From positions 440,801 to 504,800 of the forward strand of contig NW_013657667.1 of NCBI RefSeq assembly GCF_000142905.1: a DNA stretch of 64,000 nucleotides, in the 5' to 3' direction. Source of the DNA: Thecamonas trahens ATCC 50062 (Eukaryota > Protista > Apusomonadida). Below are positions 1 to 64,000 of the stretch, in pieces. The translations under genes were made by a program, and so were the position numbers. Within the stretch, counting starts at the first letter, position 1. Every line of letters starts with the position of its first letter. The notes under the pieces were generated by a model. That model saw nothing but the letters and a program-made list of their open reading frames with translations, did not search any database and was not told where the DNA came from.

Positions 1-3000
1 GTGGGCAGGCTTGCTCGGCGACTGCATCCACAGCGCGGCCTCATCGGGCGCAAAATCGGTGTCGACAAACAGCCGACCGTCACGGTTGCACGCGCTCACC
101 AGCCGCGCAATGTGGTCCTCGGCCATCCGCGTCAGCACTGCGAGCGACTCGACAGGCACCGACGAGTTGGCCATGACGCATCGGGCGCACACAAGCTGCG
201 GCCCGAGCGTGGCGTGCTTGGCCCAAAGATGATCGCTCGCAAACGGAACCTGGCCTGGTTCCTTCCACCGGAACCACCAACCCGACTTGTCACCCTCGCA
301 CATGAGACACGGCTGAATCGGGACGAGCGTGAGCCAGAGAAGAAGGTCGTTGACCGTCTCGGCGCGCCCATTGAGCGACGTCATGGCCAGCTCCAGCTCG
401 ACCTGCGAGTTGAAGCCCACCACCGCCGCCGAACCCGAGAGTTGCGACGAGACATACGCCACGCCGAGACCCTCAAGCCGCTTGTGGATGTAAAACTTGC
501 CGTTCCGCCGAGGAAGGCCGAGAACTACGGCGGCGTGGGGAACAAACGGCTGCCACGCGCACCGCACGCACGCCCGGCGCAGGTGCGCCGCGCACACAGC
601 CGCGGGCGTCGCTTCTGCTGGCCCGACCTCGTTCGACAGCGTCATCTGCACCGTCGACACCATGGCACACGCTGGGCCCAGCGAGGCCTGCAAAACCCGC
701 TGGCCTGGCAGCGAGATGGCAAACTGAGAGTCGGACACCACCGCGCCACAGCACTCGACGACTCTGCCCGAGGCGGTGAGGAGGAGGAACATGTCGTCGC
801 TGCCGTCGTCACGGACCGGTGTGCCGATGATGTCAATAAAGGTGGCGGTGCCGTACTGCACCACCGACACGTCCTCGTAGAGACCCGACTTGGCCGAGGA
901 TGGCGACTCATGGTAGACCGTCACCTGCCCATCCTCCCGGAGGCATGCCACTGACTTTCCAGTCACGGCGACCTTGACAAACGCACCCTTGAGCGCAACC
1001 GTCCGGTCGCCGACGAGGACCAGGACCTGGGCCGACGCGAGCAAGACGGCGGCAACTTCATCGCCGGCCGCCATCTGCACCACCGAGCCGGTGATCTTGA
1101 GCAGTCCCGGTCTGAGGCGCGAGACCTGGACGCCACCCGGGCCTGGTGCCATGTACACATCCCCGTCGGCATTGAGCAAGCTAGAGAGTGTTTCGTCGAC
1201 GTTGCCGGTGAATCTGGTCTTAGTTGGCAACATGGCGGTCACACACCAGACGCGGCCGAGTGCGTCGTGGATGAGCAGGTGCATGGAGCCAAAGACCACC
1301 GATCGCGCCCGGACCTCACGGTGCTCGAGCGCGTGCCCGCGGCCGATGGCCACCAGCCGGAACGGGACTTCGCGCTCCAGCGTAGCGGTAGCGGCAAAGC
1401 CAGACGAGGCATCCGAGGCGGCCAAGTTGCCGGCGCGTGCACCAGCCCGTCCGCCTTTTCGTCGTCCGCCCGAGCTAGCGGCGTTGCCGCTCGACGCTCC
1501 CGCGCCCGCAGCCTCCAGTGCGTCATACGAGGTCTGCGGCATCGAGCCGGTCAGCGTCTCGTAGAGCAAGACTCGCGCCGGCTGCACCGTGTAGTCGTTG
1601 GTGCTGATGTGGCTGTGGCAGCCCCAGTAGAAGACCTCGCCCGAGGTTGTGACGATGGCCAGCGCCGCGTTGGCGCCATCGGCAGTTGACCACGCCACGT
1701 CAGCGACGGTATGGAAGCCGCCAAAAAGCGGAATGCGGACCTTGCACGGGACCATGTGAGCAGTGCCCTCGACAAGCGCAGCGAGGACATATCCCTCATG
1801 ATGAGAGGCTTCAAAGACGGCGGCGAGCGCAGCCCGGTGCCATTCCTCATCGTCCGGCCTGGCGGTGGACCGCTGACCAGGAATCTGCGGCACAAGCTTG
1901 GGGTGACCCCACACGTACAGCGAGCCGTCCTCAGTAATAACCGCCCGCGCTGCAATAGTTGCCAAGCCGTCCATCTTTGACGTCGGGCCAACCGCAATCT
2001 TGCGCGGCTCGCCACGGTGGAGGCCCTCAACCATCATTGGTAGCACAATGTCGACTGACGAGAGTCCTGACGCGCCGCTAGTGCCGCCGCCGTCACCCGA
2101 CGGCTCATCGTCAGCAACGCCACCGGTCGGCGACACGCGGACCGAGGTCATGGAGCCTCCGCTCGCCGCTAGCGCGCCGAACGAGCTGGCGCCCTTCACA
2201 ATACCGACTGGAACACCGAGGCGGGCATCCATGTTAGAGCCCCAGACATAGACTCGACCGGTAGCAGAGACAGCGGCCGAGTGCTCGATGCCTAGCGCGA
2301 CACCGACAATGTGCTCGGCAACGAGCGCGCCAACTAGCTGCGGGGTGGTGATCGGCTCGCCCTGGCTGATGACCAGCCCGAGCTTGCCCGAGTTCTTGTC
2401 GCCCCAGGTGTAGAGCCGACCCTCGGTGTCCAGCGCTGCCGAGTGATAGGCGCCAAGGGCGACGGCCGCAATGCGGACGTCCGGTGAGTCAAAATGAACT
2501 CGCTCGAAGCGGTCGTGGTCAATGTCGCGGTCGCCAAGGCCGAGCTTGCCGTAGTCGTTCTTGCCAACGGTGAAGAGGTGGCCGGCGGCCGAGACCACCG
2601 CTGTGTGACTCACCGACGTGGCGATGTCAACGACGACAATCTGGCCGTCAAGGTCGTCGATCTTGCGGAAGTGCTGGGCGTCGGTCCGGTCGCCGAGCGC
2701 GGCCGGCCTGCTTTGGACGTGTCCGAGCCGCGCCGTGTCGCCGCCACCGGCAGTGTACACGGCGCCGGCAAGCGTCCGGACCACGGTGTGCTTTGGCCCA
2801 CACACCACCTGAACCACATGCTCCTTGGCGCGGGCGAGCGAGTTGACCAGCTCCGGTACGGGCGCGTTGGCCTTGGCGCCGAGGCCAAGCTCTCCAAACG
2901 CGTTGGAGCCGCAAGTGAAGAGCCGCCCGTTGCGGGTGACAAACGCGGCGTGGCCCTCGCCGGCGGCAATGTCGACAATGGCCATGCCCTCGAGAGTGTC

Positions 3001-6000
3001 GATCCGCCCTGGATGTCCGAGCGTCTCCATGCCGGCGAGCGAGAGGCCGTCACCGGTCGTGCGCCCCAGGAACGGTGGGTCGTGTGCCGAAACGAGGCCC
3101 CACGAGAAGACCGCGCCTTCTGAGCTGAGCGCGAGGAGGAACGAGTCGGAGACTGCGACACGGGTGACCTGGATGCCGGCAACGGTGAAAAAGGTCACTT
3201 CCTGCGGCGTCCGGTACTTGAGCATCTCGACCGATTGTGCCATGATCTTGCCGCGGAACTGAAAGACGTTGCCCCAGACAAAGAGCCGACCGTCTGACGT
3301 CACCGCCGCCCCGTAGGTCCGGGCGAGGTCGACCTGGACCACGTCGCGGTGAATGAAAAACTGCTCGACGGCAATGTGGTTCTCCACCTCGAAGGCCGGC
3401 GTGTTGCGGGCCACCTGCAGGTATTGCACGGTCTCTGCCGCGCCACCGCCACCGCCACCATCGCCACCACCATCGGCGCCGTCGTCGTCGGGCGCCGTGC
3501 GGTCGCGGCTGCCGGTCTTGCCGCCGCTCGCGCTACCTTTGCCCGACTCCTTGCCGGATTCAGTCGAGGTGGTGCCTCCGGCCGAGTTCTTGTTCGACCG
3601 CTTCGGCACCGAGTACACAACAGGGGCTTCGAGGTGGTACGGCAGCTGGGGACGGTGTGACATGGCGCCGAGGAGGAACTGGCGCAGCTGCGGATCGGCG
3701 CAGCACTGCGACGGCAGCCGACCCGCGCCGTCCTGGACACACACGTCTGCAGCAATGGGCGCAGGCTGGAGCAGAGAGCGGACAAGTGCCGCATGGCCGC
3801 CGAGCACCGCGAGGTGCAGCACCGAGTTGCCGCGGCCGTCTTGGGCGTTGACGTCGGCGCCAGACTCGCGGAGCGTCTTGACCACAGCCATCTCGCCGGC
3901 AAGGACCGCCAGATGAAGTGGAGTCTGGCCGGCAAAGTTGACGGCATTGACGTCGGCTTTGTACAGGACGAGAAGGTTGACAATCTGGTTGTCGCCAAGC
4001 GCGGCAGCGTCGTGTAGCATGGTGTTGCCGTTTGATGCCGCAGGCACGTTGGTGTCACAGCCCTGCGAGGAGACCAGTGACTGGACAAGCTCGCGGCGGA
4101 GGTCCGGCTCGGGCACGGTGTGCAGGATGACGTGCAGGATGGTGAGACCGTCCGCGTTGAGGGCGTTAAACTGAGGGCCGCGGGTGGCAAGCAGCGGGAT
4201 GAGCGGCATGAGGTCGTTCTCGGCTGCAAGGTGCAGGACCGAGAGCCGCTGCGAGTTGACTAGCGTCAGCTGGAGATCGTCCTTCTCCAGAAGAACACGC
4301 ACGGTGTCCTGGTCCGAGTTGGCGAGTGCAACGTGGATTACGGCGTCGCCGACGTTGTTGACCTCGTTGAGCTTGATGTTCGGCGATTTGAGGAGGAGCG
4401 TGACCGCTTGGGTATCCTTGTCCTGGACTGCCAGGTGCAGCGGCGTCTCGCCTGCCGAGTTCTGGGCGTTGACGTTGCAGTTCTTCTCGACGAGGTGCTT
4501 GACAACGTCGGCAAAAGAGGCCCGCTTGAGCGCGAGATGCAGCGGGGTGTTCAAGTCACGGTCCATGGCCGAGAGCGCCACCGAAGTCAGCTCGTTGATG
4601 ATATGGTTGACAAAGTCGGCTTGGTAGTCGTTCGATGCAATGGCCATGTGCAGGACGTTGCGTCCAAGCGCGTTGTCAAGCCGGCACCTTTCGTTGAGCA
4701 CCTCGACCGACTCCTTGGCTAGGTGCTGACAGAAGAGGAGCTTGGCGAGGCTCGGGTGGCCGTTGATCATGGCGAGATGGATCGGAAGCGCCCAGGCCGA
4801 GTTGGGGACGTCAAACGGCACGCCGTGCGAGATGAGCGCCTTGACCACATTGGTCATCCCGCGCTCGGCGGCGTAGTGGACTGCGGTTGCCCCGTCCGAG
4901 CTGTTGACCTTAAGCGGGTCGAGCTCGCCCTGCAGATGGATCTCACCGTCGTCGACGTCCGAGAGCGAGTCGGACATGCCACCGGCGTCCGAGCCAGAGT
5001 CGTGGCCAACACCGGCGTCCGAGCTCTCGTCGTCTGACGATGAATGACCATCAGCGTCGAGTTTCCCGGAGGCGGCCAGCGTGACAAAGACGGCATCAAG
5101 GACGTCAACAATGATCGAGACGGCGATCTCCTCGGCCACGTCGTAGTTGGAGAGCGAGTAGCCTGCGGCATCAGAGCGCCCTGCGGCAGACCGCCCGGTA
5201 ACTCCAGAGCTGGCGGCCGCACCGGAAAAGGCCACCCGAGTTCCGCTGCGGCGGAGGCTGCCCTGAGCACCTGCAGCACCATTGCCGGACGCCGCCGCGG
5301 CCTTACCTGCTCCTGCCACCTTGGCCTTGTCCGAGCTCGAGCCGCGAACCTCCTCAACTGTCCCTGGGAAGCTTTCGAGCTCAGGCGAGCCGAGCAAGAT
5401 CATGGCGACGTCGGCCAGGCCTGCGCGGACGGCGAGATGGAGCATGGTGTTGTCGTTGCAATCGGTCTCGGCGATCGAAGCACCGGCGCGGATAAGCTGG
5501 ATGGCAAGTTGTGACTCGCCCAGCTCGATGGCAAGGGCGAGCGGGGTCTTGCCGTCCGGGTACGTCTTGCCGTCGATGATCTCAGCGTGAGCGCCACCCC
5601 ACTTGGAGGCCTGGGTCCAGATGCGGGAAATGGTCTTCCATGGCAGGCGCGACTTGACGGCGAGGTGGAGCAAGTTCTCCTTGTCAGCGTTGGTGGCCGA
5701 GGTGTCGATGTAGTTACCGGTGCCAGCCTCGGAAAAGTCCCACACTCGGTCGAACATGCGCGAGGCGGTGTCCGGCGAGCGGAGGAGGTAGTGCATGGGT
5801 GTGTTGCCCGAGGCGTCGACAACGTTGATGTTGACTGGAGCACCGAGCTTGGCCGAGAGCCGGCGCGATGCGGTCGGGTGATTAACAAGCTTGTCAAAGA
5901 CCTCATCGAGGCCCTTTTCGAACACGTAGTGGACGATGGTTGCCTTGTTGTTGTCCACGTGCTCAACGTCAGCAGCTTGGTCAATGAGGTCGACGGCGGC

Positions 6001-9000
6001 GGCGGCATCGCCGTGCTTGCACGCAAGCAGCAGCGGCGTCTCGTTGTTGCTGTTCACGGCATCAAGCACGTCCTCAAAGTCGGAACGGAGGCCGGCAAGC
6101 TTGACCAGCCTGCGCCACGCGCGAAGGTCTGACTGGAAGGACGGCGGCAGGTCTGCGGCGTTGGGCAGCTTGGGTTCGTGAGCCGACCGGCCGTTGTCCT
6201 CATCGTCGCCAGCCATGGTGGCGGCTTCCTCGGCGACGGCAAAATGAAAGGCCGAGAGGACAGCCCAGCGACGGCGACGCGACGACTTGGCGTTTTCAAG
6301 CGAGCGGTGGAGCTTGTTGGCCGCGTTGCGGACCTCCCTCGGCCGGCTAGAGTCCTCCTTGAGATGGATGAGCTCGCCAAGGATGGCAACAACCTCCTCC
6401 TTGCGCATGGACGCGGCCTTGGCTACCAGCGACTGTGTGAGGTTGTGCGAGTGGCGGATGGCGAGGTGCAGTGCGTTGTCATTGTCGCGGGTTGTACACG
6501 CCGGGTTTGCGCCGAGCGCAATGAGCTTGGTGACAAGCGACTCGGGTGCGCCGTTCATGCACGCGTAGTGCAGCGGGGTACGGCCCGAGTCATCGACGCA
6601 CTCGTCGAGCGAGAACTCGGGATCGACTTCGACAATGCGGTCGATGAGCGCCGAAGCGACCGAGGCGCGCGACGGGTTGCGGCACGCGTGGTGGAGCGGG
6701 GTCATACCCTCTCGATCGGTGGCGGTCAGGTTCTCAATAGTGAGCTTGTCTGATGACTCCATCTCGGCAAGGAGAAGCATGGCGATGAGCGAGGCCTGGG
6801 CGTCAGTGATGGGCTTGGCCCCGGCAAGGAGGCTCTTGCCCGACCGCGAGCTCTCAATGCACGAGCAGACGAGGTGGAGCGGCTTGTTGCCAGTCATCTT
6901 GTTCTCGACTACGGGCGAGGCCTTGGCGGCAAGCAGCTCGCGGATGACGGCGACGTCGCCGTTGCGTATGGCGCAATGGAGAATGGGCTCGCCACTGGCG
7001 GTCGCCTTGTCGAGGACTGAGACGTAGGTCTCGCTGGCACCCTCACGCATTTTCTCACCGGTCGAGGCCTGGATGAGTAGCTTGACAAGCGTGGTGTTGC
7101 CCATGCGGTAGGCATGAAGCAGCGGCGTGCCCGGCGGCGAAGCGGCATCCGAGACGCCAAGCGCGTCCTTGTGGGCGTTGATGAGATCCATCGCAACCTT
7201 GGAGAGCAGCTTGTCCAGCGCAGAGTGCTCGGCAGTAGTGGCCGTCATGCAGAGGACATGTAGCGGGCGCTGGTGAGTGACCTTGGTCTCCTGCGCAGCG
7301 AGGGCGGCGACAGCGTCGGACGGACCGGAGCCCTTGGCCGACTTGGACGCCGAGGCCAGTGCCGCCGTCGAGTTGCGCGACTTGCTCTTGACGCCCTTGC
7401 CCGAGAGTAGCGAGTGCGCGATCTCCAGCTTGGTCCGCGCGAGGCGGAGGTCGTCGACCTTGCATGCCAGGTGCAGCGGGTTCTCGTAGTCGACGGTGAG
7501 TGCGTTTTCCGGAACAGCGCCCTCACGGACAAGCGCGGTGACGACCGAGGTGAGGCCCTTGTCGACAGCAAAGTGCAGGGCGGTAGCCTTGGTGGCGGTC
7601 GAAGTGTGATTGACCTCTACGTTGGCAGCAATGAGCTTGAGCGCAAGCTCAGGCTCACCGATGGCACAGGCGCGCATGAGCGGCGTCTCGCCGCGGGCGT
7701 TCGGCACCGCCACGCCATGGCCGTCCTCGATGAGCTTGTGGGCAATGTGACGGAACGACTCGGCATAGGCGACACCGACACCAGCGAGCTGGTCGAGCGC
7801 CACGTGCAAGAGCGCGTCGAGCTCGACGTCGGCCTCAGGGCGATCGAGGAGCGACATGGCAATCGCGGCGTGACCCATCTTCATGGCATAGTAGATAGGC
7901 GTTCGCGGCTCGTCGCTCTCCTCGGCGAGGAGCGCCGGTGTGTGGGTAGCCAGCGGCGTAGCCTTGAGCGACGCGTCGGCGTTCCAACGGAGTAGAAGCG
8001 CGGTGAGCTTGGGCAAGCCACCGGCGGCAGCATAGTGGAGCGGCGTCCATCCGCCAAGACCTTGCGAGTTGATCATGAGTGAGACGTACTCAGTCTTGGA
8101 CCGGTGGTTCGCCACAAAGTGCTCAATGAGGAAGAGCGCAATGGCGTCGTCGCCGGCATCGAGCATGGCGTACTTACACGCCATGTGAATAGGCAGGTCT
8201 AGGTTCTTGTCGGCCCGCATCGAGCCGCCGCCGCGACCAACGAGCGCACGCACAACGTCCATGAGGCCCTTGCGGGCAGCGTAGTGAAGCGCGGTCTGCT
8301 CCTCACGGTCGTTGGCGTTGACATCGGCGTTGGCGCGGAGGAGGTGCATGGCTAGCTCGGCATGGCGCGAGGCACAGGCAGCAATGAGCGGCGTCTGCCG
8401 TTGTGCGCCGGGCTGGTCGACACCCACACCGTGGGCGAGCAGATACTTGGTGAGCGAGACCAGGCCCGACCGGGCAGCAAAGTGGATGGCGGCCTCAGAG
8501 TCGACGTTCGAGTCCGAGAGGTTGATCTCGAGCGTGGGAACGGCCTCGACTGTCCGCACCACCCACAGCGCAGTCGACGACTTGTTGGCTTTGCACGCAA
8601 CAAGGAACGGTGTCTGCTCCTTTGAGTCCTTGACCATCTCGACGCCTGGAATGAGGAGCATGGCAACAACGACAGCGGTCATGCCGTGAAGCGCAGCATA
8701 GTGGAGCGGCGTCGACTTGAGCCCGCTCTTGTCGGAGCGGGCTACCGCCATCGGGTCGCATCCAAGTCCAAGAAGCATGAGAGCTGCATGCATGTACCCG
8801 CGGCGACAGGCGCGAATGAGAGGCTGGCCCTCCATGACCGAGAGTCCGTGCCGGATGAGCTTCCCAAGAATGTAGGGGAACGGAAGCGCCTCGAGCAAGA
8901 GCGACTTGGCAACCATGACGTCGGCCGCCCAGTCGACGGCAGCATGGTTGAGCAGCGCAGAGGCGACGTCAAAGTTGGCAGCCTGGATAGCGAGGTGGAG

Positions 9001-12000
9001 CGGCGTGAGCCGCGAGTTGCGGCTAGTGGACGCGGGCACGGCAGCGTTTGCCGTGACCGCCGGGCCTTGCGAGCTTGACTTTGGCTGCGACATCGACTGG
9101 ATAGAGCCGGCGGCGGTGAGGGCGTGCCTGGTGAGATGGGTCGGTTCGCACGATCCCGACTGGAAGGCTGATTCAGAGGCAAAAGGGAGCAGGAGCTTGA
9201 CAAGCTCAGGGTGGCCGATCTCGATGGCGACTGAGAGCGGCGAGTAGCGCTTGCCCGAGGCAACGCGGACTTCAAGCGGCGCCGGCGGGCGGCGAAGAAG
9301 CTCCAGAGCGACGTCGACCCGCGGGAGGAGCGAGCCGTACGACGAGCGTCCGTCGCGGGCCGAAAACCGCGCCACAAACGGGTGTTCAAGGGCGTCGCCG
9401 TCATCGGCCGGGTAAACACCCGAGGCGCTACCGGCGACAACGTGCCCGGCGGAGGCAGACTCGTCAGCTGCGCTGTGCTTGCTCTGGAGGAGGCGGAAGC
9501 CCTCGGCGATGGTGGCGGCGCGCGAAGCGGGCGTGCCCAGCTCGAGAAACTTGTCGAGCTCCGTCTTTGCAGCCGAGCCGCGGAACGAGACAAGAGCAAT
9601 GAGTAGCGGCGTCTCGTCTGTGGTCATGCGCGCATTGACCTGGACGGTGAACGGCTGCAGGTCCGAGACATCGATGTTGGCGTTAAGGTCGACAAAGACA
9701 AACTCTGGGGTGCGCGACGCACCCGACGCCGGGTCGGCCATGGACGCGCGGACTGAAGCTCGAGTCGACGGGCTCCGGCCTGCGATAGTGCGCGAGGCAT
9801 CAAAGCCGACCAGCGAGCCTGTGAGATGGGCAAGCGACCAGTCGCCGGTCTTGGCCATCTCAGAGTTTTGCAGGTTCTCGGCAAACTGGATGTTGACCCG
9901 GACGTCGTGCATGGCCGGAATGGGCCCACCGACTGCGACCTCGATGGACGGCAGTGTCGGCGGGAGGTGCGAGGTTGGGCCAGTACCGCGGCCGCGCCCG
10001 CCGCGGGAGCGACGAGCAGCGCGACCAGTCTTGACGCCACCGGCCTTGGCGTCGGCGTTGGCGACTAGCCGCGAGAGCTCCGAGACCCGAAGAATGAGCT
10101 TGAGCATAAAGACTGAGTTGCGTGCGGCCAGGTGCAGGTACGAGAGCTTCCCCTGAGCCTCGGCTGAGCCAGAAACTACCATCGAGGCACGGGCGAGTGG
10201 CGAGAGAAGCAGTTGCGCGTATCGGGTGTCCTTCTTGAGCACGGCATAGTGCAGCGGGTTGAAGCCAAACAAATCCCCGACAAACTCGGGCTTGCGGCGG
10301 AGGAGCGGCACGATGACATCCTCGAGCGAGTTGGCAACCGCAAGGTGAAGCGCTGTCTGCTGGAAGCGATTGGTGCTCGACTTTGCATTGATGTCCAACG
10401 GTGGCAAATGCCGTGAGAGGGCCTTAAACCTCGTGAGCGTGTCATCGGCACCGAGCATGAACATGACAAGCGCGGTGTAGGAGCGGGAGAGCGCACGCAG
10501 AAAGTAGCCCTCGGGCCGCTCGACGCCCTTGGTCCAGAGTTGCTTGACGAGGGCGAGCTTGCCGTTGACCAGCGCGCCCATGAGTGGCATGTCGATCTTG
10601 AGCAGAGTCCGCACAATGCCGTGGCCAGACTTGAACTTGTTGAGGACGGGCTCAAAGCCACGTGCACACACCAGGCTGAGCGGGTTGGTCGAGCCGGCGA
10701 CAAAAATGGAGCCGGCGTTCTGGGCCTTGTGGCGAGCAATGGCGTCGACGCCGCCCTGGACAAGCTGAATGGCGATCGAGACAAAGCCAGACTCAAGGGC
10801 GACACGGAGCGGCTCAGCGACCGAGATACCCGACCGCTTCTCGTCGCGGGCGAGGATGGCCTGGACCACGGTTCCCATGCCCTGCGCTGCGGCAAGCTGC
10901 AGCGGAACGCATCGCTCAGTGTTGCGAGCCGTGAAGAGCGCCGCGCACCGTTCCTTGCGGTCGGTGAGGCGAGCAAGGAGCTGGTCGAGGACCACGTGGG
11001 CTGTGGCTACCGAGCCTGACGCGATGGCGGTGTGGAGGACTGTGCTTGCCGTGAGCGACGACTTTGTGGTGACGAGCTTGCGCTTAAACGCATCCGACGG
11101 GCAGGCGGCAAAGAGGTTCTCGAGAAGCGCAAAATGGCCATGTGCTGCAAGCATGTTGACCACCGACTCGGTCTTGTGCGAGGTCTGCAGCCAGGGGACG
11201 AGACCGTTTCGGGCATTGCCGCCGACGACGGGAGGGGCAAAGGTGTCAAAGAACCACTGGGTAAAGTACGGTACAGCCTTGTCGACGACGTAGTGAACGA
11301 CCGAGTACGCCGACTCGTCGAGGAGGCCGAGGACGGCGATGTGGGCGCGGTCAGCGAGCGAGCGCGGTGAGTCTGGCTCGCCGTCGTATCCGGCGCGCTG
11401 CTCAAAGTCAAACTCGTCGTCAAAGCCGTCGTCCCCGTCGTTGTCGAGAGTGCCCTGCGCTTGGCGGGCGCGGAGGGCCTCCTCCTCTTCGGCCACCATT
11501 GCCACGAACACGGTCTCAAAGAGGCCGGGCATGGCGAGCTTGGCAGCAAGATGAAGGACGCTATGGCGAGTCGACGGCACAACCCACGAGCGGAGGACAA
11601 GATGGTCTGCGCCGGCGTCGACGACCTCGTCCTCGGTTTGCTCGCCGTCGGGGGTAGCGGCTGCGGCTGCGGTCTTGCGAATGCTGGCCTCGTTCCGCTG
11701 TTTCTCCTCGGCGTAGAGGTCGTTGAAGAGGCTCAGCGCGGTGGCCTCGGACAGGGTGTGTCCCAGGTAGGCGATGTCGACGGCCGACTCGTTAACCCCG
11801 ACCATCATTTCGAGCATGCGCATGTACTGGTCGCGCGTGGGAAGGCCGACGGCAACGTGGAGGAGCGGCATGACGTCAAGTCGGCGGTTCTCGATGGCAG
11901 CGTCGTAGAGCTCATGAAGCATCGACTTGGGGACTGAGCCCGTGGCAGAGAGCGGCTCCGAGGTGGCGTTGGCCGATGTCGAGGCGCCGAGTGCAAGGCC

Positions 12001-15000
12001 CAGCTGCGGCACACCGTTGCCAGTCACTCGCGCCGAGACGTTGGCGAGCGCATTGGCGAGGACGTTGGAGCGCGAGAGGACGTGCTCTGCAGAAACACCA
12101 GCGTCTGCGCTGGCAGCGGTGCCGCCGCGGCGCCGCGAACTCTCTTTGGCGGGCAAGTAGTGGCCAGCGTGCTTGATGAGTGGCTCGTTGTGGCGAGTGA
12201 GCTTGAAGAGAAGAGCGGCGAGAATGGTGAGCGAGCGGGTCTGGCCGAGGGCTTCCTTGGCAAAGTTGAAGAGGTAGACCGCGACTGCATCAACAAGCTC
12301 GATGTCGCCCTCTTCGTAGGCGGCGAGCCCGATGCCGTCGCAGGCGTGGGCAAGGAGGAACGGGAGGACGGGCGAGTCGCCCTGGCCCTCGAGCGAGGCC
12401 GCGAGTGCAGTCGACGCGTTGAGCCGCTCGATAAAGGTCTGGGCGTCGGCGGCGAGAAGGAGGAGCGAGTTGACGTCACGACCGGATGAGATCGACTCGA
12501 TGAGTGGGGTGATGCCCGACTGTGTTTCCGAGTCGATAACAACCTCAAAGCGAGTAGCGAGGAGGAGGCCGAGGACGTGCGGCATGTTGGCCTTCTCGAC
12601 TTGGTCGAGTAGACCGACGCCGATCTCGTTCTCGCAAAACCGCAGGCCGATTTCCATCGATGGCTGCGGGAGAAAGGCAACAAGTAGTGCGGCGAGCGAG
12701 ACGTCGCCGCGGGCGACGGCAACCTGGATGGGATTCCGCGACGAGGCGTCGGGCATGGTAAAGAGCCGCATGAGGACGTACCACGCGAGATGGGAGCGCG
12801 AGTTGGAGACTTGAATGTTGGAGATGAGGCCGCGGACAAACGAATAGTGGCCAGCGGCCGCGGCGCGGTGAAGAATCGGCGCGGTGACGCCGATCGAGTC
12901 GGTCGACATGGTGGTGAGGCCGGAAATCTCGAGCATGCCGAGTCCGACGTCGAGCGAGCGCGGCGATTTGATAGTTGTCTCGACAAGCGCAAGAAGGACT
13001 TCCGACTGGATCTGGTTGGTGACAGTGGCCTGGGCGACCAGGTCTGTGACCAGAAAGGCAGCCACGTCGAGGTACGACGAGAGAAGCGCGGCGTGGACAA
13101 GCTCGGCAATGGTGTTGAGCGAGTAGTCCTTGGCCCGTGAGACCGAGACCGAGGCCGAGAGCGACGAGTTTGGCGCGCTGCTGCCAGCGGCCTTTGCCAG
13201 CCGTGACGTTCCGGTCAAAGTGCTCGAGGCGTCCGACGCGGTGTCTGCGAGCGCCTTGAGGAGCGCCCGGAGCAGGCCAAGCTGGCCGGCAGAGACAGCA
13301 TAATGCAGCGGCGACTGGCGTTTGTCATCCAAAAAGTGGAGGCACATCGAGCCGTAGATGTCGTACAACCGCATGGCGACCTTAGTCATGGCATGCATGC
13401 AGGCAAAGTGCATCGGGGTGCGCGAGTGGGCGTCGCGGGCCATAATTCGCCACGACTCGCGCTTGCGCTTGGACGGCGAGGTAGACGAGCGGCCCGAGTG
13501 GGCAGCCATGCCCTCGTCGGAGATCTTAAAGGCGTCGATATGGTCGAGGAGGGTGAGGGCAATGATCTCGTTTCCAGCCTCGCAGGCGACAATGAGCGGC
13601 GTCCGCTGCATCGAGTCACGGCCAAAGAGGTCGACGAAAATGAGATCGGTCTCAGAGAGCATCTCTTCTGAGCGCTCCTTGGTGGCACCGTCGGCAGCGG
13701 CGCTTCCGGTCAAGGCCGCAGTCGAGCCGGACTTGCCCTTGCGCCCGACCATGGCATCAAGGCGTCGCCGCTTCGGCTCGGAGACGGCGCCGGTGGTGCG
13801 CGAGGCCGTGCTCTGGGCGTCGCGCGGGATGCGGGCAACGTTACGCATGTCAGGAGAGAACGGAATGGCCTCGTCGCGGGCCAGAGCGAGGCTCAGCTGT
13901 CGAGTCGACGAGTCGAGGCGAATGAGGGCACGGACAACTGAGTCGAGCGAATGAGCGACGGCGAGGTGAATGAGGGTCGCCTGAGTCATGTCTGCGCCAT
14001 TGATAAAGGCGTTGATAAAGAACGCACCCTTATCCGCCAGCGACGGAATGGTCCGCCTCAGTGACGGCATGGTGAGGGCGTCGATCATCCAGTGGAGGAG
14101 TGAGACATGGCCGCCGCGGGCAGCAAGGTGAAGTGCCGACGAGCCGTCGGCCGCCAGTGCGTAGACTTCAACGCCGGCGCGGGCGAGCGCGGTGACAACG
14201 GTTGTGTCGCCGGCGCGGGCGGCGTAGAGAAACGGCGAGAGGCCCTGGGCGTCGAGCGAGTCGAGGAACTCGGCAAGCGCGGTCCGCGCGCGCATGACGT
14301 TGGCGGAGACTGAAGCGCCGCCGGACGAGTTACCGCCGCCCTGGCGACGACGGGCGAGGGCGGTCATGTCACGCGACGAGGTCGTGGCCGTCGCCTTGAT
14401 ACTCACATTGGCCACAAAAGCCGGCTGCGAGGCAAAGAGCGAGGCCTGTAGGCCGCCAGCGGTCTCCATCTGTGCCTCGAGCGCTTTGATGAGCAGGAGC
14501 GAGAGCTGAGTCAGCTTCCGCTTGCAGGCGTAGTGGAGGACGGACCGGCCTTTGGAGTCGAGGAGCTCGGTCTTGGTCCCCTCCCATCTGAGGAGCTCGG
14601 TGGCGATGAACGGGCGGCGGAAGGCAGCGGCGACAATGAGCGGAGTGCGGAGCTCAGCGTTGCGGGCGTTGACGTCGAGCTCGACCTGGTGGGCGTCGGC
14701 GCGCTGGCGGAGAATGCCCAACACCTCGCCCATGCCGGACCGGGCTGCGTAGTGGAGGACGGTGTTGGAGAACGCGTCTTGGGCGTTGACAAAGAGCTCG
14801 AGTGCGTGCGAAGAGGCGCTCCACATGGCAAAAGCCTTGTCGATGATGAGCTTGGCGACTTCGGAGAATCCCGAGGCTACCGCTACGTGGAGAACGGTCT
14901 GCGAGTCAATGTTGAGGGTGTCGAGCTGAACATCGTCGCGCTGGAGCAAGGTGGCTACGAGGTTGACCATGTTGCGCGAGACGGCCTCCATGAGCGGCGT

Positions 15001-18000
15001 CGTCGACTCGGTTGGCGACTTTCCGTGTGTGAGCGGTCCGGTGGTGCCCGACGCGGTGGACGCGTTAATGGGCGAGCCGATGGTGACCAGCCGGATGGCA
15101 AGCTCCTCTTTCCCGCGAAGAATGGCCTCGTGGAGAAGGGTTGTCTGACCGTGACGGATGGTGGTGGGAGCGCGCGAGCGCGGGAGGAGTAGGACCTGGC
15201 CCTCGACCAGTGTCCGGACCGGTGCTGGGACAGGCGGCCAGTGGGAGGTGCTCGAGGTGTGGACCTTTTCCTGGCCGCTGCCTCGCGGGGGCGAGTTGGT
15301 GGGGGCGGCACCGCTGGCGTCTGGGGCGGTAGCCCGGCTTGGCGAACTTGGCTCGTCGCCTCCGGCCGAGACCTGGAGCGCGATGGTTGACGAGATGTTG
15401 GCGCTCGAGGCAGCGACGCGCAGGTCCGTGGCTGCGGCTTCTGCGTAGCGAGCGTCAAAGTCCGCCCCGAGGAGCTTGGTAGCAGCCGAGCCGTGGAGCC
15501 GCAGGTGTGCGGCAAGCGAGGAGCCCGGCGAGAGGACCTGGCGCGAAAAGGCGAGTGCCGACGGGAGAAAAGCGTTGAGGAGCGAGACGGTGTCCGGGTG
15601 CATGGTCTGTGGGACGTAACCTTGAACAGAGACGCTCTCAAAGCCAAGGCCACGGGCGTAGAGCGCGGCGCCACGCTGGGCTGAGCAGAAGAAAGCCGAA
15701 TCGCCGCGACGCGAGCGGTAGAGGACAAGCGGAAGCGTGTCGGGCATGTCAATAGCGTAGATGTACTTGCCGTACTTTGCCGAGAGCGACGGCGGAATGA
15801 CCGAGGCGGCACAGCATCCGGCAGCATGGGTATACCCATGATTGGAGACGAGATCGGCAATGGTCTCCGGCGAGGCGACGGGCAAGACCGACGACGAGTC
15901 GCTGCCAAACTCCTCGCGGATGAGAAAGTGTAGCTCAAGATAGTTGGTCGGGTAGTCGGCCATGCCGGCGCGCGAACCGAGGATGGAGACGCCGAGCTTG
16001 GTCTCTGCAAACGGCGGGCGGGCGTCCGGCGCGGCGGAGCCATTGTCCGAGGCCGCGGCCGCGGCCGCGGCCTTGGGAACATACAGGTCACAGAGGCGAA
16101 AGAGGGCGTCGACAAGCTCGGGAACAGAGTCGGGCGGCGCGCCGAGGGCGAGGTGCATCGGAGTCTCCTGGGTCGGGTTCCAGTTGTCGCTCATGACCGA
16201 GCGGAGGAGAACCTTGCGGAGCTCCGAGCCGACCTCGTCGTTGGAGTGGGCGAGGTCGACAACGACGCCTACGACGTCTGTGGCCGCTGCAGCGAGGGCA
16301 ACGTGGAAAAAGGTATGCATGTTGTTGTTGCGGGCACGGACAAGACCTTCGATGTCGAGAGCAGCGATGATGAGATCGCGGACAAGCTCAGCATGCCCGT
16401 GCTTGGCGGCGGCGTGGAGCAGGGTGTTGCCCTCGGCATCGACGAGGCTCATGCGGAAGAGCGAGCTCGCAGCAGTGGTGTACTGGGCAGTCGAGCGCGA
16501 GTTGTCCTCGTTGATGGGCGGCTCGCGCTCGCGCCGGACGTCAGGGTGGACATCTGCCGAGTACGGGAAAAGCTGGCTGATGAGGTCAACATGGCCGGCG
16601 GCGAGCGCCATGTGCAGCGGCGGGAGCTCGATGAGGGCGCCAGCAGCCATCGAGTGGACCGGATGGCGCGGCTCGAGAAAGGCCGGCGAGCAAAGAAGCG
16701 CGAGCGCGACAAGGTCGTCGCCAACCGTGACTGCGTGATGGAACGGAGTGTAGCGGCGACCGTCCTGGGCGTTGATGTCTGCGCAGCCGGAAATGATGAT
16801 GTTGATGGCAATTTCCGAGTGGCCGGCAGCAATGGCGAGATGGAGCGGGCGCGCGCCATGGATGTCGGGCGCGTCGAAGAGGCCCTTGTCGATAAAGGTG
16901 TCGGCAATGTCCGAGTAGAGGCCCGCCATGCCCTTGTCTGCGGCGTAGTGCAGGAGGGTGCGGCCGCGGTCGTCAGCGGCGGTGATGTCGATACGGTGGA
17001 GCTCCGCGGCCGGGGCATGGTTCTTCGTCTTTGGCTTGACGGCTGCCAGAAAAGAAGCGACGGCCTCGTGGCCATTGTGGGCAGCAGCAAGGAGCGGCGG
17101 CCGGGCGGCGGCGCCGCGGACGTGAATGTCGAGCCCGAGGGAGTAGAGGAGCGAGAGGCAGCCGAGCTTGCCAGTCTTAGCCGCGCAAGTAAGGAGTGTG
17201 TCGCCAACGGTGTTGGTCACAAACGAGTAGTTGACGGTCTGTGACGAGAAACGCGACTTTTGAAAGTCGTTCTTGGTGAGCGCCACCGGCTCGACGTGGT
17301 CCAGTCTCGGATTCTGCTCGCCGCCGGTGTCCGAGTCGGCGTCGCCAGCATCAGGTGTGGGCTCGGGCTCGGGGGCTGCCTCGCCACGGCGTGGCTTGTG
17401 GCGGGTGCGGCGTGGCTCGCTGGTCGGCGCAGCGATGGCAGCGGCGAGGGAGGTGTCCGGGAACGGATCGTACTTTGGCGTAAAGCCGTGGACGCGCTCA
17501 AAGTAGAGGCTAACTACCTTTGACGTCGGAACGTCCGCAAGTGAGGCCGAGACAAGCTTGAAGAGTGGGAGCTCGCCGTCGGCGTCAGGGCGCGACCAGG
17601 CGGTAGCGAGCACGGTCGGGTGGGTGCGCTCCATCCAAAAAGTAAGGAAGCGGACACAGCCTGTGGCGGTGGCACGGTGGAGCGGGGTCGAGTGCGGGGC
17701 GCCGTCGATGTGAGCCGCGAGAAGGACAAGGACCGAGGCGGTGTCGAGGTGCGGGAGGCCCATGACCTTGGCGAGCTGGTCGAGCGAGCCGAGCGGACAG
17801 GCCTTGGCGGCGGCGTCCTTCGCGATGGTGAGGGCGACGTCATCATGGCCGTGGTGGGTGGCGGCATAGAGTGGAGTCTGCGACTCGGCGTCGATGGCAA
17901 AGGGTGATGCGTGCTTGGCAAGGAGGGCGCGGACTACGGCGTTGTAGCCTGCGGCGGCAGCGAGGTGCAGTGGGGTGGCGCGGGCGTGAAGGTCGTGCAT

Positions 18001-19935
18001 GTCAACAGCGGCTGGGGCGTATGCCTCGCCGGCGGGCCGGCCGAACGCGTCCTCGAGCGACTCGATGCGGCGAGAGACGCTGCGGGAGGACGACATAGCG
18101 CCACGGCGCGAGGTGACGTCACCGGCGGCGGCGGCGGCGACAGAGTTCTGGTTCTTACGGGCCTCCTTGTGAAAGGCGACGGCGCAGTTTGCAGTGGCAA
18201 GAGCCGGTCCGCTAGCCGGGACAGTCATGTTGGGCGAGATGGCAGAGGAGGAAACCGGGCTTCGCTGCGGCATCTCGATGGCCTTGGTCGCCGGCGCGGC
18301 ATCGACAAGAAGCAGGGCGATGGTAGGACGCCTGTGCAGGAGTGCAAGGTGAAGCGCAGTATTGCCTTCGGCATCACGATCGAGTAGATGGAGAGCGGGC
18401 TTGAAGACCTTGGACGAGAGAAGGGTGCGGACAAAGCGCTCCTGGTTGGCGACGATAGCAGTCATAAGCGGGGTGTAGAGCTCGGGTCCGGCGCGAAGCT
18501 GGGGGCTTGCGCCGGCAGACATGAGATCCGAGGCCAGCGGGGCGGCGAGCTTTTCCGAGGCTGCGTAGTGGAGGGCGGAGCGGCCGTTCGCATCACGGGT
18601 GTTGACGTTTGCGCCTGCGGCGAGGAGCGAGTTGACGACCGACTTGTGGCCGTTGCGGACGGCAAGAAGAAGCGGGGTGAAGCCGCGAGTGTCGCGGGTA
18701 TCGACGGCGGCCCCGGCCTCGACGCGCGGCATGCGCTCGGAAGAGAGCAGGGCGTCAACGACGCGGGAGAGGCCACCAGCGGCCGAGTAGAAGAGGGCGG
18801 AGCGGCGAAAGGCGTCACGGGCAGTGGCATCGACACCGCGGACGTTGAGGAGCTCTAGGGCGATGGCGGCGCGACCGGCGATGCAGGCAGCAATGAGAGC
18901 GTTGGCGCCGGCATGGTTGCACGAGTTGTACGCGCCTGGCAGGAAGGTCGGCGGTAGCTCGGCGATCTTGGCAATGAGGATGCGGACAAGGGCGACCGAG
19001 CCACGACAAACGGCGTAGTGAAGAACAGTGTCACCGTCCATGTCGCGGAGGTAGAGCATGGCGTTGAGTGGAAGCGCAGCGGCAATGGAGCCCGACTGGG
19101 CGTAGGTGAGGGTGAGGGCATCCTCGGCCGGATCGCCCTGTAGCAGGATGTCGTGCTTGGCGGCGGCGGCAGCAGCAGACGCAGTGAGGTCGTCGTCGTC
19201 TTCGAGACGAGACGGGCCCGGGCGGTGCCTTGCCCGGCTCGCCTCGCCGAGCATGGGCGCCATGACATCCTCCATTTCCGCGGTGACGGCAGCAAGGAGG
19301 ATGCGGATGACAGCGTTGGAGGCATTGGCGACAGCGAGGTGGAGCGGGGTCTGTCCGCGGGCGTTGCGGGCCATCATTTCACGCATCCGCTCGATGGGCA
19401 GCTCGGCGTCGAGGAGCGCCTCGACCACCGGTCCGTTGTCAGCCTCTGCAGCCAGATGCAACAGGGTGTTGCCATCATGGTCGCGGAGCATGAGCAGCGA
19501 GGCGTCGCGGCGGACGACCACCGTCGTCACCATGGCCGCGGTCCGCGCCGTCGGCGGAGCAAAGGCCATGATCTGCACAGCATTCAGCTCGCGGCGGCGC
19601 GAGGAGGAGAAGATCTCGTCGACGTCTGCAACCTTGGAAAGCGCCGAGGCAACGGCGGCAGCTGAGCGTGCAGCAGCGGCAGCAGATTGGCGAGAGCCTC
19701 GCGGGCCATCGCCACCAGCAGCAGGAGGCACTGCTCCTGCGCCGGCAGCCTCAGCCGACGCCTCCTCCAGTCGCTTGTCGGCCAGAAACGGAGGCGGATC
19801 ATAGGAAAAGGTGAACTTGGTCACAAGAACCGAGTCGAATCGAGTATCGTAGCCACGAAGGTCTCCCGCGAGAGCCTTTCCGAACAGCTCGCGGGCCTTG
19901 GCCGTCTCCTGGGCCAGCTCTGTCTGCGTTGCCAT
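1..19935 (-). CDS. Giant (>=6645 aa, 3'-truncated) protein: ankyrin repeats + RCC1 repeats + probable calpain domain
   Basis: ATG at 19935 (MATQTELAQETAKARELFG...). The track lists no minus-strand ORF in this frame over 1-19935, and about 30 plus-strand shadow ORFs share its register; both fit one open frame with no stop inside the window. Segments I translated by hand show ankyrin repeats at ~3700-19500 (GNTLLHLAAEAD, GQTPLHLAVAN, GFTPLLLAVRNGH, GETPLHLAVQ) and RCC1 repeats at ~650-3350 (AYHSAALDTEGRLYTWGDKNSGKLGL, GRLFTCGSNAFGELGLG). A calpain-type N-terminal motif (LVSACNRDGRLFVDTDFAPDEAAL) lies at ~31-102. Confidence 0.9.
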   Translation of the reverse strand, partial: MATQTELAQETAKARELFGKALAGDLRGYDTRFDSVLVTKFTFSYDPPPFLADKRLEEASAEAAGAGAVPPAAGGDGPRGSRQSAAAAARSAAAVASALSKVADVDEIFSSSRRRELNAVQIMAFAPPTARTAAMVTTVVVRRDASLLMLRDHDGNTLLHLAAEADNGPVVEALLDAELPIERMREMMARNARGQTPLHLAVANASNAVIRILLAAVTAEMEDVMAPMLGEASRARHRPGPSRLEDDDDLTASAAAAAAKHDILLQGDPAEDALTLTYAQSGSIAAALPLNAMLYLRDMDGDTVLHYAVCRGSVALVRILIAKIAELPPTFLPGAYNSCNHAGANALIAACIAGRAAIALELLNVRGVDATARDAFRRSALFYSAAGGLSRVVDALLSSERMPRVEAGAAVDTRDTRGFTPLLLAVRNGHKSVVNSLLAAGANVNTRDANGRSALHYAASEKLAAPLASDLMSAGASPQLRAGPELYTPLMTAIVANQERFVRTLLSSKVFKPALHLLDRDAEGNTALHLALLHRRPTIALLLVDAAPATKAIEMPQRSPVSSSAISPNMTVPASGPALATANCAVAFHKEARKNQNSVAAAAAGDVTSRRGAMSSSRSVSRRIESLEDAFGRPAGEAYAPAAVDMHDLHARATPLHLAAAAGYNAVVRALLAKHASPFAIDAESQTPLYAATHHGHDDVALTIAKDAAAKACPLGSLDQLAKVMGLPHLDTASVLVLLAAHIDGAPHSTPLHRATATGCVRFLTFWMERTHPTVLATAWSRPDADGELPLFKLVSASLADVPTSKVVSLYFERVHGFTPKYDPFPDTSLAAAIAAPTSEPRRTRHKPRRGEAAPEPEPTPDAGDADSDTGGEQNPRLDHVEPVALTKNDFQKSRFSSQTVNYSFVTNTVGDTLLTCAAKTGKLGCLSLLYSLGLDIHVRGAAARPPLLAAAHNGHEAVASFLAAVKPKTKNHAPAAELHRIDITAADDRGRTLLHYAADKGMAGLYSDIADTFIDKGLFDAPDIHGARPLHLAIAAGHSEIAINIIISGCADINAQDGRRYTPFHHAVTVGDDLVALALLCSPAFLEPRHPVHSMAAGALIELPPLHMALAAGHVDLISQLFPYSADVHPDVRREREPPINEDNSRSTAQYTTAASSLFRMSLVDAEGNTLLHAAAKHGHAELVRDLIIAALDIEGLVRARNNNMHTFFHVALAAAATDVVGVVVDLAHSNDEVGSELRKVLLRSVMSDNWNPTQETPMHLALGAPPDSVPELVDALFRLCDLYVPKAAAAAAASDNGSAAPDARPPFAETKLGVSILGSRAGMADYPTNYLELHFLIREEFGSDSSSVLPVASPETIADLVSNHGYTHAAGCCAASVIPPSLSAKYGKYIYAIDMPDTLPLVLYRSRRGDSAFFCSAQRGAALYARGLGFESVSVQGYVPQTMHPDTVSLLNAFLPSALAFSRQVLSPGSSLAAHLRLHGSAATKLLGADFDARYAEAAATDLRVAASSANISSTIALQVSAGGDEPSSPSRATAPDASGAAPTNSPPRGSGQEKVHTSSTSHWPPVPAPVRTLVEGQVLLLPRSRAPTTIRHGQTTLLHEAILRGKEELAIRLVTIGSPINASTASGTTGPLTHGKSPTESTTPLMEAVSRNMVNLVATLLQRDDVQLDTLNIDSQTVLHVAVASGFSEVAKLIIDKAFAMWSASSHALELFVNAQDAFSNTVLHYAARSGMGEVLGILRQRADAHQVELDVNARNAELRTPLIVAAAFRRPFIATELLRWEGTKTELLDSKGRSVLHYACKRKLTQLSLLLIKALEAQMETAGGLQASLFASQPAFVANVSIKATATTSSRDMTALARRRQGGGNSSGGASVSANVMRARTALAEFLDSLDAQGLSPFLYAARAGDTTVVTALARAGVEVYALAADGSSALHLAARGGHVSLLHWMIDALTMPSLRRTIPSLADKGAFFINAFINGADMTQATLIHLAVAHSLDSVVRALIRLDSSTRQLSLALARDEAIPFSPDMRNVARIPRDAQSTASRTTGAVSEPKRRRLDAMVGRKGKSGSTAALTGSAAADGATKERSEEMLSETDLIFVDLFGRDSMQRTPLIVACEAGNEIIALTLLDHIDAFKISDEGMAAHSGRSSTSPSKRKRESWRIMARDAHSRTPMHFACMHAMTKVAMRLYDIYGSMCLHFLDDKRQSPLHYAVSAGQLGLLRALLKALADTASDASSTLTGTSRLAKAAGSSAPNSSLSASVSVSRAKDYSLNTIAELVHAALLSSYLDVAAFLVTDLVAQATVTNQIQSEVLLALVETTIKSPRSLDVGLGMLEISGLTTMSTDSIGVTAPILHRAAAAGHYSFVRGLISNIQVSNSRSHLAWYVLMRLFTMPDASSRNPIQVAVARGDVSLAALLVAFLPQPSMEIGLRFCENEIGVGLLDQVEKANMPHVLGLLLATRFEVVIDSETQSGITPLIESISSGRDVNSLLLLAADAQTFIERLNASTALAASLEGQGDSPVLPFLLAHACDGIGLAAYEEGDIELVDAVAVYLFNFAKEALGQTRSLTILAALLFKLTRHNEPLIKHAGHYLPAKESSRRRGGTAASADAGVSAEHVLSRSNVLANALANVSARVTGNGVPQLGLALGASTSANATSEPLSATGSVPKSMLHELYDAAIENRRLDVMPLLHVAVGLPTRDQYMRMLEMMVGVNESAVDIAYLGHTLSEATALSLFNDLYAEEKQRNEASIRKTAAAAATPDGEQTEDEVVDAGADHLVLRSWVVPSTRHSVLHLAAKLAMPGLFETVFVAMVAEEEEALRARQAQGTLDNDGDDGFDDEFDFEQRAGYDGEPDSPRSLADRAHIAVLGLLDESAYSVVHYVVDKAVPYFTQWFFDTFAPPVVGGNARNGLVPWLQTSHKTESVVNMLAAHGHFALLENLFAACPSDAFKRKLVTTKSSLTASTVLHTAIASGSVATAHVVLDQLLARLTDRKERCAALFTARNTERCVPLQLAAAQGMGTVVQAILARDEKRSGISVAEPLRVALESGFVSIAIQLVQGGVDAIARHKAQNAGSIFVAGSTNPLSLVCARGFEPVLNKFKSGHGIVRTLLKIDMPLMGALVNGKLALVKQLWTKGVERPEGYFLRALSRSYTALVMFMLGADDTLTRFKALSRHLPPLDINAKSSTNRFQQTALHLAVANSLEDVIVPLLRRKPEFVGDLFGFNPLHYAVLKKDTRYAQLLLSPLARASMVVSGSAEAQGKLSYLHLAARNSVFMLKLILRVSELSRLVANADAKAGGVKTGRAARRSRGGRGRGTGPTSHLPPTLPSIEVAVGGPIPAMHDVRVNIQFAENLQNSEMAKTGDWSLAHLTGSLVGFDASRTIAGRSPSTRASVRASMADPASGASRTPEFVFVDLNANIDVSDLQPFTVQVNARMTTDETPLLIALVSFRGSAAKTELDKFLELGTPASRAATIAEGFRLLQSKHSAADESASAGHVVAGSASGVYPADDGDALEHPFVARFSARDGRSSYGSLLPRVDVALELLRRPPAPLEVRVASGKRYSPLSVAIEIGHPELVKLLLPFASESAFQSGSCEPTHLTRHALTAAGSIQSMSQPKSSSQGPAVTANAAVPASTSRNSRLTPLHLAIQAANFDVASALLNHAAVDWAADVMVAKSLLLEALPFPYILGKLIRHGLSVMEGQPLIRACRRGYMHAALMLLGLGCDPMAVARSDKSGLKSTPLHYAALHGMTAVVVAMLLIPGVEMVKDSKEQTPFLVACKANKSSTALWVVRTVEAVPTLEINLSDSNVDSEAAIHFAARSGLVSLTKYLLAHGVGVDQPGAQRQTPLIAACASRHAELAMHLLRANADVNANDREEQTALHYAARKGLMDVVRALVGRGGGSMRADKNLDLPIHMACKYAMLDAGDDAIALFLIEHFVANHRSKTEYVSLMINSQGLGGWTPLHYAAAGGLPKLTALLLRWNADASLKATPLATHTPALLAEESDEPRTPIYYAMKMGHAAIAMSLLDRPEADVELDALLHVALDQLAGVGVAYAESFRHIAHKLIEDGHGVAVPNARGETPLMRACAIGEPELALKLIAANVEVNHTSTATKATALHFAVDKGLTSVVTALVREGAVPENALTVDYENPLHLACKVDDLRLARTKLEIAHSLLSGKGVKSKSRNSTAALASASKSAKGSGPSDAVAALAAQETKVTHQRPLHVLCMTATTAEHSALDKLLSKVAMDLINAHKDALGVSDAASPPGTPLLHAYRMGNTTLVKLLIQASTGEKMREGASETYVSVLDKATASGEPILHCAIRNGDVAVIRELLAAKASPVVENKMTGNKPLHLVCSCIESSRSGKSLLAGAKPITDAQASLIAMLLLAEMESSDKLTIENLTATDREGMTPLHHACRNPSRASVASALIDRIVEVDPEFSLDECVDDSGRTPLHYACMNGAPESLVTKLIALGANPACTTRDNDNALHLAIRHSHNLTQSLVAKAASMRKEEVVAILGELIHLKEDSSRPREVRNAANKLHRSLENAKSSRRRRWAVLSAFHFAVAEEAATMAGDDEDNGRSAHEPKLPNAADLPPSFQSDLRAWRRLVKLAGLRSDFEDVLDAVNSNNETPLLLACKHGDAAAAVDLIDQAADVEHVDNNKATIVHYVFEKGLDEVFDKLVNHPTASRRLSAKLGAPVNINVVDASGNTPMHYLLRSPDTASRMFDRVWDFSEAGTGNYIDTSATNADKENLLHLAVKSRLPWKTISRIWTQASKWGGAHAEIIDGKTYPDGKTPLALAIELGESQLAIQLIRAGASIAETDCNDNTMLHLAVRAGLADVAMILLGSPELESFPGTVEEVRGSSSDKAKVAGAGKAAAASGNGAAGAQGSLRRSGTRVAFSGAAASSGVTGRSAAGRSDAAGYSLSNYDVAEEIAVSIIVDVLDAVFVTLAASGKLDADGHSSSDDESSDAGVGHDSGSDAGGMSDSLSDVDDGEIHLQGELDPLKVNSSDGATAVHYAAERGMTNVVKALISHGVPFDVPNSAWALPIHLAMINGHPSLAKLLFCQHLAKESVEVLNERCRLDNALGRNVLHMAIASNDYQADFVNHIINELTSVALSAMDRDLNTPLHLALKRASFADVVKHLVEKNCNVNAQNSAGETPLHLAVQDKDTQAVTLLLKSPNIKLNEVNNVGDAVIHVALANSDQDTVRVLLEKDDLQLTLVNSQRLSVLHLAAENDLMPLIPLLATRGPQFNALNADGLTILHVILHTVPEPDLRRELVQSLVSSQGCDTNVPAASNGNTMLHDAAALGDNQIVNLLVLYKADVNAVNFAGQTPLHLAVLAGEMAVVKTLRESGADVNAQDGRGNSVLHLAVLGGHAALVRSLLQPAPIAADVCVQDGAGRLPSQCCADPQLRQFLLGAMSHRPQLPYHLEAPVVYSVPKRSNKNSAGGTTSTESGKESGKGSASGGKTGSRDRTAPDDDGADGGGDGGGGGGAAETVQYLQVARNTPAFEVENHIAVEQFFIHRDVVQVDLARTYGAAVTSDGRLFVWGNVFQFRGKIMAQSVEMLKYRTPQEVTFFTVAGIQVTRVAVSDSFLLALSSEGAVFSWGLVSAHDPPFLGRTTGDGLSLAGMETLGHPGRIDTLEGMAIVDIAAGEGHAAFVTRNGRLFTCGSNAFGELGLGAKANAPVPELVNSLARAKEHVVQVVCGPKHTVVRTLAGAVYTAGGGDTARLGHVQSRPAALGDRTDAQHFRKIDDLDGQIVVVDIATSVSHTAVVSAAGHLFTVGKNDYGKLGLGDRDIDHDRFERVHFDSPDVRIAAVALGAYHSAALDTEGRLYTWGDKNSGKLGLVISQGEPITTPQLVGALVAEHIVGVALGIEHSAAVSATGRVYVWGSNMDARLGVPVGIVKGASSFGALAASGGSMTSVRVSPTGGVADDEPSGDGGGTSGASGLSSVDIVLPMMVEGLHRGEPRKIAVGPTSKMDGLATIAARAVITEDGSLYVWGHPKLVPQIPGQRSTARPDDEEWHRAALAAVFEASHHEGYVLAALVEGTAHMVPCKVRIPLFGGFHTVADVAWSTADGANAALAIVTTSGEVFYWGCHSHISTNDYTVQPARVLLYETLTGSMPQTSYDALEAAGAGASSGNAASSGGRRKGGRAGARAGNLAASDASSGFAATATLEREVPFRLVAIGRGHALEHREVRARSVVFGSMHLLIHDALGRVWCVTAMLPTKTRFTGNVDETLSSLLNADGDVYMAPGPGGVQVSRLRPGLLKITGSVVQMAAGDEVAAVLLASAQVLVLVGDRTVALKGAFVKVAVTGKSVACLREDGQVTVYHESPSSAKSGLYEDVSVVQYGTATFIDIIGTPVRDDGSDDMFLLLTASGRVVECCGAVVSDSQFAISLPGQRVLQASLGPACAMVSTVQMTLSNEVGPAEATPAAVCAAHLRRACVRCAWQPFVPHAAVVLGLPRRNGKFYIHKRLEGLGVAYVSSQLSGSAAVVGFNSQVELELAMTSLNGRAETVNDLLLWLTLVPIQPCLMCEGDKSGWWFRWKEPGQVPFASDHLWAKHATLGPQLVCARCVMANSSVPVESLAVLTRMAEDHIARLVSACNRDGRLFVDTDFAPDEAALWMQSPSKPAH

Positions 19936-20598
19936 GTGTGTGAGGCGAGCGGGAGAGATAGAGAGGGAGGGGGTGGGGGTGGGGGTAGGGGTTGGGGAGG
20001 GGGTGTGGGGGCTGTATGTATGTGTGTTTGTGTGGTGGTGTGGGTGTGTGTGGTGTGGGTGGGTGTGGGTGGGTGGGTGTGTTGGAGTGGGGTGAGTGGA
20101 GGCTGGCGGTGGTGCTGCCACCGGGAGGGAGGGTGAGACGGACAGTGGTCGGTGTGGTGAAGACAGTTGGAAGTGGTATGCCATGGAATGGAGAGAGTGG
20201 TCGAGGGAGAAGGAGAGGGATTTTCAACCTTTTTAACCGATTTGTCAGCAGGGCACATCCAGCCATCCACACATGTCCACACACACACAGAGAGAGAGAG
20301 AAAGAGAGAGAGTACACCATCATCCAATCCACAACTCTGATCCATGTACGTGTGTGTGCGTATGTGTGGATGTGTGTGTGTGGATGTGGATGGTTGGCTG
20401 GTACAGCGGGTGTGCCCGTGAGCAGCGTGGGCTACGATTAAATCTCAATGAATTTACTGTCATTGCTGACGGCAGATAGTTGCCAACCGTCAGTTGCGCT
20501 CGCCAGCTACCCCCCCCCCTCCCACCCCCCTACCACCAGCTCCACCAGCACCTCACCCAACACTCCTCTCTCACTCACTCGCTCGCTCTTGCACTAAT
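19936..20598. promoter_or_regulatory. Divergent intergenic region / putative bidirectional promoter, rich in GT/CA/GA microsatellites and G/C runs
   Basis: Lies between head-to-head ATGs at 19935(-) and 20599(+); low complexity and non-coding. Confidence 0.45.
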
Positions 20599-22454
20599 AT
20601 GGCCGAGGCGCTGGTCAGGTCTGGCTCGCCCGGTGCGAGCTACGGGACCACGGCTTCGACGCGCGAGCCGACGGCGTCACCCGGAGGAGGCTATGGGAGC
20701 TACGGGAGATACGGCCGGCAGTCGGCGTACGGGAGCCACCACCAGTCTGGAGATCGAGAGTACGGGAGCTATGGAAGGTATGTAGCTGGATATCGCTCGC
20801 CGGGATCGCCTGATGCAAGCACAGCAAGCTTTGGCGGTACGCCCTCGCTGCATCGGGAGATCTCATCGGTCTGGCGCTCCTCCCGTCCGCCGCCCGAGGT
20901 CACCGCCCTTGTCTCGTCCATGGAGGCCATCCAATCATCGGTCTCGTCGACCTTGGCCTCTTCAGCCGCCCGCTCGCGGGTTGAGGGCGCCCGGCTCGCT
21001 ACGCTGGTACGATCGCTCAAGGACGATCTGGCGGCTGCAGCTGCAGCGGCTCAGCAGGCCGACTCTGAGAATGCGAGTCTCTCCGCTGACGCCGCCGCTG
21101 CCCGAGATGCGGCGGCGGCGGCCGAGGCCGCTGCTGGCAGGATGGACGGTCAGCTCAAGGCGGCGCACGCGCGGATAAGCGGGCTGGAGGATGCGCTGGA
21201 CGAGGCCCGCCGCGAGGCTGCCGAGCTCCGCGATGCCAACCGCGAGCTCGAGTCGGAGCTCCGCGCCACTGTCGGTCCGCTGCGCGAGGAGGTGAGGACG
21301 CTCGAGGCTCGCGCAGCCCAATGGCAGAACGAGTCGCGCGAGGCCGTGCGGGCACTGGAGGCGGCCGGTGCGGCCCAGGCGGCCGCCGAGGCGGCAGCGA
21401 GCAGGGCAGAGGCAAAAGGCAAAGGCGGCCGACGAGCGCCGCGCCGCCGCAGACGCGGCTGCCGCCGCAGAGTCTGCCTCGCTGGGAGCTGCCAACTCGG
21501 ACTTGCATGCACAGCTGACAAGCGCACAGGACGCGCTACATGAGGCGCGGATGAGCGCAGCCAACTCGTCGGCGTTGTGCGTCGAACCTGGCGGCGCGCG
21601 CCGAGGCCGCCGAAGCCGCCCGTGACGCCGCCCGCGCCGAGGCTAGCCAGTCTGCGGCGGCGCTCGCTGCACTGCGCTCGGAGCGGTCCGACGCCCAGGC
21701 CCGGCTTTCGGCCTGCGAGGCCGCGCTCGACCGGGCGCGCGCCGAGGCCGAGACGATGCGCTCGCAGCTGACAGCGTCCAAGGCACGCAACGATGAGCTC
21801 GCACGTGAGATGCAGCGCGCGGTGGAGAAGGCGCGGGTGGCAGCAGCGGCCGAGGCTCGGGCTGCCGACGCCGCCTCGGCGGCCAAGATAGCGGCCGACG
21901 GCTCGCGCTCACGTGCCGACGCGCTGGCCAACGAGCGCGACGCCGCCCGTGCCGCCGCCGACGCCGCCTCGGCCGACGCCCGAGCTGCCAAGTCAGAGGC
22001 ATCGGCAGCATCGGCAGCCGCCGCCGCCGACGCTGCCCGGCTCGCCGACGCCCATGCCCGCATCGAACGCATGGCGGCCGACGCCGCCCGCGACCGGGCC
22101 TCGCTCAACGAGGCTGCTGACGAGGTGCGCCAGCTCCGCGACGCGCTGGCCCGGGCCAAGGTCCAGATCGAGCAGCGCGACGTGGCTGTCGCCGAGCTTG
22201 CTGCCTTTTGCGACCAGTACAACACCTCTGTTGAGGCGTTGTCGTCGGAACGCGAGTCGCTGGCGTCGGCGGCGTCCGAGGCGAGGCGCGAGGCTGCCAC
22301 ATCGTCAGCCCTGTTGGCCGAGCGGACCGACGAGCTTGCGTACGCCAACGCCAACGTCGCGCGCATGCGCCAGGTCATTGCCCGGCTCAAGGCCTCGGTC
22401 GGCTCGCAGATCGAGGCCATCATCACCGACGTTGAGTCGTCGCCGTCGCCGTAA
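20599..22454 (+). CDS. Long Ala/Glu/Arg-rich coiled-coil protein (~617 aa) with a Ser/Gly/Tyr/Arg-rich head; two apparent single-base insertions
   Basis: Starts MAEALVRSGSPGASYG. The coiled-coil pattern continues across three frames (track ORFs 20494, 21368, 21756), switching at AAAA 21414-21417 and at ~21585. Confidence 0.7.
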
Positions 22455-22493
22455 AACCGCAGTCGGATAGCTACACCTTTTTTACCGGATGGC

Positions 22494-34507: not shown

Positions 34508-35051
34508 GGCCGACGGAGAAGAACCAAGTCGAGTGACCGCCACAAGGGTTCGGTCGCAATCGGTAATCAAGCAATTCGTGCGTCATTCGAGAACAAACAG
34601 CAGGAGGTGGGGGGTGGGGGGTGGCTGGGTGGAAAAAAATTGATTGGCCAACCCGTTGCTGCTTCGCTTCGTTCAACTCGTTCTGTGAATGGCGACTACG
34701 GTCCAAATTATGCCAGCGAAGGACACATTTCTATTCGACTAGGTACGTACTGGCACGATAGCAAGGCGCGGACTGAACCCATCACCACACCCACTACTGC
34801 CCCCACCACCACCACCACCACTCGGAGCATGCATACACTGTATGCACTCCGCCAACATGGGTGTGGGGCCTTGGCGAGGAAGGCAAGAGTGGGAGCAGGG
34901 AGTGTGTGGCGGTGGCCAACACGGATTGTTTGATTTCCGTGTTTGTATGACTTTGTCGCATGCTGGGAGACGGGGAGGATGGGCATGGTGCAGAGCGGGA
35001 TGACTCACAGCAAGACGTGGTGATTACAGTCGAGGAACTTCACAACCAAAC

Positions 35052-35501
35052 ATGGCTGAGAACGGAGACGTCGTTGCTATTGACACCGAGGTGATGGAGG
35101 AGGTTGAGCAGGTTGAGACCGGCCCCATGGACCCCATGGACGCCCTCAAGGTCGTCCTGCGCAACGCGCTCATCCACGACGGGCTCGCCCGCGGCCTCCG
35201 CGAGGCTGTCCGCGCCCTGGACCGCAAGGAGGCCCACCTGTGCCTCCTCGCCTCCAACTGCTCGGAGCCGGCGTACACCAAGCTCGTCTCGGCACTCTGC
35301 AACGAGCACCAGATCCAGCTCATCCAGGTGGAGTCGAACAAGGAGCTCGGCCTCTGGGCCGGCCTCTGCAAGCTCGACGCCGAGGGCCAGCCCCGCAAGG
35401 AGGTTGCCTGCTCGTGCGTGGTCATCCGTGACTACGGCGTCCAGTCGCACGCCCTTGACGTCCTCCAGGAGTACCTCAAGGCCCAGCAGGACGAGGAGTA
35501 A
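35052..35501 (+). CDS. RPS12: 40S ribosomal protein S12 (eS12)
   Basis: [27 protein letters not shown]...[31 protein letters not shown]. Confidence 0.97.
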
Positions 35502-35714
35502 GCGCTGCAGCACGTCCTGCAGCCCTGCCGCCGCTGTCGCCTTGAATGGTCGACACGCTGTGTGGCGCTTGGGGTTGTGGGTGTGTTAAACCGACTCATC
35601 ATCGATCAACTGTCAGCCCTCTCGCTCCCTCCCCATCGATCTCCTTGTCCCCAACACTGCGCTGTTGCCGTGGTGGTTGCACACGGCTTGGCGCCAAACA
35701 GAGCACCCGTCGAC

Positions 35715-35821
35715 TGCACCCACACACTCCACCACACACACACATACACACACATACACACACACACACGCATACATACATACATACATACATACGCATA
35801 CATACATACCTACACATACTC
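35715..35821 (+). repeat. (CA)n/(CATA)n microsatellite immediately upstream of the kinesin ATG
   Basis: Read directly from the sequence. Confidence 0.85.
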
Positions 35822-37669
35822 ATGTCGGTCCACCAGCTGCGATACTCGCGCACAGCAGGCACGGCTCCGCAGGCCAACACCAACAACGCCTCGGAAAGGG
35901 TCAAGGTCGTTCTCCGCGTCCGCCCCACCATCGACGAGGACCTCTCCAACGCACGGACGCAAGATGATCTGGTGGTGGGCGTCAAGGTGGCAGCAAACAA
36001 CAGGGCCATCTCGCTCAGCCAGCCGCTGTTTGACTCGCGCGAGTTCCGCGCCGACGCCGTCCTGGGCCCGCAGGCGACCCAGGATGACATGTATGCCGCC
36101 GTCGCCGCGCCCGTCGTCGACCAGGTCCTTGCAGGCTTCAACGGCACCGTCATGGCGTACGGGCAGACGGGCTCGGGCAAGACGTACACCGTGTTTGGGC
36201 CCGAAGAGACCGTGGAGCGGAGCGGCGATCCAAACTACTTTGAAAAGTGCGGCGTCATTCCGCGGGCTATCGACCACGTCTTTGAGCACATCAACGCGTG
36301 CAAGGAGACGACCGAGTTCCGCGTCGCCATCTCGTGCCTTGAGATCTACATGGAGTATGTCATGGACCTGTTTGACCTCGACAAGGCCAACATGGCTGTC
36401 CGTGAGGACCCCGAGTCCGGCGTCTTTGTCGAGGGCATGCAGCGCATCGCCGTCGCCTCGCCCTTTGACGCCCTCGTCCTCATCCAGGAGGCCTTCAAGA
36501 ATCGCGCCATTTCGCAGACGTACATGAACAAGACGTCGTCGCGCTCGCATGTCATCGTCTTCATCTCGGTCGAGCAGCGCCCCATCGCGCCGCTTCCCGG
36601 CTCGCCCAACGCCGGCGGCCTTCGCCCGGTCAAGTCCGGCCTCCTCACCCTCGTCGACCTTGCAGGCTCGGAGCGGGTCTCAAAGTCCGGCTCAGACGGC
36701 CAGCGCCTTCGCGAGGCTAAGCGCATCAACCAGTCGCTCTGTGCGCTCGGAAACTGCGTCGCCGCCCTCTCCGAGCGCAAGCCCGACCGCCACATCCCCT
36801 ACCGCAACTGTAAGCTCACCCGCATCCTTACAGACTCGCTCGGCGGCAACACCAAGACCTGCCTTGTCGCCACAATCTGCCCCACCGTCTACAACTACGA
36901 AGAGTCCATCTCCACCTGCCTTTTTGCCACCCGCGCCATGTCAGTTCGGACCCGCGCGCGCGTCAACGTCACCGACGCCTTCTCCGGCGAGCCGCCCAAG
37001 CCGATACAGCAGGCGCTGCCGCTCCCGCCCGCTCTCGCTGCCTCGTCCTCGTTTGATCGCAACCTCGCTGCCCGAACCTACTCGCCGCCGCCGAGCTCAG
37101 CCCGCAAGTCGCGCGCTCCCGCCGCTGCTGGCGGCGCTACCTCGGCCGGAGCGCTAGAGCCCGAGTACGAGTACTACGAAGAGGAGGTCGTCCTCGGCGA
37201 CGATGAGGTCCAGCTCCTCGCCTCCACTGGCCGCACCACGGGTCTTACCACGATCCACCCCTCCTTGCGCTCCTCGGGCTTGCTCGCCTCGCCGGCTCGC
37301 GCAGACTCGCGCGAGCTCATCGCCGCTAACCGTGCTCTCCGCTCGCAGGTGGCCAACCTCGAAGCCGCGCTCTCCGCCGACGTCGTTCCCAAGTCGCACA
37401 TCGACGAGCTGTGGAAGAAGCGCGAGCACGAGCTCGTCGCCAAGTTTACCCGCATCATCACCCACATGCAGTCTCAGATCGAGAAGCAGGCTGCCACCAT
37501 TGTCTCGCTCCAGCAGCGCCTCGACGCCGCCGCGGCTCCAGCCGCCCCGCCCGCGGCCTCGCCCGCACGCTCAGATGGCGACATTGAGCAGCTTGTCGCT
37601 GGCCTCCTCTCCATCCCTTCCATCCGCACCAAGCTCCAGACACACATCGCCGCCACGCCCGGCTCGTGA
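35822..37669 (+). CDS. Kinesin motor protein (N-terminal motor, short C-terminal coiled coil)
   Basis: RVKVVLRVRP, P-loop GQTGSGKT, switch I SSRSH, switch II DLAGSE, HIPYR...LTRILTDSLGGN. Confidence 0.95.
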   Translation: MSVHQLRYSRTAGTAPQANTNNASERVKVVLRVRPTIDEDLSNARTQDDLVVGVKVAANNRAISLSQPLFDSREFRADAVLGPQATQDDMYAAVAAPVVDQVLAGFNGTVMAYGQTGSGKTYTVFGPEETVERSGDPNYFEKCGVIPRAIDHVFEHINACKETTEFRVAISCLEIYMEYVMDLFDLDKANMAVREDPESGVFVEGMQRIAVASPFDALVLIQEAFKNRAISQTYMNKTSSRSHVIVFISVEQRPIAPLPGSPNAGGLRPVKSGLLTLVDLAGSERVSKSGSDGQRLREAKRINQSLCALGNCVAALSERKPDRHIPYRNCKLTRILTDSLGGNTKTCLVATICPTVYNYEESISTCLFATRAMSVRTRARVNVTDAFSGEPPKPIQQALPLPPALAASSSFDRNLAARTYSPPPSSARKSRAPAAAGGATSAGALEPEYEYYEEEVVLGDDEVQLLASTGRTTGLTTIHPSLRSSGLLASPARADSRELIAANRALRSQVANLEAALSADVVPKSHIDELWKKREHELVAKFTRIITHMQSQIEKQAATIVSLQQRLDAAAAPAAPPAASPARSDGDIEQLVAGLLSIPSIRTKLQTHIAATPGS

Positions 37670-37703
37670 CAACGTCCGCCTTTCGTTCCCCAAATCCGCC
37701 CCA

Positions 37704-38663
37704 ATGAAAGCAACCAGTCTGATCGCGAACAGCGCGACTGCTCGCCAGCTGACTCGTGCCCTCCGCTCCACCATCAACACTCCCCACCCGTCCATGCTCG
37801 GCTTTAATACTTCGCGATCACTTCCTGCACCGCACACGCTAGCACTCGAGCCGATGCCTTCGTCGTCTGCCTCGCATGGCCAGTCGCGCGGAGGCTTCCT
37901 GGCGGCAGGTGGTGTCGGAAAAAGCCGCAGTTTGACTGATCGGCAAAGACGCGCCGATCAACCGCTTCCGCCATCGCCACGGGAGCGAAAGCGGAAGCGG
38001 ACACTGCTGCGGCAGGCGACAAGCCCACCATCAGGCTCGCAAATGACCCAGCCGACCCAGCTAGTCACCCACATGGGACAGCTCTCGCCGCTCTCCCAGC
38101 TATCGGCCAAGCTCTCGGCGCTCCAGGATCCGCCACTCCGCGGCGCGTCTGCCGTCGTCCCCTCGCACCCTCTCCCGTCGACGAGCGCGAGCTTTGCGCC
38201 TCGGCCGCGGCCGGCAAGCACCAGCTCGCTTCGCCGGCTCTCGATGGGCGCTACGCCGCCGGATAGTCAGGCGGCGCTCAGCGGCGAGGCCGGGTCGGCG
38301 CGAGCCGGACGGACCACGAGCGCGCTGCTGGTCGAGCTGGCGCCATCGCACGATGTGGCCGACTCGTTGCTGTTTATGCGCGAGCAGATGGTGGCACTCG
38401 GGAAAAGAATGCAGCGGCTGGAGGATGCTGTTGCGAGCCTCTCGTCCACTGCTAGTTGTCACCGACGAGGTGACGACGATGTTGACCAAGAATCGTCCGG
38501 CTCGTCGACCCGCGGCGGGAGCGACGACGATGACGATGGAAGCGGCCGGCGCGCGCCCGAGCTCGCCAACGACGACGACCCCATCGCTGCCCAGCACACG
38601 CACGCCCTCAAGCGCCGCATCGAGCTCATCATCCGCAAGCACCACTCTGAGGTGGGACGGTAG
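37704..38663 (+). CDS. Hypothetical Ser/Pro-rich protein with a short C-terminal coiled coil (start uncertain)
   Basis: Open frame filling the space between the kinesin and XRN genes; helical segment LLFMREQMVALGKRMQRLEDAV. Confidence 0.5.
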   Translation: MKATSLIANSATARQLTRALRSTINTPHPSMLGFNTSRSLPAPHTLALEPMPSSSASHGQSRGGFLAAGGVGKSRSLTDRQRRADQPLPPSPRERKRKRTLLRQATSPPSGSQMTQPTQLVTHMGQLSPLSQLSAKLSALQDPPLRGASAVVPSHPLPSTSASFAPRPRPASTSSLRRLSMGATPPDSQAALSGEAGSARAGRTTSALLVELAPSHDVADSLLFMREQMVALGKRMQRLEDAVASLSSTASCHRRGDDDVDQESSGSSTRGGSDDDDDGSGRRAPELANDDDPIAAQHTHALKRRIELIIRKHHSEVGR

Positions 38664-38683
38664 CGACGGGCTGTAAACTCTGC

Positions 38684-40843
38684 TCAGGACCGCAGTGCCC
38701 GGCCGCGCCACATGACCAGGGAGACAACCGCACCGGCTATGGCCGCCGCGCCGACCGCCACAAGCGCACCCGACACCCACGGCGAGGCTAGCAGCGAGGG
38801 GCGGAGGACGATGATCGGCGCGTGAGGGTCATGCAGAGGAACAAGTGAGTCAGGCGAGGCCGTCCGACGCGGCGTGCACGCGTGGCCGACTACGTCGGCC
38901 TTGTCGCAATTGCTGCACAGCAGTGCCGGCCTCACAATCGGGACGCACTGCTTGGCGCGGTGACCCTTGCCACCGCAGCCAAAGCAGCGAACCGGCAGAC
39001 TGCCGCATGTGAGCTCGCCACGCTTGGCCGCAAGCTCGCGCTCGTGCAGCGCAACTACCGGCCACGGGTCGGCGCCGGGCAGCGTGCCGACGACCACTTG
39101 AGACGGGGCTAGCGACGGCGGCACAAAGGCGTACTCGTCAACGGCCGTTGTGGCAACCATGCAGTGTGCCACCGGCGCGTTCTGCAACAGGCCGCTGATG
39201 TCGCCGCCGCCTGGCAGCAAAATCGCGCGCGTCTCGCCGTCGAACCGCACGCCGCCGCTGGCAAGTGATGCGTACAGCCGCGCCTCGCCGCGGGTGTTGC
39301 GCTTGGCGGCAGTTGGCGAGAGCGGCGAGCGCGCCAGCGCGTCAGCCGCTGCGTCTGCCACCGCCTGCACGTCCACTGCCGGCAGAAGCGGGATGGCCTG
39401 CCAGTCGCGCGACCGCGCGTCGGCGTCGCGGTCAAAGCGCACCGGGTACATGTGCGAGATCGGCGAGTCACGCGCAGTCATTAGGTCTGCCAGCTGCGGC
39501 GGAAGTGCCGCGTCTGCGGACGATGGCGGAAGGACACACATCAGCTGGAGTAGCGCAGGCAGCGGCGCACCAAGTTGAGCGGGATCCAGGGCGAGTGCGT
39601 CTGCGATCGACGCATCGCGGGTGGCCGCCGCCATGTCTGCCACCAGCGGCGCGTGCGGGAATGGGTAGTGCCAGTTCCACGACGGCACGCCGCGAACGTA
39701 GTAGGCGAGTGTCCATGCGAGACCGCACAGGTACTCTCGGGCCATGCGCGTCGCCAGCGCTGCCTGCTCGGCATCGCTGTCGATCCGGTACCGGACCCGG
39801 TAGTACTCGGCAGCCCACGAGTGCGAGGCGTCAAACTGATCGGCCAGGTACGCTGCCTCGGCCGAGGCCAGCGCGGTGAGGAAGATGCCCAGCCGCGACG
39901 GACAGATAGAGCCGGGCAAGTCCGTGCCTGCCGGTGACGAGATGAATCCGCCCATGAGCGGTAGCGAGGCAAGGTACGCGGTGACAAGCGTGTTGAGCCC
40001 GCCAAAGTACGCGTCGAGCGTCGGCGCCCTAGGCAGAAAGTCGTTGCCGACCAGCATGAGCACAAGCACAAAGTCGGTGATAGCGGCCGAGGAGTCAAAG
40101 GCAAAGGGGAGGCGATCGGCGGCGTCCTGGCCAAGCACTGCTGCCAGAGTGGCCCGCAGCGTAGCGATGTTGACCAGTGTCATTGGCGGAAGAGTTGGAG
40201 CGATGGCTGCCGACCTCGCCGACCGGCGCTGCGGCTTCTCACGGAGGACGTAGACATGGCGCTCGCCGGTGAGGAGCGAGAGGAAAAACATGTCTGCATC
40301 CGAGCCGTAGATGACATGGACGAGGTTGGGATCGTAGCCCGGCGCTGCGCGCTGGCCGCGGATAAACTCCATGATCTTGTGCTCGCCCTCGCCCGGAACT
40401 GACGAGTCCGAGACGATAAAAGTGAGATGAGCATACTTTGCGATGGCAGCGAGCTCGGCAGCGAGTCTATGGCTCATGGCCTCAACACCCTCCATGAACG
40501 GTGTGCCCGGAGTAATGAGGTTCGAGTCAAAGTCGCTGCGGCGCCAGGCCGGCTCATCGGCGGCATCGTCGGCCTTGACAAACCGGCGGCCGCGCTGCTG
40601 AACCATCTTGGCGCGCGGAGCGACACCATCGAGAGCAAAGTAGACGAGCTGACTCGGAGCAATGCGATCGATGAGCCCGGTGATGTAGGCCTTGATAGCC
40701 TCTGGCGTCCTCGCGTTGTGGACGACACCGTTCATGTCGAGATACAGCCGGCCAGCGGCAACCTTTGCCGTCTTTGCCCGACATGGCTCAAAGGCCTTCT
40801 TGCACTTGTTCTCCAGCCACTTTGCCAATCCAGGAACACCCAT
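38684..40843 (-). CDS. Compact XRN-family 5'-3' exoribonuclease (719 aa) with a CCHC zinc knuckle and a C-terminal transmembrane tail
   Basis: MGVPGLAKWL, LYLDMNGVVH, ALDGVAPRAKMVQQRGRRF, FDSNLITPGTPFM, PGEGEHKIMEFIR, YGSDADM, VGNDFLP, YVRGVPSWNWHYPFPHAP, QLMCVLPP. Knuckle CFGCGGKGHRAKQC. Tail WVSGALVAVGAAAIAGAVVSLVMW-RGRALRS*. Confidence 0.93.
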   Translation of the reverse strand: MGVPGLAKWLENKCKKAFEPCRAKTAKVAAGRLYLDMNGVVHNARTPEAIKAYITGLIDRIAPSQLVYFALDGVAPRAKMVQQRGRRFVKADDAADEPAWRRSDFDSNLITPGTPFMEGVEAMSHRLAAELAAIAKYAHLTFIVSDSSVPGEGEHKIMEFIRGQRAAPGYDPNLVHVIYGSDADMFFLSLLTGERHVYVLREKPQRRSARSAAIAPTLPPMTLVNIATLRATLAAVLGQDAADRLPFAFDSSAAITDFVLVLMLVGNDFLPRAPTLDAYFGGLNTLVTAYLASLPLMGGFISSPAGTDLPGSICPSRLGIFLTALASAEAAYLADQFDASHSWAAEYYRVRYRIDSDAEQAALATRMAREYLCGLAWTLAYYVRGVPSWNWHYPFPHAPLVADMAAATRDASIADALALDPAQLGAPLPALLQLMCVLPPSSADAALPPQLADLMTARDSPISHMYPVRFDRDADARSRDWQAIPLLPAVDVQAVADAAADALARSPLSPTAAKRNTRGEARLYASLASGGVRFDGETRAILLPGGGDISGLLQNAPVAHCMVATTAVDEYAFVPPSLAPSQVVVGTLPGADPWPVVALHERELAAKRGELTCGSLPVRCFGCGGKGHRAKQCVPIVRPALLCSNCDKADVVGHACTPRRTASPDSLVPLHDPHAPIIVLRPSLLASPWVSGALVAVGAAAIAGAVVSLVMWRGRALRS

Positions 40844-41195
40844 ACCACTACGTACGAGGTCCTCGAGGTAGAAAGTCCTCGACGAGTGTCTCACTTGCTC
40901 CAATCGAACGTCTCTATCTGGTCTCGGTAGTCTGCTGACTCGACACAGTGCCAGCCAATGGAAGCACACGCTCCAAGCCCATCTCTTCGAATCTGTCTCT
41001 CCGAACCAAACCTTGCCCTGATGGTCACAACGCGCCATTTGTTGGTCACGCGTTTTCCTTTTTGGCTGGCTGCCTGTGTGGTGGTGGAAGGGGGGAGGGG
41101 GGGGGGGCAGTGCCAGCAGCCGGCAGTCGGCAGTTGCTGATGGCGAGCAGTACTTGTCTGTTGCGTGAGAGTCAGGACTGTGTGGCAGGGGCACG

Positions 41196-42231
41196 ATGGA
41201 CGACATGGTGGAGGAGGAGTTTGACAGTATGTCTTTGCGGAGGGAAGAGGGGGGGAGGGAGGGAGGGAGGGAGGAGGGTGTGTGTGTGGGGGGGGGGGGG
41301 GAGGGGGGGGGAAGGCAGACGCGTGGGGTGGAGGGAAGGTGGTGGTGGGTGGTGGTGGCCTGGACTGTACTCATGGACGACATGGATGGGACTTTGTGCA
41401 TGTGTGTATGTGTGTATGTGTATGTGTGTGTGTGTATATATATGTGTGTGTGTGTGTGCGATCGCGTGGGTTGCTCGGGCTGATGGCGATGGCGTATGGT
41501 GGACGGGTGGACGGGTGGGCTGGTCGGACTGGTCGGACTGGTCGGACTGGGCGGACTTGGGGGGGGGGGGGGATACAATAGCCGAGGTCAAGGTCATTGT
41601 GGTGGGCAATGGAGGCGTGGGCAAGACGTCGATGATTCGGAGAGTGGCCCGCGGACTCTTCACCGACAACTACCGCAAGACGATAGGAGTTGACTTTCTG
41701 GAGAAGAGCATGTACATCGAGTCGCTGGGTGAGGAGGTCCGGCTGATGCTATGGGATACGGCAGGACAGGAGGAGTTTGATGCTGTGACACGGACTTACT
41801 ACCGCGGAGCTGGTGCATGCGTCTACGCCTTTTCCACTACGGATCGCGACTCGTTCGAGGCCATCCGATCGTGGCGGGCAAAGGTCGAGGCCGAGGCGCC
41901 AGGCATTGCCGCCGTGCTGGTGCAGAACAAAGTTGATTTGCTCGACTCGTCGGTGGTGACACCCGACGAGGCCGAGGCCCTGGCACAGGAGCTTCGGCTT
42001 AAGTTCTACCGCATCTCGGTCAAGGACGACGTCAACGTCCGGCCCATGTTTGAATATCTGGTGGAGGCGGCGGTGGCCAAGGCGCGGACGGCCGTAGTGC
42101 CCGGACAGACCAACATGGACTTTCTTTCACCAGCCCAAGTCCAGGCCGAGAAGCAGTCGTTTGCCGTCCAGCCGACCCGCGGCAAGAAGCGGACGACCTC
42201 GTCGTCCAAGTCGTTTTGCACCTTGCTCTGA
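41196..42231 (+). CDS. RAB23: Rab23 small GTPase; exons 41196-41226 and 41582-42231
   Basis: Spliced product MDDMVEEEFDTEVKVIVVGNGGVGKTS...YRKTIGVDFLE...RLMLWDTAGQEEFDAVTRTYYRGA...FSTTDRDSF...VQNKVDL. CaaX box CTLL. GTATGT...ATAG intron. Confidence 0.93.
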
Positions 42232-42287
42232 AGCGCGTGCTCACAGGAAGCGACTCTATGTCACCGATGGCGTATGCGAGGAGAGGG

Positions 42288-42330
42288 AAGAAGAAGAAGA
42301 AGAAGAAGAAGAAGAAGAAGAAGAAGAAAG
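42288..42330 (+). repeat. (GAA)n trinucleotide repeat
   Basis: Read directly; lies just before a gap. Confidence 0.9.
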
Positions 42331-42379
42331 AAGGAGATGCAAAGGAGAAGAAGGGAGAGGAGGAGAAAGAGATAAACAT

Positions 42380-42479
42380 NNNNNNNNNNNNNNNNNNNNN
42401 NNNNNNNNNNNNNNNNNNNNNNNNNNNNNNNNNNNNNNNNNNNNNNNNNNNNNNNNNNNNNNNNNNNNNNNNNNNNNNN
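42380..42479. other. Assembly gap (N run)
   Basis: Run of 100 N. Confidence 1.
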
Positions 42480-42587
42480 CCCCTAAATCCCACCGCTCAA
42501 ATCGCCTGACCCCTCCCTCGCCCGCCCGACCCCACCCCTCTCACCTCCGCCCCCCCCCTCCCCCCCCCCCCCCCTCGAGCAGCAACC

Positions 42588-44210
42588 ATGGGCGACAGCT
42601 ACTCCGAGGCGATGGTGCGGAGTGTGCGGACACCACAGAGGAAGACCGGACAGGGACTGCGGGGCCGACCGCAGACGCCCACCCAGCGGCATGTGGAGGA
42701 GGTGGTGGCCGCGAGCCACCCTCTGGACTTGACGGCCGACCAGTTGGCGGCACTGCCACGGCGGACGGCGGACGAGCTGCGCACTCTCCGGGCTACACTC
42801 CGCAAGGCGTGCGAGGAGGCTGACGCGTGGCAGGCAGAGCGGGCAAAACATTTCTTTGTGGCTTCTCCCTCGCCTCATGCCCGCAAGCGGGCTCCGCTCA
42901 CCCTCCCCTCCCACATCACCGCCGCGCTCTCGCCGCTTGGCGAGCTGGCGGCAGCAAGGGCTGGCTACGCGGTGCCGGCTGGCACAAGTCCGCTCCCAGC
43001 TCATCGCTCGGTCGGTGGTCTTGGCCTCGCCTGGCGTGCTCCGCCGGCCAAGGGCGACGAGGTTGTTGCCTCGCTTGTCCGTGACGCCAAGTCGGTCTTG
43101 TCTGATCTCCTCAACCGCCCGCCCGAGCTGGCCGCCATCGAGGCTGCGCTCGGCGTTGGTGAGCTGTATGTGGCCAAGGACGTCGACTCGCGTGGCCGCG
43201 CCATGTGGATGGTGCTGATGGAGGTCTCGATGCGACAGGGCCGGCACGTGGTGGCCTCGGGCGCGCTCATGCTCGGCCGACTGGCCAAGATCGGTCGCCC
43301 GGGCGTGTCGCCGGCCGGGAAGGCTTCGCGGGCGCGCAAGCTTGCCCGGGCCCGCGCAGGCTACCACTCGCCACAGGCAGAGCGGAGTGCAAACTACGCG
43401 GTCCGACCCTTCCGCGAGCTCCCGAATCGCGGTCTGGCCGTCCTCGGCAATGGCGCCGAGTGGCACATCGAGGCCGCGCCGCTGAGCTCGTTCCAGATGG
43501 CGACAATGCGGTCGTCGGTAGTGGCGAGTAGCGGTGCGAGCGCGAGCAGCACGTTGACCGAAAGCGGAGTGCCAGTCGATATCGACGCGTGGACGCCCGA
43601 GCCCGAGGTGCTCGGCGGGAGGGAGGTGCTGGCCGACTCGATCGCGGCGGCGCGGACACTGCTGGCCGACCGCGACACACTCCGGCTGCGGTCGCGAGTC
43701 TGGTTCAAGACTGCCGACACCCAGTCAGCCGGCACGCTCTCACAGGCGGGCGTCCTTCGCTTGCTCACCACCGTGGCGTCTGCGACAGGCATTCCGTTTG
43801 CGCCGCAAACAGTCGACCACATCGTCTCGCCGCTGCCGGGCGCGGTCTCGCTCTCGGCCTTTGAGAGCGCCCTGGAGGCGCTACTCGAACTCGAGCTAGC
43901 GGTGAGGATCCGCGCCCTGGACGCGTCGACCGATTCCCGTGCCGCAAAGCTGCTGGAGGACGAGGACGCGCTGCACGAGCTCGTTCTGGAAGTCTTTCAC
44001 GACTTTGATCTCGCCGGCGCTGGCACGGTCGACGCTGAACACCTCGATGCCATGCTCGGCATCCTCGCTAAGCGAGCTGGACTGCGGACTGCACCGTCGG
44101 CTGGACTCATCTCGCGGGTACTGACCGTGTGTCCTGCACCAGCTTCGGGCATTCTCGGGGTCATGGACCTCTTTCCGATTGTGGTCACGCTGCTGCATCT
44201 GTACGGCTAG
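42588..44210 (+). CDS. Hypothetical 540-aa protein with C-terminal EF-hand-like motifs
   Basis: WFKTADTQSAGTLSQAGVLRLL and VFHDFDLAGAGTVDAEHLDAML resemble degenerate EF-hand loops. Confidence 0.6.
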   Translation: MGDSYSEAMVRSVRTPQRKTGQGLRGRPQTPTQRHVEEVVAASHPLDLTADQLAALPRRTADELRTLRATLRKACEEADAWQAERAKHFFVASPSPHARKRAPLTLPSHITAALSPLGELAAARAGYAVPAGTSPLPAHRSVGGLGLAWRAPPAKGDEVVASLVRDAKSVLSDLLNRPPELAAIEAALGVGELYVAKDVDSRGRAMWMVLMEVSMRQGRHVVASGALMLGRLAKIGRPGVSPAGKASRARKLARARAGYHSPQAERSANYAVRPFRELPNRGLAVLGNGAEWHIEAAPLSSFQMATMRSSVVASSGASASSTLTESGVPVDIDAWTPEPEVLGGREVLADSIAAARTLLADRDTLRLRSRVWFKTADTQSAGTLSQAGVLRLLTTVASATGIPFAPQTVDHIVSPLPGAVSLSAFESALEALLELELAVRIRALDASTDSRAAKLLEDEDALHELVLEVFHDFDLAGAGTVDAEHLDAMLGILAKRAGLRTAPSAGLISRVLTVCPAPASGILGVMDLFPIVVTLLHLYG

Positions 44211-44296
44211 GCTAGCCAGTCGTCCATCGAGTCTAGGCTCCACTCCAACCCACCAAGGGTCACACCTCACAGGGGCTAAAGGAGAAGTTGTGTGTG

Positions 44297-46594
44297 TTAC
44301 AGCTGGTCGTCCGAGACGCCAGCCGAGTGCGAGTCGGAGACCTCGGCCGAGGTATGGGTGTGGGCGGACATGTTGGACGAGCTCGACGACGAGAGAGAGC
44401 CCTCTTCGCCGTCGATGCCGTCGTCGACCATGGCAAAGCGGTTGACCTCCGTCGACTGCTCCTGCACCTCGGGCATGGGCCACACTCCCGAGTTGCCATG
44501 AACGCCGGAGCGGAACGACATCGTCCGCTCGTAGTCAGCGACCTTGGCCCGCAGCTCGTCGAGCTCGGAGCGCGCGCGCGCGGCGTCGTCGACTACGGCA
44601 TCGAGCGCCACAATGGTGTCCTCGATCGGCGCTCCGTCATCGAGCCCGAGCTTGCGCTGGATGGTGGTGAGGCCCTGGACGAGGATCTCCATCCGCGACT
44701 TGGTGTCCGACACCACGCGGTCGAGCGTGTTCATCGAGTGCAGCACGTCCGAGAGTGTTGAGACCGACGACGACGACGCAACGTTGACGTGCGACCGCGA
44801 GTTGGACCGTCGCCGCGCGTACATCCGCTTGCGACTGGAGACTGACGCATTTGCCGGCGGCGCGCCCATTGACGCCCGCAGCGCCATGTCCGACGAGTCT
44901 GACGTGATCGAGTCGGACCGCTTCCGCGCCGACACCGCGCCACGGCCCTTGTCCGAGCTCGGCGACGCCTCGCCAGGCCAAGCAGACTCGCTCCCGTTGG
45001 CAGTCGCCAGCGGCGGAAGCGGCGGCAGCGCAGCCGTTGCTGGCACCTTGGCCGGTGCTGTTGCAGCAGTTGGCGTGGTCACAGCTGACACTGGGGCCGA
45101 CCCTTCGGCGACAGTGCCCACTGTCACCATAGGCGGCTCCGTCTTGTTCGCCGCGTCAGGCCCGGCTCCAGCTGCCGACTCGGGCGGATGATGGTCACCT
45201 GCAGGGGCGGAGCTGGCCTCTGCCGGCTCTGCCGCCGGCAAGCCTGGCTCGGAGGGCGACACCGGCTCGGACGGCGGCCGCGCCTTGAGCGCCGAGATGA
45301 CCGGAAACGACCGCCCGGAGAGTGACGGCGGGAGGAGCTGGTAGATGTTCTCGCGGGCTGCGCCAATGGCGCACGACCCAAGGTGGGTCACCGAGCACGT
45401 GGCCGGATCGACTACCCGCGATGCGTACGTCCACGCCGAGCCGGTGAGCAGGATCTGGCCGCCAGCCGCCAGCTCAGCGAGCCGCCACGCTTGCCACGCC
45501 GCCTCGGCGCGCCGAGCCTTGACCTCGTCGGCGAGCGCAACCTTCTCGAGACTTGCGTGAGCAGCGGCCACCACCGACTCGTGCGACTCCTCGCCATCCT
45601 CGTCGTCCTCCACCGTGTCGTCGGCGGTTGCCACCGGCAAGTCTGGCAGGGGAGCCTCGGTGACAATGGCGGTGCGGAGGCGGAGGCCGCGCTGGAGCAC
45701 CGTGGCGAGATCTTCGGACTTTTGCACCCGCATCATCTCCGGACGCGCCCGCAGCGAGTCTGGCCACCTCGCAGACATAAAGGCCTCGTGCAGCGCAAAC
45801 GCCGTGAGCAGCGCGCTGTCCGTCGAACCAAACCGGAGCACATAGCCACCGAGCTCGGTCGAGAGCAGCAGACTCGGCGGCTCGCTCACCACTTGCTGCG
45901 CCACAGACGCCGCCAGCCCAGGAAGTAGCTCCGAGCCCGAGTCCTCGCGCGCAAGCGGGCGCGCTCCATTCGCCACTTGGGCCCGCGCCGCCTGGACAGC
46001 CGAATCGATGGCGGTCGCAAACGCCTCTGCCTTGTTCTTGTCGGTCTCAACCGCGCTCGTTCCTGCACTTGAGTTGCGAGGAGCGACGGCATCACCGGCT
46101 GGGTCGCCCGCGGCCTGCTCTGCCGCCGTTCCGCTCGCCGCTGTGGCACGAGAAGCCAGGCTACTCGAGCCACGTCGCCTTGACGTTCCTTGCGGAGCTG
46201 CGAGTACGTCTGCGAGCGCAGCATGGACGACCGAGAGGCCCTCTGCAAAGACTGAGGCTTCGATGTCATGAAACGATGCTGCATTCTCGACCGAGACCGC
46301 CAGATACGCGCCGAGATCTCGACCATCAGGTTGACCTCCATGGTCGGCAGACTGTTCTTGCAAAGTGCTGCTTGGCGGCACCTGGTCACCTCCTTGGACC
46401 ATGCGGGGAGCGGTAGTAGTCTCTGCCAGTACCTTGTCGGCGACCACTTCCATGTCACCCTCGTTCTTCTCCAGCTTGTCATTGTACGTCATCTTGTCTT
46501 GCGCAACGACCTTGGCTGCCATGACAGCAGTCTCCACACTCGGTCTCTCTCCCCTGTTCGCCGCCTTCTGTCCTCCCTTGCCCGTCCCTGACAT
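44297..46594 (-). CDS. Degenerate class III nucleotidyl-cyclase-like protein (pseudo-adenylyl cyclase) with a C-terminal coiled coil; upstream exon(s) may lie in the gap
   Basis: ARWPDSL...RGLRLRTAI...AWRLAELAAGGQILLT...THLGSCAIG...ENIYQLLPPSLSGRSFP follows the fungal/protist cyclase scaffold, but the catalytic motifs are missing. Confidence 0.7.
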   Translation of the reverse strand: MSGTGKGGQKAANRGERPSVETAVMAAKVVAQDKMTYNDKLEKNEGDMEVVADKVLAETTTAPRMVQGGDQVPPSSTLQEQSADHGGQPDGRDLGAYLAVSVENAASFHDIEASVFAEGLSVVHAALADVLAAPQGTSRRRGSSSLASRATAASGTAAEQAAGDPAGDAVAPRNSSAGTSAVETDKNKAEAFATAIDSAVQAARAQVANGARPLAREDSGSELLPGLAASVAQQVVSEPPSLLLSTELGGYVLRFGSTDSALLTAFALHEAFMSARWPDSLRARPEMMRVQKSEDLATVLQRGLRLRTAIVTEAPLPDLPVATADDTVEDDEDGEESHESVVAAAHASLEKVALADEVKARRAEAAWQAWRLAELAAGGQILLTGSAWTYASRVVDPATCSVTHLGSCAIGAARENIYQLLPPSLSGRSFPVISALKARPPSEPVSPSEPGLPAAEPAEASSAPAGDHHPPESAAGAGPDAANKTEPPMVTVGTVAEGSAPVSAVTTPTAATAPAKVPATAALPPLPPLATANGSESAWPGEASPSSDKGRGAVSARKRSDSITSDSSDMALRASMGAPPANASVSSRKRMYARRRSNSRSHVNVASSSSVSTLSDVLHSMNTLDRVVSDTKSRMEILVQGLTTIQRKLGLDDGAPIEDTIVALDAVVDDAARARSELDELRAKVADYERTMSFRSGVHGNSGVWPMPEVQEQSTEVNRFAMVDDGIDGEEGSLSSSSSSNMSAHTHTSAEVSDSHSAGVSDDQL

Positions 46595-46725
46595 TGGGAA
46601 GGACTGTGCTGGTGGTGGTGGTGGGGGGGGGGGGAGGGGGGAGGTGCGTAAGGGTGACGGAGACCGTGAGCGTGCGTGAGCGGATGTGTGTGTGTATGCG
46701 GTGTGTGTGTGTGTGTGTGCAAGCG

Positions 46726-47385
46726 NNNNNNNNNNNNNNNNNNNNNNNNNNNNNNNNNNNNNNNNNNNNNNNNNNNNNNNNNNNNNNNNNNNNNNNNNNN
46801 NNNNNNNNNNNNNNNNNNNNNNNNNNNNNNNNNNNNNNNNNNNNNNNNNNNNNNNNNNNNNNNNNNNNNNNNNNNNNNNNNNNNNNNNNNNNNNNNNNNN
46901 NNNNNNNNNNNNNNNNNNNNNNNNNNNNNNNNNNNNNNNNNNNNNNNNNNNNNNNNNNNNNNNNNNNNNNNNNNNNNNNNNNNNNNNNNNNNNNNNNNNN
47001 NNNNNNNNNNNNNNNNNNNNNNNNNNNNNNNNNNNNNNNNNNNNNNNNNNNNNNNNNNNNNNNNNNNNNNNNNNNNNNNNNNNNNNNNNNNNNNNNNNNN
47101 NNNNNNNNNNNNNNNNNNNNNNNNNNNNNNNNNNNNNNNNNNNNNNNNNNNNNNNNNNNNNNNNNNNNNNNNNNNNNNNNNNNNNNNNNNNNNNNNNNNN
47201 NNNNNNNNNNNNNNNNNNNNNNNNNNNNNNNNNNNNNNNNNNNNNNNNNNNNNNNNNNNNNNNNNNNNNNNNNNNNNNNNNNNNNNNNNNNNNNNNNNNN
47301 NNNNNNNNNNNNNNNNNNNNNNNNNNNNNNNNNNNNNNNNNNNNNNNNNNNNNNNNNNNNNNNNNNNNNNNNNNNNNNNNNNNNN
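46726..47385. other. Assembly gap (N run)
   Basis: Run of N. Confidence 1.
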
Positions 47386-47587
47386 CCCCCCCCCCCTGCT
47401 CCATCGTCCAACAATCGCAGTCGTCTGAGGTCAGCCTCCATCTGCTCGGGCGAGCCGGGAGCTGGGAGCTGGGAGCTGGGAGCTGGGGCTGGGAGCTGGG
47501 GCTGGGAGCTGGGGCGGGGGGCGGGAGGACGGTACACCCAACTCCACGACGATTTTCATGGCCGGGAGAGTATGCGGAAAGCTGTCG

Positions 47588-49245
47588 ATGCGGCAGTGTG
47601 TATGGGGTGTGTGTGGCGTGGCTGTGGTGGTCATGGCTGTGGCCGTCGTCTCGGTGGCTGCTGGACTGACTGACTCGGCCGATGAGGTCAGAGTGCCGAC
47701 GGGCAATGTCGGCGATGTGGCGTGCATGGCAGAGACGACTGCGTCCATCAATGCAAGGATCGTAGCACCTGCTCTAGAGAAGCTCGTCCACTCTACCTTC
47801 TTTCGCTACTTTAAGGTCGATCTCTACAGAGACTGCCCCTTCTGGACAGGTACGGCGGTGCTCGCATGACTTCTGCTTGGCCGTTCTCGGCGCTCGCGGC
47901 AGAGTGGTCGCGCGGCGGCGGGGGGGGGGGGGGGGGGGCGGGTGATGGATGAGGCGGGAGAGTGAGTGTGGGATCGTATACTCACGTGGGCGTTTGGGTG
48001 TGGGCGAACGGGAGAGCAGACAGCGGGTTGTGTATGATGGAGGGCTGCTCTCTCAATCCGTGCTCTCCCTCGGACGTCCCGATGTGCCTCAAGCAACTCG
48101 AGGCGGCGGAGGAGCCGGCGTGCGAGCCGTCATCCGAGATGATGCTGTCGTTGGTGGCGGCGGTAGATCCGTTCGGCGCGCGCGCCGCCGATGCTCAGCG
48201 AGCTGATGCCGAGGGCCTGCCAGCGTACACGCCCGGGGACGTGTGGATGGTCGACGATGAGGTGCCGCGTGAAGACTCGGCAGCCGAGTTTGTTGATCTG
48301 CTCTCGAATCCCGAGCGGTTCACCGGGTACAAGGGCTTTGAGTCCCGGTCGATCTGGGCGGCGATCTACTCGGAAAACTGCTTTCTCGACGAAGACGACG
48401 ATGAGGACGACGAGGCTGAAGACCTCGACTACGAGGACCCGGTCTTTGGCGACTCTGGCCACGGCCCGCATGCACAGCAGTGTCTCGAGAAGCGGGTCTT
48501 CTTCCGGCTCATTTCGGGCCTGCACTCGTCTATCACCTGCCACCTTGTCGATGAGTACTTTTTCGAGGACTCGCAGACGTGGGGCCCCAACCTGGACATG
48601 TTCAAGGCGCGGTTTGCGGCGCACCCGGAGCATCTCGACAATCTGTACTTTGCGTACATGCTTGCGCTCCGCGCCTTTGACAAGGCTGCGCCGCTGCTCT
48701 CGGCCTATCACTATCGCACCGACAACGCGAGCGAGCAGGCTGCCGTTCGCATCACCATGGGCGAGCTAGTGGAGACGCTGCGCGGCGAGCTCACCGCCGC
48801 CCGCTGCGACGTCCCGTTTGACGAGTCGCGCCTCTTCCGCGGGCCCGATGCTGCCGCCCTCCGCGCCGCCTTTCAGCGCAAGTTCTACAACATCTCGCGG
48901 ATCATGGACTGTGTCGGGTGCTCAAAGTGCAGGCTGTGGGGCAAGGTTCAGATCCGCGGCCTCTCGGTTGCGCTTCGCATCCTGTTTGGCGACGGTAGCG
49001 CGAGCAGTCTTGCCAAGCTCACCCGAAACCAGATCCTAACCTTTGTATGGACGCTGCACCGGCTCTCCGAGTCGGTCGCCATCGTCAACCGCATGCACGC
49101 CCGTCATGCCCGCGCCACAAGCCTCTGGACCGGCGTGACCGTCCTTGTCCTCGTCGCCGCCGCTGGCTTTGCCACTGCCGTCGTCCGCTGGTTCATCTGC
49201 CGCTCATCGCGCGCCCGCCCATCCAAGCTCGCCAAGCAGGACTAG
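47588..49245 (+). CDS. ERO1: ER oxidoreductin 1 with a C-terminal TM segment; exons 47588-47849 and 48020-49245
   Basis: Signal/anchor sequence, FFRYFKVDLYRDCPFWT|DSGLCMMEGC (shuttle cysteines), VDLLSNPERFTGY, CLEKRVFFRLISGLHSSI, NISRIMDCVGCSKCRLWGKVQ (CxxCxxC). Confidence 0.95.
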
Positions 49246-49400
49246 TACGTTTCAGTATGTGCGTTGTCGCCTGCGTTAATGCGCGTGACTGTGGCCTGGA
49301 GTGACCCACTTTTTTCCGCGTCGGCACCATCAAAACCACGCAGAGCTTTGGCAAAACTCACCCTGGCACACCAAACACACACACACGTCCGCTCACTATC

Positions 49401-50675
49401 ATGTCGGAAACCACATTCTCTCTGGAAGCTGCGCTCGCCAACCCATCTGGGGTCGTCTCACCCGAGTCTGCAGAGGTGGTCAAGGCGACGGTCGGCGTTG
49501 TGGTGCAGCACATCGATACAATTGTTGCTCACTTTTACGATGAGCTCTTTGCTACCGTCCCGGACACCCACTACCTGTTCAACATGTCAAACCAGCGCGA
49601 TGGCAGCCAGCGCAAGTCGCTGGTGGGAGCACTGCTTGCGGCTTCGCCGGCAACACTGGAGGAGGGCAAGCTCGAGGCGCTGATGGGCCATCTGGAGACC
49701 GTCTTCCACAAGCACGTGGCCCTCGGCGTCCGGCCGGACCACTACAAGATTGTCCACGACCACTTCCTGGGAGCCGTGGCGGCCGTGCTTGGCGATGCGG
49801 TGACCGATGCCGTGGCTGCCGCCTGGTCCGAAGTCGTTGTCGCCGTCTCGCATGCCTTTATTCGGCACGAGGATCGGGTCCGCACCGCGATGGCCGACGC
49901 CACCAGCGGGTGGACCGAGCCTGAGCCGCTCGAGGTGCTGGCCGTCGAGACCGTGAGCGAGGACGAGTGCTGCAAGACGCTGCGGCTGCGGGTCAAGGAC
50001 GAGTCGCTTCGACCGGTCTTCTCCGCAGGCCAGTACTTGACGGTCCTGCCACCGGCCCAATGGCCGGCGCACGGCCCGCGGCACTACACCATCACCACCG
50101 AGCCGAGCGCAGAGCAGGTTGCCGCCCGTGAGCTCTCCATCACAGTCAAGAAGCTCGAAGGTGAGAGCGCCGAGACGCCGGACGGCCTCTTCTCGTCGTG
50201 GCTCACCTCGCTCGAGGCCGGCGCCGAAATCAGGGCACGCGCGCCCATGGGCGGCTTTGGCCGCCCGGCAAGCCTCGCCAGTAACCCGGTCGAGGTCTTT
50301 ATCGGCGCGGGAATCGGCGTTACTCCGCTGCTGCCAATGGCATCGCAGGCGACGGCCGCCGGCTCCAAGGTCATCATTTTCACCTCGGCGCGGACGCGCA
50401 AGGCCGCGGCGCTCGAGCCTGCTCTGGCCGGCCTTGCTGGAGCTACTATCGTGCATCGGTACACCCGCGAGGGCGACGCCCGGCTCACCGCAGCTGACAT
50501 TGTGACCAAGCTGGGCGAAGAGGGTGTCGCCGTGGACGCGCCCGGCCTCTGCGTCTACGTCTGCGGGCCGCGCAGCTTCATGACGACCATGCTCCCGGGA
50601 CTGGCTGCTGCAGGCGTGGCCAAGACGGCGATCCGGTTCGAGGCCTTTGGCCCGACCGGCGAGCTTGCGGTGTGA
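49401..50675 (+). CDS. Flavohemoglobin (nitric oxide dioxygenase)
   Basis: Globin: HFYDELF (Tyr B10), LFNMSNQRDGSQ (Gln E7), HKHVALGVRPDHYKIV (proximal His). FAD domain: AGQYLTV, RHYTI, GLFSSWL. NAD domain: IGAGIGVTPL, YVCGP, FEAFGP. Confidence 0.93.
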   Translation: MSETTFSLEAALANPSGVVSPESAEVVKATVGVVVQHIDTIVAHFYDELFATVPDTHYLFNMSNQRDGSQRKSLVGALLAASPATLEEGKLEALMGHLETVFHKHVALGVRPDHYKIVHDHFLGAVAAVLGDAVTDAVAAAWSEVVVAVSHAFIRHEDRVRTAMADATSGWTEPEPLEVLAVETVSEDECCKTLRLRVKDESLRPVFSAGQYLTVLPPAQWPAHGPRHYTITTEPSAEQVAARELSITVKKLEGESAETPDGLFSSWLTSLEAGAEIRARAPMGGFGRPASLASNPVEVFIGAGIGVTPLLPMASQATAAGSKVIIFTSARTRKAAALEPALAGLAGATIVHRYTREGDARLTAADIVTKLGEEGVAVDAPGLCVYVCGPRSFMTTMLPGLAAAGVAKTAIRFEAFGPTGELAV

Positions 50676-50705
50676 AACAAAGCGAGCGTCCGAGTAAAAG
50701 CCGCG

Positions 50706-52760
50706 TTACGCCGAGTCTGGCAGCGAATTGTGGATGCGGGCAACCGCAGCGGCGAGGCGGGTCCGCGACTTGGCGCGCCGCAGCTGCGGGGCATGGACTG
50801 GCACAATGCTCAGGTCTGACACCGTGTCAAGGAGCGCGAGGCGGGCGGCGGTGAGGCCAGAGAGCATGCGTGTGGCTGGGACGACAACCAGCTCTGCGGG
50901 CGGAACAACCTCGATGGCGGTACGGGCGTCAAGAACGTGGTGCAGAGCGATGGTGACCGGGCCAGCCAGATGCGATGGAACCGTCACCGACGTCCGCATG
51001 GCGTCCGGGAACAGCTTGGAGGCTGAAGCAAGGAGCGGAAGCGGCGCCGATGAGCGCAGCCGCGGTGCGAGGCCGAGTGCGGCCTGGATGATTCGGGTAG
51101 CATGGAGCGGGACAAGGCCCGGCGCATCGTCGAGGCCAGGCTCGGCAAGGGCGGCGTGTGCAAGCTGAACAAGCGTGGGACGCGAGAGGAGCGCGGCGCG
51201 GTGCGGAACGAGCAGCGCATTGGCGGCGGCACCAAGCGCGCGGTGCAGGATGCGAGCCCGCTGGCCGGTCTGCGGCGCGGCGGCAAGGACCGGAACAACC
51301 CGGTCGAGCGCCCAAGTGGCCGACGGCGAAGCGTTGAGCTCGGCTAGTGCCGCGTCCCACGCGGGTTCGGGGGCGTCGATGCCGCAGCGTGCGAGCGCGG
51401 CGAGCGCGTGTGCATGCGGCGGTCGCGGAGCGTTAGGCAAGGTGTTGAGCGCCGCGAGGCGGAGGGCAGGCGAGACAAGATCGTCCCACCACGATGGCCA
51501 GCGGTGCGCAGTCCACGGTGCAGAGCCAACCAGGCGCTCGACAACAGCGCGGAGTGGCGGGTGCTTGTCGAGGAGCGCAATCGAGGTGTCGAGCGAGGCG
51601 AGGACGTCCATCATGTGGTCGACCGTTTCTGGCGTGGGTGCGTCGACGTGCGCCGCGGGCTCGTAGAGGGAGGCGACAATGCGGGCGCGGACCTCGTTGC
51701 GGCCGATGTGGCGGTGAAGGCGGGCGAGAGTCGCAGCGCGCTGCCACAGCTGGCGGCCCGACTCGGCGGCCTCGAGCCACGGCCCAACAGCATCGCAAAG
51801 CGCGCGAGTGACAGGCGCCGAAGTAGTTACGTTGATACCGCCGGTTATGGCAGCGTGGAGGAGCGGGAGGAGCGAGTCGACGAGGGGAGCGGCCGGAAAG
51901 GCGTCAACCGACTCGAGCGCGTCCCAGACGAGGGCGGCGGCCGGCGGCTTGGTCGTAGCGGCATCGAGCATACGGGCGAGGGCGGCAATGTCGGCCGGCG
52001 ACGGCTTGCTCCGCTGCGCGGCCTCTGCGAGCTTGGCTGCCATGTTGCCGCACAGTGCGGCACCCACAGCGGCGGCGCGCGAGCTCGGCGCAGCCATGGC
52101 GTCGACGTACAGGCGTGCGACATCGTCGAGCGAGGTGGGGCGTGTCCCGAGAACGCCGGCAATGAGCTCTCGCGTTGCCTCGGTGTCGAGCTGCCAGCGG
52201 AGCGCCATTGCAGCGACAAAGCCGTGTGAGTCATTGCTGGAGACCAAGGCCACCGCGGCGTCAACAAGGCGGGAAGCGGTGTCGGGGCGGGCAATGTGGA
52301 GGCCGTCGAGAGCGAGGGCGGCAGAGGCGATGTGCTGCGGCGACGCACCATCACAGCCAGCAGCAGCAATGTCATCGATTGCTGCCACAACAGCATCATG
52401 CAGAGCCACATCGTCTGCCGTGGACGGGCGAGTCTTGAACACATGGGCGAGCGAGCGCGCGAGCGGCGGGAGGAGCGGCGGGTGCGGGAGAGCAGCGCCG
52501 GCGGCGATGTGGGCGGCACCATCATCATGACGAGCAAAACACTTTGCAGCCACATCAGCCAACGGCGGGATTGACTCGAGCGGAGAGTCCCCAGCAGTGG
52601 TCAGGACGTGGAGGGCAGTAGCGGTGTGGACTTGCAGCGCATGGAGGTCGGCCTCGGACGACAGGGATGACGGGACGAGGAGCGCAGCTGCAGAGAGTTC
52701 TGTGTACGGAATGGCTCGCCCAGGTACAAGGCGAGAGACCACCGCGCGGAGGGCGCTCAT
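50706..52760 (-). CDS. Ala/Leu-rich helical protein, possibly mitochondrial, with a degenerate RAP-like C-terminus
   Basis: Presequence-like MSALRAVVSRLVPGR. The C-terminal TAIEVVPP...LSGLTAARLALL...SIVPVH weakly resembles a RAP domain. Confidence 0.55.
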   Translation of the reverse strand: MSALRAVVSRLVPGRAIPYTELSAAALLVPSSLSSEADLHALQVHTATALHVLTTAGDSPLESIPPLADVAAKCFARHDDGAAHIAAGAALPHPPLLPPLARSLAHVFKTRPSTADDVALHDAVVAAIDDIAAAGCDGASPQHIASAALALDGLHIARPDTASRLVDAAVALVSSNDSHGFVAAMALRWQLDTEATRELIAGVLGTRPTSLDDVARLYVDAMAAPSSRAAAVGAALCGNMAAKLAEAAQRSKPSPADIAALARMLDAATTKPPAAALVWDALESVDAFPAAPLVDSLLPLLHAAITGGINVTTSAPVTRALCDAVGPWLEAAESGRQLWQRAATLARLHRHIGRNEVRARIVASLYEPAAHVDAPTPETVDHMMDVLASLDTSIALLDKHPPLRAVVERLVGSAPWTAHRWPSWWDDLVSPALRLAALNTLPNAPRPPHAHALAALARCGIDAPEPAWDAALAELNASPSATWALDRVVPVLAAAPQTGQRARILHRALGAAANALLVPHRAALLSRPTLVQLAHAALAEPGLDDAPGLVPLHATRIIQAALGLAPRLRSSAPLPLLASASKLFPDAMRTSVTVPSHLAGPVTIALHHVLDARTAIEVVPPAELVVVPATRMLSGLTAARLALLDTVSDLSIVPVHAPQLRRAKSRTRLAAAVARIHNSLPDSA

Positions 52761-53025
52761 GAGCTCGAGGGGGGGGGGGGGGCTGGGAAGAGGGGTATGA
52801 GGGTGGGTTTGGGGCAGAGCCAGAGGGAGGGGAGGGGGGCAGTGATGATGATGGTTGTCATCGATCATTGAGGAGATATCGTACTTGGTGGATGTGATAA
52901 GGATGTGGGAGGGGGAGTGTGTGTGTGTGGGGGGGGAGTGGGGGGGAGGGAGAGGGAGGGGAGGGGAGGGCGGGAGGGGGGAGGGGAGGACGAAGGACGA
53001 CTGCTAGGGGCACTTCCCGTTTTGC

Positions 53026-53292
53026 NNNNNNNNNNNNNNNNNNNNNNNNNNNNNNNNNNNNNNNNNNNNNNNNNNNNNNNNNNNNNNNNNNNNNNNNNNN
53101 NNNNNNNNNNNNNNNNNNNNNNNNNNNNNNNNNNNNNNNNNNNNNNNNNNNNNNNNNNNNNNNNNNNNNNNNNNNNNNNNNNNNNNNNNNNNNNNNNNNN
53201 NNNNNNNNNNNNNNNNNNNNNNNNNNNNNNNNNNNNNNNNNNNNNNNNNNNNNNNNNNNNNNNNNNNNNNNNNNNNNNNNNNNNNNNNNNNN
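53026..53292. other. Assembly gap (N run)
   Basis: Run of N. Confidence 1.
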
Positions 53293-53610
53293 AGTGCCAA
53301 CTGTTTCCCCCCCCCTACCCACACACACACACACACCAATGTGCGAGTATGAGGAGGCAGGGTGTGTGTGTGTACAGAGACCCATACATTCTCCCTCCCC
53401 CCTCCCCTCTCCTCCTCCCCCCCCTTCCCCCCTCCCTCCCCTCCCCCTGTCTCCTCTGCTGTGGTAGTTTCTACATGCTGCGGCAATCGACCCCGACCCC
53501 TCCCCCTCCTCTCGTCACCCGTCCTCCCCTCCATCCTATCTCACACATATTCCCCATTCCCCTTACCCCCTCCCCCCCCTCCTTCTTTCTTGGTTATGGT
53601 GGTGGTGTAG

Positions 53611-55064
<1,454 letters not shown>

Positions 55065-55073
55065 ACTCCTCGG

Positions 55074-56114
55074 CTAGTCCATGGTAAAGCTGACGATGAC
55101 CAGGCCGACGAGCGGGAGTGTGAAGACGCCCACCAGAGCGAGCAGGATGGTGAGCACAATCTTGATGCGGTAGCGGTAGCCGTCGAGTGAGGCCCACTCG
55201 AGGTAGATGGCGTCGTCGATGGAGGTTTCCATCGAGTACGCCGAGGAAAAGGCCGGGAGCGAGACGGCGTGCGCCGCAGCCTTGCGGCACTCGGCGAGGA
55301 AGGTCTTGGAGGTGACCCGGACGGCGGTGTGGACGTTGGGGTCGTACCAGGTCTCGTCGTGCCGGCCACGGGTGACATCAGTGCGCGGGAAGCGGCGGCA
55401 GCCGGTCTGCGACGGGCAAGCGCAGGCAAAGATGGCCACTGCCGAGCCGCCCGGGGCGGTGATGGGCGTTACCTTGGCATTGGTGGACGTGTTGGAGGTA
55501 CCAACGACCTCTGTTCGAATCGCCGCGCCGCCTACGCCGAAATCAAAGTACGTTCGCGACGCCAGATCCGCCAGAGCCGACGAGTTTGCCGCAGCAGGGA
55601 CTGGTGCCGCATAGTTGTTTGCCGACACGTCCATGGCGCCGAGCAAGGAGAGGTAGACGGCGGCGGCGATGGCAAGCGAGCCGATGAGTACGACAGCAGG
55701 AAGGCCGACACAGCCGAGCGAGTAACGTACCGCCTCATCGGTGCTCTCGAGCTTCTTCAGCTCTGGTCGGTGGCGGTACCAGCCGAGGCAGATGGCCACA
55801 AAGACGACCGAGACGAGGACGAGGAGCGAGAGGCCAAAAGCGAGAGCAAACGCCGGCTTGCCGACAGCGTAGGAGAGAAGAAGGGTAAAGCCCGATGTGA
55901 TGAGAATGGTCAAAGTGATGGAGACCAGAGCCACCGAGCAAGGATCACTCGATCCACAGCATGAGATCTGTTCGTTCGATGTCATCCACGCAGGTGGTGG
56001 CGGCGGCGGCGGAGACAATGGCTCATCGGCGCTGTCCTGGCTGCTCGAGCCAGTCGTCGTCCTCTCGCTTGTCATGGACGACATGCTGGCGGACACACTC
56101 TCACTTGATGACAT
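55074..56114 (-). CDS. Hypothetical multi-pass membrane protein (346 aa)
   Basis: Three N-terminal hydrophobic helices, a loop containing cysteines, and a C-terminal TM (IVLTILLALVGVFTLPLVGLVIV). Confidence 0.65.
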   Translation of the reverse strand: MSSSESVSASMSSMTSERTTTGSSSQDSADEPLSPPPPPPPAWMTSNEQISCCGSSDPCSVALVSITLTILITSGFTLLLSYAVGKPAFALAFGLSLLVLVSVVFVAICLGWYRHRPELKKLESTDEAVRYSLGCVGLPAVVLIGSLAIAAAVYLSLLGAMDVSANNYAAPVPAAANSSALADLASRTYFDFGVGGAAIRTEVVGTSNTSTNAKVTPITAPGGSAVAIFACACPSQTGCRRFPRTDVTRGRHDETWYDPNVHTAVRVTSKTFLAECRKAAAHAVSLPAFSSAYSMETSIDDAIYLEWASLDGYRYRIKIVLTILLALVGVFTLPLVGLVIVSFTMD

Positions 56115-56351
56115 GATGTAGTGTGCTTGTGTGTGGTTGCGTGGGAGGAGGAGGGGGAGGGGGCGGTTGCGAGTGGCGTGTGTCGTGTTGCGTGGGTTTG
56201 GTCGGAGCTCGGGGGTTTTGCCAGGTGGGTGTTGCGCGGAGGTGGGGGGGGGGGGGGGGGGGGGGGGGGGCGTGGATGCTAGGGATCGGAATGTGGATTG
56301 GTGTAGGGATGCAGGACGCGGAGCTTGGGGCGGTAGTGGCGGCGATGGTGT

Positions 56352-57896
56352 TCAGAGATCAGGGATCAGGGTAGTGGAGACGGCAAGGAATAGGGGTAGG
56401 GCACGGGATGGGGATCGCAATATCGGCGGCGGCGGAATCGGCGCGATGGGCGCTTTACTTTCGCGCGATACCACCTTGTGGGCAAGGTTGACAAGAGCCT
56501 CACGGGCCGGTGAGTCAGGGAGGTTGCAGATGGCGGCGATGGCGTGCGAGGCGTGGTCGAGGGCAAGTGACTTGGTCTGCTCGAGGCCGTTGCTCTTCCA
56601 GACCAGCTCGCGGGCACGATAGGCGTCGCCTTCACCCTCGAACGAGCGCTCCATGAGCTCGTTGAGCTCGGGATAGGTGTGGGCGGCAAAGAGGACTGGG
56701 GCGGTGGCGAGGCCAAGCTTGAGATCGGCCGACGACGGCTTGCCCAGCGTCGAGTCGTTGCCAACAAAGTCGAGGTAGTCGTCGATGAGCTGGAAGGCGA
56801 GGCCGAGGTGGCGACCGTACTCAAAGGCGTGGCTCGCGGGCTCGCCGCGATGCCCGCCGAGGATGGCCGCGGCCTGTGACGAGTACGCAATGAGCGATGC
56901 GGTCTTCATGAACGTCTTCTGCATGTAGTTGTCAAAGTTGACCTCGGCCCGCGACGCGTTGTTGCGCGGCGGAGCGAGCTGCATGAACTCGCCCTCGACC
57001 AAGTTGGCGATGACTGTCGAGAGAAGCTCAATGACCTCGACGTTGCGGAGGCGTGCAAGTGCGAGCGAGGCGCGGGCGAGCAAAAAGTCGCCGCCAAGCA
57101 CTGCCATCTTGTTGCCAAACACCCGGTTGACTGAGACAACCGCGCGGCGGGTGTCGGCGACGTCGATGACATCGTCGTGGACCAGCGACGCGGTGTGGAT
57201 CATCTCGGTGATTTCGGCGAGCCGGCGCTGCTCCGGCAGGACGTATGCGTCGTCATCCGGCTCGGCGCCGTCGGCGGGCGGGAGCCGACGGGCTGCGTTG
57301 CCGGCGTCGGGCGCGTCGAGCGCCGCGTACGCCCGCGACATCAGCAGCACAATTGTGGGGCGGACCTTCTTGCCCTCGAGATCAAAGTAGTACTGCGCCA
57401 CCTTGTGCAGGACGGGATGGTTGCTCTCGATCAGCTTCTTGATGTTTGAGGTGAGGAACTTGAGCTCGGGCCCGACAAGGCTGGTCGGATCCAAGCTCGA
57501 CAGCCTTGCCGCAGCCTCCAGCTCGCGCGCCACATCTGGCGCCAGCCCGGACGAGTCGACCATCGACGACGACGATGATGCCGACGACGCCGCTCCGCCA
57601 GCCAGCATCGATGCCGTCAGTGAGGCCGACTTGATGGTGAGATTGGCGGCATGAGCGACTTCGCCCAGAACGTCCCGGATGACGGCAGCCGGGCCCTTGA
57701 GGCCACCCATCCGCGAACTCTTGCTTCCGTTGTCATCCGCTGACGATGCCATTCCCCGTGAACTCACTCCTCCAAACTTGCCGAACGTGCGCGTCATCGC
57801 TGACCTTCTGCCGGCTGTCACTGCTGCTGCTGCTGCTGCTGCCGCTGCCGCAGCCGACGCTTCAGCCGGTGCTGCCACCACTGCCCACCTCAGCAT
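56352..57896 (-). CDS. COQ1: Mitochondrial trans-polyprenyl diphosphate synthase (COQ1/PDSS1/SPS); true stop probably TAA at 56457-56455
   Basis: GKKVRP, EMIHTASLVHDDVID...RR, GNKMAVLGGDFLL, KTASLI, GLAFQLIDDYLD, GKPSSADLKLGLATAPVL; Arg/Ser-rich presequence. Confidence 0.93.
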   Translation of the reverse strand: MLRWAVVAAPAEASAAAAAAAAAAAVTAGRRSAMTRTFGKFGGVSSRGMASSADDNGSKSSRMGGLKGPAAVIRDVLGEVAHAANLTIKSASLTASMLAGGAASSASSSSSMVDSSGLAPDVARELEAAARLSSLDPTSLVGPELKFLTSNIKKLIESNHPVLHKVAQYYFDLEGKKVRPTIVLLMSRAYAALDAPDAGNAARRLPPADGAEPDDDAYVLPEQRRLAEITEMIHTASLVHDDVIDVADTRRAVVSVNRVFGNKMAVLGGDFLLARASLALARLRNVEVIELLSTVIANLVEGEFMQLAPPRNNASRAEVNFDNYMQKTFMKTASLIAYSSQAAAILGGHRGEPASHAFEYGRHLGLAFQLIDDYLDFVGNDSTLGKPSSADLKLGLATAPVLFAAHTYPELNELMERSFEGEGDAYRARELVWKSNGLEQTKSLALDHASHAIAAICNLPDSPAREALVNLAHKVVSRESKAPIAPIPPPPILRSPSRALPLFLAVSTTLIPDL

Positions 57897-58110
57897 GATG
57901 GCTGGTTGATGGTGTGGAGGGGGATGGGGATTGCTTCACTCTCTGCTGTACTCAAACCGCTTGTGTCCACCGAGTCGTCTTGTCACAACTGGGTCGAGGG
58001 CGTTGAGTGTGGGCGGTGGTGGCGGGGTGTGAGCGGTGAGGGGGTGGGGCTGTGAGGCGGGCTGTTCTTCTTTGGTGGATGGGCTTCGACGGACGGCTGC
58101 GAGCAGCGCG

Positions 58111-59975
58111 TCACGGCAGGTTGGGATGTCGGCATACGAGTTTTGAGGGAGCAAGGACAGGCGGCAAGTTCATTGGGCAGCAGCATCCGGCCGGCGATCC
58201 ATTACGAACGGCGCGGGCTCTTGGAGCGGCGGGAGGAGCGGCGCGGGCCGGCGGCTCGGGCGAGGCCGGGATGGCCGGGATGGGCTGGTTGAGGGCAAGG
58301 AGCGGCGGGAGCGAGGTGAGGGCGTTGGTAACAATGTCGGCGATGGTGGCAAGGGCGGCGGCGAGGTCGTCGACGTCCATGGCGGCGGAGACCGAGATGG
58401 TGAGTGCCGGCTGCGGGGTAAAGTACTCCTCCGAGTAGTTGAAGCGGGTGGCGGCGATGAGGATGCCGGCGTCGAGGGCGGCGGCAGCGACGGCAGACCA
58501 GACGTCCTCCTGGGCATTGCGGCCGTCATCCGAGGCCGTGGCCGAGTCAGGGACGTCAAGGACGAGGTGGAGGAACGGGACGCGGTGCGAGCCGAGGGCG
58601 ACGGTGCCCGGCAGCGAGCGGAGGCGCGACGAGTGAAGGACCGAGACACGGTCGGCGAGGGCGTCGAGGAACGGGGCCGGCGAGTCGGCGACGAGGTCGA
58701 GGGCGGTGTTGGCGGCCGACGAGAGCATGGGCGGCGCCGAGGCCGAGAAGCAGTAGCCCGAGCCGGAGAGGCGCTGGTGGTCGACAACGACCGACGAGCC
58801 GGCACAGATGCCACCGACGGCGGCAAACGAGTTGGAGAGCGAGGCGGTGAGGAAGAGGAGCTCGTCGATGTCCACGCCAAAGTGCTCGGTCACGCCCTTG
58901 CCCGAGGCGCCGAGAACGCCGAGCGAGTGCGACTCCTCGACAACGAGGCGGAAACGGAACTTGTTCTTGAGCTCGACAATGCGCGGCAGGTCGCAGATGG
59001 TACCGGTGTTGGCGAACACGCCCTCGGTGACCACAAACCGCCGGTTGAGCTTGCCGCCACGCTCGTCAGCAGCGGCCACGTACTCGGAGAGCACTCGCTC
59101 GAGATCGTCCATGTCATTGTGCTCGTACCACAGGATCTTGGATCGCGAGAGGCGGAGGCCGGTCTGGACCGGGAACGACACGGCCTTGTCGGCCACAATG
59201 ACGTCGCCGCGCTTGGCAAAGGCCGGGATGGCAGAGGCGATGGTGGAGAAACCGTACGAGTAGAGGATCGACTCCTCAACGCCGAGCCAGCGCGCAAAGG
59301 CCTCCTCAAGGTGAACGTGCGGGTTGACCGAGCCGTAGAAGCCACGCGGGCCACACGAGCCACAGCCATACTCCTTGAGGGTAAGGAGGGCAGCCTGGAT
59401 GCAATCCCTGTTGCCCGAGAGACCGAGATAGTTCCCCGAGCCAAGGTTGAGCACACCGTCCTTGCCCTCGATGGTGACATGAACACCACCAGGCTCAACA
59501 CGATCGATGACAGGACCCATCTCCATAGCCTTCTGACGATCGTCCAGCACAGGCACCAGCGGCTCAGGCGTCCACTCTTCCACCAGTTCATCGATTTCCG
59601 TCCTGCTCAGCTTGGTCGGCTTGCTACTGGGCCGGAACGACGATCCGAGCATGAGGTACACCACCCAGAGTGCCAGTGCTGCTTCCACAGCCTATATACG
59701 CAGTGTATGTTCATGAGTGGAGGTGCATGGATTGGGTAGGATGGGTGTGGGGAGGGGGGGGGTCGGCGGGGTGGTGGCGGTGGTGGTGGTGGTGGGATGC
59801 GGCGCCAAATGCCACGTCGACGAGGTGTGGAGGGGGGGGGGGGGGGGGGGGGAGGGGCAGGGGAGAGGGAGAGGGGACATACCACATGGTAGGGGTCATT
59901 CTGGTACATGTACACAGTAAACTCGATGGCGACGTTGTACAGGTGCTGCGCGAGGTGAATGGCGTCGTCAATCAT
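58111..59975 (-). CDS. LCB1: Serine palmitoyltransferase subunit 1; exons 59975-59883 and 59691-58111 (C-terminus uncertain)
   Basis: EIDELVEEWTPEPLV, NYLGL, YGCGSCGPRGFYG, SAIPAFAKRGD, VDHQRLSGSGYCFSASAPP. Lacks the PLP-binding Lys (ASLSNSF), as expected for LCB1/SPTLC1. Confidence 0.95.
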
Positions 59976-60147
59976 GGTGGTTGGTGGGAGGGAATGGGGG
60001 GAGGGGGAGGTGGTTGGTTGGTGGCGGTGGCGTGAAGTGTGGTTGGCGCGGGTGGTGGATGGCATCAGCAGAGGAAAGTGAGACGGGCACGGTCACCGTG
60101 CAACCGGGGTGCAGCAGTTGGCAGGCGATGGGGAATTGCCAGGCGGT

Positions 60148-60853
60148 TTACTCGGGTGCGGCCACGGTTGCGGCGTTACGATGGAGGCCGGCCTCGCGAA
60201 AGGCAGCAATGACCGAGTTCCAGTCCTCCGAGGCGGATGTCCAGCCGCGGCCTGGGGAGAGGACCATGTACACGGTGCCGGGGATGTTGAGGCGCTTGTC
60301 AACGATGGTGATGGCGCAGCGGGCGCCCGAGACGACGACGTCCTGCGGCGGGAAGACCATTTCGGCCAAGGCCGGGATGCCGAGGGCATGCAGGGTCTGG
60401 AACAGATACTTTGTGTTCTGGCCCGAGGCCTTGTAGCGGTAAAAGGTGGCCTTGTCGTCCTCCTCCAACGCGCGGCGCCAGATGCGGTAGCACTCGACGG
60501 GGTCGTCCGGAAAGGCCGGGACGTGGCATACGCCCGACAGGGCCTCGCGCCACGCCTCGAGCTCGGAGCGGTCCTTCGAGTACATGAGATAGGTGCGTTC
60601 GGGCGTGCCGACCTCGACGCAAGTCTCCTTCCGCTCCTCGGTGTTGAGCTCGACGTACATGATATCCGAAACGAGGATAGTGCCCTTGAGCTTGCTTGCG
60701 CCCGAGTCGGCAAAGTACCGTAGCGTCCGTGAGTTGAGCACAAACCACCGCTTGCGCCAGTTCTTCCACTTGGCGCCCTTCTTGATCAGCTGGCCCTCGC
60801 GGATGACCTCGAGGCCCGAGCCGTCGCCGCCATTGTCTGCTGTGGCCACTGCA

Positions 60854-60886
<33 letters not shown>

Positions 60887-61733
60887 TCGCCGTCATCATC
60901 TTCATCATCGTCCGACTCGGAGCCGTTTGCAGCTGCGGCACCCTGTGGTGCATCTGCGTCGGGCGAGTCTCCTACCTCGACTTCAGCAGTGGCCTTGGTA
61001 GAGGGATCGGCCTCAGCGTCAGCCGAAATCTCATCATCAGCCTGGTTTCCAGCAATGTGTTCGGCATCTGGGTCGGCCTCGGCCCCTGTTTCGGCCTCTG
61101 TTCCGGCCTCTGTTACGGCCTCTGCTTCCGGTTCCACCTCGGACTCTGCCACTGCCACCTCCGCCTCATCCTCGACCTCGACCTCAGCCTCAGCCTCGAC
61201 CTCGGCCCTGTTTCGGCCTCTGTTCCGGCCTCTTTCTCGGCCTCTGCTTCCGGTTCCACCTCGGACTCTGCCACTGCCACCTCAGCCTCAGCCTCGACCT
61301 CGGCCTCAGCCTCGACCTCGGCCTCAGCCTCAGCCTCGGCCTCAGCCTCGACCTCGGCCTCGGCCTCGGCCTCGACTTCAGCCTCAGCCTCGACTTCAGC
61401 CTCAGCCTCGACTTCAGCCTCAGCCTCGACTTCAGCCTCAGCCTCGACTTCAGCCTCAGCCTCAGCCTCGGCCTCAGCCTCGCTCTCCATGTCCTCGACA
61501 AGCTGGCCAACGACCTCGTCCAGGGCATCCCACTCGGCCTCGTCGGAGCCGGCCTGGGGCACCTGTGTGGAGAGTCCAGCAGGTTCGGTGCCCCTGCCAG
61601 GCCCGCTCTCCTCGCACGAGCTCATGCTGTGGCCCTTGGCGCGCGTCGAGTGTGCCACGCCGCGTGACCCGTCGACGACGGCGAGCGCCGTGTTCGCCAG
61701 GCATGCGGGCGCTGATTTTTTTTCAGTTGGCAC
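60148..61733 (-). CDS. PH-domain protein with a long acidic (EAEAEV)n N-terminal region; frameshift at ~61207
   Basis: PH domain IREGQLIKKGAKWKNWRKRWFVL...RTYLMYSKDRSELEAWREAL. The acidic repeat continues across two frames. Confidence 0.85.
61080..61482. repeat. Coding minisatellite: ~85-bp internal duplication plus 6/18-bp tandem units (CAGCCTCAGCCTCGACTT) encoding EAEAEV
   Basis: 61081-61162 is nearly identical to 61204-61284; a tandem array follows. Confidence 0.9.
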
Positions 61734-62100
61734 TCGGAATGGATTTCAGATGTCATTGCTAGTGGGGTAAGTGGGGAAAGGCATGCACCGATCACAGCCC
61801 ATAAGGAAGCGACCGGTGTCTGCTTTGCTTTTCAACATGTGCACAGAAGAGATGGTGGTGCACGGAGGGCAGGAGGGTCGTAATAGGAGCAAAAAGAAAA
61901 ATTGGAAAGTGAACGTCGCAGGTAATTTCGATGTAAAAGTCAGATAAAAGAGCGAAACGTCCGAAGCCAATCGATTACTTCTGTCATGTGTTGATGGATA
62001 TGAATGTCACAGTCTACTCCGGGAATCGAACTTGACCTCTCACCAGCACCTGCACCTGCGCGCCGGGAATACGGTCGTCTTGCACTCGTCGCAGCGCCCC

Positions 62101-63123
62101 ATGACATCAGAGACGCCCCCGTGGACAGAGTTTGCCACTGGCGAGGTGGTTGTCGAGGACGACACTTCCAGAGCGTTTTCTATCTTCCCAGCAACGCTCC
62201 GGTCGACGGGGGAGGCGGTGGCTGCGACAGGTTGGCTCGAGGCCGACGACGACGATCTAGCTGTCCTCATCCACCAGGTTCAGGCGTACGGTGTCGTGCA
62301 TGGCATCTTGAGTGGCATCGGCTTGGTTCGCAACAGCGCTGGTCTTGTGCGGATTGTGCTTGAAGCGCCTGCGGGTGGATGGCTGGCGGATCGCATGCGG
62401 CGGCGGCGGGGTGGCAGTGACGGCGCGGGCGATGATGCGGCACCGGTGCGGAGCGAAACGCAGATCATTGGGGACTCGAGCGACTCGAGCGATGATGATG
62501 GCTATGGGTTTGCACCGCTGCTGATCGGGGACGCCGCGTGGGTGGTGCGCGAGGTGGCAGGGACGCTGAAGATGATGCTCGAGGCCGACCAGGCTGTGCC
62601 AGGCATCTCAATGGAGATGATCGGGTTCTCGGCTGATGGCGAGGTGAGGCTGCAGAACCCGGGTGCAATGTTGGCGACTCGAAAGTGGTATGCTGGCGGA
62701 AGCAGCAGTATGATGCTCTCTGACACTGGGCTGCTCCCACACTATCTATGCCCTGAGACGCTCACCATGACGAGCATTGCGCCACCCGAACAAGCGCCGT
62801 GGAGCCTCGGGATCCTAGTGTACGAGCTATTGGTCGGCGAGCCACCCATGGCTGACACACACTTAATGCGTGCTCTGTTTGTCATTCCGTCGCGAGGGCT
62901 GGATCTCGGTGCGGTGGACATCGCAGCCGAAGCCCTGGATCTTGTGGGCGCAGTCTGCGCACTGGAGCGCGAAGCGCGGCTGGGCGTGTCGGGTAGAACC
63001 ATCGCGCTTGATGACGTGCTTGCACATCCGTTCTTTGGAGCAGCATCAGCAGGCCTTGGCAGTCCTGGTGATGCAGAGTGGGTGCCGAAGGACGAAGAGC
63101 CGTCGCCGCTGGACGATATGTAG
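62101..63123 (+). CDS. STE20-like pseudokinase
   Basis: C-lobe HYLCPE...WSLGILVYELLVGEPPMADTHLMRALFVIP...LAHPFF. The HRD and DFG motifs are replaced (AVPGISMEMI, VRLQNPG). No Gly-rich loop or VAIK motif. Confidence 0.75.
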   Translation: MTSETPPWTEFATGEVVVEDDTSRAFSIFPATLRSTGEAVAATGWLEADDDDLAVLIHQVQAYGVVHGILSGIGLVRNSAGLVRIVLEAPAGGWLADRMRRRRGGSDGAGDDAAPVRSETQIIGDSSDSSDDDGYGFAPLLIGDAAWVVREVAGTLKMMLEADQAVPGISMEMIGFSADGEVRLQNPGAMLATRKWYAGGSSSMMLSDTGLLPHYLCPETLTMTSIAPPEQAPWSLGILVYELLVGEPPMADTHLMRALFVIPSRGLDLGAVDIAAEALDLVGAVCALEREARLGVSGRTIALDDVLAHPFFGAASAGLGSPGDAEWVPKDEEPSPLDDM

Positions 63124-63185
63124 GGCTTGGTTGCCGCTGGACGATCTGTAGGGCTTGGTCGCCGCTAAACGATCTGTAGGGCTTG
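63102..63185 (+). repeat. 28-bp tandem repeat x3 (GTCGCCGCTGGACGATCTGTAGGGCTTG)
   Basis: Units at 63102-63129, 63130-63157 and 63158-63185 differ by 1-2 substitutions each. Confidence 0.9.
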
Positions 63186-63192
63186 GACGTAT

Positions 63193-63996
63193 TTACGATC
63201 CGCCGGGCAGCATGAGGAGGAGGACGACCGGGAGGATGTAGTACCAGTAGCGGAGGAACCACGGACGGTTATCAACCGAAGCCTCGGCTTCGGCGGCGGC
63301 CTGCAGCTCCTGGACGGAGGGAACGGCGGCGTGTGTGGCGAGCTTGCCCGAGTCAAAGACGACCTCCGACTTGAGCGAGATGGCCTTGGCGAGGCGGACC
63401 TTGCCGGGCTCACACACCGGGTTCCGCAAAATGTACGACAGTGCGACAACGTCTCCATCGTCGTCCAGGTGAACCGCGAGCCGCTCGCGGAAGCGTGAGC
63501 TTGCCAGCGAGCAGGCCGGGATGGCAACCATGGCCTTGCCGACCCGGACCAGATAGCGAGCATCAGCCTTGACGAGGGCGTTAAAGGCGATCACATCGTG
63601 GTCGGTCAGCTCGACGACGTCCTTGCTGACGCGACCGGCAGCACGACGAGTTCCGTGGGAGATGATCTGCCTCGGTTTCCAGCTCTTTCCGCCGTCGTAC
63701 GAGACCTCGACCACCAGCTCAGCACTCGAGGCGCCGGCCTTTCCGGCGGCTGAGCTTCCAGCAGTGCCCGGAGCACTCTTCCGAGCATTCTGGCCAGCCT
63801 TTGCCGCCCGCGGCGCGCGCTTGGCCTGGACCTTGGGCTTGGCGGGAGAGGGAGCGGAGGTCGGAGAGGGGGGGGACGGCTTGCCTGACGGAGGCCGCTT
63901 CTTGGCCTTGCCCACCAGGTCAAAGGCCGTGGTCGAGGTGATGGCAAGGAGGAGGAGGACGACAAGGCACCCGGTGACGAGGTGCGTGGTGCGCAT
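63193..63996 (-). CDS. EMC10: ER membrane protein complex subunit 10
   Basis: Signal peptide; YLVRV...IPACSLASSRFRERLAVHLDDDGDVVALSY; C-terminal WFLRYWYYILPVVLLLML. Confidence 0.85.
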   Translation of the reverse strand: MRTTHLVTGCLVVLLLLAITSTTAFDLVGKAKKRPPSGKPSPPSPTSAPSPAKPKVQAKRAPRAAKAGQNARKSAPGTAGSSAAGKAGASSAELVVEVSYDGGKSWKPRQIISHGTRRAAGRVSKDVVELTDHDVIAFNALVKADARYLVRVGKAMVAIPACSLASSRFRERLAVHLDDDGDVVALSYILRNPVCEPGKVRLAKAISLKSEVVFDSGKLATHAAVPSVQELQAAAEAEASVDNRPWFLRYWYYILPVVLLLMLPGGS

Positions 63997-64000
63997 AGCT

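Follow-up and report, generated by a model that had tools for sequence, protein, structure and literature searches.

A 22.7-kb intronless gene of Thecamonas trahens encodes a giant ankyrin/RCC1-like protein whose calpain core is probably a pseudoprotease

Results

A single reading frame of 7,554 codons

The window, i.e. the whole 64,000-nucleotide stretch of DNA from the marine flagellate T. trahens ATCC 50062 that was analysed, contains at its start a long minus-strand ORF. In the original prediction, this hidden frame was estimated at 6,645 codons or more, reaching from the ATG at 19935 to base 1, and its omission from the ORF list was ascribed to a stop codon outside the window. Indeed, full translation yielded 6,645 codons and 0 stops, and the frame runs off the window end. 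When it was followed into the neighbouring DNA (G000:C13), as had been suggested, it extended for 909 further codons (about 2,726-2,729 nt past window base 1) and was closed by a TAA ending at G000:C13:438071. The 22.7-kb gene is thus one unbroken, intronless frame in T. trahens, with a full-length product of 7,554 aa and 801.5 kDa. The surrounding genes occur on both strands, and one of them is 100% identical to T. trahens AMSG_11778; a kinetoplastid origin, which a GC-rich intronless ORF of this size might suggest, was rejected on these grounds. The features are the following (window positions unless C13 is given; basis in parentheses):

19936..20186, minus strand: upstream in-frame stretch, 83 codons from an alternative ATG with first base 20184 (repeat scan, translation)
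1..19935, minus strand: codons 1-6645 of the single 7,554-codon ORF, i.e. its share within the window (translation, coding statistics)
19471..19935, minus strand: non-repeat N-terminus, residues 1-155 (own HMM)
3745..19470, minus strand: ankyrin-repeat region, residues 156-5397 (Pfam Ank families and own HMM)
3349..3744, minus strand: Gly/Ser/Asp low-complexity spacer, residues 5398-5529 (entropy scan)
2191..3348, minus strand: RCC1-like domain 1 (RLD1), seven-blade propeller, residues ~5530-5915 (Pfam, solved relatives)
640..2094, minus strand: degenerate second propeller (RLD2, moderately supported) with low-complexity insertions, residues ~5948-6432 (weak Pfam and fold matches)
301..555, minus strand: RRM-fold domain, residues 6461-6545 (AF2 model and fold search)
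169..309, minus strand: Cys4 knuckle, residues 6543-6589 (family alignment)
1..135, minus strand: calpain CysPc core, first 45 residues in the window (Pfam Peptidase_C2, calpain-1 alignment)
C13:439856-440935: complete CysPc core, residues 6601-6960 (Peptidase_C2, fold matches)
within C13:438074-439855: split C2L-like domain (tentative), residues 6961-7015 and 7151-7285 (iterated search)
within C13:438074-439855: acidic insert splitting the C2L-like domain, residues 7016-7150
within C13:438074-439855: Tyr/Gly/Gln/Pro-rich tail, residues 7374-7451
within C13:438074-439855: Arg-rich end following this tail

An open frame of this length cannot be explained by chance, because the base composition predicts 172 stops over the whole frame (log10 P = -75.7), each of the other five frames is interrupted by 76-327 stops and the longest open run in 50 shuffles was 401 codons. 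GC3 is 0.79 across the ORF and 0.73-0.84 in each 300-codon bin, equal to that of the neighbouring genes, and no tandem DNA repeats were found within the ORF. Metatranscriptome contigs from four RNA libraries, which span ANK, RLD, linker and calpain start, tile window positions 1-6000 at 99-100% identity without joints; the comparison covered these 6,000 letters, is patchy and may include carried-over DNA. No protein model of the 7,554-aa ORF was found in public protein sets, from which the gene, one of the largest of T. trahens, appears to be missing.

The 83 in-frame codons upstream of ATG 19935 are CA/TG microsatellite-like, translate as a Pro/Thr/His-rich sequence and probably represent the 5' UTR. 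The N-terminus of the paralogue AMSG_05321 (see below) can be aligned with that of the giant (residues 109-545 versus 102-504), and therefore ATG 19935 is favoured over ATG 20184 as the start.

Ankyrin repeats are followed by RCC1-like propellers

The predicted order of an ankyrin solenoid, RCC1 blades and a calpain was borne out by Pfam and fold searches. A home-built HMM recognised ~65 ankyrin repeats in more than 20 clusters within residues 156-5397, in agreement with the ankyrin stretch of ~5,300 aa with inserts that had been proposed. They follow the tandem 33-residue ANK pattern, and the Pfam Ank families match with E-values of 1e-55 to 1e-106, the Ank_2 family doing so in three pieces (7.8e-106, 2.3e-95 and 2.1e-55). 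The stretches between the clusters comprise 90-535 aa, are not of low complexity according to an entropy scan and are probably degenerate ankyrin repeats; for the largest gap, the nearest neighbours in a language-model comparison were ankyrin clusters, which is a weak hint in the same direction.

Two propellers had been postulated for the RCC1 region, the second of them degenerate. The first is firmly established as a seven-blade propeller of RCC1 repeats (WD40_RLD E 2.6e-127, 425.6 bits versus a cut-off of 150; RCC1 E 2.4e-45), whose nearest solved relatives are the RLD of HERC1 (3e-55), followed by HERC2 (6e-49), RPGR, UVR8 and RCC1. The second is moderately supported: Pfam WD40_RLD matched weakly (E 1.4e-4) and a sequence search of the PDB returned no match for RLD2. 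Its AF2 model is mostly beta, at low confidence (pLDDT 43), and RCC1-like domains take the first seven places in its fold search (Z 18.9-20.4), led by WBSCR16, HERC2 RLD3, RPGR and RCC2 (Z 20.2-20.4).

An RRM-fold domain and a Cys4 knuckle precede the calpain core

Residues 6461-6545 adopt a beta-alpha-beta-beta-alpha-beta topology in the AF2 model (pLDDT 65-86), and this portion (model residues 16-100) matches dozens of RRMs with Z 8.7-10.2 and rmsd 1.7-2.5 A over 70-80 residues. The Pfam RRM family did not match the domain up to E 10. The RNP1/RNP2 consensus of RRMs comprises aromatic RNA-binding residues, and these aromatics are absent from the beta1 and beta3 strands, which read VVLGLP and AAVVGF. 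The adjoining knuckle displays the pattern C-x2-C, W-x2-W, PF, H, C-x2-C, which is invariant in all four family members aligned. It has low pLDDT in the metal-free AF2 model and is presumed to form a zinc site.

The calpain core has lost its nucleophile

The calpain-like start noticed at the window edge indeed continues into a complete CysPc domain, to which sequence and fold both assign it: Peptidase_C2 matched with E 4.5e-32 (111.7 bits versus a cut-off of 23.8) and calpain-1 with E 2.7e-15, and the AF2 core (pLDDT >90) superimposes on the cores of calpain-9 and calpain-1 with Z 28.6 and rmsd 3.2-3.3 A over 294-302 residues. However, neither the Cys-His-Asn triad nor the oxyanion-hole Gln is complete in this copy. 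Alignment to calpain-1 and 13 relatives placed Asp6691 at the position of the catalytic Cys115, and in the calpain-1 alignment the oxyanion Gln109 is replaced by Lys6685, while His272 and Asn296 are kept as His6875 and Asn6895. All four residues are located outside the window, and for this reason the loss of the active site could not be seen when only the window was inspected. Taking Asp106, Glu185, Glu302, Asp309, Asp331 and Glu333 to be the calcium ligands of the calpain-1 core structure, the same alignment shows both ligands of site 1 (Asp106, Glu185) to be kept, whereas in site 2 only Glu333 is retained and the others are substituted (Glu302 by Ser, Asp309 by Asn, Asp331 by Gln).

Downstream of the core, Pfam PF01067 (Calpain_III) gave no match in the C2L-like region even at E 10, and no Pfam family matched when the C2L, RRM and tail segments were scanned separately. 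An iterated search started from residues 7140-7290 converged on tandem Calpain_III repeats of other calpains, and PF01067 was confirmed in two of the calpains reached in this way (P0029 and P0073). The AF2 model of the region is poor, and the assignment as C2L-like is weak.

A collinear paralogue with an intact active site

The T. trahens genome encodes a second giant, AMSG_05321 (XP_013758031.1, UniProt A0A0L0DDB7; C22:322820-344855), a protein of 7,268 aa that is labelled "hypothetical / ankyrin repeat protein" in databases. It is collinear with the 7,554-aa giant in BLAST matches from the N-terminus through the tail, is similar in size and likewise comprises Ank, two RLDs, an RRM-like domain, a Cys4 knuckle, CysPc, a C2L-like part and a Tyr/Gly/Gln-rich tail. 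In contrast to the giant, it possesses an intact Gln/Cys/His/Asn set, a more canonical RLD2 and a Cys-rich insert in the ankyrin region, and its gene model crosses four frame changes via ~30-nt introns and includes an 800-nt tandem duplication. The C-terminal modules of the two proteins share only 27-41% identity, which suggests that the duplication is old. Collinear order and the invariant CxxC, WxxW, PF, H and CxxC residues place the giant in an unnamed Ank-RLD-RRM-knuckle-CysPc family of the AMSG_05321 type. The sequence P0009, considered as an orthologue from another species, was discarded as it maps to C22 of T. trahens.

Marine metagenomes contain orthologues of the giant (P0008/P0158, 49% identical) with the same Asp and Lys at the active site. 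The giant and the orthologue agree most closely in CysPc (63% identity) and C2L (58-67%), while RLD2 reaches 38% and the tail 28%; CysPc is the best conserved part of the giant's C-terminal third. The orthologous sequence contains no stops, shows 46-63% conservation and stays open up to the contig edge. In a quick CysPc tree, the giant and its orthologue sit on a long stem (1.56) with short tips (0.39 and 0.26), and both T. trahens giants fall into one clade (support 97) in which they are not resolved as sisters. The genes downstream of the orthologue on its contig (Rad21 and a 362-aa gene) had no match in the 17 kb downstream in T. trahens.

A further group of RLD-CysPc proteins of 1,755-1,862 aa (P0011 group; Tara Oceans and other ENA marine metagenome contigs) shares RLD, Cys4 knuckle, CysPc and C2L part with the giant and is likewise inactive in its triad, but has lost all three triad residues. 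These proteins probably lack an ankyrin region, since the ATG follows a UTR-like CA-rich sequence. Among proteins of 3,655-11,629 aa, the search for full-length relatives returned giant RCC1 proteins only, none of which has a calpain domain, and the N-terminus of the giant as query retrieved generic ankyrin proteins only. A scan of JGI metagenomes with the family alignment yielded 80 loci, all of them generic calpains with 22-30% identity and none with the knuckle motif or an adjoining Ank or RLD.

Discussion

Taken together, the locus is a real intronless nuclear gene with one putative transcript, and we consider it likely that its calpain core is a pseudoprotease and that the product is a non-catalytic scaffold or adaptor. 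Because the orthologues share the Asp/Lys change and CysPc is the best conserved part (63%), the comparison points to a pseudoprotease maintained under selection rather than a tethered protease, and since the catalytic Cys is lost, the giant is most likely a scaffold and not a protease. The ankyrin solenoid and the propellers may dock partners, possibly small GTPases, while the dead calpain cleft would bind instead of cutting calpain-type substrates or regulators. In addition, the giant may work beside or against its active paralogue AMSG_05321. Control of local proteolysis or self-cleavage, the role that had originally been envisaged, is unsupported for this copy, which has Asp6691 in place of Cys and Lys6685 in place of Gln.

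A more specific role, namely that of a dedicated regulator or decoy of AMSG_05321 within an enzyme/pseudoenzyme pair that shares partners or co-assembles, is possible but appears unlikely to us. It would account for a genome with two collinear giants, of which the first has an intact and the second a lost triad, and for the strong constraint on the dead domain, but the low identity of the C-terminal modules (27-41%) speaks against it. Still more speculative, and rather improbable in all its parts together, is an ancient pair of this kind that is confined to apusomonads and their close relatives in the sea, whose members would be 800-kDa ankyrin springs of the cortex or proboscis cytoskeleton, with RCC1 propellers reading the state of small GTPases and the dead calpain gating or competing with the live AMSG_05321. 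If true, it would represent a new way to position and regulate calpain proteolysis in a sister lineage of animals and fungi.

That the giant is still an active protease, i.e. a tethered sensor-protease employing Cys6689 or Asp6691 together with His6875 and Asn6895 as a non-canonical site, is very unlikely in our view. His and Asn are retained within a strongly conserved motif, and for calpains of brown algae and oomycetes, shifted triads that may be functional are brought up in a 2026 review (PMC13413365). However, Cys6689 (-2 from Asp6691) is Ala in P0008/P0158 and was consequently rejected as a shifted nucleophile, Lys occupies the place of the oxyanion Gln, and three of the four side-chain ligands that we assume for calcium site 2 are changed. 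Finally, the missing protein model and the putative status of the single transcript would fit several transcripts or a decaying or unexpressed relic left out by annotators, but 7,554 stop-free codons where 172 stops are expected, uniform gene-like GC3, the stop-free orthologue (46-63% conserved, open to the contig edge) and the RNA-library contigs from ANK and RLD through the linker to the calpain start leave this highly improbable.

Returning to the scaffold reading, inactive calpains have precedents: mammalian CAPN6, kinetoplastid calpain-like proteins and Rhodnius Calpain A/B2 are reported to have non-proteolytic roles (PMC3731218, PMC7912814, PMC11387712). Like the giant, they keep under selection a CysPc fold in which the nucleophile is substituted. 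Unlike the giant, they comprise fewer than about 1,500 aa and have other partner domains, without Ank, RLD or RRM; the giant differs by its Cys-to-Asp and Gln-to-Lys exchanges, next to which His and Asn persist. A calpain on an ankyrin/RCC1 scaffold of such size, which was not recognised in the original prediction either, was not found in any published description, but the architecture is not unique in view of the collinear AMSG_05321 in the same genome. Two calpain surveys include neither T. trahens giant, and Ank and RCC1 are absent from them as calpain partner domains; where Thecamonas was singled out for the diversity of its calpains, the count was 12 genes and both giants were overlooked (PMC3563603).

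With Ank, RLD, RRM-fold, Cys4 knuckle and CysPc, the gene contributes a calpain architecture that had gone unreported, and the natural pair of an active and an inactive paralogue offers a clean system to address the role of a conserved dead calpain domain. Thecamonas provides a reference genome from the group that is sister to animals and fungi, and inferences on the ancestral opisthokont gene set draw on it. The finding is a curiosity that poses a testable question, and no long-standing problem is solved by it.

Among proteins that combine similar modules, IBTK has ANK and then RCC1-like repeats, with BTB domains after these. The giant resembles IBTK-type proteins in the order of ankyrin and RCC1-like repeats, but is much longer, has far more repeats and carries a calpain module; no BTB family matched in Pfam scans, which separates it from this type. 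The HECT family was likewise without a match in Pfam scans of the whole protein, so the giant does not qualify as a HERC E3 ligase and ends in a calpain instead of HECT as its enzyme-type module. Nevertheless, HERC1 and HERC2 are also giant multi-RLD scaffolds, and their RLDs are those closest to RLD1.

An uninterrupted frame of 7,554 codons

The minus-strand frame had been predicted to run open from the ATG at window position 19935 to base 1, and full translation bore this out, yielding 6,645 codons and zero stops. In the neighbouring DNA the frame goes on for 909 codons to a TAA ending at position 438071 of the contig (C13:438071), giving 7,554 codons in total (22,665 nt including the stop) and a product of 801.5 kDa as computed. 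Its absence from the ORF track had been blamed on a stop outside the window; indeed, frames running off the sequence end are not listed there. From strand composition 172 stops were expected in this frame (log10 P of none = -75.7), each of the other five frames carries 76-327 stops over the gene, and the longest open run among 50 shuffles was at most 401 codons. The frame is open far beyond chance. With no tandem DNA repeats in it, the ORF is not one unit concatenated during assembly. Runs of N, either assembly gaps or withheld stretches, lie at window 26009-26108, 42380-42479, 46726-47385 and 53026-53292, none of them within the ORF. As judged from its sequence, the giant gene is one intact gene.

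An alternative in-frame ATG lies 83 codons upstream (window 20184), inside Pro/Thr/His sequence derived from a CA repeat. Alignment of the N-termini of the giant protein and its paralogue AMSG_05321 (109-545 against 102-504) favours the ATG at 19935 as the likely start. Directly upstream of this codon, window 19965-20099 is a TG/GGGTGG microsatellite-like tract; the ATG of a metagenomic RLD-calpain gene (L024) likewise follows a CA-rich stretch.

T. trahens is an apusomonad, within the sister group of Opisthokonta. Genes in the window are tightly packed and use both strands. GC3 of the giant gene is 0.79 overall and 0.73-0.84 across all 300-codon bins, as also holds for the kinesin and polyprenyl synthase genes nearby.

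Neighbouring genes in the window (the last five appear as long single ORFs)
22494-25349, minus: PHD-like zinc fingers plus FYRN, FYRC and a SET domain in one ORF, the layout of the MLL/Trithorax type
28087-31038, minus: Laminin_G_3 protein
35546-37669, plus: kinesin motor
38684-41578, minus: XRN 5'-3' exonuclease
56352-57896, minus: polyprenyl synthase, 100% identical to AMSG_11778, which is annotated 'partial'
58111-59688, minus: class I/II aminotransferase

Domain architecture

Pfam detected all three expected domain types, i.e. ankyrin, RCC1-type and Peptidase_C2.

Domains of the giant protein (residues; minus strand)
about 150-5400: Pfam ankyrin families throughout (Ank_2 E 7.8e-106, 2.3e-95 and 2.1e-55 in three pieces)
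between ankyrin region and RLD1: Gly/Ser/Asp spacer
about 5530-5915: RCC1-like domain RLD1 (WD40_RLD E 2.6e-127)
5948-6432: RLD2, sub-threshold Pfam match
6461-6545: RRM-like fold
6543-6589: Cys4 knuckle
6601-6960: calpain catalytic core CysPc (Peptidase_C2 E 4.5e-32)
after the core: C2L-like domain, interrupted by a 135-aa acidic insert
7374-7451: Tyr/Gly/Gln/Pro-rich tail, Arg-rich after

A custom HMM derived from repeats of this protein recognised about 65 ankyrin repeats (residues 156-5397), which fall into over 20 clusters separated by 90-535 aa. The ankyrins thus stand as predicted. The gaps, previously read as unique inserts, are probably degenerate repeats: they are mostly not low-complexity, and language-model neighbours of the largest are ankyrin clusters, which is weak evidence.

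Two propellers, the second degenerate, had also been proposed. The first is secure, its best solved relatives being the HERC1 and HERC2 RLDs, followed by RPGR, UVR8 and RCC1. RLD2 is a probable second, degenerate propeller: it has no PDB sequence match and its AlphaFold2 model is of low confidence (pLDDT 43) and mostly beta, but the seven best fold matches of this model are all RCC1-like (WBSCR16, HERC2 RLD3, RPGR, RCC2, Prp20, RCC1 and UVR8; Z 18.9-20.4), generic WD40 propellers scoring lower (Z 16-17.7). The second RLD of AMSG_05321 is more canonical.

The RRM-like region is modelled as beta-alpha-beta-beta-alpha-beta (AlphaFold2, pLDDT 65-86) and matches dozens of RRMs (Z 8.7-10.2, rmsd about 2 A). 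It has no Pfam RRM signature and its RNP aromatic residues are absent; a role in protein contacts is more likely. The knuckle (C-x2-C, W-x2-W, PF, H, C-x2-C) is invariant in four of four family members and presumably a zinc knuckle. The calpain-like start noticed at the window edge leads into a complete core downstream, modelled with pLDDT above 90, the fold of which matches calpain-9 and calpain-1 (Z 28.6). The C2L-like region has no Pfam match; an iterated search from residues 7140-7290 reached tandem Calpain_III repeats of other calpains.

The calpain core lacks its nucleophile

Only 45 residues of the core fall within the window. In an alignment to human calpain-1, Asp6691 stands where calpain-1 has Cys115 and Lys6685 where it has Gln109, while His6875 and Asn6895 are retained; a 14-sequence alignment agreed. 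Cys6689, two residues before Asp6691, is not conserved as a shifted nucleophile, since this position is Ala in orthologues. The presumed ligands of calcium site 1 are kept in the alignment, but of the four side chains presumed for site 2, three differ. The core is thereby a predicted pseudoenzyme. The observation of the original prediction is confirmed and its interpretation partly supported; its tethered protease suits AMSG_05321, which has Gln, Cys, His and Asn intact, better than the giant gene.

We infer a non-catalytic scaffold or adaptor: partners would be recruited by the ankyrin solenoid and the propellers, and the dead calpain cleft would bind without cutting. Among published calpains, CAPN6 and kinetoplastid calpain-like proteins offer the nearest parallels.

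Relatives of the giant protein

Residues 5946-7145 served as query for an exhaustive HMMER search of 1.84 billion representatives, irrespective of length. It returned 1,231 calpain matches, but just three groups have more than the core in common with the giant protein. A scan of JGI metagenomes with the family alignment gave generic calpains only.

The first group, P0008 and P0158, was recovered on contigs of marine metagenomes, one of which belongs to the Tara Oceans project; it is 49% identical across the whole 1,200-aa query and shares the active-site Asp and Lys. One ORF (locus L004) is open up to the contig start, running on into RLD1 sequence. Both are orthologue fragments. Identity between the giant protein and its orthologue is 63% in CysPc, 58-67% in C2L, 38% in RLD2 and 28% in the tail; the dead CysPc is the most conserved module despite the lost nucleophile.

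The second is AMSG_05321 (7,268 aa, annotated 'hypothetical / ankyrin repeat protein'), which lies at C22:322820-344855 in this genome. Collinear with the giant protein from N-terminus through tail, it is its paralogue. Its public model bridges four frame changes, treating gaps of about 5-35 nt as introns, and includes about 800 nt duplicated near-exactly in tandem (C22:330927-331697 and 331717-332520). These may reflect errors of sequencing or assembly, or they may belong to the gene itself.

The third, the P0011 group (1,755-1,862 aa; on marine metagenome contigs in ENA, those of Tara Oceans among them), has RLD, knuckle, CysPc and part of C2L, has lost all three triad residues and is probably without ankyrins. 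On a Tara Oceans scaffold, L024:391-5973 encodes a 1,860-aa RLD-knuckle-CysPc protein with Cys, His and Asn all lost and no ankyrin region, a short, fully dead family member from a marine eukaryote.

In a quick CysPc tree, the giant gene, its orthologue, AMSG_05321 and P0011 fall in one clade (support 97) with unsettled internal order. The stem shared by the giant gene and orthologue is long (1.56) and their tips are short (0.39 and 0.26), which fits fast change after duplication, then constraint.

Annotation and transcription

No self-match was found when residues 5600-6645 were searched against proteins 3,655-11,629 aa long, residues 5946-7145 against the 1.84 billion representatives, and the N-terminus against proteins 1,833-5,833 aa long. 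The searched collections do contain other T. trahens proteins, including AMSG_05321 and AMSG_11778. In Zhao et al. 2012 (PMC3563603), the T. trahens calpains number 12 (693-1,855 aa) and include neither giant; the 24 calpain partner domains tabulated there include no Ank or RCC1. Later calpain reviews do not mention the combination, and no paper citing AMSG_05321 was found. No characterised family of this architecture emerged from calpain surveys or reviews: the giant gene encodes a predicted calpain-superfamily pseudoenzyme of unreported architecture. A six-frame search of the genome gave 18 Peptidase_C2 matches, and the published count of 12 looks too low.

About 5 kb downstream of AMSG_05321 lies a short calpain (L027; C22:349360-352047, minus strand, open frame 896 aa), nearer to AMSG_05321 (31%) than to the giant gene (27%). 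Its nucleophile is lost too (motif LLSTTYLLG). It is probably AMSG_05324, entered as 'H,N' by Zhao et al. 2012 (PMC3563603).

Metagenomes of estuarine and marine origin contain DNA near-identical to the window. Four metatranscriptomes, three from the subsurface and one from seawater, yielded RNA contigs that are 99-100% identical to parts of window 1-6000. They are scattered from the ankyrin end through both RLDs and the linker to the start of the calpain, and show no splice-like joints there. These assembled contigs, covering only 6 kb of the gene, suggest that it is transcribed. At window 3440-3475, a short low-complexity stretch coding for the Gly-rich spacer, many partial seawater contigs belonging to other organisms pile up to a depth spike of 98; this is a composition artefact, not expression.

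Follow-up and report, generated by a model that had tools for sequence, protein, structure and literature searches.

To our knowledge, characterised XRN enzymes are soluble and are localised through partner proteins. Ribonucleases that are tethered to a membrane and so localise RNA processing include the 3'-5' trimmer PNLDC1 and the bacterial enzymes RNase Y and RNase E. The gene described here encodes an XRN core with a candidate membrane anchor. It resembles the nuclear Xrn2/Rat1 enzymes (PDB 7OPK, 3FQD, 5FIR) most closely, sharing their two conserved regions, active-site residues and core size; in sequence (3fqd, E = 1e-78) as in structure, its top match is an enzyme of this type. It differs from them in its low identity (~30-39%), the lack of a supported placement within the Xrn2 clade, the absence of a CCHC insert between the conserved regions and a unique C-terminal hydrophobic helix. 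Xrn1/Pacman, the enzyme of cytoplasmic mRNA decay (PDB 2Y35, 3PIE), has the same catalytic core and 5'-monophosphate pocket, whereas our protein lacks the D1-D4/SH3-like C-terminal domains and is about half as long. The likeness to PNLDC1, RNase Y and RNase E is one of analogy only: the folds are unrelated, and PNLDC1 works with opposite polarity.

The gene was found in a window of 64,000 nucleotides (the whole stretch of Thecamonas trahens DNA that was analysed), and its features are collected in Table 1. The reading frame comprises 719 uninterrupted codons and opens with the MGVPGL that is canonical for XRN enzymes. Upstream, the stop-to-stop frame extends to 41578 through low-complexity repeats whose composition is not of the coding type. 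The identical 719-aa product is recorded in NCBI, UniRef, EukProt and ESM Atlas; the public gene model therefore shares the same stop, which does not in itself show that the protein is produced.

Table 1. Features of the XRN gene, given as positions in the window and residues of the predicted protein.
Feature	Position	Strand	Residues	Basis
Complete intronless CDS, XRN-family 5'-3' exoribonuclease	38684-40843	-	719 aa	translation, Pfam
Start codon ATG	40841-40843	-		translation
Stop codon TGA	38684-38686	-		translation
XRN_N catalytic domain (D36, D72, E152, E154, D182, D184, K79/Q83/R86/R87)	40235-40843	-	1-203	Pfam, alignment
XRN_M helical domain, including the SWNWHYP stacking-Trp motif	39260-39818	-	342-528	Pfam, alignment
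CCHC zinc knuckle, CX2CX4HX4C	38945-38986	-	620-633	exact spacing
Second Cys/His cluster, CX2CX7HX1C	38876-38917	-	643-656	alignment to tandem-CCHC protein
Uncharged Ala/Gly/Val-rich helix of 24 residues, candidate tail-anchor TM segment	38708-38779	-	689-712	hydrophobicity, AlphaFold2
Basic C-terminal element RGRALRS, net +3	38687-38707	-		translation

Both conserved regions were recognised by Pfam, XRN_N (PF03159) with 198.7 bits (E = 1.3e-58, cut-off 22.9) and XRN_M (PF17846) with 163.3 bits (E = 1.2e-47, cut-off 23.8). No Pfam match to the Xrn1 C-terminal domain families was obtained in the 719-aa protein, which is Xrn2-like in size, in agreement with the original prediction that these domains are absent. 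The shortened loops that it described are a fair summary as well: the XRN_N match is 203 residues long, compared with 241 positions in the profile, and the conserved regions have no long linker between them. We aligned the protein with Schizosaccharomyces pombe Rat1 (3fqd, E = 1e-78) and with 57 homologues, and took the list of Rat1/Xrn1 active-site residues from the literature (PMC5499597). All seven metal-binding acidic residues are present, in the motifs LYLDMNG (D36), ALDGVAP (D72), PGEGEHK (E152, E154), GSDADM (D182, D184) and GNDFLP (D268). They align with the Rat1 motifs in columns that are invariant or near-invariant in the 57-homologue alignment. The 5'-phosphate pocket (K79, Q83, R86, R87, within PRAKMVQQRGRRF) is complete and the stacking residues are kept (H42 in NGVVH, and the Trp motif); most of the catalytic, phosphate-pocket and stacking residues occupy invariant columns. 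The XRN catalytic motifs are therefore intact, as had been claimed.

An AlphaFold2 model built from the 57-homologue alignment was confident for residues 1-610 (pTM 0.81). Its top Foldseek matches were crystal and cryo-EM structures of Xrn2/Rat1, with TM-scores of 0.74/0.82 to Xrn2 of C. thermophilum; normalised to full-length Xrn1 chains, the TM-score was 0.41-0.55. Together, the complete motifs, the confident model and the Xrn2/Rat1 structural matches indicate that the enzyme is intact and that its core has the size of an Xrn2 core. Judged from its sequence, the 719-aa protein is very probably an active XRN.

The CCHC knuckle, CFGCGGKGHRAKQC, lies exactly where it had been predicted. In Pfam zf-CCHC (PF00098) it scored 15.4 bits (E = 0.02; cut-off 20.8 bits), and in short stretches it aligned with CCHC proteins (35-79% identity); such generic CCHC proteins were the sole matches to the C-terminal part of the XRN. 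The second Cys/His cluster of the original prediction is present too and aligns with the second knuckle of a tandem-CCHC protein (P0121), with the His displaced. From its spacing we classify it as a degenerate knuckle rather than a canonical one. A proline-rich linker separates this cluster from the hydrophobic helix. The knuckle of our protein follows the core, whereas knuckle-bearing Xrn2 proteins and a paralogue from the same genome (C39) carry theirs between the two conserved regions.

The hydrophobic helix and the RGRALRS tail of the original prediction were both found. The helix has a Trp at each end, contains no charged residue and ends 7 residues from the C-terminus. The Kyte-Doolittle 19-residue maximum of the whole protein (2.42) falls within the tail. 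When the whole protein was shuffled at constant composition, a window of this hydrophobicity arose among the last 40 residues in only 0.18% of trials, and in 0.46% when the shuffling was confined to the last 190 residues. The sole other segment with a Kyte-Doolittle value >1.6 (windows starting at 247-252) overlaps the conserved core motif VGNDFLP, and the canonical MGVP N-terminus leaves no space for a signal peptide. The protein thus has the layout of a tail-anchored protein, with a single hydrophobic segment less than ~30 residues from the C-terminus and no signal peptide or other TM segment. Of the 262 ORFs that reach 150 aa in the six frames, 5 (the XRN included) have an equally hydrophobic tail, and at least two of these tails are repeat-derived. 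In the AlphaFold2 model a low-confidence helix spans residues 699-718 (confidence <50 for residues 611-719). The Kyte-Doolittle value is clearly positive, but on two further scales the helix was only marginal: its Wimley-White octanol sum over 24 residues was -3.4, compared to -7.8 for Fis1 of the same organism, and its Hessa-type sum was near zero.

Fis1, Sec61beta and five complete R-SNARE genes of the same genome served as controls, and their C-termini were scored alike, by the Hessa-type 19-residue sum and the net charge downstream of those 19 residues. Four R-SNAREs gave sums of -4.2 to -5.8 with charges of +2 to +5, the Sec22-like R-SNARE +0.19 with 0, and Sec61beta -0.73 with +2. The XRN tail (-0.26, +3) resembles the organism's own Fis1 anchor (-0.38, +3) and not its SNAREs. 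Fis1-type anchors likewise combine a moderately hydrophobic helix rich in small residues with a short net +3 tail; they share no sequence homology with the XRN tail, and their targeting rules are known from yeast, mammals and plants. By these scores the XRN tail is a plausible low-hydrophobicity, basic-ended anchor at the lower limit of the type. In yeast, mammals and plants, anchors of this kind are targeted to the outer membrane of mitochondria or to peroxisomes, and the Fis1-type hydrophobicity and end charge point to the same two destinations here. The predicted tail anchor accordingly stands as far as its formal features go (an uncharged helix near the end, terminal Trp residues and a +3 charge) and is marginal on two hydrophobicity scales; its proposed mitochondrial or peroxisomal type agrees with Fis1 in Hessa-type score and end charge and is weaker on the Wimley-White scale. 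On the sequence features, we put the chances that the C-terminus is a genuine tail anchor at about even, and we regard an anchor in mitochondria or peroxisomes specifically as unlikely.

The database searches for homologues covered records from genomes other than this one and its very near relatives. Among 5.8 billion proteins, a word-based search gave a best match of ~36-39% identity and no orthologue above 39%, and the C-terminal region alone gave no match. An exhaustive HMMER search of 1.84 billion representatives with residues 530-719 returned three weak generic CCHC matches and no homologue of the tail. Searched against its own genome, the stretch of the last 190 residues matched nothing besides the gene itself. 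In the ESM Atlas the feature search gave no usable match, and the structure rows had TM-scores of at most 0.32. A metagenome scan yielded 80 distant XRNs (26-44% identity), all of which lack a hydrophobic helix at the end. In a sample of 238 XRN homologues, none had a clean helix of this kind; two had a hydrophobic window near the end, and both look like mispredicted model ends. The searches thus yielded neither an orthologue nor a paralogue with the tail, and hence no sign of selection on it. Full-text literature searches found no report of a membrane-anchored XRN, and a survey of the PIN-like superfamily describes XRN_N only within soluble exonucleases (PMC5499597). A genuine anchor would thus be new to the XRN family, although this single sequence is its sole support to date.

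Two of the metagenome XRN contigs came from human skin and gut assemblies. Their matches run uninterrupted over query residues 1-520 and 1-530, which is unlike human genes, and they were therefore not taken for human DNA; their use was confined to the metagenome scan. A viral origin of the gene was rejected, as no related viral contigs were found. The idea of a relationship to trypanosomatid XRNB/C was dropped in view of the spliceosomal introns of the genome and the lack of kinetoplastid matches.

The genome (28.7 Mb, 131 contigs) contains six XRN genes. Two are Xrn1-like (~1350-1600 codons, in open frames of 1577 and 1602 aa), one groups with the XRN clade that carries an R3H domain, one is Xrn2-like with the usual internal knuckle, one is extremely divergent with an RGG tail (L012; G000:C48:46715-47641), and the sixth is the gene described here. 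The Xrn2-type paralogue finds its best full-length matches (~70-95% of the query) at 41-49% identity in scattered protists. In a maximum-likelihood tree, our protein falls in no supported group with the Xrn1, R3H-XRN or Xrn2 clades; it is a lineage-restricted XRN paralogue. The divergent L012 protein has a branch length of 10, a large low-complexity insert within XRN_N and an RGG-rich C-terminus, and its DxD, ExE and KxxxQxxRR-type motifs are still recognisable.

The original prediction had itself raised a sequencing frameshift or an unspliced intron as a possible origin of the tail. If an indel, a missed intron or an earlier polyadenylation site had distorted the gene model or the assembly, the real end of the protein would lie near the zinc knuckles. 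The assembly does contain N-gaps, and the genome does contain introns, with GTAAGT/GTACGT donors, CAG/TAG acceptors and lengths of ~90-330 nt; in the 3' third of the XRN gene, however, no donor of this type was found. The codon-position GC pattern (GC1 > GC2, GC3 ~0.8) is unbroken to ~38700 and changes directly past the stop. While the codon score is weaker in residues 611-719 than in the core, the ORF frame still scores best within the tail (-0.10 vs -1.14 and -0.46 for codons 681-719), and the remaining minus-strand frames end in a stop at ~38850 or else continue antisense to the adjacent plus-strand coding region. The identical end of the public model also speaks against an artefact. The sole independent contig, from a metagenome (L015; ENA ERZ505273 NODE_21205), is 99.9% identical to window positions 41010-39858; it covers only the N-terminal half (the first ~328 codons) and so gives no information on the tail. 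Nothing in this genome corresponds to the last 300 nt of the contig, which is either a chimera assembled at low coverage or a structural variant in which the gene is cut off at ~residue 328. On balance we consider an artefactual tail improbable.

A correct gene end could still belong to a soluble XRN in which GC-biased drift has given rise to the Ala/Gly/Val stretch, a low-complexity extension with no membrane role; at most, the stretch might serve as a signal for oligomerisation or degradation. The GC content is 64-69% around the gene (~64% across the window), Ala makes up 16.7% of the protein, and the composition is unusual on a branch of 3.7 substitutions per site, the longest but one in the tree. 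The marginal Wimley-White and Hessa-type values, the lack of any tail homologue in our searches and the low AlphaFold2 confidence in the tail also speak for a soluble enzyme. Drift of this kind sits less easily with a pattern as specific as 24 consecutive uncharged residues with Trp on either side and three Arg among the last 7 residues of the protein, which shuffles reproduce in fewer than 0.5% of trials and which matches the organism's own Fis1 anchor in Hessa-type value and charge. We therefore hold a soluble enzyme to be possible, if somewhat unlikely. A more radical alternative is that the gene is a decaying, non-functional duplicate, i.e. a retro-copy of an XRN gene with a meaningless C-terminus. 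The gene lacks the intron that three of its paralogues share directly after ATGGGAG (Met-Gly; C56, C39, C24; L008, L009, L011), as a retro-copy would, and its branch is long. Against this, the frame is open over 719 codons with all catalytic and phosphate-pocket residues kept, the predicted fold is confident and GC3 is of the coding type throughout. Additionally, its identity to every XRN tested, the own paralogues included, is ~33-41%; such equidistance marks an old or fast-evolving copy and not a recent one. A decaying retro-copy is thus very improbable.

In the reading that we favour, with a tail anchor, the protein would be built as follows. A catalytically competent, Xrn2-like core of ~610 residues would be followed by a flexible segment of ~80 residues with one canonical and one degenerate knuckle, the canonical one likely serving as a grip for single-stranded RNA. 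The terminal helix and the net +3 tail would form the anchor and be inserted into the membrane after translation, so that the nuclease would face the cytosol on the surface of an organelle and degrade 5'-monophosphorylated RNA locally. We tentatively propose that the protein may be the first eukaryotic 5'-3' exoribonuclease that is an integral membrane protein with a tail anchor, placed on mitochondria or peroxisomes at their cytosolic face and degrading 5'-monophosphorylated RNA locally, with the knuckle aiding capture; we rate this full reading as possible, somewhat short of an even chance. Candidate substrates would be, for example, organelle-localised mRNAs, quality-control cleavage products or excised tRNA introns. 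We infer membrane insertion, the membrane concerned and the substrates; naming a specific organelle or function is speculation, and the PNLDC1-like role in small-RNA processing suggested by the original prediction is an analogy only.

If the anchor is real, eukaryotes can hard-wire 5'-3' RNA decay to the surface of an organelle, in parallel to bacterial RNase E/RNase Y and to PNLDC1 with its 3'-5' trimming in animals, and studies of localised RNA turnover would gain a simple handle. Should the tail be no more than a low-complexity extension driven by GC content, the gene is just another divergent XRN paralogue.

Several observations concern the surroundings of the gene. A plus-strand coding signal at 38060-38663 (GC3 0.87-0.97) ends with a TAG at 38661-38663, only 20 nt from the XRN stop on the opposite strand. 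In this convergent pair, the 3'UTR of either gene must reach into the coding sequence of the other. A Pfam search of this signal gave no match; it may be a small gene or the last exon of the upstream kinesin (35546-37669). On the other side, CA/TG microsatellite and proline-rich low-complexity sequence lies upstream of the XRN start (41300-41560 on the minus strand, and ~42270-42380), and a run of N, an assembly gap, directly follows a gene for a Rab-like GTPase (41590-42231, plus strand). Outside this genome, an XRN of the stramenopile alga Tribonema minus (P0054, 683 aa) carries a hydrophobic, basic presequence of ~63 residues before its canonical MGIP start, and judging from this presequence it may be targeted to an organelle.
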